Part shown: in pieces, positions 1 to 64,000 of the stretch | Layout: the number at the start of each line of letters is the position of its first letter | How positions within the stretch are numbered: the first letter of the stretch is position 1 | Source: Cyanophora paradoxa CCMP329 | Lineage: Eukaryota; Plantae; Glaucophyta | Reading direction: 5' to 3' | NCBI GenBank assembly: GCA_004431415.1 | Contig: QPMI01000236.1 | Location: 15,064 to 79,063 of the forward strand | Length of the DNA: 64,000 nucleotides | Translations under genes and position numbers: made by a program | Notes under the pieces: model-generated | The model's database searches: none | Seen by the model: the letters and a program-made list of their open reading frames with translations, nothing else | Told to the model about the DNA's origin: nothing

Positions 1-1
1 G

Positions 2-703
2 AATAACTCAATCTATGGGAAATGCATTGAATCTTGCAGAGGTAGATCTGTGGTTAAGATTGCAAACAGTGAGAAACTGTTTATGAAATATGCAGCCTCC
101 CCATTGGTGAAATCAACAAGTCCCATAAACGAAAAAGCAGTTGCCTTTGAGTTTTACACAAAGCATGTGAAGCTAGATAAGCCAGTTGCTATTGGGGCTT
201 ATGTTCTGGATGCAGCCAAACTGCATAACTACAAGTTCTTCTATGATACTGTAAGGTCCCAATGGACAAAAGCAAAGTTACTATTCCATGATACTGACTC
301 CTTTTGTCTATATATCGAATCTAAGACCCTACAAAAAGATATAGAGAATATATCCTTTAATCTGGACTTAGGAGGACCTAACAGAATGACCCCAGGTAAA
401 TACAAAAATGAAATGCCAGGTTCTGCTATATTGGAGTATGTGGGTCTCAGAGCCAAAGTTTACAGTTTCAGAACTGCTGAGATTGAGAGAAGTAAGCTAT
501 CTGGGACTTCCACTGAGGAACTCCAATTTAATGATTTTAAGCAGTGTTTATTTGCAGGTATCAGCAAGACTGTGACTGCAAAGCAGAAGAGAAGGGCAGA
601 TCACACAATAATAGATACTGTGAGTAGAAGGGTTGCCCTAAACTGCTTTGATGCAAAGAGATACATCTTACCAGATGGTATTAATTCTGTTCCTTTTAAT
701 TAA
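2..703 (+). CDS. Protein-primed family B DNA polymerase, C-terminal part (5' end outside window)
   Basis: Frame is open from base 2 and reads NNSIYGK (KxxxNSxYGK motif B), KPVAIGAYVLDAAK, LLFHDTDSF (motif C), GKYKNE, EYVGLRAKVYS and FDAKRYI. These motifs are typical of Polinton-type pPolB. Confidence 0.93.
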   Translation, partial: NNSIYGKCIESCRGRSVVKIANSEKLFMKYAASPLVKSTSPINEKAVAFEFYTKHVKLDKPVAIGAYVLDAAKLHNYKFFYDTVRSQWTKAKLLFHDTDSFCLYIESKTLQKDIENISFNLDLGGPNRMTPGKYKNEMPGSAILEYVGLRAKVYSFRTAEIERSKLSGTSTEELQFNDFKQCLFAGISKTVTAKQKRRADHTIIDTVSRRVALNCFDAKRYILPDGINSVPFN

Positions 704-822
704 GAGATGCCAGCAACTGGAAGAATAGTTAGAAGAACCACTGAGCAACTGCAAGGTAACCTACTGCCCATCACAATTCCAAAGGAGGAAAAGGGGAATC
801 TCGAATTGTAAAAAAGTCAGAG

Positions 823-2091
823 ATGAAAGAGCTTGTCCCAGTAGAGATCCCAGTTGCTATTGCAGTGAAAGAAACCAGCAAGATTGCCAAGAGATTCTAT
901 GATGTGAGAACTGGTTACAAAGGGCTTCAAGCTATGAGGGCTGAGTTACCTGATGAATCCTATAAGCAGTTGCAAGAGTTCTATAAAAAACAAGAGGTAG
1001 TTCAGATCAATGCACCAGCTATATCTAGGAAGAGAGATCCCATGGTTCCAATTAGGCAGCCCCTTGATACCTATGTGATTGATTTGCTCTTTTTCCCAGC
1101 TTATAAGAAACAAAACAATGGCTATGATACCTTTATGACTGCAATGGAATCTACACTGAGAACTGGGTATATCATACCTATAAGGGATAAATCAGCTCTC
1201 ACTACATTAGCTGCATTTAAACAGCTTGAAATGAGAGTGGCAAGACCAATAGTAAAAGTTCAATCAGATGCTGGGAGTGAATTCCAAAATCGAATATTCC
1301 AGGAGTATTTATCTAGTAAATTCATAGAACACCAAGTGAGTGGAACTGCTGACCATAGAAGCCAAGGTCGAATTGAAGCCTTTAACAAGCAGATTAAGAG
1401 ACTGATCACAAACTATTGCATAGCTAATAACACAGCTAGATTCTTTGATGTGTTAGGTGATATTGAGTATAATTACAATAATACAGTTCACTCAGCTACT
1501 AAGATGAAGCCAGGCGAAACTACAGAGGAGCATTATAGGTATATAGTGGGATTAGAAGATGAAAGATTCAAGAAATCAATAGCTTACCTTGATACCATGC
1601 AGCCTGGCATGTTTGTTAGAGTGAAAGTTGAGAAGAACCCCTTTGCTAAACAGGGTAACAATTGGTCTAGGATGGTTTACACTGTTGATAGTAGGGAAGG
1701 CTTTAAGTTTAAGCTAAGGAGTCCCACTGGAGAGATCATAGATAACAGGTTTGCATTCCATGAGCTGTTGCCTGTGAATGCAGTTGAATATCTAGAAACC
1801 CCTACAGTGGATGCCTTAGAGCAAGCCAAAGAGGAAGCTAGGGTTGATGCTGCTATAAGGAGAGAGGGCATAGAAGCTGCTAATGAAGTCCCAGATAAGC
1901 CTTTGATAGAGGCTAGAAAGGACAAGGCTGGGAAAGTTAGCAGGGAACTCAAAAAGCTCACCATAGCAGGCACACAGAAACTTTCAGAAGTGAATAGCCA
2001 GAGGTGGTATAATGACTTTCAGACTACTAAGGAGTCATATACAGCCCCTAAACCTCAAAGAACACTAAGAGAAAGGACCAAAACTAGCTAG
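823..2091 (+). CDS. Retroviral-like (rve) integrase of Polinton type
   Basis: Contains YVIDLL (D1), VQSDAGSEF (D2) and GRIEAFN (E), with 35 residues between D2 and E. YNNTVHSATKMKP and an SH3-like segment (PGMFVRV..NWS..ELLPV) follow. Confidence 0.93.
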   Translation: MKELVPVEIPVAIAVKETSKIAKRFYDVRTGYKGLQAMRAELPDESYKQLQEFYKKQEVVQINAPAISRKRDPMVPIRQPLDTYVIDLLFFPAYKKQNNGYDTFMTAMESTLRTGYIIPIRDKSALTTLAAFKQLEMRVARPIVKVQSDAGSEFQNRIFQEYLSSKFIEHQVSGTADHRSQGRIEAFNKQIKRLITNYCIANNTARFFDVLGDIEYNYNNTVHSATKMKPGETTEEHYRYIVGLEDERFKKSIAYLDTMQPGMFVRVKVEKNPFAKQGNNWSRMVYTVDSREGFKFKLRSPTGEIIDNRFAFHELLPVNAVEYLETPTVDALEQAKEEARVDAAIRREGIEAANEVPDKPLIEARKDKAGKVSRELKKLTIAGTQKLSEVNSQRWYNDFQTTKESYTAPKPQRTLRERTKTS

Positions 2092-2569
2092 TTTCATAGC
2101 CGAAAACTCGTTTTTTCCAAATATATGTATGTGTGATATACATATATGCATATGATATACACATCAACGTGTAGATCTTCTCAAGCGCTTCACAACGCTA
2201 TGCAGAACGCTGCAAGTTGACTATCTGGTGATGAGATACAAGCGTTTGAAGATGCCGATTATCGATTTTTCGAGATTTCGGAATGATGCATCATAATGAT
2301 GTAATAATGATGTATCATAAACATATAACATATATATATCGCCGTGATCGTCATGATCTCCCGAGTTCGATGGTGTGTCATATATATCATATACATTTGC
2401 ATCGTCATTATGACATCATTTCGTAAAATTACACGTCCGTCATCGTCTTTTTCCGCAGCGAACAGATAAGTGAACAGTTAAGGAGACAACTATTGTAATA
2501 GTGGACTGCAACAACAATTGAAAACAAGATATGCGGGAAAGCTATTGAAAGACAATGAAGCAAATTGCG

Positions 2570-2668
2570 AACAATTAAGTGAACAGTTAAGTGGACACCT
2601 GTTGGGAGTAGGCAGTGTCTACTCGTTTATCGTGAAACGGTGTCCACTTAACTGTTCATTTAACTGTT
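2570..2668. repeat. 30-bp inverted repeat with an internal small hairpin
   Basis: AACAATTAAGTGAACAGTTAAGTGGACACC (2570-2599) pairs with GGTGTCCACTTAACTGTTCATTTAACTGTT (2639-2668) at 28/30. The inner GAGTAGGCA/TGTCTACTC can form a stem. Confidence 0.85.
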
Positions 2669-2888
2669 GACGAAAACCCATGCATTATGACATCATATCA
2701 TTAAACCACATACAAAACACTAAAATGCATGTATCTCTTCACCAACTCATCATGTGACAAAACCAAAAACAGATTCGGAATCCTCTTAACGAGGCCTGCC
2801 TGACGATGTAAGTATCATAGGCTCAATAATTCATATGTTTATAAGCATCTCCCCTTGATTCCCCCTATTATATAATATTTATATTAAA

Positions 2889-3316
2889 GTGGACTCAAGG
2901 TTGACTCATATTAATCGTAAAAGTAGTAATAGTATATGGATTTTGTTACGAATTCAATGCAAGGGTTGACTAAGTGGGTTGAGTTGACTCAAATTTCACA
3001 GGAAATATTTGGGACCTAAAGTTTTCTAAAAAGGATTTCAAAAAATGTGTCAACTCCCCCCACTTAGTCAACCCTGACCATAAACAGTAAGGATTTGAGC
3101 TAACAAGTATCACAAAGTGAACATTTTGAGTCCACTTAGAAGATCCACTTTTGAAATCCAAGTTGATTTTGCTTGAAATTTCAAAGTTGATCTAAAAGTG
3201 AGTCCACCCTGATTGATTATGGTAACAAAGTTGACTAAGTTGACTAAGTTGAGTCATCTTAAGAAATTCAAAGAGACTAAGAGTTCAAAATGTTTATGAA
3301 AAGTGAGTCAACTTAG
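2889..3316. repeat. Cluster of GT(T/G)GACT(C/A)A motifs in both orientations, including a 17-bp perfect inverted repeat
   Basis: Motif copies near 2889, 2900, 2965, 2983, 3046, 3062, 3127, 3199, 3230, 3239 and 3304. AGGGTTGACTAAGTGGG (2962-2978) pairs with CCCACTTAGTCAACCCT (3059-3075). Confidence 0.8.
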
Positions 3317-3335
3317 ACCACTTATGATAACAAAG

Positions 3336-5025
3336 TCAGGCGAAGCCTCTTTCTCAAACCCAAAAACCGCCGACCGAAATTCCTTTTTTAACCTTTTTTT
3401 CCACTCGAGATCCCCCCTGCTAAATAATTTCCGTGTCACACTCCCTCGAAGCAGAATTATTAATTCTGCCTCGACACGGACGCGATTGATGGACATTACA
3501 CAGCTGCCCGAACCGCCACAGACCCCTCTAGATCCATTTTTAGCGTCCTGGCTCCCCTAAGACGACCGCTCCCCCGTGGGCGTCGCGCGAAAATCGAATT
3601 TCCCTCTGGATCAATTCCGGTACTTAACCCCCGACAAACACAGTCCGAGTCAGAAGGTGGGACCCGGTCCCGCCCGGTCCCGCGACGAAATCGCGCCAGG
3701 GACGCCCCAGAACGATACAGAATGACGCGCGAGGGCGAGCGCATCGCCGCAAGCTCGATTTCGGGCGCCCTCGATTCTCCAGTCCGAAGAATCGGCCGAA
3801 CATTTGATCCGGCCGGTCCCGCCCGGTCCCGCGACGCGCGCAATCGATGCGTACCGGCGCGCATAGACATAGCAGGGCCTGCGCACCCCCGAAATCCGCT
3901 TTCGGAGCCAGAGCAGCGCAGGAAGGCTCCCGACGGCAAAAAATCGATCCTGCACAGTCCCGGGCAACTTTCCGCGCGCCGACGCCGCGGCGCATGCGCG
4001 GATCGATAGCATAAGCATTTGAGATGTAGGAGAAGCCTTTTGCACGGTCTCTAAATGCGCCGGGCCACGAGGACCCAGCCGACCCCGAAAATTCGATCCT
4101 CTACAGACCTGAAGACCTGTTCTTGCGCCCTCGCATCCTCGCGCATGCGCATCGCTACAATATTCATTTCACATTTTATTGAAGCCTTCCACAAGCTTTG
4201 AAGACGCGGAAGAGCACGAGAACCCAGCCGACGGCAAAAAATCGATTCTGAACAGACCCGGACATCTTTCCGTGCGCCAACGCCGCGGCGCATGCGCGGA
4301 ACAATATGATAAGCATTTCAGATGTAGACAAAGCCTTCCGCACGCATTGCAGATGTGCCGGGCCGCGAGGACCCAGCCGACGCCGAAAATTCGATCCTGG
4401 ACGGACCTGCACAGCTTTCCGCGCGCCCTCGCATCCTCACGCGTGCGCATCCCTACACTAGTAATTTGAGATCTTTCTTAAGCTTTTCGCGAACTCTAAA
4501 GATGCGCATGAATCCAGCCGACCCCGAAATAAAAGATGAATCCAGCTGAATCGCGAACTCTAAAGATGCGCATAAAGATGCGACAGGGCGCGAGAATCCA
4601 GCCGACCCCGAAAATTCGATCCTGGCCAGGCCTGCAAAGCTTTCCGCGTGCCCTCGCCTCCGCAGCCCCGCACATCGATGCTATATGCATTCAAGATTCT
4701 GTTTAAGCGATTCGCAAGCTCTGTGCATGCGTCTGGCCTTGAGAATCTCGCCCCTCCCGGGCCTCCCTCTCAACAATATTATATAATTCATCTCCTCTCA
4801 ACTTGCTCCGGCATCCCTTTATTTCCTCAGTACATTAATATTCCTCTAGTTATATTCCTCTAGCCGGCCAGCGCTGGACAAGTACTGGCCGTCAGCCAGC
4901 CAGCTTCCGGATCCAGCCAGAAAGCTGTTCGCGATCGGCCAGGCCGCTGGCCAGTGCCCTATAGGCCTACTGTGACAGCCGCGAGGGCGTCCGCGAGGCT
5001 TCGCCGTACTTAGTGCTCCGCAGGA
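3336..5025 (+). mobile_element. Non-autonomous Helitron2/Helentron-like element, copy 1 (3' hairpin truncated)
   Basis: The 5' end TCAGGCGAAGCCTC contains an AGGC-GAA-GCCT hairpin. Its 11-bp inverse GAGGCTTCGCC lies at ~4995-5005, just before the terminal hairpin GTGCTCC-GCA-GGA[GCAC]. There are no conventional TIRs/TSD and no credible ORF. Confidence 0.65.
3930..4680 (+). repeat. ~150-bp diverged tandem repeat (two alternating monomer types) inside the Helentron-like element
   Basis: Anchor AAAA(T)TCGAT(C/T)CT recurs at ~3940, 4088, 4240, 4387 and 4612. The same array is present in copies 2 and 3. Confidence 0.8.
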
Positions 5026-5182
5026 ACCCAAAAACCGCCGACCGAAATTCCTTTTTTAACCTTTTTTTCCACTCCAGATCCCCCCTGCTAAATAATTCCC
5101 GTGTCACACTCCCTCGAGGCAGAATTATTAATTCTGCCTCGACACGGACGCGATTGATAGACATTACACGGCTGCCCGAACC
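5025..5182 (+). mobile_element. Short head-to-tail fragment of the same element (near-5' ~160 bp)
   Basis: Nearly identical to ~3357-3514. Contains the near-perfect palindrome TCGAGGCAGAATTA-T-TAATTCTGCCTCGA (5114-5142). Confidence 0.8.
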
Positions 5183-5183
5183 C

Positions 5184-6873
5184 CAAGATCTGTGCTCCTG
5201 CGGAGCACTAAGTACGGCGAAGCCTCGCGGACGCCCTCGCGGCTGTCACAGTAGGCCTAGCTATATATAGGGCACTGGGTGCCACTGGCCAGCGGGTGGC
5301 AGCGGCACGGCCGATCGCGAACAGCTGTCTGGCTGGCCAGCTGCAGCCCAACTAGTACTGGCCGGGCCCGGCCCAGTGCATGGGCCAGTCCAGCTAGCGC
5401 TGCATGGCCGGCCAGAGAGAAATATTAATGTACTGAGGAAATAAAGCGAATATATTATTAGGGAGTGGTTGGACTGGCTTTTAACTGGTGGAGCAGATTG
5501 AGAGGAGATTAATTATATAATTATATAATATTGTTCGGAGGGAGGCCGGGATCCCCGGAGGGGCAAGGTTCTCGCGGCCAGGCGCATGCACAGAGCTTGG
5601 GAATCGCTTAAACAGACCCTCGAATGCATATAGGCCGCCCGCAAAGACGTGCAGGCGTGGCGAGGATCGAATTTTTGCGTCGGCTGGGTTCTCGCGCCCT
5701 GTCGCGCCCACAGAGCTCGCGGAAAGCATTTAAAACATCTCAAATGAATATACTAGCGATTCTCGTGCGTGAGGATGCGAGGGCGCGCGGAAAGATGTGC
5801 AGGTCCGTCAAGGATCGAATTTTGAGGGTCGGCTGGGTCCTCGCGGCCCGGCACATCTGTAAAGCGTGCGGAACGCTTCATCTACATCTCAGATGCTTAT
5901 GCTATTGTTCCGCGCATGCGCCGCGGCGTGGGCGCGCGGAAAGATGTCCGGGTCCGTGCAGGATCGAATTTTTGCCGTCGACTGGGTTCTCGTGCTCTTT
6001 CGCGTCTTCGAAGCTTGTGGAAGGCTTTGATAAAATCCCAAATGAATATAGTAGCGATTCTCATGCGTGAGGATGCGACGGCGCGCGGAAAGACGTGCAG
6101 GTCCGTCCAGGATCGAATTTTCGGGTCGGCTGGGTCCTCGCGGCCCGGCGCATCTGTAAAGCGTGCGGAATGCTTCTTCTAGATCTTAAATGCTTATGCT
6201 ATTCTTCCGCGCATGCGCCGCGGCGTGGGCGCGCGGAAAGATGTCCGGGGCCGTGCAGGATCGAATTTTTGGCGTCGGGTACCTTCCTGCGCTCTTCCGG
6301 CTCCGAAAAGCGGATTTCGGGGGTGCGCAGGCGCTGCTATGTCTATGCGCGCTAGTACGCATCGATTGCGCGCGTCGCGGGACCGGCCGGAACCGGCCGG
6401 ATCAAATTTTCGGCCGACTCTTCGCACTGGAGCGTCGACGGCGCGCGAAATCGAGCTTGCGGCGATGCGCTCGCCCTCGCGCGTCATTCTGTATCGTTCT
6501 GGGGCGTCCCTGGCGCGATTTCGTCGCGGGACCGGGCGGGACCGGGTCCCACCTTCTGACTCGGACTGCGTTTGTCGGAGGTTAAGTACCGGAATTGATC
6601 CAGAGGGAAATTCGATATTCGCGGGACGCCCACGGGGGAGCGGTCGTCTTAGGGAAGCCAGGACGCTAAAAATGGATCTAGAGAGGTCTGTGGGGGTTAG
6701 GGTAGCTGAGTCATTAGCGGCAATCGCGTCCGTGTCGAGGCAGAATTAATAATTCTGCCTCGAGGGAGTGCGACACGGAAATTATTTAGCAGGGGGGATC
6801 TCGAGTGGAAAAAAAGGTTAAAAAAGGAATTTATATCGGCGGTTTTTGGGTTTGAGAAAGAGGCTTCGCCTGA
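5184..6873 (-). mobile_element. Helitron2/Helentron-like element, copy 2 (inverted, both termini present)
   Basis: Diverged reverse complement of copy 1. On the + strand it begins CAAGATCTGTGCTCCTGCGGAGCAC and ends GAGGCTTCGCCTGA. Confidence 0.7.
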
Positions 6874-8084
6874 CCCGGTCCCGCCCGGTCCCGCGACGAA
6901 ATCGCGCCAGGGACGCCCCAGAACGATACAGAATGACGCGCGAGGGCGAGCGCATCGCCGCAAACTCGATTTCGGGCGCCGTCGACGCTCCAGTGCGAAG
7001 AGTCGGCCGAAAATTTGATCCGGCCGGTTCCGGCCGGTCCCGCGACGCGCGCAATCCATGCGTACTGGCGCGCATAGACATAGCACGGCCTGCCCACCCC
7101 CGAAATCCACTTTTCGGAGGCCGAACAGTGCAGGAAGGCTCCCGGCAGCAAAAATTCGAACCTGCACGGTCCCGGGCACCTTTCCGCGCGCCCACGCCGC
7201 GGCGCATGCGCGGAACGATAGCATACGCATTTGAGATGTAGAAGAAGCCTTCCGCACGCTTTACAGATGCGCGGGGCCGCGGGGACCCAGCCCACCCCGA
7301 AAATTCGATCCTCTACAGACCTGCACATCTTTCCGCGCGCCCTCGCATCCTCGCGCATGCGCATCGCTACAATATTCATTTGAGATTTTATCAAAGCCTT
7401 CGACAAGCTTCGAACACGCCGAAGACCACGAGAACCCAGCCGACGGCAAAAATTCGATCCTGCACGGACCTGGACATCTTTCTGCGCGCCCACGCCGCGG
7501 CACATGCGCGGGACAATAGCATATGCATGTGAGATGTAGACAAAGCCTTCCGCATGCTTTACAGATGCGCCGGGCCGCGAGAACCCAGCCAACCCCGAAA
7601 GTTCGATCTTGCACGGACCTGCACAGCTTTCCGCACGCCCTCGCATGCTCACGCATGGGCATCGCTACGGTACTCAGCTCCACCCTTTAATTATTTCCCG
7701 TAGCTCTTTGAAGAGAATGGGGCTCAATCTAGATCGATCTGCTCCACCCTCTTTGAAGAGAATGGGGCTCAATCTAGATCGATCTGCTCCACCCTTTAGC
7801 GAAAGTTCGATAATTAAGAGCTCAAATGAATACTCTCATGGGGCTCAATCTAGATCGATCTGCTCCACCCTTTAATTATTTCCTCGCTCAGTACATCATG
7901 GCATTAATATTCCTCTAGCCGACCAGCGCTAGCTGGACTGGCCGTCAGCCAGCCAGCTTCTAGCCAGAAAGCTGTTCGCGATCGGCCAGGCCGCTGGCCA
8001 GTGCCCTATAGGCCTACTGTGACAGCCGCGAGGGCGTCCGCGAGGCTTCGCCGTACTTAGTGCTCCGCAGGAGCACGGATCTTG
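6872..8084 (+). mobile_element. Helitron2/Helentron-like element, copy 3 (5'-truncated, internally rearranged)
   Basis: Starts GACCCGGTCCCGCCCGG, matching 3661 of copy 1. Ends GAGGCTTCGCCGTACTTAGTGCTCCGCAGGAGCACGGATCTTG followed by TT. Confidence 0.7.
7677..7883 (+). repeat. 45-bp tandem duplication plus partial copies
   Basis: CTCTTTGAAGAGAATGGGGCTCAATCTAGATCGATCTGCTCCACC occurs at 7704-7748 and 7749-7793, with a partial copy at ~7838-7883. Confidence 0.85.
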
Positions 8085-8347
8085 TTAAATATTTATTTGA
8101 TTTAATCGGAAAAGAACATGATTTAATCGAATTTATTGATATAATTCCGATTAGATTCATTTAGGATTCAATTAAGATCAATCGAAGTTATTGATATAAT
8201 TCCGATTAACTACAATTAAGATACAATATCGATTAATCGAGTTTATCGATATAACATCGATTAAATTAATTGAAAATGCATTTACAAATATGAAAATTCA
8301 TGTGAAAATTCAAATAAATTAATCGATTTTATTGATATAACATCGAA

Positions 8348-8446
8348 TCACACATATGAATATTCATATTTTAATCCTGAGGCGGAACGCCGAGGGATTA
8401 AAATATGAATATTCATATGTGTGACAATGTCTCCGACATGGAGACA
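8348..8446. repeat. Perfect 30-bp inverted repeat capped by GGCG-GAA-CGCC, followed by a second 7-bp hairpin
   Basis: TCACACATATGAATATTCATATTTTAATCC (8348-8377) pairs with GGATTAAAATATGAATATTCATATGTGTGA (8395-8424). TGTCTCC-GACAT-GGAGACA lies at 8428-8446. Confidence 0.9.
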
Positions 8447-8749
8447 ATCCTGCGCGTATACGTACACAGAGTGGTTTAAAGGATGCAGGTGCGCATGCGT
8501 ACGTTAACGTGTTCGCAACAACGTTTTAACGCACCGGACTCCGCCCTGCGGATTCGGTCTGCGCCTTCACGGCGCCCCCGCCGGCATCCATATATATGGA
8601 TGTATTCACGCCGTGACGCTAGCTCTGCATTACGGCTCGTCAGGCATCGATATCGGTCGCGGGCGCGGTATTTATATGTATATATATATATCACGCTAGC
8701 TCGAGATATTGAAGAAGCTTAAGTGCACTTGCATATGCACATGTATATG

Positions 8750-9300
8750 TACACGTATCATAGTATACATACACACATGTATATACATGCACACGTACAA
8801 AATTAAGGCGCACCAGCGGCGGTGCTGCCGCAGTGCTGCTGGCAGTAGTCTGTACCGTACGTATACGATTGCGGGTGTTGCGGCGACCGTCGGACCGCGG
8901 GCGACCGCGGGCCGCGGCAGACGATCGATCACGAGCTCGCGATCGAAGACCGATATGATGGCGATAACGCACTGCAGCTGTTCACGCACTGCTCAGTTCA
9001 CGCAAAGTTACATGTTCACGCTAGTTCGAGCTCTAGATCTAAAAGAAGTTCACATGTTCCGTAGTACATATGCATGTACACTGTGACAGACACATTCACA
9101 CATATACACATGATCATGAACAAAAGCGCACCAGTGACGGTAGTGCTGCTGGTAGTATACGTACGCGTACGCGTACTCTGTACCGTACACGTACGATTGC
9201 GGCGGACGATCGCGCGACTCGGCCCCGCAGCGCTGGCGATCGCGAACTTCGGAACTCGAAGACCGATATCGATATCGCACTGTTCACGCGCTGCGCGTTC
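8750..9300 (+). repeat. Two diverged copies of a ~300-bp unit riddled with palindromic micro-insertions
   Basis: Shared anchors GCGCACCAG..GTGCTGCTGG..CTGTACCGTAC..TACGATTGCGG..TCGAAGACCGATAT..CTGTTCACGC at ~8808-8987 and ~9127-9288. Confidence 0.7.
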
Positions 9301-9456
9301 TCACTGAGTCATGATCAGCAGAGTACTAGTCAGCACGTGATTACTGCAGCTGCGTATGCTGCTACGGTATGCACTGCGGCACTGCGGCACCGCCGGGCCG
9401 ACTCAGTGACTCGGCGATGATCGCGCCGCGGGCAACTGGCAATGCATGCGCACTCG

Positions 9457-9795
9457 GACTCGCGATCGCGATCGCCGAGTCGGGACTCGGGACTCGACTC
9501 GGCGAGCTCGGGAGTCGGGAGTCGGGAGTCGGGACTCGGGAGTCGGGAGTCCCGGAGTCCGACGGTCGGGACTCGGGAGTCGCCGCCGGGCCGGAGTCGC
9601 CGAGTCGGACTCGGGACTCGGGAGTCGGGACTCGACGAGTCGGGACTCGGGAGTCGGGACTCCCGAGTCCCGAGTCCGGCCCGGCGGGAGCCGATCCGCG
9701 GCGGGACTAGTACTACTGGTAGACTAACAGTGGTAGTATTCCCGGAACCCGGGAGTCGACGTCAAAAGTCGGGACTCGGGAGTCGGGACTCGGGA
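9457..9795. repeat. Heptamer minisatellite of GACTCGG/GAGTCGG units
   Basis: Dozens of GGGACTC/GGGAGTC units, with an inverted stretch (TCCCGAGTCCCGAGTCC) at ~9661. Confidence 0.9.
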
Positions 9796-10248
9796 TATAT
9801 ATACGCAAGTATGTACTTGATAATGAATCTTGAAATTATCATAAATTGAACTTGAAATCCCACTGCAAGGCATGCACTAGCTAGCAATGAATTCGAATGA
9901 TTTTAGCGGATTGACCAAAGAATTACTTATTTGTAATTCGTTAATTAACAAAAGACAAGGTTCCGGTACCGGTAGCTCACCGGAGGGTCCGTAGCTGTAC
10001 TACGTACTACGTACGGACCGTCTACGGTACGCACTGCGGCATGATCGCCCGCGCGCGCAGGAAACTTTGAAAACCGAGCCTGAAACCGATCATCGGATGG
10101 CCGGGGCCATGGGCCGGCGATGGCAGACTTGCCAAGTTGGCGGTTTACTTACTAAAGTTAATTATATGTGGTCACCGGGTTAAATTATATTAATATCAAG
10201 TATCAGTTATTATAATTAACTGCTGTATCTAGCTAGCGCTATTGCTAG

Positions 10249-10709
10249 TAGGGCACTGGCCAGCGGCCCGGCCGAACAGCTGGCTGGCTGGTTTTGGACT
10301 TTTAGGCTGGCCCAGCCGCCCGATTTGTTGACCAGCCGGGCCAGCCTTTTTCGGCTTTATCGGGCGGCCAGCCGGTCGGCGACACTGGCTGGGGGGTCGG
10401 TTCCAGGCTAGGAGTGGGGCTTGAGGGGGTGGCTTGATAAGATCAACAGCTAATATTCTTAACTGTGCACAATAAAACAGTTACAAAATCGTTTTCAAGA
10501 CACCGATTTCATTTAAGAACGTGGGCTCTGCGGCTGGTCGGCTGGCCTGCTGGCCTGGCCAAGCTGTCGGCTCCTAGCTGGAGGCTGGCCGCCAGCTGGA
10601 CGGCCAAATTTTGGCTGGAAGCTGGCGGCCAGCCCCGGGCCGCTGGCAAGGCTTCGTCGGCTTGGGCTGGCCCGCTGGCCAGAGGGAGGGCAGGCTGGCC
10701 AGTGCCCTA
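10249..10709. mobile_element. Non-autonomous hAT-superfamily MITE (461 bp)
   Basis: 16-bp perfect TIRs TAGGGCACTGGCCAGC / GCTGGCCAGTGCCCTA and a perfect 8-bp target-site duplication ATTGCTAG (10241-10248 and 10710-10717). A TAGGG start with an 8-bp TSD is characteristic of hAT elements. Confidence 0.93.
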
Positions 10710-10756
10710 ATTGCTAGCGCTAGCTGAACTTCCGGAATTCGCCGCTTCAATTCGGT

Positions 10757-10803
10757 CAGATCTTCCAGATCTTCCAGATCTTCGTCAGATCTTCCAGATC
10801 TTC
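10757..10803 (+). repeat. 9-bp tandem repeat (CAGATCTTC)x5
   Basis: Read directly from the sequence, with one 2-bp interruption. Confidence 0.9.
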
Positions 10804-11139
10804 ATGATCAGCGTTAGCGCGAAATCGCCGCGAATTCGAAGCTGCGCGATCATCGGATCCGAATTGATATCGGATTGCGGCGCTCCCCCCCCCCACCCCT
10901 CCCCCCCCCCTCTCTTCCCCGGCCCGTATACGTATACGTATACGTATATATACGTACGCGTTGCAGCGAGCGCTTCCCCCTGCGCCGGCCGTGCACGTGG
11001 CGACGGCCCCGCGCGCGGTCCCCGCCGCCCGCCGCCGTGACCCCCGGGTCCGGCCGCCGGGCGGTCCCGGTTTTGTAGTACCGGTACCGGTGCTGCTAGC
11101 TGGCCCAGCGGCCCCCTCAGGGCCTCCCCTCCCCCCAAC

Positions 11140-11851
11140 GCGGTGGGGCAAGTCGCGTCGACGTCGCTCGTCGACGAGGCGGCCCCGCCCGCCGCGGCCG
11201 GCGCCGACGCGGCGGGCCATGCACAGGTCGGGCCAGCTGGCGCGGCGCTACGGCAGCGAGGTGCGCCGCCGCCCCGCCCGCCCCCGCCCCGCCCCGCCCG
11301 CCGGCGCCGACGCGGCGGGGCAGGTCGCGTCGCTCGTCGACGAGGCGGCCCCGCCCGCCGCCGCCCGCGCCGGCCTCCCCTCGAGCCCGCCCCGCGACCC
11401 CCGCGGCGGCGCAGCCGGCCCCGTCCCCGCCGCCCGCCGCCCCGACCCAGAGTTGCCCCGGGCAGCACTGGCGGCCGCCGCGCAGCTCCCGCCGTGGAGC
11501 GCCCCCGCGCCACCGGTGTCCCTCTCGAGCTCGGCGCCCCACACCGCCTCCTCCCCCTCCTCCGGATCCTCCTCTCCCTCCCCCACGGCCGCACCGGTGG
11601 TCCGCAGCGCGTCGAGCACTCACATCGATATCGCGGGCGCCGCGGGGGCGCAGGAGCCCCGCTCGCCGGGCGCTGGCGGTGCCGCCCCCGTGGCGGTGCG
11701 GATCCGGCCGGGCTCTCCCCCGGCCCGCCGAAGCCCCCGCGGCCAGGCCGGCGGCCTCCGAGGTCCCCGCGGCGGCGGCACCAGCCTCTTCCCCGTCACC
11801 ACCGCCCGCCGCCCCAGCCCCGGCGGTCACCCCGGCGAGAGAAGGGCTTGA
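11140..11851 (+). pseudogene. Possible decayed low-complexity coding remnant with an internal duplication
   Basis: Duplicated segment (GQVAS(TS)LVDEAAPPAAA) at ~11145-11200 and ~11318-11365. No recognisable domain, and the strand is uncertain. Confidence 0.25.
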
Positions 11852-12166
11852 CATGCATGTCACGTAGGAGCAAAACTCCGCGCACAGAAGCACGGAACTG
11901 TGTACGTATACAGGAGCCGCTGGGCGGCAGCGGTCGACTACTAAGCTGTACCCCATCACCAGGAAGCAAGAGCTGTACCCTAGTACTAGTACTAGGCGGA
12001 AAGGGCTGAACGCCGGCCGCAAGAAGAAAAGAAGCTCTACAGCTGGGGAGGAACTGTACCCCATGCAGAGAGAGGAAAGAAAGTGCGGAGAGAACCGAAA
12101 GGCTACGCTATGATACAGTCTGTACAGGACGCGCGCGGGCTCTAGATCTGGCGGGGGCCCGGTCGC

Positions 12167-13764
12167 CTAGACGCCTTCGCCGGTCCCCGGGTCGGGCGGG
12201 GCGTTGGTGGGCGTGGCGGAGGCGAGGCGCGTGGCGGCGCCCCGCGCGAGGCGGAAGGACTCGCGCTGCCCGAGCGGCTGGATCCCCATGGTCCGCCCCG
12301 AGGCGGGGGGGAGGGCCCGGGGCGACGAGGAGGAGGCGGACGAGGAGGAGGAGGAGGAGGCGAGCAGGGGCGGGGTCTCGAGGGGCGGGAGGGGCGCGTC
12401 GGGGCGGTCCGGTGCCACGGCGTAGCGCGGGGGCGGGGCGTGGATGGCGGGGCAGAGCGAGGCCGGCAGGTACCGCCCGTGCGCCTCCTCGAAGGCCGCC
12501 CGCCGCGCCGCCTCCGCCGCGTGGATCGCCTCCAGCTCGGCGCGGCAGCGCTCGACGGCGGCGGCGGCGCGCGCCTGCTCGGCCCGCCGGCGCTGGACCT
12601 CGGGCGCCAGCTGCGCGTACGCCGCGTGCGTGTGCGCGTACCAGCCGCACAGGTCGCCCATCTCCTCCGCGCAGGCCGCCAGCGCCGGCTCGGCGGCCGC
12701 CGCCTCCTCCTCCGCCCGCAGGAGCGCCGCCTCGGCCGCCCCGAGCCGCTCGCCAAAGTCCGCCAGCGTCGCGTGCGCCGCTGTGGCCGCCGCGTGGGCC
12801 TCGCTGTATCGCGCGGCCCGCCCGTGCGCCTCGCCCGTCGCCGCCAGCACGCGCTGCAGGCTGTAGTAGCACTTGGAGGCCAGCTCCGGAAGCTCCGCCG
12901 TCCTCGCCTCGAGCTCCTCCGCGCTCATCGCCGGCGCCTCGCCCCGCCGCAGGCTGTACAGCAGCCGGTCGTGGTGCCTCGCAACCGCCAGGAGCGCGCC
13001 CAGCATCGTGTGCAGCTGCGGTGGCGGTGAGAGGCGCGGACGTGCGGGCGAAGGCGCCGGCGCCGACCGCGCGCTGCGCACCTCGGGCATGTTGCGCGCT
13101 GGCTTCTCGGGGCCGCCGGACGGGGCCCGCGCGGCGCGGAGGCCGGGCGCGCAGGAGGACTGCAGCTCGGCGGCGCGCGCCTCGAGCCGTTCGAGCAGCG
13201 CGCGGGCTTCCTGGAGCGGCCGGCGGAGGGCGGCGATCAGCTCCTTCGCCTGCTTCCGGAGGTCGCCGACCGCCTGCATGTCGACGAAGTCCAGCATCGC
13301 GCGCTTCGGCTCCGACGAGGACGCCGAGAGAAGCCGCGGGTCGATCTGCTGCGCCCCAAGGCGCCGCAGGACCTCCACCAGCTGGGCTTCTTGCTTTTCG
13401 ACCCGTCCGGCGTGCTGCTCGGCCCGCGCCTCCAGCGCCTGCGCGCCGCGTTCAGAACGGTTTGAAAGACGCATATCAAGCCGCAAGTCCCGCACCGCCC
13501 TCCGGTCTTGCAGCTGCTTCGTCGACACGCCGAACGCCTGCCACGCAAACCACATGAAATCAAGGGATGACCGCGGCGGGCGGGAAGGGGCACCTCTAAC
13601 TGCTGCTGAAGCTCTTCCTGTATTGCTGCGAGGTGCGTGCTCGCGGCTTCGAGCTGCTCCGCGCGGAGGTCGTGCTGCTCGGCCGCGTTTTGAGCCTGGA
13701 GGCAGTACTGCTGGGTGACCTCCAACGCTCGGGCCGCGGCCGCCAGGTGTTCGGCCGCGGCCAT
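12167..13764 (-). CDS. ATG17: Autophagy scaffold ATG17-family protein (about 4 exons)
   Basis: Coiled-coil protein with LGAQQIDPRL..AMLDFVDMQAVGDL, LLAVARHHD and LCGWYAHTHAAYAQLAPEVQRRR..EAARRAAFEEAHGRYLPASLCPAIHAPPP, matching Atg17 signatures. Start MAAAEHL is at 13764, with GT-AG introns. Confidence 0.75.
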
Positions 13765-13996
13765 CTTGCTGGGCGCCGCAGGTTGAAAGGGCCGACCGTG
13801 CTCGGCCCCGAGTCAGCGGCTGTGTTCTGTTTCCTTCTACCCCAGGAAGGCGGGGTACAGTCCCGAAAACACCTCTGCCGAAAACAGATCGGCCGCGCTC
13901 GGCTCGCACTCGCAGCAGCGGCATGAGCTTAGGACCGCAGTCGAGTTAGCCATCGGTCAGGCCTCGTAGCGAGGGCCTAGGGCCCAACCCAGAGCG

Positions 13997-16900
13997 ATGG
14001 CCACCCTCCGGACGACGAAGCGGACGGAGCGGACCGGCAGCATGGGCGAGCGGACCATCCTGAAGTTCCCTAGATATGTCAGCGGGGACGATGGCGTGGA
14101 GCCCAAGGTGCGCTGGAGCGGCCCGCTCGGCTATGTGGCAGCCGCGCTAGCTTCCGCACGCCTGCATGCGTGGAGCGGTGCCTCGTGCCTCGTAGCTCAT
14201 GCCCGTGCCGCATTGTCCGAGCAGAAGACCCCGAGCATGCTTCGGAAAGAGTTCGAGGCGTGCAAGAAGGGGACGCTGCCTTTCCCGGTGAAGAGCAAGC
14301 CGCCGAAGATCGTGGAGTTCCTCAACATGTCGGACTACACGCACCAGACGAACACGATCGTCCCCATCGACGAGCCCATCTTCCAGCCCTTCCCGCCGCA
14401 GGTCGTCTTCCAGGGCTACGAGCCTTTCAAGACCTACGAGGCGGTGCTGCACCTCCGCAACAACGACAACGTGCGCGCGCTCGCTCGCAGCTAAGCCCCG
14501 CCCCGCGCGCCTTCCGCCCCCTGAGGCCTGCCCCGCCCGCTCGCCCCCGCAGGTGGCGCGGCGCGTGAAGGTCCTCCCGATCGAGTCGCCGTACTTCAGC
14601 GTCACGCCGGGCAAGGAGGCGCTGAAGGGCGCCAAGGTGGCGTCGGGTATGGAGCTGACGTACAACATCAAGTTCCAGCCGGAGGAGCGCAAGGACTACG
14701 TCATCGACCTCGTGGTGGCCACGGAGCGCGAGAAGTTCCACGTGCCCGTCCGCGCCATCGGCTCCCGCGGTGCGCCACCTCCGCGCCGCGGCGCCGCTCG
14801 CGCGCTCTCTGGCTGACACCGCCGCCGCCCGCGCCCGCGCGCCCGCAGCATTCCTGGACTTCCCGGACGAGATCGTGTTCGACCAGGCGGTGGTCAAGAT
14901 GACGACGACGCGGACCGTGCTGATGCGGAACATCGGCGACCGGGACGCGCAGTTCAGCTTCGAGACGAGCGGGCCCTTCAAGGTGATGCCCATGGAGGGG
15001 TACGTGGACGTGGGCGAGGCGGCCCAGGTGACGCTCTCCTTCACGCCGGAGAGCGCGATCGACTACACGGGCGAGGTCCGCCTCGCCTTCGGGGAGGGCC
15101 AGGTCGTCTACAGCGCCCTGCGCGGCTCGGGCGGCGAGGTCAACGTGCGCCTCGACAAGACCGAGCTCACGATGGAGCCGACGTACACCGGCCTCTCCTC
15201 GCGGCGCACCATCAAGATCTACAACAGCTCGGACATCCCCATCCACTACGAGTGGCGCGCGCTCGCCACGGCGGCGGCCGAGCAGCGGGAGCGCGCGGCG
15301 CGGCAGATGGAGCTGACGAGGGCCGAGAACGAAGAGACGCGGGCGCTGCAGGCGACGGCGACGGCGGCGCTGAGCGCGGCGGCGGCGCGCACGGGCGGGC
15401 TGGGCGGGGACGACGAGGGGAGCGAGGGGGAGGAGGGGGAGGGCGGCGGGGCGCGGCGGGGGATGCTGGAGGTGACGCGGCGGTACGAGCGGGCGCGGGG
15501 CGAGGTGGACCACGACCGCATGCTCTTCTACCACGAGGCCTTCTCCATCGAGCCCGTCGAGGGGGACCTCTGGGGCCACTCCGAGGTCCAGGTGCGGCGG
15601 CCGGCGCTGCGCGGGAGTTCGTCCTCCTCGGCCGGCCCCACGCTGAGCGAGCCTTGCAGGTGACGATCACGTTCTCGCCGCTGGCGGCGGCGCGCTTCAA
15701 CACGGCGGCGTACCTCGAGGTCACGGGCCGGCAGACGCGCCTCCCCCTCGACCTCAAGGGCGAGGGCGTCGGGCCCCGCGCCCGCTTCTCCTACGACGTC
15801 GTCCGCCCCGCCCCCACCCGCCCCGCCCCGCGCGCCTTTCCTCGGCGCTGACGGGCCGGCCGGCCCCCCAGCTGGACCTCGGGGACGTCTTCCTGAACAG
15901 CGTGCACCAGTACGAGGTCTCCATCGAGAACCAGGGCAACATCCAGGTCCGCTTTTCCCCTTGCCCCGCCCCGCCCCGCTTCCCTCTCCTCCGCTCCGCT
16001 CCGCTCCGGTTCGAGGCCCGTTTGCCTCCTCCCTCCCTCCAGGTGCGGTACCAGCTGCGGCCGCCGGCGTCGGTCTTCGGGCAGAAGTTCCACTTCACGC
16101 CGAGCGCCGGCGTCCTGGGCGTCGGCGAGTCCCAGACCCTCCAGGTGCTCCCTATGCTACGCCCCGCTACGCTCAGCTATGCTTCGCGCCTTCTGAACGG
16201 CCCCGCCCCGCCCCGGCTCAGGTGACGTTCGCGTCGAACGTGCTGGGGGACTTCGCGGAGCGCTTCTCCTTCCACGTCGCCTTCGCGAACGAGGACCTGC
16301 ACGTCGACTTCAAGGGGCGCGTCGTCGGGCCCACCTTTAACTTCGACGCCGAGGAGCTCGACTTCGGCACCGTCAGGTCCGCCCGCTGGCTTGCTTGCTT
16401 GCGGCGCCGCCTTTCTGACGTCTTTGTTGCTCGCAGCTACGCCTTTTTGACGACGAAGACGCTCTCGCTGTACAACACGTCGGAGATCCCGATGAAGTTC
16501 TCGCTGCGGGTGCCGGGGGACGGCCGCGCGGCGGGGGCGCCCAACGGCCGCGAGTTCGAGATCGTGCCGAGCTCGGGGACGGTGCTGCCCCACGGGAAGC
16601 AGAAAGTGCAGGTGGACTTTGTGCCCGTGCAGGCCCGGCCCTACGACCGGTCCCTGGTGGTGGACGTGGAGGGCGTGGGGCAGGACCTGCTCGCGCTGCC
16701 CATGCGCGCCCGCTGCCTCGTCCCCAAGATCTCCATCTCGGCCGACGAGGTCCAGTACGGCGACTGCTTCCTCCGCTACCCCTACCCCAAGGTCGTCGAG
16801 CTCGTCAACGAGTCCAAGCTCCCCGCCAAGTACGAGGTGCGCGCCGGCGGGCGGGCGGGCGGGCGGGCGGGCGGGCGGGCGGGCCGGCCAGCTAGCTACC

Positions 16901-19900
16901 TAGCCCCCTAAGCTAGCCCGGCCCGGCTAGGCCCGATCGGGCCGCGTGCGTGCGCCCCGACTGACGCGCCGGCCGCCGCCGCCGCCGCCCCCGCAGGTGC
17001 TGGCGCAGGACGAGGGCTCGAAGTGCATCGCGACGCACGAGGCGGACAAGCCCAAGGGCGTCATCCCCGCGCTCTCCTCGTGCATCGTGGCCCTCACGCT
17101 CACCCCGGAGCGCCTGGGGCCCATCTCCCTCCCCGTCTACTTCAAGGTGGCCGGCTCGGAGGGCCCGCCCCTCTCCACCACCCTCTCCTGCAACTGCGTC
17201 GGCCCGACCGTCACCCTCGACACCGCCAGCCTCGACTGGGGCTCCGTCGCCGTCCTCCAGCCCTGGGAGCGCACCCTCACGCTCCACAACCCCTCGCTCA
17301 TCGCGGCCGAGTACAAGGCCTTCTTCAAGCGCGCCTCGGTCTTCTCGCTGGAGAAGCACCAGGGGCGCATCCCGCCGGGCGGCAGCGAGGCGCTGCGCAT
17401 CACGGCGAACCTGGACGAGACGCAGAAGTTCGACGAGGAGCTCCGCGTCATGATCACCGACGCCGACGACAAGGTCGTGCGGCTGCACGCCAAGGGCACG
17501 GGGACGACCGTCTGGTGCGCCCACCCGATGGACACGATCGACTTCGGCAACCTCTTCACCAACCGCGGGCGCGTCTCCTGTCTCATCTATCTTATCTTAG
17601 AAGCTGACGGCTGGGGCAGGACGGTGAAGGAGATCGTGCTGGAGAACCGCGGGCGGAGGACGCAGACGCTGGTCTGGTCCTACAAGGACCCCAAGAAGAA
17701 CCGGAAGCGGCCGGCGGACGCGCCGCCCGAGGAGCCCGAGGTCTTCCAGTGGCAGCCGCAGCGCGTCAACGTCGAGCCCAAGACCGCCGTGGTGAGCGGG
17801 GCCGGGCCGGGCCGGGGCTTAGCGGGCGGGGGGCTCACGCCGGGGCGCGCGCAGATCTTCGAGGTGCGGGCGGCGTGCGCGCGGAACGGGACGGCTTCGG
17901 AGCAGTTCGTGTGCACGACGACGGTCGGCAAGACGCAGAAAGTGGTCTTCGAGAGCACGCTGGTCGCCAACTTCGTCGACCCGCTCCTCGAGTGGTCGGC
18001 CCCGGGGCTCACCTTCACGTACGACTACGAGCCGGGCGTGCCCATCCGGCCCCAGACGATGCCCGTCACGCTCAAGAACGTCTCGCTGCTGCCGCTCGAG
18101 TTCCACCTGCGGACGCAGGTGCCCTTCTACGTCGAGGGCGGCGAGCACTCGCTGCAGCCGGGCGAGACGTGCACCGTCGCCGTGCAGTTCGACCCGGGCT
18201 TCCGTAACGACAAGCAGAGCGCGCGCATCACGAACAAGCTGAACGTCATCTACCGGGAGCACCCGCAGCGGGACAGCCTGCCGCTCGTCGGGGAGATCAA
18301 CTTCCCGAACCTCACGTTCGAGTCCAACAAGATCGACTTCGGGTGCGTCCTCAACGAGACGGCCAAGCGCGTCGTTGTCGAGTTCTCCAACAAGAGCAAG
18401 ATCGAGGTGCTTATCATTATTGTTTTACCGTCTAGCTTTCTCTTCTTGTTCTGATTGCTTTGTGTTTGCAGGCCTCGTACCAGTGGTTCTTCATCGAGGA
18501 CGAGGAGCCGGCGAAGCACGACGACACGCTCTCGGTCAACGCGGCGCCGCTGGGGCCGGCCGGCTCCGCCACCAACCCGCCCAGCGGCGCCGCCTCGGCG
18601 CGCACCAACGTCCCCGAGGGGACGCCGGCGCCGGTGCCGGCGGCGCCGTCCAACACGCGCGCGGCGCGGGCGGCGGCCGCCGCCGCCGCAGCGGCGGCGG
18701 CGCTCCCGCCCGTGCCGGTGAACCAAGTCTTCGACATCCGGCCCATCCGGAGCGTGTTGAAGCCGGGCGAGTCGGAGCGGGTCGAGTTCGTCTTCTACGG
18801 CCACACGAACCGCAAGTTCAAGGGCTCCGCCGTCTGCGACGTCTCCGGCGGGCCCGAGTACGAGTTCCAGGTCCGCGAACGAACGCGCAAGAAAATGAGA
18901 TTCATTCCCTTGGATCTAATCTAATCCAATCCAACCCACCCGAACAGGTCTCGGCGGAGGCGAGCCAGGTGCAGTACAAGCTGGACACGCGGTCCATCGC
19001 GTTCGAGCCGCAGCAGTACGACAAGCAGGAGGAGCGCGAGATCGTGCTCTCCAACACGGGCCGCGTCGGCTTCGCGTACACGATCTCGACGGCGGCCGTG
19101 CAGCGCCCGGGGGCCCTCGAGATCTCCCCGATGTCGGGGCGCGTCAACGCCCACGAGAAGGCCAAGCTGGTCGTCAAGTTCATGCCCCGCGTCCCCGACC
19201 GCGCCGTCGAGAAGTTCCACATCCAGGTCCGCCTTTCGTTCGTTTCCACATATCTAATCCAGTGCCTTTCGTCTTAGCTCCCGCCTCCCACCTCAGGTCG
19301 CGCACTTCGACCCGGAGGAGATCACGGTGACGGGCGAGGGCCTCTTCCCATGCCTCCTCCTCACGCTCCCGCGGCTGGAGGACGAGCGCCACAAGGCGGC
19401 CGTCGAGGCGGTCCTCGCGAACCCGCCCCGCCTGCCCCCGCCCGGCACGCCCTACTACGGCCAGCCCCCGCCCCCCTCGCCCGGGCCCGGCGGCGCCCCG
19501 GCCCCGGCCGGCGCCGCCGCCGCGGAGGCGGCGCTGGAGAGCATTCCGGAGGGCAACGCCTTCGAGGCGACGACCGGCTCGCTGCCGCTGTCGGCGGGGC
19601 CGGCCTCCATGGGCGCCTCGGGCAAGGGGCCCCCGGGCGGGGGCAGCACGGGCCGCCGCGCCGGCGCCTCGACGCCGGGGAGCAACCGGAGCGGGCCGCG
19701 CTTCTCGGCGGCGCCGATCAAGCTGCCGAACCTGGGGCAGGGGCCCCTGGACGCCCTCGGGCTCGCCGAGGTCGACCGCCGGGTACGCGCGAAGTCTTAG
19801 CCCGGGGCCTCATCGGGAAGCGTTCCTCTGAGCGTTCCTCCGCGCAGATCCTGCTGCAGAACGTGACCGAGTTCCTGGCGGAGGAGCAGCGGCAGCCGCC

Positions 19901-22900
19901 GCGCTCGGCGGGGGCGCAGGGGGCGGCGGGGGGACAGGGGAGCGACAGCGCGCGGGCCGGCCGCGGCACGAAGATGCCGCGCGAGATGCGCCCCCTCGCC
20001 ACGTACGTCTGCGACTTCGGGAACGTCGTCAAGGGCACCACCCGCAAGAAGTCCTTCAAGGTGCCCCAGTACCCCCCTCCTCCACCCCCCTTGTACTCAC
20101 TCTACCCCGTACCCCCCCCCAAAAAAGGCCTCGACGGTGAGCTGGCTGGCGTCGACCTTCGAGTTCGTGAAGGCGGCGCTGCTGGGGACGGGCCTGACGG
20201 TGACGCCGGATCGCGTGCCCCGCATCGGGGGCTTCCCCGAGTGCGAGGTCATGGACCTCGCGGTCATCTTCACGGCCACGAAGAAGGAGCTCGCCCTGGG
20301 GCCCTTCCAGGTCCATCTTTCCCCTACCCCTCCCTGCTCCGCCCCGCCCTTCTCAGCTAACCTTGCCTTCCTCCCCTCGCCAGGTGGACGTGCCGCTGGT
20401 GATGAAGGACGGCCCGGCGCACGTGCTCTCGGTGCGGGCGAACGTGACGGTGCCCGACGTCAAGCTCTCCGCCGATGTCCTCGACTTCGGCCGCATCGCC
20501 CTCGGCCAGTGCCGCGTCATGTACCTCCAGGCCCGCCTTCTTCTTCTTCTCGCTTCGTTTGAGCCTCTTCTGACTGACGGCTCTCCGCCTCGCCTCGCCC
20601 CGGCAGGTCCTGAACTACCGGGAGGTGCCCTGCGAGTGGGGCTTCAAGCGGAGCCAGGAGGCGGCCAAGGAGCTCGCGCCCTTCACCTTTAACCCGGAGG
20701 GCGGCATCCTCCAGCCCAACGAGCGCGTCAACGTCGAGGTCCGACCGCGGACTGCTGAAGGGATCAGCGATAGAGGCTTAGAAGCGTCGCGCAGGTGACG
20801 TACACGCCGCTGGAGGAGCGCAAGTCGGCTTTCAAGCTGCCCGTGCGGGTGAACCAGAACCCGCGCTCGCTGAGCCTCGCCGTGCGCGCCTCGGCGGCCT
20901 CGCTCGGCGTCAAGTTCGAGCCGTCCAGCGTCGACCTGGGCGCCATCATGCCCCGCACCAAGCCGGCCGAGCGCATTGTCAACCTCGTCAACACCTCCGA
21001 GGTCCCCGTCGAGGTCCGCTCAGATCTGATCCGATCTGATCTGATCTGATCTGATGCAACCCTCGGATCTGATCTGACCCGGGCCGGGCCCCGGGGTACA
21101 GGTGTACAGCTTGGACCTGGACATGCTCTACCTGGAGGAGGAGGACGCCCTGCGGTACGCGAAGGGGTACCAGAGGAACGTTCTCCTGCTGGAGCCGCGG
21201 CCCCCGGGGGCGCCCCTGCCCGAGGCGCTGGTGGCGGAGGCGAAGGCGCGCAAGGCGCGGGAGCTGAGCCCGCCGCTCGGGCCGGACGGGCAGCCGATTC
21301 CGGAGGAGGTCGAGGTCGAGCCGGACCGGGCCGTCCACGTCGTCGTGGCGGGGCCCAGCGGCGTCGGCAAGTCGACGCTCGCCGCGCAGCTCGCCGCCCG
21401 CTACCGCGTCCCCGTCCTCACCCTCGACGGACTCCTCCAGGCCGCCATCGACGCCGGTACCCCCGCCGGCCTCGAGGCCTTCGCGGCCCTGTACCCCGAC
21501 CTCGCCGCCCCTGCCGCCCCCGCCGAGGGCGCCTCCGACCCCTCCTCCGCCCCCACCCCCGGCCCGGGCTCCGCCCCGCCCCCGGCCGCGAGCCCCGTCC
21601 CCGAGCAGCACACGCCGGCGCCGCCGCCGCCGCCGCCGGCCGCCAGCCCCGCCCCGCCCAGCGCCAGCTCGCCGATCCCCGGCGCCTCCGCGACGCCCTC
21701 GGCCGACCGCTCCGCGTCGCCCGAGGCCGGGGCGCCGGGGACCATCCCCGTGGAGCCTCCGGCGCGGCCGGCGGTCACGGTGGGCGTGACGGAGGCCAAG
21801 GGCGCGCTGGAGGCGGCGACGGTGACCAAGGTCGTGCAGGAGCGCATGGCGCAGCCCGACTGCGCGCTCGGCTTCGTCTTCGACGGGCTGGCCTCGAAGG
21901 TCCTGGCCTCCCCCGAGGCGGCCGCGGCGGCCGTCGTCGACGCCGTCCACACGCGCGTCTGGTTCTTCGCCGCCATGCAGCTCCCGGACCCGCTGGCGCT
22001 CGCCGCCCGCCGCCGCCCGCCGCCCCGCCCCCGCCGAGCGGCCCGAGGGCGAGGAGGCCGCCGCCGCCCCCCCGCCGCCCCCGCCCGAGCCGGCGCCGGA
22101 GGCCCCGCCGCCCAAGGAGGCCCCGGCGAAGGGCAAGGACGGCAAGGACAAGAAGAAGGGCAAGGCGGAGGCTGAGGAGATCCCGGAGGAGCCGCAGGAC
22201 GTGAAGGAGGCGCGTGCGGACCTGGAGGCGTGGGCCGAGGCGCTGCGGGTCGCCCAGTGGGTCGTCCGCTCCCGGGAGGCGGCGAAGAAGGGCGTCGAGA
22301 TGCCAAAGCTCGAGGAGCCCAAGGGCAAGGACGGCAAGGGCGGCAAGGACAAGCCGGGGGAGAAGGACGCGAAGAAGAAGAAGGACGCCGGCCCCCCGAT
22401 CGAGGAGCTGGTCCCCATCGACGCGATCCTGCGGCTCGTGCCGGCGGAGAAGCCGGCGGACGCGCTCTTCCAGGAGCTGTGCGAGGGGCTCCCGCCGCCG
22501 GTGCCGCCGCCGGTGAACCCCTTCGAGGCGATGGAGATCCCGCCCCCGCGCACCATGCAGATCGTGCACAAGCCCAACGTCCGCGGCAAGCGCGCTCCCA
22601 TCGCCCACTTCTCCGTCCTCACCCCCGTCGCCGAGCCCCCACCGCCCCCGCCGCCCTCCGCGGGCGCCGGCGGCCCGGACGCCCCTCCGCTGCCGGCGGT
22701 GACGCCGGCCGCGGGCGACGCGCCGGCCGCGTCGCCCGCGCCGGCGGCTTCGGACAGCAAACCGGGGACGGCGGCCGGGCAGTCGCGGCCGCAGTCCAAG
22801 GGCTCCGAGTCCTCGCGCCCGGCGACCAGCAAGGACGCCAAGGCGAAGGAGCAGGAGGCGGCAGCAGCGGCGGCGGCGGCAGCGGCAGCAGCGGCCGCCG

Positions 22901-25900
22901 CCGCCGGGCCGCCGGAGACGAAGTACGAGCGGCCGGCGCGGTGGGTTCTGCAGCCGAAGCAGTCGCTGCCGCTAAAGCTTCAGTTCGCGGCCGAGGAGCC
23001 CGAGGTCGTGGGCGAGACGCTGGGCTTCGAGGTCCTCAACCAGGGGCCGGGCCACCCCCGCGAGATGCACCTCAAGTGCCGCGGCGTCTGCGCGTACCCC
23101 CAGATCTCGGGCGACCCGCGCAACGTCTTCCTCCGCAAGACGAAGGGCGGCGACGAGAGCAAGATCATCGTCAAGCAGTTCGTCTCGAGCCGGGACCGCT
23201 ACGAGTTTGGCCCGCTGCTCGCCGGCAAGAACAAGGAGGGCTACCAGGCGGGCAAGCACCCGGAGAACCGGGAGAAGTTCCGCATCACGAACAACGGGCT
23301 CTTCGACTGCAAGGTCTCGTTCTTCCTGGAGAAGCACCCGACGGGGCCGTTCTACCTGGACCCCCCCACCATGGAGCTCAAGGTGGACGAGACGAAGGAG
23401 CTGACCGTGTGGGCCTTCCCGGAGGCTGTCGGGCCCTTCGAGGAGACCCTCGTCTGCTGCGTCAAGGACAACCCGCAGCCGGTCGCCTTCAACCTCCACT
23501 GCCTGGGCGCCAAGCCCGAGGTCAAGCTCGACAAGTCCGAGCTGCAGTTCGACCGCCTGCTCATCCCGCGGGAGGACACGATGACCTTCACGGTGACGAA
23601 CGTCGCGCCGCTCGCGTGCAACTGGCGCCTCGTCGGCGCCGACACGGCCGGCGCCGAGTGGCGCATCGCCCCGACGAGCGGCACGCTGGAGCCGAAGGGC
23701 GCCGTCACCGTGACCGTCCAGTTCCACGCCAAGGACCCGGCCGTGCTCAAGAAGGACCTGACGGTCGAGATCACGGACGCCGGCGGGCTCCTCGGCGTGG
23801 CGCAGACGCTCCCCGTCGTGCTGCAGGCCGAGGCCTTCAGCGTGAACCTCGAGACGGACACGACGGCGCTCGACTTCGGCGTGATGCGCGTCCTGCAGGA
23901 GGACAAGCGCCAGATCAAGCTGCTGAACAAGGGCAAGTACGACATCGGCTTCAAGATCCTCGTCAAGAAGAAGGCGCTGCGCGACATGTTCACCATCACG
24001 CCCTCCGAGGGCGTCCTCAAGCCTACGGAGGCGCCCCCGCCCCCGCCGGGCTCCAAGGCGCCGCCGGCCAAGGCCCCCGCCGTGGCGCCCACGGTCGTCG
24101 AGTTCGCGCTCAAGGCCCACGGGGAGGTCACCCTCAAGGACAGCCTCGACATCAAGATCCAGGCGAGCCGCCCCGTCCATCTCTCCATCTATGTCCAGAT
24201 GGCTTCCTTCGCCTCGGCTCTCTTCCTGACGCGCGTCCGTCCCGCCCCGCGCGCAGGTGATCGAGGCGTCGTCGAGCGAGGTGCTGCCGTCGGTGGTCCC
24301 GATCAAGATCAACGCGCGCGTGCTCTACGCCAAGTACGCCATCACGCCGCTCCGCGGCCTCAGCTTCGGGCCCCTCCTCGTCGGCACCCGCAAGACCCGC
24401 ACCTTCGACATCGTCAACCAGGTCCGGCCCCCTTCTTCTTATCTATCTGGTTCCTAGACTGACTTTGTGCGCCGCGCAGGGCGAGTTCGACTTCAACTAC
24501 ACGATCGCGAAGATGCCGGCGGAGCTGCGGCCGCCCTCCTCGCAGCAGCCGGCCGCGCCAGCCTCGGCCAGCGGCGCCCCGCGGCCCGCCGCGCCCGCCG
24601 CCGCAGCCGCAGCCGCGCCGGCAAGCCGGCGGCGCCGGCGGCGGCGGCCGGGAAGAAGGGCGCGCCGGCGGCGGACGCGCTGACGGTCGGGAGCTTCGTG
24701 GTGACGCCGAGCCTGGGGAACGTGCCGGCGGGGGCGACTCAGACGATCTCGGTGGAGTTCCTGGCGGACGCGGGGGCCGCCTCGGCGGAGGTCCTCGCCA
24801 TCGACATCGCGGACCGGGAGCCGACGGAGCTGCGCGAGGGCGTGCCCTACGAGCTGATGGGGGAGACCTGCGTCCCCGGCATCAACACCTGGGACCTCGA
24901 GTCCATCTTCGAGGAGCAGCAGGTGCGCGCGAGGCCGCGCCGCGTTTCTGTCTCTCTGCGGGAAGCTGAGAGATGGCCGTCCGCCGCGCAGGTGGTGAAG
25001 CGCCTGGCGGACGTGCCGTTCACGGTCTCGGGCGCCGGCTCGGCCGGCAAGCACGTCTACGCCGAGGAGGAGCGCGTCTTCTCGTTCGGGGCGATCGTGG
25101 CGGGGCAGAGCCGCCAGGAGCGCTTTAAGCTCGTCAACCCGATGAAGATCCCGTGCGACGTCAACGTGACGATCAAGCCGCGCGCGGCGGCCAAGGGCGT
25201 CACGGCCGGCGCCGAGGCGGCGTTCGACGTGGAGCCGAAGAAGCTCCACATCCCGACGCACGAGCACCGCTACGTGACCGTCACCTTCGCCCCCGCCGAG
25301 CTCAAGTCGTACGTCGCCGTCTTCGAGGCCTCGGTGGAGCAGGGGACGGACCCGAAGACCAAGGCCCTCACGTTCGAGGTCCGCGGCGACGGCACGATCC
25401 CGAGCGTCCTCGTCGAGCAGCCGCACGCGCGGGCGCCCACGGGCCAGCTCCTCCTCCAGTTCGCCCGCCTGCTGCTCGGCAAGGCGCAGACGGCGCCCGT
25501 CGTGCTCCGCAACGACGGGATCCTCCCCGCGACGGTCCGCGTCTCGATGCAGGCGTCGAAGTGCTTCAGCTGCGCGGGGACGGGCAGCTTCGTGCTGGAG
25601 AGCAAGAAGGCGCACACGCTCGACGTGCGCTTCTCGCCCATGGAGGCCGGCAAGTTCTCCCACGAGCTCCGCGTCTCCGTCGCCGACAACAAGTTCGAGG
25701 ACAACGTCATCCTCCTCCAGGTCCGTTCGCTGGCCGGGCTCGCTTGCTGCTGGGCTGGTCGCTGTCGCCTGCTTCTTCTTCTTCCTCTGAGGCTTCGCTC
25801 CGCAGGGCGAGGGGTACCAGGACGACGTGACCTTCGACGACCTGCCGGAGGAGTCGGCGGACACGCTCAAGTTCGAGGACACGACGGTGGGCAACCCGCG

Positions 25901-28900
25901 GCGGGAGACGTTCACGCTCAAGAACCACTCGGGCGAGCACAAGCGCTTCGAGTGGAAGGGCCACCCGGACTTCACGGTCAGCCCGGCGGTGGGGCACCTG
26001 CACGCGCGCTCGCAGAAGGACGTCACGATCACGTTCAACGCGCCCGAGCCGCGCAAGCACAAGGACCTGCAGGTCTTCGTCAAGCTCGTGACGATCAAGT
26101 ACCCCGACGAGCCGGTGGACTGGGACGACCGCCACAAGGTCGTCAAGTGGATGTCCGAGGCCGAGGCCGCGGCGGCCGCCGCCGCGCAGGCGCAGGCCGC
26201 GGCGGCGGCCGCGGGCGGCGCCAAGGGCGGCAAGGGCGGCCCGGCGAAGCCCGCGGCGGCGGCGGCGGCGGCCGCGACCTCGCGGACCGCGTCGCCGGCG
26301 CCGGGGCACCAGGACGCGACTGGCAGCCTGCAGGCCTCGTCGGGCGCGGTGGGCCCGAACGGCATGCGGCGCGTTGTGGAGACGGAGAAGGAGCCGGCGT
26401 GCGAGCAGGCGGCGCCGAACACGGCCAAGGAGCTCAAGCTGCTGGTCAACGCGACGTCGGACTTCGCCAAGTTCGAGTGCGCGACGGAGAAGGTCGCCTT
26501 CAAGCAGACGATGATGTACCAGAGCCGCACCTTCTCGTTCCCGTTCAAGAGCACGTCGACGGCGCGCTTCGACTACCGCTGGTACTTCTGCGACGAGGAG
26601 GGCGCCGAGATCGTCGCCGGCCTGCCCTTCTCCGTCGAGCCCCCGTCGGGCCTCCTCGGCCCCGGCGAGACCTCCCTCATCCAGGTCAGTCCGTCCGTCT
26701 GCGCCCGCGCGCCGCAGAGGAGGGCGCCGCTCACGTGCTGACGCGCGGGCCGCTCTCTCTCTCTCCCTCAGGTCAAGTTCGCTCCAGAAGACGCCGACGT
26801 GTACGAGTGCCGGCTGGCGTGCTCGATCCCCGGCGTGCAGCCGGGCGCCAAGCTCCCCTCCCTCCACGTCTCGGGCCGCAGCGCCCGGCCCCTCTGCCAC
26901 TTCGACCTCCCCGAGTCGGACTACGTCGCCGGCGGCCGCCGCAACCCGGAGCTGCGGGGGCCGGCGGGGCGCCTCGGCCCCCTCGACCCCGCGACGCGCG
27001 TCGTCGAGTTCGAGTCGCTGGGCGTCAAGGTCGGCCCTGTCTCGCCTGTCTCGCCTTCGCCCTCCCGCCCACGCCCCCGCCCCCGCCCGCAGGTCCGGAA
27101 CACGAAGCGGTTCTCGATGCTGAACCCGACGAACGTGAGCTACGAGTTCCAGTGGGTGCCCGAGGAGGACGACCCGGCGGCCTCGGCCGGCGTCTTCAAG
27201 GCGACCGTGCGGCACGGGATCATCGGGGCCGGCAAGAACGCCGAGATGGCCTTCGAGTACACGCCGGACAAGGCGGCCCTCGCCGAGTCCTTCTGGCGCT
27301 TCAAGATCCCCGAGCACGGCGTCGACGTGCCCTTCCTGTTCGTCGGGCACGTCGCCGAGCCGGACGTGAGCCTGGACCGGCCCCACATCAACTTCAACTA
27401 CGTGCTCCTCGGCGGCGCCGCCTCGGAGACCGTCTACCTCATCAACCGCGAGCACATCCCCTTCGCCTTCTACTTCGACATCAAGGTGCGTCTGATATAT
27501 TAAGTTGGAGATTACACAAAGATTCCCTGGCCCGGCTGACTCGAGCGGCAGGAGAAGAACGCGGTGCTGGAAGTGAACCCGCCGGCGGGGACGGTCCCTC
27601 CGGACGGCCAGCAGGCGGTCACGATCCGCTTCCGCCCGAACGCGGAGAAGCAGTTCAACTTCAACCTCTCCTGCGTGATCCGGAAGAAGCCGTCGCGGCT
27701 GGCGCTCAACGTCAAGGGGGAGGGGTACCAGATCCACGAGGCGCTGCAGCTCGACGACGGCTCGGGCAAGCCGCTGGAGCTCGCATCCGGCTCGGTCAAC
27801 TACGTCGACTTCGGGCAGGTGCAGGTCAACGAGCGCCGCACGCGCGACGTCGTGCTCGCGAACACGGGCAAGTTCAAGTTCGACTTCTCGTGGACGCTCC
27901 CTCCCCAGGCCCTCGTCTCGATCACGCCGCCCGTGGGCACCGTCAACCGCGGCGAGCGCGTCGCCTGCCAGATCGCCTTCTGCCCGACGGGCGAAGCGTC
28001 GGTGGAGAACCTGCGCGCCGTCTGCCAGGTCGCGCACGGCCGCTCGTACCCGCTCGTCATCTCGGGCAAGGGCGCCAAGCCGGCCCTCAACTTCTCGTTC
28101 TACGCGCACGACTTCGGGCCGCAGTTCCTCCACAACCAGGGGACCGCGCCCGCCAAGGTGCGAACGAAGGGGCGCCCCTCGCCCCCCGCGCGTCCCGCCT
28201 CCTGACGGCCCTCGGGGCCGCAGGCGACGCTGCGGATCACGAACGAGGACTCGCACGACATCATGCTGGAGCCGCTCTTCGAGAGCAGGCCGCACCTCGA
28301 GGTCGACGCGACGCCCACCGTCCTCGCCCCCCGCGACTCCATCCAGGTACCCCCCGACCCGCCCTTGTTCTCCTGCCCTCGCAGTTTCGTTCTCTGAACC
28401 GCCCCGCCCCGGCGCAGGTCCCGATCACGTTCATGCCGCGGGAGCTGGTGGCGTACAAGGAGACGCTGCCCTTCCAGGTCAACGGCTCGATGAAGGTCAA
28501 CGTGGTCGTCTCGGGCGAGGGCGCCGTCCCCAAGCTCGAGCTCGTCAGCGCCCAGCAGGGCGCCGTCGCCTTCGGCTCCCTCCGCGTCAACCAGAGCGCC
28601 TACCGCGCCGTCAAGGTCGCCAACCGCTCCAAGTGCGCCGCGACCTTCTCCCTGGAGCAGGCGGCCCGGCGGCTGGCACAGCTCGGCGTGAGCCTCAAGC
28701 CGGCGACGCCCATCACGCTGCGGCCCAAGGACGTCGCGACGGTCGAGCTCTCGTTCAGCCCGACGGCGCGCATCCCCGCGTTCAACGTGGAGGTTGCGGC
28801 GGAGCTCGCCGGCGTGCAGCGCCCGCTCTTTGTCGTGACGGGCGCGTGCCACGGCATCGAGCTCAAGCTGGAGAACAGCGTCGTGCCCTTCGGCGCCTGC

Positions 28901-30786
28901 GTCCTCAAGTCGCGCGTCCTGCGGCGCGTGCACCTCGAGAACACGGGCGACATCGGGACCAAGTTCCGGTGGAACGCCGGCCGCTTCGCGCCGGACTTCA
29001 CGGTCTTCCCCGTGGAGGGCCACCTGGCGCCCAACGAGGACGTCAACATCGAGGTGCGGCGGCCCCCGCCCCCGCCCCGCCCGCCCGCTGCTCCGTCTTT
29101 GAGCGCCGCCTCTGACCTCCCCGGCCCCGCTCCGCTCTCAGATCACGTTCCAGCCGACGCGGCTTTCGAAGGACGTGCGGTACGAGAAGCTGGAGCTGTA
29201 CGTGGAGGGCGGGGAGACGCAGTTCCTGACGCTCACGGGCATGTGCCTCGCGGCCACGCCCGAGGCGGCCGCCCTCGACTTCAAGGTCCCCGTCCGCGAG
29301 AAGCAGGTCAAGTCCATCGCGATCGCCAACAAGGTCCGCGTCTGACGCTCTTTCGCCGGTTTCGATCGCCTCTGACGCTCTCTCTTTCTTTGGCCAGACG
29401 GCGAGCGCGTGGGCGCTGCGGCCCGTCATCGACAACGAGACGTGGTCCGGGCCCGAGACGCTCGACGTCGCGGCGGGGGCCTCGGCGCAGTACGAGGTCA
29501 CGTACCGCCCGCTCTCCATGACGGGCGCCGACGCGGAGAGCAAGCACAAGGGTAGCCTCTTCTTCCCGCTCCCCGACGGCAGCGCCATCCTCTACAACCT
29601 CGTCGGCTCGGCCGACCCGCCGGCCTCGGCCGGCGACGTCGCGGCCGAGATCCCGTGCAAGAAGAGCGGGCAGGTCGAGCTCAAGGTCTCCAACTGGCTC
29701 AAGCGCTCGCAGCGCTTCCGGGTGACGATCGCGCCGGACAAGCCCGACCCGCTGACGAGCCTGCGGGGCCCCGACTACATTGACGTACCCGGGCTCTCGG
29801 AGCGTGTCTACCGCCTGCACTTCTTCGCGTACAAGGAGGGGCCCTGCACCGCCACCGTCACCTTCACGGACGAGAAGACGAACGAGTACCTCTTCTACAA
29901 GCTCTCGATCAAGGCCACGGCGCCCGAGGTCATGCAGGCGATCCGCCTGGAGACGCCCGTCCGCTCGGCGCTGCGGCACACGATTAGCGTGGAGAACCCG
30001 CTCGAGGCGGCGGCCTCGTTCGCCGCCAAGTGCGACGCGGCGGACGTGTCGTTCCCGGCGAGCCTCTCCGTGCCGCCCAAGTCGCAGGGCAAGCTGGAGC
30101 TCCAGTTCCTGCCGCTGACGCTGCGGGACGGGGCGACCGTGCGCCTCACCCTCGCCTCGCCCGAGCTCGGGACGTACCTCTACGACCTCATTCTCAAGTC
30201 GACCAAGCCCTCCACGGAGAAGTCCATGCGCTTCACGGCGGCGCTCGGCACGCCCCAGACGCAGACCTTCCGCTTCACGTCCTACTCGCGGGCGCCGAAG
30301 ACGGAGTACAAGTGCGAGTCGACGTGCCCTGACTTCGTCTTCGAGAGCGCCGTCGTCAACGCGCCGCCGGCGCCGGGGCCCGAGGGCGTCGAGTGCTCAG
30401 TGGAGGTGACGTACGAGCCCTCGGAGATCGGCGAGTCCAAGGGCACGCTCCTCATCCGGAGCGCGGCCGGCGGGGACTACGAGGTGCCCCTGCACGGCAT
30501 CTGCGCGCCGCCGAAGCCGCAGGGGCCGTTCAGCGTCAAGGCCGGCGGCTCGGCCTCCATCCCCTTCAAGAACGTCTTCGCGAAGCAGCAGGACTTCTCG
30601 TACGCGGTCGACAACCCGGCCTTCTCCGTCAAGTCCGGCGAGAGCGTACCCCCCCGCAAGGCGACCGCCATCTCCGTCTCCTACAAGCCCCCCGCCGGCA
30701 CCCCCGCCGGCACCGAGACCAAGGCCAAGCTCGTGGTCTCCTGCCCCAACTCCCCCCCCTGGATCTTCTACCTCCGCGGCGCGTAG
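13997..30786 (+). CDS. HYDIN: Hydin, axonemal central-pair protein (about 31 introns)
   Basis: N-terminal IFQPFPPQVVFQGYEPFKTYEAVLHLRNND and EREKFHVPVRAIG..LDFPDEIVF, many ASH/PapD-like repeats, a central adenylate-kinase-like P-loop (GPSGVGKS), EFGPLLAGK and the C-terminus WIFYLRGA. There are two apparent 1-nt frameshifts in GC runs (~22020, ~24620). Confidence 0.95.
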
Positions 30787-31257
30787 GCCGCCGCCCGCCC
30801 GCCCGCCCCCGCGGCCCCCTCCCCCCTCCCGCTGTTCTTTTCCGCTCCCACCTCCGTCCCCCGCTCTGCGGCCCCCGGTTTTTCTTGGCAGGATTTATCT
30901 AGTTTTGGACGCGCGCCAGCGACTGTTAGGGAACCAGATAGGTCAAGCTGTGTTCGAGTATAGATACAATGTCGAACAAGCCTCCAGCAGCTGCAGGAAG
31001 CCACTTGGGGCCAGTCTGCATGCACACTAGGATCTGCAGGCCTCCGGGATCCGCCCCATGGCCAAGCCGGAGGGCCGCGTGCTCGCATCATGCATATGCC
31101 CGAATGCTCGGCCGCGGCGGCTCGAGCTAGCTGCCAGGCTGGGCGGCCTGGGCCCAGCAATCTCACTACAGTGAAGGGGGAGCTCGAGCAAGAAGTGATT
31201 TACGGATACATTAGCAGAGATTATTATGTATGACCTGTAGCTGCAAAAGGGAGCGCC

Positions 31258-32270
31258 CTACTGTGGGCCAGGGTGCACTTCAATGAACTCCAGGCCTGCG
31301 TCGGCAAAGGTGCCGTCTGCAGATTAGCACAGACCGCAGCACGCGATAGGGCATGAGCGGGACCGCCCACGGGCCGGCCCCGCGCGCACCGTTGCCGTCG
31401 GGGTCGCGGAAGAAGCAGGCCCGGCGGCCGCTCCCCGAGAGACGGTGGGGTACGCCCTCCTCCAGCAGCACCTCCACCAGCGCGTCCAGGTCCGGGATCG
31501 CGAAGGCCCTGGGAGAGTTCGGGCTCGTGAAAAGAGGAGCGCACTCGGGAGCGCGTATGCGCACGTGTGGCGGTCCTCGCCGACGTAGGCGGGGCGGCCC
31601 TCCGTCGGGTCCACGTTAGGCATCTCGATCCTGCGGGCGCGCAGGCGCGCGGGCGCGCGGGCGTGAGGAGCCGCCGGGCACGGCGCGCACGGTCGGTCTT
31701 TAAGCCGGAGCTATAGCTAACGATGCGCATGCCCGGCGCCGCGCCCGGGCCCGAGCTAGGCACGCGCGTGCGCACAAGTGGATCGACAGGCCGCTGTTGT
31801 CGGGCGTTCCGAGCCACGCGCCGTTGTACTTGATCGTGCTTGGGCGGGAGTCCATCACGTAGAAGCCAAGCATCTGCGGGAAGAAGCCGGGGCGCCCGGC
31901 GCTTAGCGGACGCGGCCGGCGCGGCGGGGCGCGGCGGGGCCCGACCGTGTAGAAGTCGACGGAACGCTGCGTGTCGGCGGTCATGATGCTGACGTGGTGG
32001 AAGCTCGGCTGGATCGGGCGCAGCGAGCGGTGCGGCGCGCCGTCGGCGGCCGCGCGGAGCACGGGGACCGACGGGCCGGCTTCGAACGTCGCTGCATGGT
32101 GCCGCCTCGCCTGCGGAAGCGTGGACGCCGGCCTGCGCGGGGCGGGTCAAACGTTGCAGAAAGGCTGACGGGGCGGAGCGCGCTCACAAGGCGTGCCGGA
32201 CATCTGCGCGCCACGCAAGGCCGCGCGCTGACACAAGGGCGGGCGCCGACGAGCAGAACAGGGCCATCAT
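31258..32270 (-). CDS. Plastid-targeted VOC (glyoxalase/lactoylglutathione lyase-like) protein
   Basis: Spliced reading: MMALFCSSAPALVS..(transit peptide)..FHHVSIMTADTQRSVDFYT|MLGF..GAWL..IHL|IEMPNVDPTEGRPAYVGEDRHTC|FAIPDL..SGSGRRACFFRDPDGN|GLEFIEVHPGPQ*. Metal ligands H/E/H/E are present. Confidence 0.87.
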
Positions 32271-32337
32271 CGATTTGCACGCGTACCCGGGGACGTCGGC
32301 AGAACTGCAGCCGACGCGGGCTAGGAGCACGCCGGCG
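32271..32337. promoter_or_regulatory. Putative compact bidirectional promoter
   Basis: Only 67 bp separate the divergent ATGs at 32270 (-) and 32338 (+). The gap holds an inverted repeat, CGTCGGC (32294-32300) / GCCGACG (32310-32316). Confidence 0.5.
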
Positions 32338-35300
32338 ATGGCATTCGCGTCTGCAGGAGCGCCTGTGGTGGCGCGGGCCCGCGCGGCGCCTTGGACAGAG
32401 GCGCACGCGCAGCCGTGTGCTCCGCCCCGAAAGAGCCGCCGCCCCGCTCGCCAGCAGCAGCAGCTCAGGAGCTCGTTCCTGCCGTCGACGCGTCTCGCGG
32501 CGCCCCTGCGGCTGCCCTGCGGCCGTTCGGTCATTCGGCCAGGGCCGGCGCCGTCGACGGCGCCAAGGGCGAGCGCGGGCGGGTGCGTGCCCTCCCTACG
32601 TGCCACGTACGCCGAGTGCCGCCGCGCGCCGGGCCGCCGACGGTGCCGCGCGAAGGCCGCACTGGGAGACCCTCAAAGAGAGGCTCGGAGACATCCCAGT
32701 CACCGCGGACCCGGGTCAGGTCGCGCAAAAGTCCAAAGACTACTTCTGGTGCGACCCGAGCGCCCCGCGGCGGACCCGTGACCCGACGCTGACGCGCCGC
32801 TTCGAATTCCAGGTACTCGCCCATCTTGAAGGAGCAGCTGACGGGCAAGGTCGGAGACTTCGTCGCCGCCCCGCGGAACGAGGAGGAGGTGCGCCGCCCG
32901 CAGGGCGGTTCCCGCGCCCGCCGCGCCGACCGGCCGGCGCCGGCAGGTCATCCGCGTGCTGGACGCGTGCCGGCAGCTGCGGATCCCCGTCACGGCTCGC
33001 GGCTGGGGCACGGGCAACTACGGGCAGGCCGTGCCGCTCGCCCGAGGCTGCGTGCTTGACCTCTCGGGCCTGGACCGCCTGCTCTGGTGCAAGGACGGCG
33101 CGGCGCGCGTGCAGGCCGGCATGAAGCTCGTAGACCTCGAGGCGAGCGCGCGCGCACGCCCCTCCCTTCCTTCCTTCTCACCGACCGGCCCGGCAGGCCC
33201 AGACGGTGCCGCTGGGGTGGGAGCTGCGCTTCCACCCCTCCACGCGTCGCACGGCCTCGATTGGCGGATTCGTCGCCGGCGGTGCGGCCGCCGCTGCCGC
33301 CGGGGCCGGTCGAATGTGCCTCCAGCCTGATTCGAACCCCCGCGCGCACATGCAGGCTCCGGCGGCGTTGGCTCCATCAACTACGGCGGCCTGCGGGACC
33401 CGGGGAACCTGAGGCGCGCCTGTATCCCCCCAAGCTGCCCGACCAGTTCCGCGCTGCGACCGCGTACCCCCTTAGGGCGCTGCGGGTCGTGACGATGGGT
33501 ACCGCGGACGAGCCGCCGAAGGCCGTCGAGCTCCGGGGACCCGACTGCCTCAAGGTTGCCCACGCGTGCGCCGAAAACCCCGTACCCCCCTCTTGCTCCA
33601 TCCCCCCTCGAAGCCCGGGTACAGGTACGGGACGAACGGCATCATCACGGAGGTCGAGCTGCCCCTCGCGCCAGCCACGTGCGCAGACCCCTCCTTCCTC
33701 TTCTTCCCCCCGGAAGCGAAAGGGTCCCCGCCGGATTCGAGCCGGCGTCGGCGCGCAGGAAGTGGTCGGACGTGGTCTTCTCGTTCCCGGACCTGAACTC
33801 CGCCGTGCGTACCCGGACCCGGACCCAAACCCGATCCCCATAATCAAAATCAGAGCGACGTAGTCGACCTTCTAGCCCTCCACCTCGTCCTCCTTCTAAA
33901 CGTCGGGCAGGTCGCGTTCGGGGAGCGGCTGGGGCGGGCGGACGGCGTCCGCAAGAAGCTCCTCTCCGTCCTCCCCGCCCCCCTCGCCAAGTACTTCCCC
34001 CAGGTCCGCCCCGCCCTCCCCCCCGCCCCCCCCCCCCCCCCCCCCGCCCCCCGCACCCCCTCCCCCCCCCCCCCCCCCCCCGCCCCGGCCTCAGGGCTTC
34101 CTCGCCTGCCTAGAGCACCCGAGCAGCGCCCGATCCCGACCCCGGCCCCGGCCCCGGCCCCGGCGCCTCTTTGTGTCTAGAGCCCGTTCCTCTCGGCAAC
34201 GAGATTAGCGTCCGCTCGCTCGAGCTTATTCTCTCTAACAATCCACCCCGCGGCCCGGCCCCAGCCCCGCCCCGGCCCTTCGCGGCGCCTCTCTGTGCCT
34301 CTGCCGCTACTCCGTCCGACCTCCGTGTGATCCCCGGGCAGCTCGCTCTGGACGCCTCCCGGGCGCACGTCTTCGCGATGCTCGAGGCCGGCGCCGAGCC
34401 CGACGCCCGCGCCCTCGCCGCCGCCTTCGACCAGGCCACGGTCCGTCCGTGCCAGGATAGATGGATAGAAAGAGGCCACGGTTAGAGGACGGCTAGAGGA
34501 GAGGCTAGAGGGGAGAGGCGGGCACGCTTAGTGCTCTCCAGGGCCACGGTCCGTGTCAGGATAGAAACGAGGGAGCTAGATCCCCAGCTAGGAGCGGGTG
34601 TGGCGGAGGCGCTAGGCGAGCTCCCGTTCTAGAAGCGGCGGCGTCCCCCGTACTCTCGCCTACGCCTAAGTGCGCGCACCTCGCCGACGCCTTCGACCAG
34701 GCCACGGTCCGTGTCAGCGGCTAGAGGACGGCTAGAGGAGAGGCTAGAGGGGACACCGCCCGCTTTGGCGGGCACGCTTAGTGCTCTCCACCGCCCTTTC
34801 ACCGTCAAATCTCGTCCCGCCCGCGCCCGCGCCGCCCCCTTCCACGGCGCCCGGGCCCGCCCCTTTCCCGCTCCCCTTCCCTTTCTTTATTGAAAGGGGC
34901 GGCAGGTGGAGCGGTGCGGGCCGACCCCGGGGGACGACGCCCGCGGGGCCCTGCCCCTCTTCGAGTTCGGTACCCCCCTTCTCTTTGCTCTTCGCCCTCG
35001 GCCCGGGCTGACGCGGCGCGCCCCGCCCACCCCGCAGCCTGGAACCACACGACACTGCACGCCCTTAAGGCGCGCCGGCGCTAAAATTAAAAACGGAGCC
35101 GTTCTATTCCGTACCGTCGCCCCTGACTCTACCCCCCCCCCCCCACTCCCCGCAGTACGACAAGGACGTGACGTACCTGCAGTCGTTCTTCCCCCCCGGG
35201 GACCTCCCCTCCAAGGCGGGCTGTACCCCCTTCCTCGACCGTCGCGCCCCCTTCTGAGGCGGCGTACCCCTCCAGGTGGCTGAGATGGAGGCCCTGTTCA

Positions 35301-38300
35301 AGGACGAGGTGTACCCTCACCTCGAGTTCGCCCGCGTCGACGTGCGCGCCGTACCCCCCTGCACCCCTCCGTACCCCGTACCCCTCGAGCCGCCTCGGGG
35401 GGTAGGGCCAGCTTGCGTGCTTCGGGCTGCAGCTGGTGCGGTACACGACCGCCGCCCGTCTGCAGGAGATCATCGACGCCCACGAGCGCGTGCGCGTACC
35501 CCCCTCCCCGCCGAGCGAGTACCCCTGACCGGCGCGATTCCGTACCCCTCCGCAGGCCGGCGTCACGGTCTTCAACCCGCACACGTACCTCTTGGAGGAC
35601 GGGGGGATGAAGCAGGCGAGTTCCTTGAGGGGGTACGCGCGTCCCGCGGTCCATGCCGACTGCGGGGGTACGCAGGTGGACGAGGAGCAGCTGGGGTACA
35701 AGCTCGAGGCCGACCCCCTAGGCCTGTTGGTGCGCGGGCCCGGACCGCTCTACCCCCCCCCCCCCTCCACATGTCCAGTGCGAGCTCTGTACCCCCCAGA
35801 ACCCCGGCAAGATGCGGGCGTGGGAAGAGCGGTACGGGTCCGCGGCGCCGCCCCCTCCCCCGGCCCCCGTCAGGTCGCCCACCGCGTACCCCTCCCCTCC
35901 CCGACTCGCCTCCCTCTTACCCCGCCCCGCCCCACCCCGGCGCGGCGCCCGCAGCACGGCGGCCGACCCCTCCTTCACGCTCTTCGCCTCGCCTGCCGCC
36001 CCCGCCCCCGCCGCCGCAGCAGCAGCCGGCGCGAAGCAGCAGCAGGCGTCTTCCTCCTCCTCCTCGTCCTCGTCCGCCCCCGCGCCCATCCCCGGCTTCG
36101 AGGCGATGCACCGGGGCGGCCGCCGCCGCTGGCGCTGGGAGGCCCGCCCCCCCTCCCCACCCCTCCACCCCACCCCTCCCTCCCCTCCCCTCCCCCACCC
36201 CGCCCCTGACGCCCCGGCAGGAGTTCACGACGCGGGAGTTCCACGAGATGGACATGGCTCGCGCCGTTGCCGTCATCCCGGTGCCCGCCCAGCCTTGCCG
36301 GCCCCGCCCGATTTCCTTCCGATTTCCTTCCGGCCCCGCCCGATTTCCTTCCGATTTCCGATTTCTCCGCCCCGCTAGCCCCGCCCCGCCCCCTTCGTCC
36401 GCATCCGCCCCGCCCGCCCGCCCCATCCGACGTGCCCCTCCGCTCTGCCCGGCAGGTGGGTGCCGTGGAGCAGCACGGGCCGCACCTCCCCGTCGCCGTC
36501 GACGCCCTTCTCGCCACACGCTCCCTCGATCGCGCCCTCGAGGCTCGCTTGGTTTTGCTTTGGTTCTGCAGCAGGCTTGCTTGCTTCGGTTCGAGAAGCT
36601 CGCGCGCAGGTGGCGGGGGAGGCCTGGGGCGTGCCCCTCCTCGCGCTGCCCCCCGTCTGCGTCGGCAAGTCCAACGAGGTCCGATCCGCCCCACCCCACC
36701 CCTCCCCGAAGCTCGAGCTTCCGCTGCTTCAAGAAGCAAGCATCTTAAGACAAGTTCGATGACTTGCTAGCTCGAGCTCGCTTCGGATGCCGCTCTTCCT
36801 TTGAAGAAGCATCTTCAAAGGAAGAAACTTCGCGAGCTTCCAGCGGCTGCGCCGCCTGATCGATCGTGAGCGCCGCGCGCAGCACGCGGCGTTCGCGGGG
36901 ACGCTGACGCTCTCGGCGGAGACCCTGACGCGGCTCCTCACGGACCTCGTCGAGTCCGTCCACCGCGCCGGTACCCCCCCGCCTCCGCTCCCGCCCCAGC
37001 CCGGCTAGCTAAGTACCCCTTCGAGCTCGAGCTCCAGCTCGCGGGCTTGATCTCGAGCTGGACCTAGCTATAGGATCTTGGGCTTAAGCTTGCGCTCGAG
37101 CCCGTGTCCTTGCCGGGCGGCCGGCCCTCCGCCTGAAGCCCCCCGCGCAGGCGTCCGGAAGGTCGTCCTCCTCAACTCGCACGGCGGCCAGCCCCAGGTC
37201 CCCCGCCCCCGGCCCTGGCCCCGGCCCCGGCCCCGGCCCCTTAGCCCCCGGCCCCCGGCCCCGGCTCCCGGTCCCCGGCCCTGGCCCTCGACCTAGCCTG
37301 CTAACGAGACTGGAGCTTAGAGCTCGAGCATCCCCGAACCGTCCTTAGCTGCCCTCAACTCGCATCCAGAGCTTTTACTGCCGCTCCCTCGATCGCGTCG
37401 AGCCAGCCTCTTACGTCCGCGCCCCGCGCGCCCTCGGCGGCAGGTGCTGGACATCGTGGCGCGGGACGCCCGCCAGCGCCTCTCCATGCTCGTCGTCCGG
37501 TGCGCCGCGTGCCCGCCCGCCAGCCCGGCCCGCGGATCCCTTCTTCTTTCTCCCTCTCTGCCGCTTCCGTCCGATTGCGGGCCGCAGGTGCAACGTGTAC
37601 GCCATGTGGGCGACCGACAAGCTCTGGTGCGACCCTAGCTAAAAATAACTGAGGGCGGTGCCAGGCCGGGCCTCACGCGCGCTCGCCGCCGATCGCACAC
37701 AGGCCGCCGGAGGAGGTCAGGTGGGGCATCCACGGGGGCGGTATTGAGACCTCGATCATGCTCCACCTCCGCCCGGGTGCGCCCTGGGCTTGAAGCTGGA
37801 TCCAGATCTGTGCAAGGGAGATCGCATCGTCTAGAACTCCTGCCTTCTCTTACGCGGAGGCCTCCGGTTCCGCAGACCTGGTGCAGATGGAGCACGCGCG
37901 GGACTTCCGCAGCCGCGGGCGCGACCGCCACGCCGGCGACCGGTGCGGCCTTTAACTTGGACCTTCGATCTCTGCGATCCGGGTCGAGCTGAAGCGTCCC
38001 CCTCCTCCAGGTGGCTCCACCCGCACTCCTCCATCGGCTACGGGTGGCTCACCCAGGACCTGAGCCCCGTGCGCCATACGCTCTAATTTCTGACCCGCGC
38101 CGGGCCACATCATCATCATCATCATACCGCTGAGCTCTAAGCAGGATGGCGCGATCGGAGACGCGACCGACGCCGACGCCGGTCAGGGCCGACTCCCCGT
38201 TCAAATTTCACAATTAAGAGGCTCTGATATCGATACGCTATCATTCTATTTATTAAGAGACTTTAAAGAGACTCGCTATTTATTACAATATTATATAAAG

Positions 38301-38648
38301 ATACGCTATGGGCTGACTGGGCGGCGCCCCGCCGGCGTGTCTGCGCTGCGGTCGCGTGCAGAGCGGGGGCGGGCGGTGCTGGAGCAGAGCGCGAGGGACC
38401 TCGTCACGTTCTTTGAGGAGGTACCCCCCTCCCCCCCCACCCCCCACCCCACCCCCATCGCCCTCGCGGCTGACGCGCTCATGATCGCCCCTACGCCCCC
38501 GCCCGCCCCCCCCCCCCCCCCCCGCCCCCTCGCCCCCCGCCCCCGCCCTCCGCCCCCGCAGGTGCACCGGTTCGACGTGGGGGCCCTGGAGGCGGGTACT
38601 GCCTTCTCGGACCTCGGCGGCGCCTACCGCGACCCCGGGCTCGACTGA
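32338..38648 (+). CDS. Plastid-targeted fusion of an FAD-binding (FAD_binding_4/VAO-PCMH) oxidoreductase and a creatininase-family amidohydrolase (about 33 exons)
   Basis: Transit peptide MAFASAG..SSFL. Oxidoreductase motifs: SKDYFWYSPILKEQL, RGWGTGNYGQAVPL, HPSTRRTASIGGFVAGGSGG, AYGTNGIITE, WNHTTLHALK, NPHTYLLEDGG, DPLGLLNPGKM. An Ala/Ser/Pro linker without a stop follows. Creatininase motifs: PVGAVEQHGPHLPVAVD, SNEH..FAGTL, LNSHGGQPQ, GIHGGGIETS, GAIGDAT. Stop at 38648. Confidence 0.88.
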
Positions 38649-38966
38649 CGCGCCCCGGCTGAGCTGGGGCCGGCTCATGGCCATGGCCAGCCCCGTCCGA
38701 ACCCGCTTTGATGGCTGTAGTTGCCGGCGCCTCAGGGGGCCAGCGCGCAGCAAGACAGCCTGGCAGAAGACGCTCAGAGTTCGGATATCGATAGAATATT
38801 CAATTACGAATTCAATATGATTTAGCTTCCACTTCGTGCCAGGCATACTCTTCGAGCTTCGTCACTGCCTGCGCGAAGTACGTATACTAGTCAGAAGCCA
38901 TGATAGATAAACAAAAATAAATTCAGAAGCAGTTATTATGCTCGAAATACAAATTAAAGGCAGGTA

Positions 38967-41077
38967 TTATAATGCATATGCATCACAGGAACCTCGCGCG
39001 CACCCGGCCGTGCGTTTGAATTCGATGCCAGCGGCCGCGAGCGCGTCGCGGAGCGCTTGCGCGCACCAGCGGGCCCAGAACGGCCCGCGCGCCACCTCGC
39101 GGATGTCTTCTTTCAGCCCCACGAGCCGCTCCCCGATCTGCGCGCGCGTGCGCGCGCCGCCGCCTGCTTAAGCTTGATACCGCCGGCCGGCCGCGTGCGG
39201 CTTCGTTTCTCCGTCGTTGCCTTTTATATTATCTGGACGGACCTGCTCGAAGCTCTCGTGCAAGCCGTCGCCGTGTCGGGAAGCCTGCGGGCGCGCCGAT
39301 GCCCCTCAGCCGCCTTGCTTTGCATATTATCTGGAAGGGTCCGTATATAATCTAGATCGCATGCGCATTGCATTTTTCTAGAGGCGCGCGCCTAGGCCTT
39401 GCGCCTCCACCGCTCGCCGCTATTATAATTATATACGTTCAGGAAACGGCGCTTCCCCGCCGTCCATTCATCGCCTTGTGTTTAAGATCTAGAGTTTCTC
39501 GGCAGGGCCAGACAGCGCTAAAATTTCGAAATCGAATCTTCGGGCCACGTGCACGGCCGGGGGCCGTGCCGGGCGCCGGGGCTCGCGCACGTGCTCGAGC
39601 GCCACGTCGAGCAGAGCGGCCTCGGAGTCGAGCTCCTCCTGGTGCGCCGAGAGCCGCGAGAGGCGGAAGAGCGCCTCGCCCCGCGCCAGGCCCCCTCGCT
39701 CCGCGTCCCGCAGCAGCGCCTCCCGCTCGCGCTTCAGATCCTATCGAAATCGACGCGTCACGAAAACGGCAAAGGGAAATTCAAAGGTCTAGACTCAAGC
39801 TTAAGTTTATAATTTCATCAAATTCTTTCTCAACATTGTTTCTCAGAAGTCAGGTGGGGCGAAATTAAATCTCCACCAAGCCTCGAGCGAAGTCCGCGGG
39901 ACTGGGAAATCAAACGTCTAGGATTGCGCATGCAGATGCATATGCATATGCATCGTGGTAATCTCGGACCTTCACATACACGCGCAGACGATTCAAGGTG
40001 GCCTCGGCGGCTTTTACTCCGCGCTTCAAATCGCCCAACTCGCGCCTGCGGGAATCTAGATCTCGGATCCGGAACTCGAAGCTTTGAGTTTATAGTGAAA
40101 ATGGGAAGAACTGCAACGCTCAAGTCGGAATGGGAATCGCGCACTGGGAATCGTTGGATTCCTCGTCCAGCGCCTCCGCAGTTGCCTTGAGGGCCGCCAT
40201 CTCAAGGTACCAGTGCGCGACGCTGGTGAAGAGCGGGGCGTAGATAGCCACCCGGATTTCGATCGGCACCGGAACGAAATCAACCAGAAAAGCCGCAAGG
40301 ATCGTCAGAGTCAGTGCGGGATCGATGTTCTCGATTTTGTGCAGCGCAGATCTAAGCTGAAAGCGAAGCGTGCTCAAGCTCCCGCCGCCTCCGTTATCCT
40401 CCAACATCGCGCGCGGCTGCAGAGGCAGAGACAAGAACTCCAGATCGGATCCGAACTCCTTGCCGCTAGGCCCCTGAGGCCTATTGCCTTCGAAATTCCC
40501 GCCGGGCTGAGGGGCCAGGGCTCGCAAGCCGTCGCGCCTGTGAAATTCCTCGGCCGCTGGTCCCCTTCCGAGTGCCGTGACGCGCCACGTCCATCTAGAT
40601 CTGCAGATCGTAGTTAGAATACAGTAATATGTGCGAATTCGAAGTTCCGCGAGTGCGAAAATGTGCGAAATGTACACTGATCGCGGGGATCCGGAATGCG
40701 AATTCAGAATTACCGTGCGCTTGAGTGTGGTTCCACCGCGCCCAGCACGTGCACCGGCGTAGCAGCTGCAGGCGCGAAAATGCCGAAATCGTGGCTGACG
40801 CGACGTCGACTGGCTCGAGGCTGGGCGCGGGTCGAAGTCGGCGCGAAAGAGCCGGCCGCGGCCGCGAAATGCCTGCGAGAAGCTTAAGCTGAAGGATCGG
40901 GCGATCGAGCCAGAATATAACACCAATCACGCATGCGCACGCATCAGATCTCTCGTCGGCGTCGTCGCGATCGGCGTCGATGGCAGGCAATGCCGGCGCC
41001 GAGCGGGCGAAACGCGGGCCGGAGATCGAGAGCGCCCCGCCGAACACGAAGCTTAAGCCCGTCCTGAGGCGCGCCAT
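38967..41077 (-). CDS. Hypothetical multi-exon protein, possibly with membrane segments
   Basis: Protein-like exon blocks on the minus strand: MARLRTGLSFVFGG, IDPALTLTILAAFLVDFVPVPIEIRVAIYAPLFTSVAHWYLEM, EREALLRDAERGG..EELDSEAALLDVALEH and AQIGERLVGLKE..WCAQALRDAL. No family recognised, and both ends are uncertain. Confidence 0.4.
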
Positions 41078-41534
41078 TGCGACGGCGTGCGCCCTCCACG
41101 AATGAAGTGCCACTAGCTATAGCGTCTCTAGAACTCCTTAAGCTTCGAATTCGAATTCTCCTCTTTATAGCTCCTCTCGAGCTTTGTTTTCTTGTATCTG
41201 CTTGCATGCATATATATATATATGCACATGCATGCGCAGCCGGCATATATATGGGGGCCGATCGCGAGCTCGAGGAGCTCGAGCTAGAGGCGGTCGCGAA
41301 GAAATTTAATTTTCGCGCGAAGAGTACTAGCTATAGCTGGGATGGCGATCGAGAGGAGAGGAGCTCCTGAGGGCAATAATTAATTCGCGGGGATGGCAAT
41401 TTGCGAAAACCCGCAAAACCTGCGCCAGTGACCTGCAGCTGGTGCGCGCTCCGCGCTTCCCCCGCGCGCCTGTGCATTATTTGATTGCGCTCATATGCGT
41501 ATTTCGCAATCGTAGCATTGATCTGCCGCGAAAT

Positions 41535-44464
41535 ATGGAGAGGAGACGATCCAAGCGGCTTCGCAAAGAAGCTCCGACGTGCGCGCCGCGATGCGCGATT
41601 TCGCGATTGCTGTAGACGTCGACTTCGGCACTGATTTAATTTGCGGCCCGCACGATCAGAGACGCCGCGGGCGGTGCGCCCGAGCTCTCGGCGCTCGAAG
41701 CGCTGCACCCGGACGCGCTGGAGGCGGTGCTGCTGCGCCTCGGGCTCGTCGAGGCGTGGCGGAGCCTGCGGCCGGTCAGCAGGGCGATGCGCGCGGCGGT
41801 CGATCGCGTGGTGGCGTGGCCGGCGCTGCGGCTCAAGGCGGACACCGTCGAAAAGCTCCAGCTGGCAGCAGCACGCTTCGCTCGTGATCAGCCGCGCCAG
41901 AGGAGGCGCGCACGTGTGCAAGTGCCTCGTATTACGCTGGCCGCCGGCGCCGCGATTGAATTGATCACCTGGATCGATGACGACGGCCAGCGTCTTGTGT
42001 GCGAAAAGAGCCTCGAGGCCATTTCGTCCCTGTTTTCCGCCTGCTCGGCGTCCAGCGGGAGCGGCGGCAGCGTCGGCAGCATCTCTCTTACGCTCGACAT
42101 AAGCTCCTCAATGAAGGAACAATTCAAGGCGCAAGCCGGTGTGGCACTTGTGTCGGTGATCAATGAGACCCAGCGCTTCATTCCAGCCATGCTCGAGCCG
42201 CTGAGCAGCCCCGAGGCGGAGGGCGGCAGCCGCCACTCGCTCAAGAGCGTCGGCGTCCAGCTGAAATGGAGCATGTTCGCCATCCAGATGCCAAATGACA
42301 TCGTTCAGCTTCTGTCACGCTTCCCGCGCCTCGAGCGGCTGGAGCCGCTGCAGCCATACGTGCTGGACAACGTCGCCTCTGCCATTCCAGCCTTGCTGCC
42401 CGCGCTGCGTTCCGCATTCGTTAGGTTCAGCGACGGCGCGGCACTCGCCCGCCTCGCCTCGCACCCTGCGCTCGAGGAGCTGAGCGTGTCGACCACGGGG
42501 AGGCACGAGGGGGACAGTCGCGGACCCGCGAGCGGTTTCGACGCCTTCGCGGCGGGCCCAGTCGCTTCTCGCCTGCGAAAGCTGAAGATAACCTTGTGCG
42601 CATGCATATGCCCCATCTCCAATTCATTTCGAACCTGCTGCGATCCGATACATTTATCGATATCCTTCAATGTTTTGGCTGCAGCTGACCCCGCAGCGCA
42701 CGCAGCAGCAGCGGGTCCGAGCCGGAGTTCAACATCGCGGATCTCCCCTCGCTGCGCCGCCTCACCTCTCTTGAGGCGCTGGAGCTCAACGTCGATTTGT
42801 GCCATAACGTTCGCTCTCTTTCTTATAAATAATTCGCTATTAACACCGGCTGCATATGGGCGGATCCTAAACCAGGAGCAAGACGAAGGCGCTGCGGAGA
42901 CCCTGGAATCGGCCGTGCTGCTTTTTTCGCGCATGGACGAGTACCTTGCGGGCATGCAGCGGCTCCGCACGCTCGACCTCGGCGTTCGCTTTGACAGCAA
43001 GAATGCCAAGCACATCCAGGCCATCGCCCGCCCCTTCCCCGCCCTCTGCGAACGCTACCCGGTCGAATTCAACTGCCGCCTCGGCGTTGGCAACCGTGCG
43101 TGATTCGCTTCGCGAACTCTCTAGATTCTATAATTATATATATGAAATCCGTGCTCTAAATGAAATCCTAGTCTTGTTATAAAATACTCTAGACTCTAGA
43201 CTCTATAAATCCTCGCTTCGCTTCGCGAATTATATCCTGCATTACTGCGAATTTTATTTCCTTGCAGCGTTCATGAATTTGGACGACGACTCGAAGCCCG
43301 AAGTGGACTCTGCGCTCGCGGAGCTGCTTCGCGCCGCGGGGACCTCCCTGGTCGTACTCTCGGGAGGAATTACGCGCGGAGAGGCGTTCTCCGCCCTCGC
43401 CGACTGCCCGCGGCTGCGAGAACTGCGCCTGCTCGACAAGCTGGGCAACCCCAAACAAGTCGACTCGCGCTGGCGGCCCCAGCCGCCAGACTGGCTCGCG
43501 CGGGGCGACCACGAGACCCTTGCAAGGCTGCGCCGGCTGCGCAAGCTCGACCTCGAATTTATTTACGCTGGGCGCCTTGGCCCGGCGCACCTGCGCTGCC
43601 TCGCCCGCTCCCTCACAGAGCTCTGCGCGCACTCCCTCGCCGAACTCCACCTCAAGATTTGTGCGTGCAAGCTGCTTTCTTTCTATCTGCTTTCTTTCTC
43701 GTGCCGCCCAATGATATTCAATATTGCAAACACGCGATCGTGCCGCCAAATTCAAGCACTCGCGATCGTGCCGCCAAATTAATTATATTGCAACCCGCCG
43801 CGACCCGCCGCTTTCTGAGATTATAAATTAAGCTTAAGATTCAAGCACTAGCTATATAGTGCAGCGCAATTAAATTGCAACCCGCCTCGACCCGCTCGCC
43901 CTCACTCTAAATCTCGCTCTCGCTCGCGATTGCCGCGGCCCTGCAGTCACGGAGGACGAGGCGGGCGTGGACGCGGCGCTCGCGGAGCTGCTTCGGGCGG
44001 CGGCGCCGGTGCTCGTCGAGCTCATCGTCGGCGCGGCGGTGCTCAAAGGGGAGGCCGCGACCGCGCTGGCCGCCTGCCCGCGCCTCAAGCGGGTGGATCT
44101 GCTCGAGCCCGGTGTCCCCGACACGCCCTGGGAGCCCGTCCCGGTCGCCGAGGCGGTGGACGTGCTCGCGGCGTGCCCCACCGTCGAAGCGATCTTGGGC
44201 CTCATCGTGCCCTTCAGCAGCGAGCGGGAGGCATCGGAGCTGGTCGAGCCGCTGCGCCGCCTCGCGACCTCCCGTGCCTTCGACAGCCCCAGCTGCTTTT
44301 TCATTCTCCGGCCAGGCGGGAGGCTCCGCGGCGAGCGGCTGGAAAAGGCTGTGAACCTCGCGATGGAGCTCGTCCTCGCCGCCTTCCCGAGGGCGGCAGT
44401 CGAGACCCCGGAGGGAATTTACATTCACCCTTACTTCCTTCCTGGCGGCCGGTATAGGTACTAG
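41535..44464 (+). CDS. F-box / LRR-like protein, paralog 1
   Basis: MERRRSKRLRKEAPT|DAAGG..LEALHPDALEAVLLRLGLVEAWRSLRPVSRAMRAAV (F-box-like), followed by repeated xPRLExLxL leucine-rich motifs. Multi-exon. Confidence 0.75.
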
Positions 44465-45108
44465 TATTTGCAATTGACGGAGAGCTGTACTTAAATTCGC
44501 GATTGACGTCGGCATTGTCGAGCCTCGGAGTTTACAGCTGCGACGGATGCTAGCGCTGCGCATGCAATCTTGAATAATTTCAATGACTAGTCCTGGGGGC
44601 GCGCCGGCGGGCCGCGCGGTTCCGGGGGCCGGAGCCGAACGCGAAAATATTCAATGGGATCGGAATTTAATATTACTCCTCAGGGTATATATGCTAGCTA
44701 CAGATATATCGTCTCTAGATCTCCTTCGAATTCTCCTTTTTATAGCTCTTTTCGAGCTTTGTTTTATTCTCTCTTCGCTTGCATATATATCCGCATATGC
44801 ATGCGCAGCCGGTATATATGGGGGCCGGCGCCGAGCTCGACGCGTATACGAGGCGGTCGCGAGGAAACTTGATTTTCGCGCGGAAGGGATATATCGATAT
44901 CGAGATCTAGATCTAGATCTCGAGGGATATCGATGGCGATCGAGAGCTCGAGGAGGCCGGGTCGGCGGTCAATTGAAGGGAGCTCCACATATATAGCTAT
45001 ATATATATAGGAAGGGCTGAGGACAATCCGCGAAAATACCCGCGAAATCCGGCGACCTGTGCGCTCATCCGCACATTTCGCGCTCGTAGCATCAATCTGC
45101 CGCGAAAT

Positions 45109-48100
45109 ATGGAGCGAAGACGATCCAAGCGGCTTCGTAACGAAGCTCCGACGTGCGCGCCGCGATGCGCGATTTCGCGATTGCTGTAGACGTCGACGTC
45201 GACGTCGGCACTGATTTGCGGCCCGCACGATCAGAGACGCCGCGGGCGGTGCGCCGGCGCCCGAGCTCTCGGCGCTCGAAGCGCTGCACCCGGACGCGCT
45301 GGAGGCGGTGCTGCTGCGCCTCGGGCTCGTCGAGGCGTGGCGGAGCCTGCGGCCGGTCAGCAGGGCGATGCGCGCGGCGGTCGATCGCGTGGCAGCGTGG
45401 CCGGCGCTGCGGCTCAAGGCGGACACTGTCGAAAAGCTCCAGCTGGCAGCAGCGCGCTTCGCTCGCGATCAGCCGCGGAAGAGGAGGCGCGCACGTGAGC
45501 AAGCGCCTCGCATCACGCTGGCCGCCGGCGCCGCGATTGAATTGATCACCGGGATCGATGACGACGGCAAGCATACGCGTCCAGTGATCGTGAGCGAAAA
45601 ACGGATTGACGCCATCTCGGCCCTGTTTTCCGCCTGCTCGGCGTCCAGCGGCGGTCTCGGCAGCCTCAAGGTTTCTCTGCAGCTGGCGCTCGACCTGTGC
45701 AGAAGCTACGATCGCGAGCTGGAGGAATCGGGAGAGAAAAGCATCGAAAAAGCTATTTTGGCCGCGCTCGACCTGCTGAGCCGGCCGGAAGCGGAGGGCG
45801 GCAGCCGCCACACGCTCAGGAGCGTCAGCGTCCAGCTCAAAATGGGCATGCATATGCACATTCTTGCATCTCAGGCTTCGGAGGGACTTGTGCAGCTGCT
45901 GTCCCGCTTCCCGCGCCTCGAGCGGCTGGAGCTGCCCTACCTCCTGGACAGCGGAGCTTCGAATTCGAACGCAGCCGTCCCTGCCGCGCTGCCCACGCTG
46001 CGTTCCGCGGTCGTTTGCCTTCGCGACGGCGCGGCCCTCGCCCGCCTCGCTTTTCATCCGGCGCTTGAGGAGCTCGATGTCTCGGTCTTAGAGCCCGATT
46101 GGGTTGACCGCGGACCGAGGAGCGGCTTTGATGTTTTCGCGGCGGGCCCCGCCGCCGCACGGCTGCGAAAGCTGAAGATAACTTTGTGCGGACTTCTTCG
46201 AATTCTTGGATATTTTAGATATAATCGCTGTATGCATCTGCTGACCATGCAGCGCGCACAGCACCAGCGGATATATATATCGGTCTGAAGCTGAGCCGGG
46301 GTTCGATATCGCGGACCTGCCCTCTCTGCGCCACCTCACCTCTCTCGAGGCGCTGGAGCTCAACTTCGACTTGGATTGTGATGTTCGCCGGCAGGTCAGT
46401 CCGGCTTGGATCTTCTCGGCTATAGCTAGTCCGCCACCAAGAGAAAGCCAAGGCCTTAGGGGACTGAGAACAGCCTCTAGCAAGAAGAAGCTTTGAAGCC
46501 GCTCAGATCTGAATTAATTTCTAATCGAACGTTGTAGGCTGAGCTTGACAGTTTCACACAGACCTTCGATGATCAAGGATTTGTTCGAACATACGAATCG
46601 GACGAATCGATATCGGGAGAATCGGAAGAAGATTCCGAGGAGTCAGTGCTGCTGGGCCCGGCGTGGCCGTTCTCTCTGCTAGACGAGCACCTCGCGGGCC
46701 TGCAGCGGCTGCGCACGCTCGACCTCCACATAGAATTCGATACTAAAGAAGTCGACGCCGAACAAATCCGGGCTGTAGCCTGCCCGCTCCCCGCTCTCTG
46801 CGACCGCAACTTCGCCAACTTCGACTGCCGCCTCAGTATCGGCAACCGTGCGCGATTCGCTTTGCAAATCAAATCCTCCATTATCGCGACCTCGGAATGC
46901 CCACGGAAGGCCCAACGCGTATGAGATCCCTGCTGCCAGCTGTGAAGCTCGACGGGCTGCGCACAGATAGACATTCATGATCATCGCCTCTCATTAATCC
47001 TCCATACGACCTATAGATGTTCACCCGCCAGTTTTGATTTCCTCGCAGCATTCCTAGAATTGGACGCCGAATCCAAGCTGGAGGTGGATTCGGCGCTCGC
47101 AGAACTTCTTCGCGCGGCGGGGCCCTCCCTGATAGCTCTCGGGGGAGAAATCGCGCGCGGAGAAGCGTTCTCCGCCCTCGCCGCCTGCCCGCGGCTGCAG
47201 GAACTGCACCTGCTCGACAAGCTGGGGGCCTATGTCCGGCTCGACTCGCACTGGCGGCCTGAGCCGCCGGACTGGCTCGCGCGGGGCGACCACGAGACCC
47301 TCGCAGGGCTGCGCCGGCTCCGCATTCTCGACCTCGATCTCTTTTACGCGGGGCGCCTCGGCCCGGCACACCTGCGCTGCCTCGCCCGCTCCGCCACAGA
47401 GCTCTGCGCGCACTCCCTCACCGAACTTCGCCTCAAGATTTGTGCGTGCAAGCTGCTTTCTGAATTTCTATCCAATCTTGTAAATGTGTTTAGATAAAGA
47501 TTTGAGATTTGTGCGTGCAAGCTGCTTTCTGAATTTCTATCCAATCTTGTAAATGTGTAAATGTAAATGTGCCGCCCAACCTGCCTCCACCCAATAGCCC
47601 TCACTCTCGCTCTCGCTCGCCGCGGCCGTGCAGTCACGGAGGACGAGGCGGGCGTGGACGCGGCGCTCGCGGAGCTGCTCCGGGCGGCGGCGCCGGCGCT
47701 CGTCGAGCTCGGCGTTGGCGCGGCGGTCCTCAAGGGGGAGGCCGCGGCCGCGCTCGCCGCCTGCCCGCGCCTGGAACGGTTGGAGCTGGTCGAGCCCGGG
47801 GTCCCCGACACGCGCTGGGAGCCCGTCCCCATCGCCGAGGCGGTGGATGCCGTCATCGCCTGCCCCTGCGTCAAAGTGATCTCGGGCTTCATAGTGCCCT
47901 TCAGCAGCGAGCGGGAGGCGGCGGAGCTGCTCGGGCCTCTGTCACGCCTCGCTGCCTCTCGCGCCTTCGACTGCCGCAGCTGCTCCTTCACACTCCGGCC
48001 CCGGGGGAGGCTGTGCTGCAAATCGAAACTGAAGGTCAAGGCCGTCAAGCTCGCGAAAAAGCTCGTCCACACCGCCTTCCCGAAGGCAGCGGTCAAGACC

Positions 48101-48139
48101 CCTGATGGGACGACGTATCGAGGAGGACACAGGTTCTAG
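45109..48139 (+). CDS. F-box / LRR-like protein, paralog 2 (tandem duplicate)
   Basis: Same exon layout and a nearly identical F-box exon. The upstream region (~44690-45100) is homologous to ~41115-41530. Confidence 0.75.
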
Positions 48140-48250
48140 GTAGCTCGACATCAATATAAATATTGCCACGAGAAAACGTTAACATCTCATGATCAGCAAG
48201 TACTAGTAGTTTTCCTTCCGCGAACGTTGCCACAAGCTCGAGCGAGTTTT

Positions 48251-48445
48251 CTAAGCCTGGCCTCCTTCTCCCTTTAAATAAATTTCTGCACGTCTTTTGT
48301 GCACATGCATATGCGCAGCTTCATTACCTATATCTCGCAGTTGTTGAAGCTCGTGTACATCGCGATACACTCTAGATCTGTCGACGTCAATTTTCTGTCA
48401 GCTTGCAGACATATAAAAGACGTGTACAGCCCATTGAGCGGCATT
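48251..48445 (-). pseudogene. Possible decayed DUF4145/HEPN-like fragment
   Basis: The minus strand reads KIDVDRSRVYRDVHELQQLRDIGNEAAH, with an LRxxGNxAAH motif at 48311-48340. It is AT-richer than host exons and the frame is broken upstream. Confidence 0.35.
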
Positions 48446-48898
48446 CATTCTCTCTTGCTCTAGATCTATCATGCCAACACATACAATAACAAAGAGGATT
48501 CACGTTATAGCACTTGCGAGCATTACTGTTAAAAACGAAGGCCATAATACAGGACTCACAAGACAGGGGATTCGCCCCACTTCAAGTCTCTCAAAAAAAC
48601 ACATAGCATGAGACAGGAGACCTTGTTGCAGTGCTAAGACTTCGAAAAAGTGGAAATCTAAAAACTAACATGCTATGATGCGGCGCCGGCTCCAAAAATT
48701 AAACGCGCACAAATTAAAGCCCCATCTGCAATACATACGTGCAGTGAAAATAATAACATGAGCCAGTTCCGTACATTACGTAAGTAAAGACTAGTACTAC
48801 CGTAAGTAAAGACCAGTACTACGTTACGCAAATCACTTCAGCGCTTATATAAATCCACTCCGTTATACGTAAAGAGTCCGGATCTCTACGTATACGTC

Positions 48899-51800
48899 TC
48901 ACACGAAGGCGAAGAAAGGTGCGGCGGCGGCGGCGGCGGCGTCGGCGTCGGGCGGGCCTAGGCCCAGGCCGCTCAGGCCCGTGCCCTGCAGGCGGGCCAG
49001 GCAGGGGAGGTGCAGGCCCGTCTCCGCGACAATCAGCCCCGCGTGGTTCAGCGCCTCCATCTAAAAGAGAGAGAGTCAGAATCAGTTAGAGCGCTGTTTT
49101 GGAAAGGAATCTAGAAAACAGCTAGGGGGCTGTTTCAGAAAGCTTGAGGATTTTAGAAATCAGTCAGTGCGCCGTTCTAGAGCGCAAATTAATTTAAACG
49201 AAGACTAAGGGATCCGGAGCCGAGGCGGCGCAGGTGATTGCTAGGTGTGCTTATAAGATGTAATTAAACAGAACGGTTAGGGCGCTGTTCTGGGAAGCAA
49301 GCAACGTGTATTGTATCGCACCTTTGCCGCTTCCTCGCGCTCGGCGCGGGAGAGCTCTCGTAGCTGGCCCGCCTCCCTCCGCTCCCGCCTGGCGGCCGCC
49401 TAGGAAAGAAGGAAGGAAGGAAGGAGGAAGCGCGCGCGGATGTCAGAGAACGGAGGAATCGCCCAAGACAACATATAATATCATGATGAACCTGGGCCTC
49501 GGCGGCGAGGTGGGCGTGGACGCGCGCGATGCGGGCGCAGGCGACGGCCTCGAAGGGGCGCATGCCCGAGCGGCCCAGCGCCTGGCGGGCCGCCCGGAGG
49601 GCCTCCAGCGCCCGCGCCGGCGTCGCCGCCGCCTCGGCCCGCGCCAGGAGGAGGAGCGGCTGGAGGGCGGGCACGCTCCGCTTGCACGTCTCCTCCAGCA
49701 GCCGCACGGCCGCCTCGGCGGTCGCCGCCGCCCGCGTCGCGGCGCGCCGGCTGCCGGCCGACGCGGCCGCCGCGCTCTGCTCCGCCGTCCGCTTCCTCTG
49801 GAAGGCGCCCAGCGCCGAAGGCCACGAGAGGCGGAGGGGCCCCCTCGAGTTGCCGCGCGCGAGGCCGGCGATGCCGGCCTCCGAGGGGGGGTACCGGTCC
49901 GTCCCGGCGGCGTCCATGTCCGAGTAGACCGACGCGAGGGGCCGCGCCACGAACTGTGCCGAAGCTCATCGAATCGCTGCGCAAAGCCCAAAGATGTGCA
50001 CTCTTGCAAAGGATTTCGGACCTTGGAAGGCGACGGGGACCCGGAGCTGGGCAGGGCGCTGTGGAGGGACCCGGCCGAGTCGCGCCGCGAGTTCGAGTTC
50101 ACGATCGTCGAGGAAGAGTAGAGCAGCGGCGGGCCCGACTCGGCGCGCGCCGGCGGCTGCGGCTGCTCCGACAGCTGCTGCGGCTGCGGCCGGCGCAGCC
50201 GGAGGGACGTCGCTTGCCACTGGGCAAAGTCCACTACGAGGAACGCGACCAGGACGTGGAACCTGAGAAAGGTTTTGATGAGTCTTTGAGCGATCGCCTA
50301 AGTTGGCTTAGGTGTGGCGGTGTGTAGGCTGAACGCACCAGCTGAACGTCTCGATGTCGCGCTTCCACTGCACCACCGCATCCGACACCGCCGCCGCCAT
50401 CCCCTGCGAGCCTTGCGTGTTACGGGACGGGACGGGCGGAACGGCGCTCAAGTCTCGTTCGTCCTCTCTCTTAGTTCCGTTTGGGCTCCCAAGGACGCGC
50501 TCAGCTCAGCGCGGATAGTTTGGTTTAGCGAACTGCTAAACCTCCCTGTAGCTTGGGCGGCTCGTTTGTTTAGTTTGGCAAATTTAAACAGCAATTAGCG
50601 GATCAGCAATTGGCAAATTTAAACCGCTCAAACCGCTCATTTATTTCGTTTAGTTTGGCGAATTTAAACAGCGATTTCGAAGCGGATGCGTACCTCGGGG
50701 TCGCGGTGGGTGCGCCACGCGTGGAGGCCCCGCAGGAGGCGCGCGAGGGCGTCCGCCGGCCAGCGGCCCCGCACGGAGCCGGGGGACCGCTGCTGCGCGA
50801 ACCGCCCGTGCCGCATGTGGAACTGCCGGTCGGCGGGCGCCCCGCGGTGAGCGGGGGCGGCATTGAACAGACAGAAAGCTCAAGAGGAGCGCGGACGGAC
50901 CGCAGCGATGCGCTCGAGCGCGAGGTCGACCTGCGGGCGCGCGGGCGCCGCCCTGTCAGGCAACGAAAGGATGGAGCTGGCGTCTGAGCCTATTCTACGA
51001 CTTGAGTCTGCTTTTTAGACGAGACTGTTACTGAGCGCCGCGCCGCGCGCGCGGACTAATACTCAAACTATTTTAGAGAGCCTTGCGATGCTGCTCATTT
51101 AATTATAAGAGACTGTCGCTAATTGTCGTCGTTGCAGTGGCACCTGCTCGTCCGTGCCGCGGAGGAACGCGGCGAAGCCGGCGATGACCTCGTGCACCAG
51201 CGCCACCGCCTCGTTCCCGCTCGCCTGCGGCGGGCGGGCGGGGGCGTTGGGCGCTTGTTGCTTGGGACGGCGGGGTCGATATATATCGGCGTACCTTGGA
51301 GGCGGCGAGGGCGCGCTGGCTAACGGCCTGAGCGCCCTCAAACTGGCCCTGCGAGCAGACGGGGCGGCGGACGGTGAGACGCAGCGTGGCAGCAAACGCC
51401 AGCCAAACAAATCAGATTAAGCATCGAGGCTTTCTAAGCGCAGGACAGCAAGCGTTTCTTTCTTTCTTTCTAATCCGTAAAGGGTGGCGCGGACAGCAAG
51501 GCTTCTTGCTCTGGGGCGGGTCGCGGGCGGGCGGGCCGGGGCGCACGAGGAGGAGGAGGCAGAGGGCCTCTGCGAGGAGCGAGTCCACCGCGAAGGCGTG
51601 GCCCCGCTGCGTGTGCGCAGGCGGCCTCAACGTTGGCGCAAAGCCGAGCAGACCCGAGCAAAGCCGAGCAGAGCCGAGCCGAGCCGAGCCGGGCGGGCGG
51701 GGGGCGGGCGGACCTGGTAGACGGTAGCCGCCTCGAACTTGTGCGCCGCCTCCTGCATCCGCCCCTCCGTCGCCAGCTGCGCGCACGGGTCGATCGCAGC

Positions 51801-54800
51801 GAACGACACGCATTGTTGACGTTGGCGCCTTCTTGTAGGAGAGCGGGTCGGGTCGGCACCTGAGTGGCGTGGTCGAAGCAGGCGGAGGCGCGGGCGAGGT
51901 CGTCGTCGAGCTAGAGAAGGTACGCGCGCGAGTCAAGCGCAGGAGGCGACGAACGCACCGCAGAGGGCGCGGGCACGCGCACCTTGTCCGCCAGCGAGTA
52001 GGAGAGGTTCAGCATGCGCGAGGCGTGGCGCTTGAACCCCAGCGCTGGAGCGCGGGCGGTGAGGGGCCGCGGGCCGGCACACGTTTGGAGACGAGGCGGG
52101 CGGGCGCGCAAGCGCGCACTGCTGAGCATGCCCGAGAGGTTGGCAAGGACCCGCGCGTGAGCGACGTGCAGACTCTGCGATGCGATGGCGGCCCGTCAGG
52201 CGACGATGACGATCAAAGGGAAAAATCTAACCGAGCTCTAGATCTAGATAGAGGGGGCCGGGGCACCTTGGCGCTGCTCGCGTACACGAGATCAGTCGCC
52301 TTGAGGAGCGCCGAGCGCGCCGCCCGAAGGCGCTCGGCGGGCGACGGCGAGCCGTCCGCCGCGCCGCCGTCGCTCATGTTCACCCTGAGACCGGGCGCCC
52401 GTTCGTTAGCTTTTTCAATCTAATCTTTCGTTTAAGAAAAGAAAGAAAGCACCAGGCGAACAGGAGGAGGCACTCCAGTCTGGCGACCTGCATCTCGTCC
52501 CGCGGGGAGGGCGGCGGCAGGGCGCCGCCGCCGCCGGCGCCGCCAGCGTCGGCGGGTCCGGAGGCGGAGGCGGATGCGGAGGCGGAGGCCCCCGGGCGCG
52601 GGCCGGGTCCCACGGGCTCCGACGTGAAGCGCGGGTTCCGCAGGAGGAACGTCATCAGGTGCACGTGCGCCTCTGGATGGATTAAGGTGAAAATCAAACA
52701 ATTGATAAATTCAACGTTCGGCAGCGAGCTGCGAAGCGAGCGCATAAGAAATGCGCAAAAGACTCACTCGCGGTGCCCATGAAGCTGTTCCCCGCCACCG
52801 GCGGCGACGTGCCGAGCATCCGGAGGCAGGTCGCCTGCGGAGAGCGCGCGGGTCTCGAGTGAGCCGGGCCGGTGGCACGGCGCCGGCAACAGAGCGTCGT
52901 GGAGCGGCGCGGGCGCACGGCCAGCGTCTTGGCGCTCTCCAGGCGCCCCATCGAGAAGCTGCGCGGAGAAGGTTTTAGTACGAGCAAACGGGTAGCGGTT
53001 GGATTCTTAGGGACCGCACTCGATGAAGGCGATGGTGCGCGTGGCGAGGGCCGTGAGGAGCTGCAGCCGCTCGCGCTCCGGCGGAGGCGCCCCCGGGATC
53101 GCCCGCTTCGCCTGTGTGCCCGGCCAAATGTCAGCGACGCCGAAATATCTGTCTGATATCGATAGACAGCTAACAGTAAATCTGAAACGGAGCGATATAA
53201 TTTGAGTGCTGACATCTTTCTATCAGGTAACAGCCCACACAAGAAGATCTAGAGCCCCAAGCACACGAGCGCACCGCCTCGGCGAGCTCCGAGTAGAGCC
53301 GGCGCGCCTCGGGCAGCGCGTTGCTCCTGCGGCAGTGCGGGTTCCGTTGTTTAGGACGGCGGGCTCGTCTTAGCGGCGGGGCCCTCGCTCACTGGTAGGC
53401 GACGGTGCCGGCCCGCTCGAGGTACTCAATCGTCATCGCCGAGTCGCCGGCCGCCTTCCAGTGCAGCCTGACGCGTCACGGTGAGACGGGGGCGGAAGCG
53501 GGGCGGGGCAAAAGAGAGCGGAGAGCCCGAGAGGTAAACTACAGGAGGGGCTAGTGACGCCACTTCGCCCCTTTCTAACACACTGTCTGGGGCGGGGCGG
53601 GGCGAATAAGAGAGAGTGGGGCTCGACGATGAGCTACAGGAGGCTAAGGGATACTAACGTCAGGTCTTTCGGCCCTTCAGAATACTGTCTGGGGCGCGAG
53701 CGCGGAAATCCACCCGCGCGCTCTAGATTGGAGATCGCTGGTCCGGGCGCACGCGAGGAGGGAGGGGCTGCAGGTGGCGTCGGCCTCGAGCCAGGCGGCC
53801 GCGCGGCGGTGCGCGTCCCGCCGGTGCGCCTCCGCCATCGAGTTGTAGATGGATTCCTGGTGGAAAATTAGGTCAGCTCAGAACGCCTCAGATCGGCTCA
53901 GATCGACTCAGATCCGACATGATCTAATCTGACCTTGACGAGGACGTGCGTGAAGTCGAACTGGAACGACGGGTCGGGCCACGTCGCGTGCTCGTCCTGT
54001 CCGGCCCGGCCCGGCCTCCGTCAGAGGGGTGCACGCGCACGCGCGGCGGGGAATTCGAATTCAAAGCTTGCATGGGGCACGCCCTCTAGATCTGAGGACA
54101 TAAACAGGAAACAGGAAACAAAAGCAAGCGAGCCATAACAAAGAAAGGCGTGCAGATCTATATGTACACAAACAAACAAACAAACTCGCGGACCTCGTCC
54201 TCGTCGAGGAGGCCGTGGGCGTGGCCGTGGTGGGCGCGGCCGTGGCCCGCGCCCAGCGGCTCCACCGCGTCCCCGCCCTCCTCCCCTTCTTCTTCTTCTT
54301 CGTCGTCGTCGTCATCCTCGGCGCCCTTCTGCCGGCGATCAGCAGGCTGCAGGCTGCAGGCTGCAGCTGAGAGATAGCCTAAGGTGGCTTAGGTGAGCGG
54401 CATGGCCGCTATTCTAAAGATCTAGAGCCCATAATAACGAATAACTAAACCAGAACTGAAACCATAAAAGCGGCATGGCCGCGGGGCTTCGTTCCCTCGC
54501 CAGGTACTAGGCCTGGCACGGCCGACCCCGCCCAACCGGAACCAAATAACAAAGCTCGCGGACCTTGATGAGGTCGGCGCGGACGAGCTGCCGGAGCGCG
54601 ATGACGACGGCGCGGAGCTCCATGCGCGTCGGGTCGACCGCGCGGATGGCCCCCGCGCTGAACCGCGTCCCGATCACCGCCGCCAGCTTCAGCACAGCCT
54701 GGGGAGAGCGAGGAAACAGAGTTGGCGGAGTGGAAACGTTAACAGAGGGACATGCTGATATTGGGAGGGGGATAGATTGAGGACGGCCTTAACAAGAACG

Positions 54801-57800
54801 TTAATTAATATAACAAAGAAAGAAGCGTTAACGGAGGGACGAGCAGGCTGTTTGTTCGCTGGGGACCTGGGTCTGGGAGGGGAGCTGGTCGATGCGGCTG
54901 AGGATGAGTTGCTGGATGGTGTCCCCGATCGAGTCGACCCCGAGGCTCCGCTGCCGGCACAGCTCGACGACTGCGCGCACAAACGCGTCGCGCACAGTGT
55001 AAGACCGGGCGGGCGGGGCGCGAGGGGGCCGGGCTGTGCGCACCGAACAGGGGGACGCCCCCCGCCTTCTTGAGCGCCGCGTCGAACTCTTCCTGCGGGG
55101 CGGGCGCTCAGAGGAGAAAAGTGGAGGAGCTGGAGCCGCGGAAGAAGAAGCGAATCAAAGCCGCGCACGGGCGTCCACTCGATGTGGAGCTGCGCCGAGA
55201 GGGTCTGCGGAGCGAGGGACCCGGCGCGACCGTCAGACGTGATCGATCACATCCGCCGGAAGCTCCGACCGCGGGCCGAGCCGAGGAAGGGAACTAGGTC
55301 CCCAGCTGGGAGCGGGGCGTGGCGGATCCGGGGGCGCTAGCTAGGCGTGCTTCCGTTCAAGAAGCGGCGGCCCAGTTCCCTCGCCTCTATCCTACCGAGC
55401 GAGCCTATGCCACCTAGGGCTATCTATCTCCCGGCCGAGCCGGCGGGCGCACAGCGACGAGGGAGCGGGCGGCCTCCTGGCCGAGGGGCCCCAGCCGGAC
55501 CCGCACGACCACCAGCGGCGCCTCCACCACCTCGGGGTGCAGCAGCGGCGGCGCCACCTGCCCGCAACCCAAGGATCGGCCGGGCAAGATCAAATCAAGA
55601 CGTAAGGAAGATCATCGAGAAAGGACCTCGGAGGGGTGGCGGCTGAGAACTTCCCCCGGGTCCGAGCTGCGGAGCGGAGCTTTTAGCCGCACGGAAGAAA
55701 ATCGCGAACGGAGAAGAGGAAAGGGGGAGGGCGGGCGCGGGCCGACCTCTCGTCGACCCGAAGAGACACGCCGGGGGCATGCGACGCCCGCAGGGGGCTG
55801 CTCGAGCGCCCGTGGTCCACCGCGGTCAAGACCTGCGAGCCGAGCCGCGCTCAAGACCTGCGCGCCAAGCCGCAGCTTACGCCCAGGCCGGGCGGGCGGA
55901 CCAGGTCCTGGGCCTGGCCGGAGAGCACGAGGTAGTCCGTGGGAGGGGACGCCATCGGGCGGGAGGCCACCACGATCTGGAGGCGAGGGCGAAGAGTAGT
56001 GTGAGCGGGAGTCGGCACGCGCGCGCGCGAGGGGCGCGATCGCGAGGGCGCACCAGGATCCTCCTGCAGCTCTCGCGGATGTGGCGAAGCACGGTCCAGC
56101 TGAGCGAGTCGAGGAACTGCAAGTCGACGCTTCAGCGTGTTTTCTTCTAAGAGCTGAATGGACGCCGCGGGATTCGAACTCGGACCTGGGCGTCGTCGAT
56201 GAGGATGGCGAGGGGCTGCCGCCGCGTGCGCGAGTGGCGCCGGGCCGCCGCCCCGCCGGGCGCCGGCGGGGCCGCCAGCGAGCCGCCGGACCCGGGCCCG
56301 GCCCCGGCCCCTGCCGCCAGCGGGTGCGACCCGTCCATGCCCGTCTGCTGCAGGGCCTCCACGTACCTTCAAGAAAAGAAAGAAAGCGTCGTCAGATTTC
56401 GATCGAGGCCGAACGGAGAAATTGTAAGAGTCACCGGCAAAGGGCCTCGGCCACCTGCAGGACCCGGCGCGAGCGCAGCATGGGCAGCGACCCGCCCTTG
56501 TACGTGCTCTCCTATATTAAAGCTCGTCAGAACCGATATTCAAGCTTCTAAAACCATTTCATTTGTTTTCGCGGACGGACCTGGAGCATCTCCTGGTTCG
56601 CCAGCGCCGACTGGGACAGGCCGGCGGGCGACCCGGCGCGCCCGCGGTACGTGCTCCCGTCATGCCCCGCCGGGCCGCTCCCACCTGCTGCAAAGAAAAG
56701 AGCGTAGAACGAGAGTGAGCAGAGCGCAAGGGATCACCGATCATCCGCTTCAAACGGAATCCGCAAGAAGGACGGGAAGGGAGCTCCGACGGCCAATTAG
56801 ATCCAGATCTATAGCTATAGCTAGAAGTCATGATCGGACAGCGCACCGGTGTGGGCGCCCGGGGCGCCGGGGCGGGTGGAGGGAAAGAGGCTCCGCCACA
56901 GGAGCGACGCGTCGTCCGCGCCGAGCAGGCCCCGCTTCTCCCCGTCCTGCCCGACCATCGGCGCCGGCACCGGCACGATCAGGTTGGAATTGAAAAAGAG
57001 AAACGAAGAAGAATAAATAAAGAGAGTAAGCATGCAGAATCAGCTATAATCATTCTCTAAGAACAAAGGCTCAAACTCGACGTCATGATCAAATGAACAG
57101 GTCGAGGGCAGCCTCGGCGCGAAGATTATAAAGAGGACGTGCACGATAGCTTCGCCCTTTAAATATCTTTCTATTCATCGGGGCTGGGCGCGGGCGCGGG
57201 CGCACCGCCCGCATCGCCTCCTCCGAGCTGACGTCCAGCACCGGGGAGAGCAGGCCCCTGCGCCCCGGGCCGGGCCCCCGCGTCGGCGAGAGAATTCGAG
57301 CGCGCAGAACAAGAGTGGGTAGAGGGCAGGGGATCCGGATCGATATCATCATCCGCTTCAGACGGAATCCGCAAGAACAAGAGGAGGCAAGAACTCTCTT
57401 GAACTAGACTAGTACTTCTCTAGACCAATGCTATGCCTCCCGTCTCTCAGATCTGGGGCCGCACCTGCAGGCCCAGAGGGGGGTGGCCTCTTTCTAGGTG
57501 CTCTAGATCTTCTAAGATCCTCTAAGATCCTCTAGATCTAGATCTTCTTCGAAGGCTCGCTCTTTCTGAGAGTGTCTTCTTCTTCTCTAGATCTCCCGCA
57601 CCTGCAGGCCCAGAGCGGGGTGGCCTCCTCGTAGGTCGAGGGGTGGAAGCGGAGGACGCCGACGCCCCGCGCCCCGCACGCCCGCTGCACCTGAAGGGCA
57701 GCGGGAGGCGAGGGAAGTGAGTGAGAGGGGCGGCGGAAAGGGCGGCGTATAGACAGCCGGCCGGCCGTCCCCGCGCCCCACGCCCCGCGCCCCGCGCGCC

Positions 57801-60800
57801 CGCCGCACCTCCCGGAGGAAAAGCGTCTTGCCGTACCCCGCGTCCCCTGCGCCCCCCCGCCGCCGGGCGGCCGGCCCCCACGCGGTCAGCGCTAGCGGCG
57901 AGCAGCGGAGCCAGCGAGCAGCGCTCAGGAGCGGGGGGCTCTTAAAGAGGACCAGGGGAGACGGGCAGGCCGAGGCCTGGGCGCCGGCGCAAGTAGGCCG
58001 AGCTCGGGAGCGGGGGCGCGGTAGCAAGGCCTTGATCTCTCTAGGAATCTAGGGCTGGATCTCTGGCTCGAGGGCGATCTAACCGCTTATAGACAAACGG
58101 CGGTCCAACGACTTCAGGGTCTTTAGCTCGACGCGGCGACCCCCAAAAAGCGGATCATCGGATCGCACCCTCGACGATGAGCGTGGTGGGCGCCCCGGCA
58201 ATCGTCCGCCCCACCGCCTTGAGCGCCGTCTCCAGCTCCCCCTCCCTGCACGAGACAAGAAGAGGCGGCGGTCACGAGCTTTGTATCTCGTCTCTCTTTT
58301 GTCAGAGTGCGCACCGCCCGATGCAGGCGGCGGTGCTCTGCTGGGCGGTGAGGAGCGACACGCGCCCCGGGGCCGCGGCCGGCACAGCCCCTCCGAACGA
58401 CTCGGGCGGCCCCGCCGCTCCCGCTCCCGCTCCCGCTCCCGCTCCCGCTCCCGCGCCGGAGTCGGTCCCGAAGGCTGTCGCCGCCGCCGCCGCCCCCGCC
58501 GCCGGCGTCGCCGCCGGCCGCAGCTGCCTCGCCTCTGCGCACTGCTTCGGGCAGAAGATCGCCACCGACTCCACGAAGCCCTGGTGATCAAAGCCAACAG
58601 TCAGTTAGCTAGCAGAACTCGAACCCACTTAGATACTCAGCTAAGCTATATTATGATCCTAAAATTATAAGCACCTTCGCCTTGATCTCGCCGGCGTCCT
58701 CGAACTCGAGGTTCGTCGAGACGCCGCGCTCCGAGATCGCCGAGACGACGCTCTGCGCGCATGCGGAGTCGGGAGAAGGTCAAGGACGAGGACAAGAGGC
58801 CTAAGACGAAGATCGAGTCTAGATCTGGCCCTTGTTATTGTTTTGTTGATCGCGAACTCGCTGAGTCGTCGAGTCGCTGAGACGGAAGAAAGCCGAGAAA
58901 AGCCTAAGCTAGAGACCTAGATCTAGTCTAGGATATGACCCTTGAAAAGGGCCGTAAAATTCAATTAAAGCGGACCTGGTCGACGAGGACGAGCTGCCCG
59001 CGCACGAGCCGCGTCGACGAGCGGCGCCGCCCCTGCGCGCGCGCCGCGCGCATAATTAATATTGGCGGCCGCGACCAGACGCCGGGACAACGAGCGGCCG
59101 CGGATGCGGGTGTTTTCCTTGGGGTGGGGTGGGGCTAGCTAGCTAGCTGGCTGGCTGTGGGCGCACCCTGCGCGGCCAGGGGCCGCCGGCGCCCGGGTCC
59201 CCCGCGTGCAGCTGCGCGGCGGGTTCGGGCGTCACAGGCGAAGGAAGGAAGGAAATTAAAGCCGCAAGGCCAAAGCTAAGGGGACGGGCGCGCCTGGTCG
59301 TCGCGGAAGCCGACGCCGATCTCGCCGCGCGCGTGCGTCATGATGCGCGCCGCCTTGATCACCGCGTCCCTGCGAGCGCGAGCGAAGCGATAAGGAACCG
59401 TCCATGAGCTCTTGTAGTAAGCTCCTATAAGCTTCAGCTAGCTCGAGCATCAGCGCCGAAGCGGATAAGGAACGGACCCGATCCATGCGTACTCGCGCCG
59501 GCACGGGGCGCCGAGGCTCCCGCAGAAGATCCGGCCCCCCGCGATCTGGCCCGAGCCCCAGGATCCGAAGTGAGCTTGACCAATCTCACTATCGTTCGCG
59601 GCCACGGCCGCGGCTTCCCGCGCATGCGCACCCCGCAGGCAAAGGGGGCCGAGCTGGAGCCGAACCAGGCCTCGAGGGCGAGGGCGGCGCGGCAGGCGCG
59701 CTCCGCGTCGTCCTCGTGGCTGAAGAGCGGCAGCCCGAAGCCGATCAGCGCCGACGCGCCCTGCCGACGCTCGCAGTTAGTAAACCAAGAGGAAGCAGAA
59801 GCAGAGGAAGCAGATTATCCGATCAGGATTCGAGGGGCGGGCTGGAGAGACCTTGTCGTCGACGAAGATCTTGTTGCAGGAGCCGCCAAACTCCCTCGCC
59901 ACGCGGTGCACCGCGCGGAAGACCTGAGTCGGGGGCCGGGCCGGAGCGGCTCAGAACAGAAAGCGAGCGAGCGGGAAGCGGCGCGGCGGCCTTCCCCGCT
60001 CGGGCTCCAGGCTCGAATCTCGGGCGGACCTGCCCGAAGCGCTCGGCGTGCCGCCCCGTCCCGTCGCCGGCAGCCGCGTCCTCCTCGTTCGCCTCCTCGC
60101 GCTCCGGGTCCCCTCGTTCCGTCTGTGTGTGTGTGTGTGTGCGCGCGCCAGCGAGCGGTGAGCGGAGGCGGAGGCGATGGGCGATGGGCGGAGGCGCCGG
60201 GCACCGATGGCGATCGGGTCGCGTCGAGGGGCTCGGGCATCCCCGGCAGCCGCGACCTCTGCCCGCCGCTCCGCGCCACGTCCAGCTCCTGGGGTGCGAT
60301 AGATAGAAGAGGCGCGTCAGTCAGCTTCGCGAATCTAGAGCCGAATCGAATCGAAATAACGGATCGCACGGGGAAGCTGCAGAAGACGACGAAGACGTTC
60401 CGAATGTCGGCCGCCCAGAAGGCGTTCCCCCTCGAGCGCGTCACCGCCGCTGCGGGCCCGGGGGGCTTTTCAGAAGGAGAGGGGGAGAGAAGGGGGACTC
60501 CGGGAAGGTCGCGGCGTGAGCTCCTTTAGCTTCGATAAGTTCTCAAGAAGCTTCTTGCTCAAGCTTCTTGAGCTTCTCGCTTAGCTTCTCTCTTAAGCTT
60601 CGAGCAGTTCTTAGTTATAAGCGTATTAAGCTCCTTGCTACTTGCTGAACTGAGGGGGAAAGCACCGGGCGCCATGGCGGAGAGTTCGCGCGAGAATGGC
60701 GCGAGCGTCGCCGCCGCCTCCGCCGCGTCGCGCGCCCGCGCCGCCCCGCACGCGCAGGCGGCGCTGGCGTGCTCGCCCCCCACCGCCGCCTCCGCCAGCG

Positions 60801-62768
60801 ACCGCGAGAGCGGCTGCGCGGCGCCGGCGGCTTCAGAACAGAGAACAAAGAGCGCTCTCGTTGGCGTCTTCGCCGGCGTAGATTTAGATCAGACGGTCCA
60901 CCTAAATAGAGCCTCCAGGCAGGGGTACGGGCGCGGACCTTGTGGGGGGCGGAGACGAGGCGGTGGACGGGGGTACGGCGCGCTCCCCGCGGGGCGATGG
61001 CCTCCGCCACGCAGAGCGACTCCAGCAGCGCGAACGCCGTGCTGCGCCGCGGGGGCGGGGGCGGGGGGCGTCAGCTGCAGGCCGGCCGCGGCACGGCGCG
61101 CGGGCCTAGATCTCTAGATCTAGATCTAATGGATCTCTAGGGACCGCCTCTCTAGATGGATCTCATGGATCTCTAGATCTCTCGGACCGCCGCGATCTCC
61201 AGATCTAGATCTCGTGGAGAGACATGCACGGGTACGACGCACTCGGAGAGGACGATCTCGTCGTCCTTGCTCGCCTGCATCGCCTCGCACGCTGCCCCGA
61301 ACGAAGTTTCACGAAAGGAGGGGGGGGGGGGGGGGGGGGGGGGTAGTAGGGGGGACGAGCCTTGGCGGATCAGATCCCCCGTGAACACGGCCTGGGCGGC
61401 GCCCTCGGAGCCGCCGCCCTGTAGCATGTACGCCTGCATCTCGCCAGAGCCTGCGGGGGGTACGCGTCGGTCGGACATCGGATCTGGAAGCGGGCGCGCT
61501 CGTTCTGATTCGGCGATCCGCACCTATCGATGTGTGCGCGGTGAGCCGGAACCCGTTGCGCGTAAAAGAGATCGATCGGATGTCGAGTGCGGCCTGAGGG
61601 GAGTGGGGGGAGCCGGGGGGGGGGGGGGGGGTAGAGCGTCAGCGGGGAAGGAGCCAGGGGTACGGCGGCACGGGCGGGTGCGGACGTCGAGGGCCAGTCG
61701 GGTCTGCGAGTAGGACAGTCAGGGGGGTACGAGGAGACGGGCGAGCCGCTAAGAAAGGGGGGTACCGTGGCGCGGAGGTCGATGGCTTCGGAGACGGGTA
61801 TGAAGGCTACGACGGCGTCGCCGGCGAAGAAGAGAACTTCCGCCCGGCGGGAGTGGAGGCCTGCGGCACGGCGGGGGTCAGCGGTGGGAAGGGGGGAAAG
61901 GGGGGTGAGTGGAGGGGAGGAGGTGGGGGGGAGGGGTGGGGCGGGGAGGGGAGGGGGAGGGTACGCACGCCGGACGAGCTGCAGGAAGTAATCCTGCGGC
62001 GAATGGGGGGGGGGGGGAGGGGGGGGGGGGGGGCGGGTTAGGCCGCTGGGAGGCGCCGGACGCACAAAGCAGACGCACGTTGAGGGAAGAGGTGAGCTGC
62101 GGGGTACCCGGGGAGGGCCGGCCGAAGGTAGTGAGCGGCATAGCGGGCGGGCGTGGGAAGGAGAAGGGGGGAGGGGGGGGGGGGGAGGAAGGAAGGGGGA
62201 GGGGGGTACGGACCTTTTCGCTGGCGTTGGCCCCCTCCGAGCGCGTCAGGGCGCGCGCCAGGGCGGAGAAGCCCGTCACGTCGATGAAGATCTGGAGCGG
62301 GGCCCGGGGGTACAGCTTAGCCGGGATCCCGCCGCGGCGGTGCGAGCGCCGGCGCGCGCTCTCTCATTCCGGGCGCACGCATGAGCCGAGGAGACGGGCC
62401 ACAGTGGCCTTCTCGCCGGCCTGGAGGCCCTCGACGAGGGGCGAGGGCCGGCCCTCCACGGCGAAGAGGCCGGAGGGGACGTAGGGCAGGACCAGGTCGA
62501 TGGCGCTCGCGCTCCACTCGCCCTCCCCGCCGCCGCCGCCGCCGCCGCCCGGCGTCAGGGCCTCCGCGCCGAGCCCGGAAGCGACCGACGAGGGGAGGGA
62601 AGGCGGGCCCGGCAGGCCCGGGCCGGGGCCCACGAACACGTAGGACCCCATGCGCGGGCGGGACTCCGGCCCGCGGCCGCCGCGCCCGCTGCCGCCCGGG
62701 GCGGGCGACGAGCTCGCCGGCGCCGGCACCGTCCCCTGCGTCGATTGCTGGCGGAGGCCATCCGTCAT
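48899..62768 (-). CDS. ADCY10-like protein: two class III cyclase domains, a STAND/AAA ATPase and a helical (TPR-like) C-terminus; many exons
   Basis: C1: LPYVP, IFIDVTGFSAL, FFAGDAVV. C2: CNKIFVDDKG, FGLPLFSHEDDAERA, GRIFCGSLG..RREYAWIGDAVIKAARIM, KAKGF. P-loop GDAGYGKT, Walker B ILIDDAQFLDSLSW, ILSRIDQLP, LKLAAVIGTRF and YNSM..RRDAHRRAA. The start (MTDGLRQ) and stop are inferred. Confidence 0.85.
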
Positions 62769-63380
62769 TGCTGCGCGCTCGGCGGGCTGGGAAGACCCCA
62801 AGTGCGGGCTCCGCCAACAGAAAGCCTCAGCAGCGCGTTGCTAACTTCAGCGCCGCGCCAGCTCTCGGTCGCAATGTGCGCCGCCGGGCGCGGTCGCGCG
62901 CATGTTCGGACGCAGAGAGCTAGTCGAACAAGCCTGGATCCGGACGGATCCCTGAAAAAGCCGTTGTCTGCGGCTGCGCCCGAGCGGCCCGGCGGTGAGG
63001 GCTTTGCGCGCCGCTGCCGCGCCCAGTGCTTCGCCGCACTGGCAGCCGCTGAGCGCCTGCCGGCCGCGCGGGCGGGCACGGCGCGCGCACCGGTCCGCGC
63101 GCGCTAGCTATACAGCGCTTCCAGGCCTTCAGCGCTGTCGCCGGCCGAGGCTCGGAGCTGCTCTAGTTCCCCGGGTCCCCTATAGCTAGCTATCCGGGAC
63201 CGATATCCGATGATCGCGCGCAGCCGCTGCAGCGTGCCTAGCTGCTGCGGCGCTGCATGCGCCGCGATGCGCGCTGCGATTCCTGCGAATGCAGCAGAAG
63301 CTTAAGGCGTTGCTGATCGCGGCGCGACTTACAACTAACGGCCAATCAACTTGAAGAATTTCGACTCAGCTACAGGGGTA

Positions 63381-64000
63381 TAGGGCTGAAACAACGGGGG
63401 ACGACATTCGAAACGGGTACTGGGTAATTCTGTTTTTGCAAAAATATGCGCACGTGCAATGACAGTGACGACGTGCATGCGCGCGCCCGCGCGCGCGCGC
63501 ACGTGCACTATAGCTACGTACGCGTATACTACTATAATACTAGTACCGTAGTACCGGCCGCCGGTACTACCATAGTACCGTAGTACGGTAGCTGCAGCCT
63601 GCAGCCTGCAGGCTGCAGGGCTCGGCCCGGCGGAGCTCGAGGCTCGGCGGACTGCAGCGGCAGCACTACTAGTAGTGTTGCTAGTAGTGCAGCGTCGACG
63701 TCGGACTCCGGGAGCCGGCGGGAGGGCGCGCGCCAGCGCACGGGCAGCTGCAGCGGCCGTGGGCCGCGGCCGGGCCCGGCCCGCGGCCGCCGGCGCGTCG
63801 CCGCAGCGGGTATACGTACAGGCGCATGCGCAGCGGCACCGCGCGCAGACATCAAGAGGAGGAGCGCAGCTGCAGCCGCGCAAGCTTAAGCCGCCGACAC
63901 CCGCGCGCTCCGATATCGATCAGAAAGCGGCGCGCGCGGCGTGCCTCGATCACGTACGTATACGCGTGTTCCTCTCCGCTGACCTCAGCGTGTTCCTCTC
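63381..64000 (+). mobile_element. Possible left end of another hAT element, continuing beyond the window
   Basis: TAGGGCTGAAA at 63381-63391 resembles the Ac-type TIR (T/C)AGGGATGAAA and is followed by AACGG motifs. The partner TIR is not visible, and downstream DNA is saturated with micro-palindromes. Confidence 0.35.

Follow-up and report, generated by a model that had tools for sequence, protein, structure and literature searches.

CpG depletion that spares a single tetranucleotide, CGAA, in the genes of a Polinton-type element

Our analyses have identified a family-wide sequence rule in the genes of a repeated Polinton-type element located at the start of the window (viz. the whole stretch of 64,000 nucleotides that was analysed): the dinucleotide CG has been lost almost completely from these genes, and it survives only where it is followed by AA. 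This rule, which was read on 2.1 kb of one element, is real and statistically strong. The reading of it that we prefer, and to which we assign a rough probability of 0.45, is that the element genes may escape silencing by host CG methylation, with CGAA as a context that would be poorly methylated or poorly read. Selection to avoid a CpG-reading defence that spares CGAA had been proposed in an earlier note on this DNA; this proposal is upheld in so far as avoidance accounts for the sequence better than decay and CGAA recurs in other copies, but its nuclease version is weakened by a CG-rich tail adjoining the genes.

The element and its genes

The first 2091 nucleotides of the window comprise the end of a protein-primed PolB (pPolB) gene followed by an rve integrase gene (Table 1). 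The PolB gene is truncated by the window edge and its comparison rests on the C-terminal 233 aa only; its relative P0156 carries the Pfam domain DNA_pol_B_2, and the window ORF itself gives no Pfam match. The window integrase matches Pfam rve at E 2e-4, which is under the curated cut-off (P0002 and the relative locus L032 score above it), and residues D87, D149, and E185 constitute its DDE triad, the first two being invariant and the third nearly so in 40 sequences. The integrase matches 5955 cluster representatives, the best being P0001 (about 78–79% identity) followed by P0011 (57%), and the other matches, among the 150 listed, show 25–37% identity. The earlier description of both ORFs as intact does not hold, since PolB is cut by the window edge and a shift of one base near 790–792 breaks the integrase frame in the window copy. 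This frameshift is missing from P0001, the N-terminus of which matches 707–790, ahead of the frameshift, and from the contigs of other copies, whose indels lie at 788 and 792.

Three DNA-type runs of organism A gave 814–1718 contigs with many variants on positions 1–3400 (the depths of these contigs are not equal to copy numbers), and the element is therefore a repeated family. Runs presumed to be RNA account for small shares and play no part here as expression evidence. It adjoins a HYDIN-like gene with introns, and is thus integrated in a eukaryote genome; the presence of this gene indicates that the host is a flagellated eukaryote, which is probably a protist. The HYDIN-like exons match many eukaryotes at 31–47%, and one further match is F-box-like. 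On these sequence grounds (viz. the pPolB match to P0156, the rve integrase with its DDE triad, repetition, and integration), the element is assigned to the Polinton/Maverick type, in agreement with the Polinton-like identity claimed earlier. The tandem arrangement of pPolB and a DDE integrase is shared with Polintons/Mavericks and adintovirus-like elements, and the distant relative L032 has the same gene order together with a Pox_A32 ATPase. Genes for a packaging ATPase, a double jelly-roll capsid, and a protease are present in the distant relatives L030, L032, and L008; for the element itself the capsid, packaging ATPase, protease, and termini lie beyond the window. Like many of the protist endogenous elements described in PMC10120064, the element is below its host in GC content.

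Table 1. Coordinates of the element genes, the surviving CG sites, and the adjoining DNA in the window.
Feature	Position	Strand	Characteristics
C-terminus of protein-primed PolB (ORF)	2..703	+	37% identity, 252 columns, E 1e-38 to P0156
CGAA	130..133	+	spans codon junction Asn/Glu
CGAA	316..319	+	spans codon junction Ile/Glu
rve-type integrase	707..2091	+	N-terminus from 707; long ORF 823–2091; 4 CG, all CGAA
CGAA	802..805	+	Arg codon CGA ahead of Ile, integrase frame
CGAA	1291..1294	+	Arg codon CGA ahead of Ile; no Arg there in P0001
CGAA	1369..1372	+	Arg codon CGA ahead of Ile
CGAA	1515..1518	+	spans codon junction Gly/Glu
Non-coding tail	2092..2843	.	GC 0.37, CpG O/E 1.26, 32 CG in 13 contexts
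AT-rich repeated segment	2844..3336	.	short direct and inverted repeats; CpG O/E 0.15; 2 CG (CGAA, CGTA)
Insertion, 4.75 kb	3337..8085	.	149-bp satellite arrays, long inverted repeats, CpG O/E 1.26
Continuation of 2844–3336	8086..8430	.	55-bp repeats, 37-bp-arm hairpin, GC 0.24, CpG O/E 2.76

CpG depletion, its single exemption, and its occurrence in copies and relatives

CG occurs in 1–2091 at exactly the six positions listed in Table 1 and next at 2101; all seven sites are CGAA and no TTCG is present in 1–2091, which confirms by count what the earlier note had found by eye. At the GC content of this segment (0.40), base composition predicts 82.4 CG (O/E 0.07), and the O/E of GpC is 1.21. A synonymous-codon null, in which the protein is kept and the codons are drawn by base composition (5000 draws), predicts 95.5 ± 8.0 CG (lowest 64), with 13.4 CGAA and 5.6 TTCG as against the 6 and 0 observed, and 77.1 CG in the other contexts (lowest 49), of which none is observed. 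The probability that six survivors would share any one upstream or downstream dinucleotide is 1.2e-5. Codon bias was considered as a cause and rejected: shuffling of the genes' own codons gives 33.3 ± 4.1 CG at codon junctions (lowest 20 in 3000 shuffles) versus 3 observed, so that both nulls lie far above the observation and the depletion goes beyond codon bias. The host, described earlier as CpG-rich, has a CpG O/E of 1.15 at GC 0.675 and a CGAA O/E of 1.03 over positions 11000–64000.

The exemption is found both at codon junctions, where CG is present in 3 of the 12 cases of C ahead of GAA and in 0 of the 82 cases of C ahead of other G codons (P 0.0016), and in Arg codons, where CGA is used in 3 of 16 cases ahead of A and in 0 of 31 elsewhere (P 0.035). 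Hence, it represents a nucleotide rule and not a codon rule. CGAA is tolerated rather than enriched, and its sites turn over, because the site at 1291 is missing in P0001 and new sites are found elsewhere in other copies. These results bear on the suggestion that CGAA is a functional element motif, such as a site of binding or modification that persists while CG is lost in general, or that an element-encoded enzyme protects it. An enzyme of this kind could be encoded in the remainder of the element, which lies beyond the window. The location of all sites on the same strand, the TCGAA in the 55-bp repeats at 8086–8430, and the CGAA at 2101, which is the first CG past the stop codon, are in keeping with a motif role; nevertheless, with only 6 of the 13.4 sites expected, irregular spacing, and the loss at 1291 and gains in other copies, a favoured motif is not sustained, and we consider this the least probable of the readings discussed here.

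The rule was followed in other copies by means of 40 of the 166 variant rows over 1–3400, 21 of them in the coding part. One of these 21 makes a CG, at position 1410, where a Thr codon ACG is followed by AA, so that, with the junctions and the Arg codons, the exemption is seen in three codon positions; its designation as CGAA assumes that the neighbouring letters are unchanged. None of the 15 rows at 1595–2160, all of which were covered, makes a CG. In diverged copies behind position 1655 (4 of 4 runs) Arg-Ile is spelled CGAA, and a single X2 contig behind 2042, the translation of which resembles the C-terminus of P0001/P0011, contains one CGAA and one CGAT. The distance from this CGAT to the stop codon is at most about 35 bases, and the site falls in the range (2051–2101) of the change point described below. 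No CG was found in five other loose ends of organism A (at 382, 1091, 1603, 1960, and 2019) or in the 10-letter end at 1493. Of the 4 CG sites newly found on the coding strand under organism A, 3 are thus CGAA, all three at new positions (P 0.01 at 0.14 each), and the flank noted earlier recurs in the family copies. A second exception is a CCG at the homologous place behind 96 in a contig of run X18 (organism B), the depth of which is 2.1; when organism B is counted, CGAA is found in 3 of 5 new sites (P 0.02). A GC-rich loose end behind 1686 (X1, 255 letters), the translation of which is unlike integrase, was excluded from these counts; it has 3 CG, one of them TTCG, in the 30 letters examined, and reads as a probable junction with other DNA. 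A further 130 loose ends over 1–3400 stand outside these copy counts.

Comparison was also made with 55 relative loci (seven contigs taken twice) at 23–35% protein identity, in which the CpG O/E ranges from 0.16 to 1.73. None of the 55 shows a CGAA exemption; the largest difference between the O/E of CGAA plus TTCG and that of the other contexts is 0.89 to 0.69 (L024), as against 0.35 to 0.00 here. Two loci, L030 (O/E 0.16) and L055 (0.17), are CpG-poor throughout, with 2.1-kb stretches down to 0.04–0.05, but their survivors occur in 14 and 15 of the 16 downstream contexts and CGAA is kept no better than the others. Hence, among the 55 relative loci, the depth of the depletion alone is not unique whereas the single spared context is, and the possibility, allowed for in the earlier note, that codon bias shared with CpG-normal relatives explains the pattern is not borne out; the pattern is neither due to codon bias nor shared with these loci. 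The nearest Polinton relatives available as DNA show 25–37% identity. Among viral contigs, none of the 22, 3, 21, and 9 pattern matches (to the window integrase, PolB, P0011, and P0001, respectively) was confirmed, and the phage collection gave no match. Two of 118 pattern matches in metagenome contigs were confirmed, at 26–27% identity, and one of 59 in genome contigs; the latter, L003, rests on a weak 62-residue match and is probably no relative, although it was kept in the locus table.

Extent of the depletion and the distinction between decay and selection

At this end of the element the depletion is limited to the coding part. The CpG change point is best placed at 2101 (range 2051–2101), and the depletion stops around the integrase stop codon; the first CG after it (2101) is CGAA and the second (2109) is not. 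The earlier statement that CpG returns abruptly after 2100 is correct as to the position, but the DNA found there is likely the element's own terminal region rather than a host gene. The tail is counted as probable element DNA because it is overlaid by repeat-like contigs that run through 2160 without a loose end among those listed; among the contigs listed, none bridges 2091 with 31 letters on both sides. No second copy of 2092–3334 was found inside the window in a check for terminal inverted repeats, the left end of the element lying beyond the window, no loose end at 2092–2160 marks the inner edge of one, and no notable hairpin is present at 2085–2135 (z -0.63). The AT-rich segment that follows the tail either belongs to the terminal region or is a repeat of its own, and it continues in other copies with the sequence found at 8086, where the 55-bp repeats also contain TCGAA. 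The insertion between the two parts serves as an internal control, viz. repeat DNA without CpG loss.

These features of the tail bear directly on the proposal that CG outside CGAA is cut by a DNA nuclease, either restriction-like or methyl-dependent, which the host or a helper giant virus would supply. An all-or-none pattern with a sharp exception would suit a nuclease, and GTGC (0 versus 5.3 expected), GTAC (0 versus 4.4), and GGCC (0) are also missing from the element genes; in addition, Polinton-like viruses (PLVs) often carry methyltransferases, for which a protective role against restriction by giant viruses has been proposed (10.64898/2026.06.19.733378, PMC12220804). However, none of the missing 4-mers other than those containing CG is significant after correction for about 200 words tested, and CG persists in 13 contexts in the non-coding DNA next to the genes, where cutting would sever the genes from their end. 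A nuclease as the CpG-reading defence is weakened accordingly, and we regard it as very improbable.

Passive decay would provide an explanation in which methylated CG turned into TG/CA while the copies stayed integrated for long periods, possibly at a higher rate in replication intermediates that are single-stranded apart from their paired, protected terminal repeats, and CGAA, being poorly methylated, lasted longer. It was examined at fourfold sites, where the decay of methyl-CG is expected to leave more T ahead of G and more A behind C, in a test that assumes equilibrium and involves small counts. The ratio of T to A before G is 43:35, for which avoidance predicts 62:43 (P 0.65) and decay 107:43 (P 0.018), and the ratio of A to T+C in NCN codons is 28:70, for which avoidance predicts 15:37 (P 1.0) and decay 40:37 (P 0.002). 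With the sampling error of the reference included by bootstrap, P for decay is 0.01 on the top strand and 0.0025 on the bottom strand; a variant of the T-before-G test that counts A+G is weaker (P 0.085). As positive controls, an excess of TpG and CpA is detected in L055, L037, and L032; since L055 and L037 show it, the test is able to detect decay. L030 is undecided between the two, and in L028 decay is rejected.

No such TpG/CpA excess was found at the fourfold sites of the element genes, which points to selection, the likely cause of the depletion, and supports the earlier hint at a cause other than symmetric methyl-CpG decay. The raised TG (O/E 1.24) and CA (1.14) in 1–2091 are what decay would produce, but AG and CT are raised further (1.36 and 1.39). 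The sharp edge close to the likely terminal region would also fit decay, which needs no strong selection; against this, the adjoining repeats and host DNA are undepleted, and no inner edge of a terminal inverted repeat was seen at 2092–2160. Passive decay is, on balance, improbable.

The earlier note had also taken the strand asymmetry of the survivors as a hint of an RNA-level or oriented-motif cause. If CGAA and TTCG were spared alike, the split of 6:0 would have P 0.086 (by composition) or 0.15 (codon-aware) and is not significant by itself; when the copies are added, the coding-strand split of 9 CGAA to 0 TTCG gives P 0.025–0.058. Phe ahead of G is encoded by TTT 7 times and TTC 0 times, as against 14:13 elsewhere (P 0.029). 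The strand bias is thus borderline, and the exemption is somewhat more likely than not to be oriented, though unproven. Because both genes lie on one strand, the transcript strand and the element strand are inseparable, and an oriented exemption by itself would not require an RNA-level cause.

Possible causes and significance

The preferred reading, escape from CG methylation, envisages that the transcribed part of the element, once integrated, would be open to silencing by a host CG-methylation system, that selection would remove each new CG from the element genes, and that CGAA would survive as a blind spot of the methyltransferase or of its reader. The tail would keep its CG since it is not transcribed or is not a promoter, and an oriented exemption could arise if only one strand's methyl group does harm. 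A host that uses CG methylation to silence viral genes is presumed here, as are a CGAA blind spot and this account of the tail; the methylation would be directed at foreign DNA by cues other than CG. Cyanophora paradoxa, a tentative candidate for the host, has DNMT1 and DNMT3, 32% mCG, and methylated repeats, and its methylated genes are mostly silent, with viral genes enriched among them (PMC12344493). Its reported GC content of 67.6% and many short introns (PMC6704402) fit the host DNA of the window, as does the report of an adintovirus-like PolB and integrase from this species (PMC8502044). In Amoebidium, adintoviruses are silenced by 5mC and the methylome is context-dependent (PMC11244446), and mouse DNMT1 shows an almost 100-fold spread between different NNCGNN flanks (PMC7381644). 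Tet-like demethylases are encoded by some PLVs (10.64898/2026.06.19.733378) and a Tet-like enzyme by a latent giant virus (10.64898/2026.10.09.758095), both of which have been read as counter-silencing. The non-coding segment 2844–3336 is also CpG-poor, which suits a pressure at the DNA level, and the neighbouring repeat DNA, which is not CpG-poor (O/E 1.26), supports the methylation reading.

Several observations count against methylation escape. In the tail, 32 CG remain no farther than 750 bp from the integrase gene; if the methylation mark were symmetric, TTCG should survive too, of which 0 are seen and 5.6 would be expected without depletion; and there are two exceptions, a diverged copy having one CGAT close to its stop codon and an organism B contig of low depth having one CCG. 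A near-absolute ban on CG also asks for strong selection per site. No literature report of CGAA as an unmethylated context was found, and the text and supplement legends of PMC12344493 contain no flanking-context analysis of C. paradoxa methylation.

A transcript-level cause, in which CG followed by AA is spared by an RNA-binding protein or endoribonuclease that reads CpG and comes from the host, or from a helper giant virus that shuts off CG-rich host mRNA, is the main rival but rather unlikely. It would account for a depletion that stops at the stop codon, for the 9:0 coding-strand split, and for fourfold sites without a decay signature; L030 is likewise depleted in coding (O/E 0.13) and not in non-coding DNA (1.22), and a precedent exists in the CpG-dependent restriction without ZAP that is reported for a plant RNA virus (PMC6892864). 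On the other side, a constitutive sensor would strike host mRNA (host genes have O/E 1.15 at 67.5% GC), the non-coding segment 2844–3336 is CpG-poor too, the ORF of a diverged copy contains one CGAT, and the strand bias is borderline. Any sensor or nuclease that acts constitutively on every CG is disfavoured because it would attack the CG-rich host. We consider it equally tentative that a non-ZAP, RNA-level or strand-specific CpG weapon of a CpG-rich protist or of a helper giant virus has had its rule (CG without AA next) inscribed in the coding strand of a Polinton family.

The closest known counterparts of methylation escape are the adintoviruses and giant-virus insertions silenced by 5mC in Amoebidium and the methylated viral genes of Cyanophora and Acanthamoeba, in which protist CG methylation is set against integrated viruses (PMC11244446, PMC12344493). 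The Amoebidium methylome is context-dependent (CGC/GCG; PMC11244446), and these reports, in the portions drawn upon here, describe methylated elements without a CpG purge or a CGAA exemption (PMC11244446, PMC12344493). The relevant portions of PMC12220804 and PMC10120064, which deal with PLVs and endogenous elements, make no mention of CpG, and PMC12695648 likewise offered nothing that bears on the matter. The literature searched, in which subscription journals were thinly covered, contained no account of a Polinton-like element that is depleted of CpG but spares CGAA. The CpG suppression of vertebrate and plant viruses (ZAP/KHNYN; PMC6892864) likewise involves loss of CG in codons and at junctions without a decay signature. 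L030 and L055 are similarly CpG-poor, but their survivors are spread over contexts and L055 shows the TpG/CpA excess. The hosts of CpG-suppressed vertebrate and plant viruses have CpG-poor mRNA, whereas the host here is CpG-rich, and we know of no one-context exemption for ZAP.

Viral CpG loss is familiar, but the loss described here is near-total and without a decay signature, occurs in a CpG-rich host, and leaves one tetranucleotide. The pattern thus predicts, at the level of sequence, how specific a putative antiviral factor of a protist would be. If the blind spot of a DNA methyltransferase is its true basis, it would constitute a third evasion route of Polinton-like viruses, in addition to the methyltransferases and the Tet-like enzymes that they encode; if it is tied to the transcript, it would place CpG sensing on RNA far outside the vertebrates.

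CpG bias in distant relatives and absent words

Among the distant relatives of the element, two loci (L030 and L055) have a CpG observed/expected ratio (O/E) of 0.16–0.17 across their whole length. When both strands are counted, CGGA is absent from L030 against 51 expected, and CGAT occurs twice in L055 against 104 expected. The non-coding gaps of L030 retain CG, with a cluster at 6216–6343 of this locus. Another group of relatives (L009, L013, and L015–L021) shows a bias that is opposite in direction, namely a CpG excess (O/E 1.5–1.7). Further words absent from window 1–2091 are GTGC (0 vs. 5.3 expected), GTAC (0 vs. 4.4), and GGCC (0), but their absence there has no significance once corrected.

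Repeats and insertion beyond the coding region

The features identified in the window are summarized in the table. The 4.75-kb insertion, which has 568-bp inverted arms (3335–3902 and 6307–6874), interrupts a repeat whose halves are located at 2844–3336 and from 8086 onward, and the CpG O/E of 8086–8430 is 2.76. In other copies of the element family, the hairpin region of the non-coding tail has ~280 bases skipped or ~326 bases duplicated.

Features of the window
Feature	Window position	Strand	Characteristics
Hairpin, tail	2570–2668		30-bp arms
Hairpin, tail	2962–3075		35-bp arms
Insertion	3337–8085		4.75 kb; 149-bp satellite arrays, both orientations
AT-rich repeats	8086–8430		55 bp; ATCGAT/ATCGAA abundant
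Hairpin	8348–8424		37-bp arms
Array	9463–9806		7/14-bp units GAGTCGG/GACTCGG; inverted symmetry
HYDIN-like gene	~14600–30800	+	Numerous exons, short introns
F-box-like gene	41640–43103	+	Similar to next
F-box-like gene	45215–46288	+	

Host genes

Exons at ~32650–34000 (+) resemble a bacterial-type FAD-linked oxidoreductase, a tentative assignment. The presence of the HYDIN-like gene indicates that the host is flagellated.

Follow-up and report, generated by a model that had tools for sequence, protein, structure and literature searches.

The window analysed here is a 64,000-nt stretch of the Cyanophora paradoxa CCMP329 genome (contig QPMI01000236.1), and every count given for it comes from these 64 kb only. 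It begins with a Polinton-like stretch (positions 1-2091, plus strand) carrying an rve match (PF00665, E=2e-4) that falls under Pfam's cut-off, and it contains a HYDIN gene (14249-30774, plus strand); both served as control regions. DNA-transposon-like elements are also present, among them a hAT-like MITE whose duplication measures 8 bp, as is an F-box-like paralog for which a homology search gave no match among 7997 candidates. An earlier note on this DNA had reported that short words X repeatedly become X-rc(X)-X, where rc is the reverse complement. Motif counts, shuffles and gaps between paralogs confirm that observation, and the six-base additions are genuine insertions whose middle copy is inverted.

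Across the window, 3-base X-rc(X)-X motifs occur 334 times, compared to 57-91 when local Markov models of order 1-3 are simulated. The non-coding remainder (30,348 bp) holds 224 against 18.9±4.2 in shuffles, 163 against 16.2 once cases with a full 6-bp tandem copy are removed, and 189 separate loci against about 19, a density of ~6 triplications per kb of non-coding DNA. Enrichment in this remainder is 12-fold for 3-base units and 1.5-1.9-fold for 2-base units (245 versus 131, or 192 versus 128±10 outside the 3-base motifs), and 4-base units show no clear excess (5 versus 2.2), indicating a unit of 3 or 2 bases. The enriched geometry has zero spacer (224 versus 18), most other spacer combinations being at most 2-3 times chance; classes with a 7-base period are up 2-4-fold, partly due to 7-bp arrays. 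Nearly all three-mer classes participate (31 of 32 window-wide, and 29 of the 30 countable classes among the 189 loci), with only weak bias; in their spectrum AGA/TCT is high and AGG, AAT and CAA are low. The base before X is C in 38% of cases versus 29%, and a C|T border occurs 39 times versus 20.6, a slight site bias. Among the loci there was no pattern of lesion-specific starts (CpG, ApT), and a Harbinger TAA/TTA target was rejected, with the TAA class at 3 versus 3.3.

A second product, X-C-rc(X)-G-X, was found 39 times against 2.4 expected, and it is order-specific, as the reversed letters (G…C) gave 4 versus 2.1. It is symmetric on both strands, which points to a two-ended hairpin intermediate, and has no 4-base counterpart (0 cases). 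The flanks are not the source of the C and G, since a matching flank occurs in 20 of 39 cases, about chance. The class is clustered, with 31 of 37 loci in two regions that are hot for triplications, 8400-11200 (where both classes are abundant) and 62900-64000; outside them it numbers 6 versus 1.9, which matches the highest of 40 shuffles. One-ended mixed forms are not selectively enriched (C only, 43 versus 18; G only, 37 versus 16.5), so the plain and C…G classes would have to come from two families or two modes of cutting. As a general explanation of the C…G class, a 5-bp C-NNN-G target with hAT geometry was rejected, since both flanks fit in 6 of 39 cases.

Distribution was uneven, with 11.0 events per kb between genes and 3.6 per kb in non-coding DNA inside gene bodies. 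HYDIN exons contain 21 motifs, mostly codon runs of the GCC-GGC-GCC type, against 9.2 in shuffles and 84 expected at the non-coding rate, and the Polinton-like stretch contains 0 against 15.7. The earlier note's proposal that such motifs saturate introns and old repeats is only partly right, given the counts in HYDIN introns (0 versus 10.1 expected) and in the repeat cluster (16 versus 30.6). Short non-coding paralog pairs show 17 events in 164 substitutions, about one triplication per ten substitutions, and three long repeat pairs show 0 events in 211. The suggested RIP-like erosion of transposons is contradicted by both repeat counts, and the analogy fails because scars peak between genes, not in repeats.

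Paired copies reveal the insertions directly. Fourteen of 25 six-base gaps between paralogous copies are exact triplications, with 0 in the mirror-copy control, whereas plain 3-bp duplications are scarce (2). Triplications are a leading class of 4-6 base indels in non-coding paralog pairs, which supports the earlier note in part. Several sites polarise as insertions: TCC-GGA-TCC (4906-4914, plus strand) and CA-TG-CA (5398-5406, minus strand) are each found in one of three copies, and the 8-base C…G insertion CAT-c-ATG-g-CAT (7894-7904, plus strand) is missing from two copies near 4833 and 5430. On the plus strand, CGA-TCG-CGA at 41259-41267 faces GCC-GGC-GCC at the same spot in its paralog (44824; alignment read by eye), and as the triplications differ, the shared ancestor probably had neither. 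GAT-ATC-GAT and GAG-CTC-GAG (44926-44952, plus strand) are each single in the paralog near 41341-41358, and an in-frame GCC-GGC-GCC adds two residues to the F-box-like paralog (45253-45261, plus strand).

All five pairs cited in the earlier note are present at the positions stated there, and they differ in what they say about direction. GTC-GAC-GTC (11157-11165, plus strand) faces a single GTC near 11326. CTT-AAG-CTT (41137-41158, plus strand) is followed by a second 6-base gap, for which a tandem-copy reading is also possible. CT-AG-CT plus TATA (5254-5270, plus strand), found in one of three copies, forms an 8-base gap adjoining a hAT-like element end; contigs of three sequencing runs (X1, X9, X10) cover it with 0 other letters. 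CGA-TCG-CGA (4929-4937, minus strand) is long in three close copies and short in a distant element at ~10271, leaving its polarity ambiguous. For CT-AG-CT at 7926-7938 (plus strand) the direction is probably opposite to the gain proposed: the long form occurs in two of three window copies, and in three of four runs the sole contig covering the spot carries it with one substitution, suggesting a loss in the copy at 4871.

We favor the reading, at a probability of roughly 60%, that X-rc(X)-X insertions are repair scars left by an excised cut-and-paste transposon with a 3-bp target duplication, probably of the CACTA/CMC type. The products, their geometry and distribution, and insertion polarity at several sites are directly established; the element, transposase and hairpin are hypothetical. 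Insertion of the element would duplicate X so that both flanks end in X, the transposase would seal each flank as a hairpin, and a host nuclease would open each hairpin about 3 bases past its tip, leaving a 3' tail of rc(X) on the left flank and one of X on the right flank. Being complementary by construction, these tails would anneal, and fill-in would give X-rc(X)-X. A first cut one base inside an element starting with C would place a C in each hairpin tip and yield X-C-rc(X)-G-X, the 2-base form would follow if one side lost a base, and later slippage could extend some scars into (AGATCT)n-type arrays.

This footprint model is favored by the fixed zero-spacer geometry and by a size cut-off at 3 that equals the CACTA target length. 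Known CACTA elements have a target duplication of 3 and terminal repeats beginning CACT(A/G) (PMC4423477). It is also favored by the order-specific C…G class, with one such event polarised in paralogs, by the DNA-transposon-like elements in the window and by a patchy distribution without excess microhomology at the borders, where self-complementary dinucleotides number 111 against 112 from local background. The same border count leaves the claim that the process feeds on its own palindromes unsupported for individual events. Palindromic borders at first seemed to be preferred (69 of 189 loci with none versus ~50% for random insertion), an effect that vanished against local background.

The model is weakened by the lack of a transposase or intact matching element in the 64-kb window. 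No transposase match was found in 107 ORFs of at least 67 aa, mostly from non-coding regions of the window, and in a scan of all 64 kb, with ends up to 6 kb apart, no intact C…G element flanked by a 3-bp duplication was convincing. The window also holds no pair of filled and empty sites. Scans of the window for terminal repeats plus a duplication returned only chance matches or matches inside long repeats; a 26-bp CACTA…TAGTG sequence with CAG on both sides (63664-63689), in the second hot region, is a weak lead. Clustering of the C…G class, the lack of selective enrichment of one-ended mixed forms and the scarcity of plain 3-bp duplications in paralog pairs also weigh against the model, as do rice excisions, which give mostly ragged deletions with filler (8 of 94 perfect), and the little repeat expansion reported in the Cyanophora paradoxa genome paper.

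Published CACTA footprints offer the closest comparison. Empty sites of carnation dTac1 change the target TGG to TGCATGG or TGGCCGG, both 2-base triplications (PMC3859356), and 8 of 26 non-wild-type clones from Arabidopsis Pack-CACTA1a (target AAG) read AA-TT-AA-G or A-AG-CT-AG, in a sample of 34 clones from one locus that are not independent (PMC6379663 and its supplement). These reports share with the window a variable 3-bp target, a loopless palindrome centred on the joint and 2-base X-rc(X)-X products, and their C…G element ends may correspond to the C…G class here. In contrast, the 3-base form that dominates here appears in 0 of the 28 plant footprints given in the available text of those two papers, which counts against the model; the 8-base form here keeps C and G, and scars here are fixed at ~6 per kb of non-coding DNA. 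The 12-fold excess at 3 bases matches a 3-bp CACTA target, and the 2-base forms are compatible with loss of one base. A 3-base footprint may already be present in the older literature (Coen 1986, Schwarz-Sommer 1985, Kunze and Weil 2002).

Hairpins on CACTA flanks are themselves putative, being deduced from footprints. For hAT, Transib and MULE elements, hairpins on the flank are documented along with P-nucleotides and joining by microhomology. The model resembles hAT (Ac/Ds, Hermes), Transib, MULE and RAG in its flank hairpin, host opening and microhomology joining, to the extent covered by the available text (PMC5873905, PMC5499845). Unlike the window's scars, hAT footprints are described with an 8-bp target and with the complement of the last flank base at the centre of the palindrome; the minimal form of that shape occurs once in the window versus 1.9 expected, and both full 8-bp matches lie in one 7-bp array. 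The 10-bp repeats of Ustilago maydis are likewise small, intergenic, genome-wide and suggested transposon footprints, but they differ in size and lineage and are given no inverted-triplication structure in the available text (PMC4081816).

A less likely alternative is that no resident transposon is required and that the lineage's own enzymes write 4-, 6- and 8-base palindromic insertions as a main indel class, either through a short-flap switch or with a hairpin-forming transposase or nuclease that has been domesticated and works on open chromatin. Promoters would then be continually seeded with new hexamer palindromes, and the C-in-tip product would point to a cutting chemistry offset by one base relative to hAT enzymes.

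Taken by itself, the flap-switch route seems unlikely. Here a polymerase engaged in Okazaki-fragment processing or long-patch repair would displace 2-3 bases (X), switch strands onto this short 5' flap, copy it to its end as rc(X) and be ligated to it. A single step would thereby give both the zero loop and the equal inverted and re-copied lengths, and the route would suit a window where a matching transposon was not found. Short '4 before 1' template switches exist in apes (PMC7954356), and loss of FEN1/Rad27 in yeast gives palindrome expansions and small inverted triplications that share the direct/inverted/direct layout and can revert precisely (PMC13334657, PMC5677150). However, a one-strand event cannot put C after X on both strands, and replication errors should be spread evenly over neutral DNA, yet no events occurred in the HYDIN introns or the three long repeat pairs. 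The yeast triplications are also ~50 times larger (median 148/160/148 bp), with a 30-bp spacer, 6-bp junction homology and duplications from 7 bp, and are described as rare, unstable and, in the available text, not seen in wild-type yeast (PMC13334657), whereas the window's have zero spacer, no border excess and units of 2-3 bases.

The earlier note had favored a polymerase-theta-like process of double template switching or snap-back repair. In formal terms each event is a double template switch that returns upstream of where it left, with points 1=2 and 3=4, the same four-point event as the ape '4 before 1' class (PMC7954356, PMC5453318), a description that its authors consider mechanism-agnostic (PMC7954356); ape events are reported as rare and variable and have been studied at longer copied lengths, compared to one fixed geometry here. 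Transposon excision footprints are a more likely cause than this route, because the geometry does not vary (inverted length equal to re-copied length, zero loop, 2-3 bases), priming microhomology is not needed and the C…G class is strand-symmetric. Nor is the shape new to print: CACTA footprints (PMC3859356, PMC6379663), '4 before 1' switches (PMC7954356) and small inverted triplications (PMC13334657) have all been published.

Breaks with a 3-base stagger made in open chromatin by a nuclease unrelated to transposons, the ends then being filled in and hairpinned, or copied across the break by an end-joining polymerase in a polymerase-theta-like manner, sometimes with an untemplated C, are quite unlikely. 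A two-ended break would explain the symmetric C…G class and the bias toward DNA between genes, and the slight preference for C before X and for C|T borders fits a nuclease. This scheme takes more separate assumptions than the footprint model, and polymerase-theta insertions have variable geometry, usually accompanied by deletions, versus the fixed geometry here. Known staggers are 4 bases for Top2 and 2 for Spo11/TopoVI, and we know of no broad-specificity nuclease with a 3-base stagger.

It is highly improbable that hexamer palindromes are common for other reasons (selection, methylation), that the 9-mers arise through ordinary 6-bp slippage followed by decay, and that short forms are deletions. 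Hexamer palindromes are enriched (1288 versus 757), the 7926 pair resembles a loss, and a tandem-copy reading is possible for 2 of 13 paired 3-base and 2 of 8 two-base events. A period-6 register test largely refuted this account and showed that simple slippage does not explain the pattern: in the palindromic register, runs with 3, 4 or 5 matches number 69, 67 and 27 versus 7.7, 5.5 and 2.9, but other registers reach only 1.2-2.1 times chance. The sites that polarise as gains and the breadth of three-mer classes also speak against it.

An assembly or library artefact is negligible as an explanation: although the best-matching run may be the source sample and the comparison used assembled contigs rather than raw reads (indels from the 12 best-supported of 119 rows), 18 public DNA runs dated 2012 to 2024 contain 92-95% of sampled window words while 13.8% of 31-mers in 38001-48000 span a triplication, and the motifs spare exons and vary among paralogs. 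No RNA runs were listed with window words, and a window repeat used as a search pattern gave 0 matches in metagenome contigs. Among loci from other eukaryotes there was no X-rc(X)-X excess (61 versus 56.8) in the 49 of 74 with at least 500 bp of non-coding DNA, all of lower GC (0.24-0.50) and several probably from the same species. Two control loci were individually high (5 versus 0.8 in L034; 6 versus 1.3 in L037).

Triplication motifs will mislead searches for promoter motifs and palindromes in the Cyanophora paradoxa genome. If they are transposon footprints, the ~170 excess scars in 30 kb extrapolate to >100,000 per 100-Mb genome, a fossil map of transposon landings in which jumps could be counted after the elements are gone. 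Transposon traffic would then be a leading source of small insertions near genes, and in-frame additions of two residues would be among its products. The stereotyped product and its retained C would give testable clues to the cutting chemistry of CACTA-type transposons.

The earlier note's observation, that short units are followed by their reverse complement and then by the unit again (X-rc(X)-X), is confirmed with corrections, and all five cited paralog pairs and the listed motifs were found where they had been placed. The 3-base form occurred 334 times in the whole window compared to 57-91 in Markov simulations. Non-coding DNA, partitioned with a codon model and HYDIN homology (30,348 bp), held 224 compared to 18.9±4.2 in 30 local dinucleotide shuffles with dinucleotide runs left out, corresponding to 189 separate loci, ~170 over chance. 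In the same DNA, 2-base units were enriched 1.5-1.9-fold and 4-base units barely. The mirror control X-reverse(X)-X gave 24 vs 10.5 and the complement control 61 vs 9.9, an excess that may largely arise from (AGATCT)n-type arrays counted out of frame. Non-coding (AT)n runs of at least three units were enriched (27 vs 11.1) but (CG)n runs stood at the expected level (101 vs 100), which gives no clear sign of a process acting on single bases. Other eukaryotes gave no clear excess (61 vs 56.8 in 146.5 kb of non-coding DNA from 49 of 74 HYDIN-bearing loci, with GC below the window's and loci not all independent). Two loci of this panel, L034 and L037, showed local excesses (5 vs 0.8 and 6 vs 1.3).

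Sixteen paralog pairs were aligned with explicit operations that included triplication. The 3-base operation was used 14 times (13 distinct; two also readable as tandem copies, two in badly aligned DNA) and the 2-base operation nine times (eight distinct, two ambiguous), making up 14 of 25 six-base gaps and 9 of 15 four-base gaps; the respective counts were 0 and 2 for mirror controls and 1 and 3 for complement controls. With three copies to compare at each, 4906, 5254, 5398 and 7894 polarise as gains, and at one spot two paralogs carry different triplications (41259 and 44824). The cited pair CT-AG-CT at 7926 versus 4871 is present, but its polarity looks like loss rather than gain. Contigs over 3301-8440 also revealed a repeat-family variant, AGC-GCT-AGC, which differs from the window by one substitution plus six bases; two runs carry it at 7020, the remaining two at the inverted copy, 6397. 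A 20-base gap at 5278-5299 can be resolved into a pair of 6-base duplications, both with 4-base spacers. At least one of the pair is inverted and looped, a geometry unlike the main class.

The window is high-GC, intron-rich eukaryotic DNA; these features, with the shortness of many introns and the MAF start described below, point tentatively to a glaucophyte akin to Cyanophora. The Cyanophora genome is described as ~100 Mb with 67.6% GC and an average intron of 86 bp (PMC6704402). Triplication density was 11.0/kb between genes and 3.6/kb in non-coding DNA within gene bodies. The ~30 short introns of the HYDIN gene (13990-30786) held none compared to 10.1 expected; many of these introns consist of slippage repeats such as (CCCCG)n, yet lack triplications. 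A FAD-binding oxidoreductase gene (32338-35860, PF01565) starts MAFASA…, which we take to resemble a glaucophyte plastid transit peptide, the MAF start being a trait of such peptides in glaucophytes. Two tandem F-box/LRR-like paralog blocks (41640-44460 and 45215-48140, atlas score 0.94) had no match in a Pfam search, the second containing an in-frame triplication at 45253, and several further genes are present. The Polinton-like end, with an integrase ORF (weak rve match), held 0 triplications vs 15.7 expected, and a nested high-copy repeat cluster (3337-8084, 149-bp sub-repeats) held 16 vs 30.6. No events were seen across 211 substitutions in three long repeat pairs, compared to 17 events in 164 substitutions for nine short non-coding pairs. 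This distribution and the long-pair counts contradict the proposal that the process may erode transposons as RIP does.

Among spacer combinations around rc(X), the zero-spacer form dominates; the only others above three-fold were (1,1), 63 vs 19, and (0,1), 37 vs 12. In the (1,1) class the spacer order C-then-G occurred 39 times vs 2.4 and the order G-then-C only 4 times vs 2.1, an effect confined to 3-base units. The resulting X-C-rc(X)-G-X is strand-symmetric, either strand reading X, C, inverted copy; its C and G do not derive from the flanks, and one case, 7894, is polarised. This class is clustered, with 31 of 37 loci within 8400-11200 and 62900-64000 and a non-significant 6 vs 1.9 outside them. 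A 7-bp satellite at 9455-9800 mixes GGGACTC and GGGAGTC units in both orientations with several C…G motifs inside, and arrays with a 7-bp unit, CTGCAG and a single C or G, lie at 54343-54365 and 63592-63615. Main-class borders had no excess of pre-existing palindrome centres (111 vs 112 local background), giving no support, for single events, to the suggestion that the process feeds on its own palindromes.

Any model must explain four features: equal inverted and re-copied lengths, a unit limit of three, no priming homology, and a class with C on each strand. All four follow if an element that makes a 3-bp target duplication is excised through flank hairpins, and we give a probability of about 0.6 to the scars being footprints of such a transposon. 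Target duplication would leave X at the end of both flanks, so the tails of opened hairpins would be complementary and could anneal to give X-rc(X)-X. Where the element begins with C, initial cleavage one base within its end would keep C in both hairpin tips, giving the C…G class. Reports on hAT, Transib, RAG and MULE document hairpins on the flanks, P-nucleotides and joining by microhomology (PMC5499845, PMC5873905), and CACTA elements are described as having CACT(A/G) ends and 3-bp targets of variable sequence (PMC4423477). Published CACTA empty sites include the triplication shape with a 2-base unit, in both reported carnation dTac1 footprints (PMC3859356) and 8 of 26 non-wild-type sequences among 34 clones from a single Pack-CACTA1a locus of Arabidopsis (PMC6379663, supplementary data 4).

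Against the footprint model, none of these 28 published carnation and Arabidopsis footprints has the 3-base form seen here, and the one-sided C form lacks selective enrichment. Rice excisions are described as mostly ragged. No transposase was found among 107 window ORFs searched, and no intact C…G element matching the scars in the window. A candidate scar-maker is the repeat-cluster element, whose ends, CAAGATCY…RGATCTTG at 5184 and 8084, are C…G termini; summed contig depth in this cluster reaches tens of thousands, and loose contig ends at 3336 may mark an empty site. A 26-bp stretch in a hot region (63664-63689, CACTA…TAGTG ends, CAG on both sides) may be a collapsed element or simply a palindrome. 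A hAT-like MITE at 10249-10709 has inverted ends TAGGGCACTGGCCAGC and an exact 8-bp duplication ATTGCTAG, with similar ends at ~4961 and ~5262, and a short fold-back at 8348-8424 has CACAC…GTGTG ends without a matching duplication.

A short-flap strand switch is an unlikely alternative. FEN1/Rad27 mutants produce small inverted triplications laid out like the window scars but described as ~150 bp, with spacers and with homology at the junctions (PMC13334657; related events in PMC5677150 and PMC13493898). [quoted passage not shown] A staggered break made without a transposon is somewhat less probable still. Slippage or deletion is very improbable: period-6 runs with just 3, 4 or 5 matching bases were 9-12-fold enriched in the palindromic register and 1.2-2.1-fold in other registers, which together with the paralog alignments argues strongly against slippage as the source. 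An assembly or library artefact is unlikely to the point of being negligible, because 13.8% of the 31-mers between 38001 and 48000 cross a motif while 92-95% of 1013 sampled words are present in each of 18 DNA runs.

Searches of the open-access literature brought up no description of 3-base triplication as a genome-wide signature, nor any of the C…G form. In Ustilago maydis, 10-bp repeats have been interpreted as footprints (PMC4081816), and EnSpm elements are reported to be active in Chlamydomonas lines and Cyanophora DNA transposons to be methylated (PMC9977147, PMC12344493). The earlier interpretation, a template-switch or snap-back repair process, is partly supported, and the scars in the window are most likely of a known kind, though unusually uniform in form and very dense.
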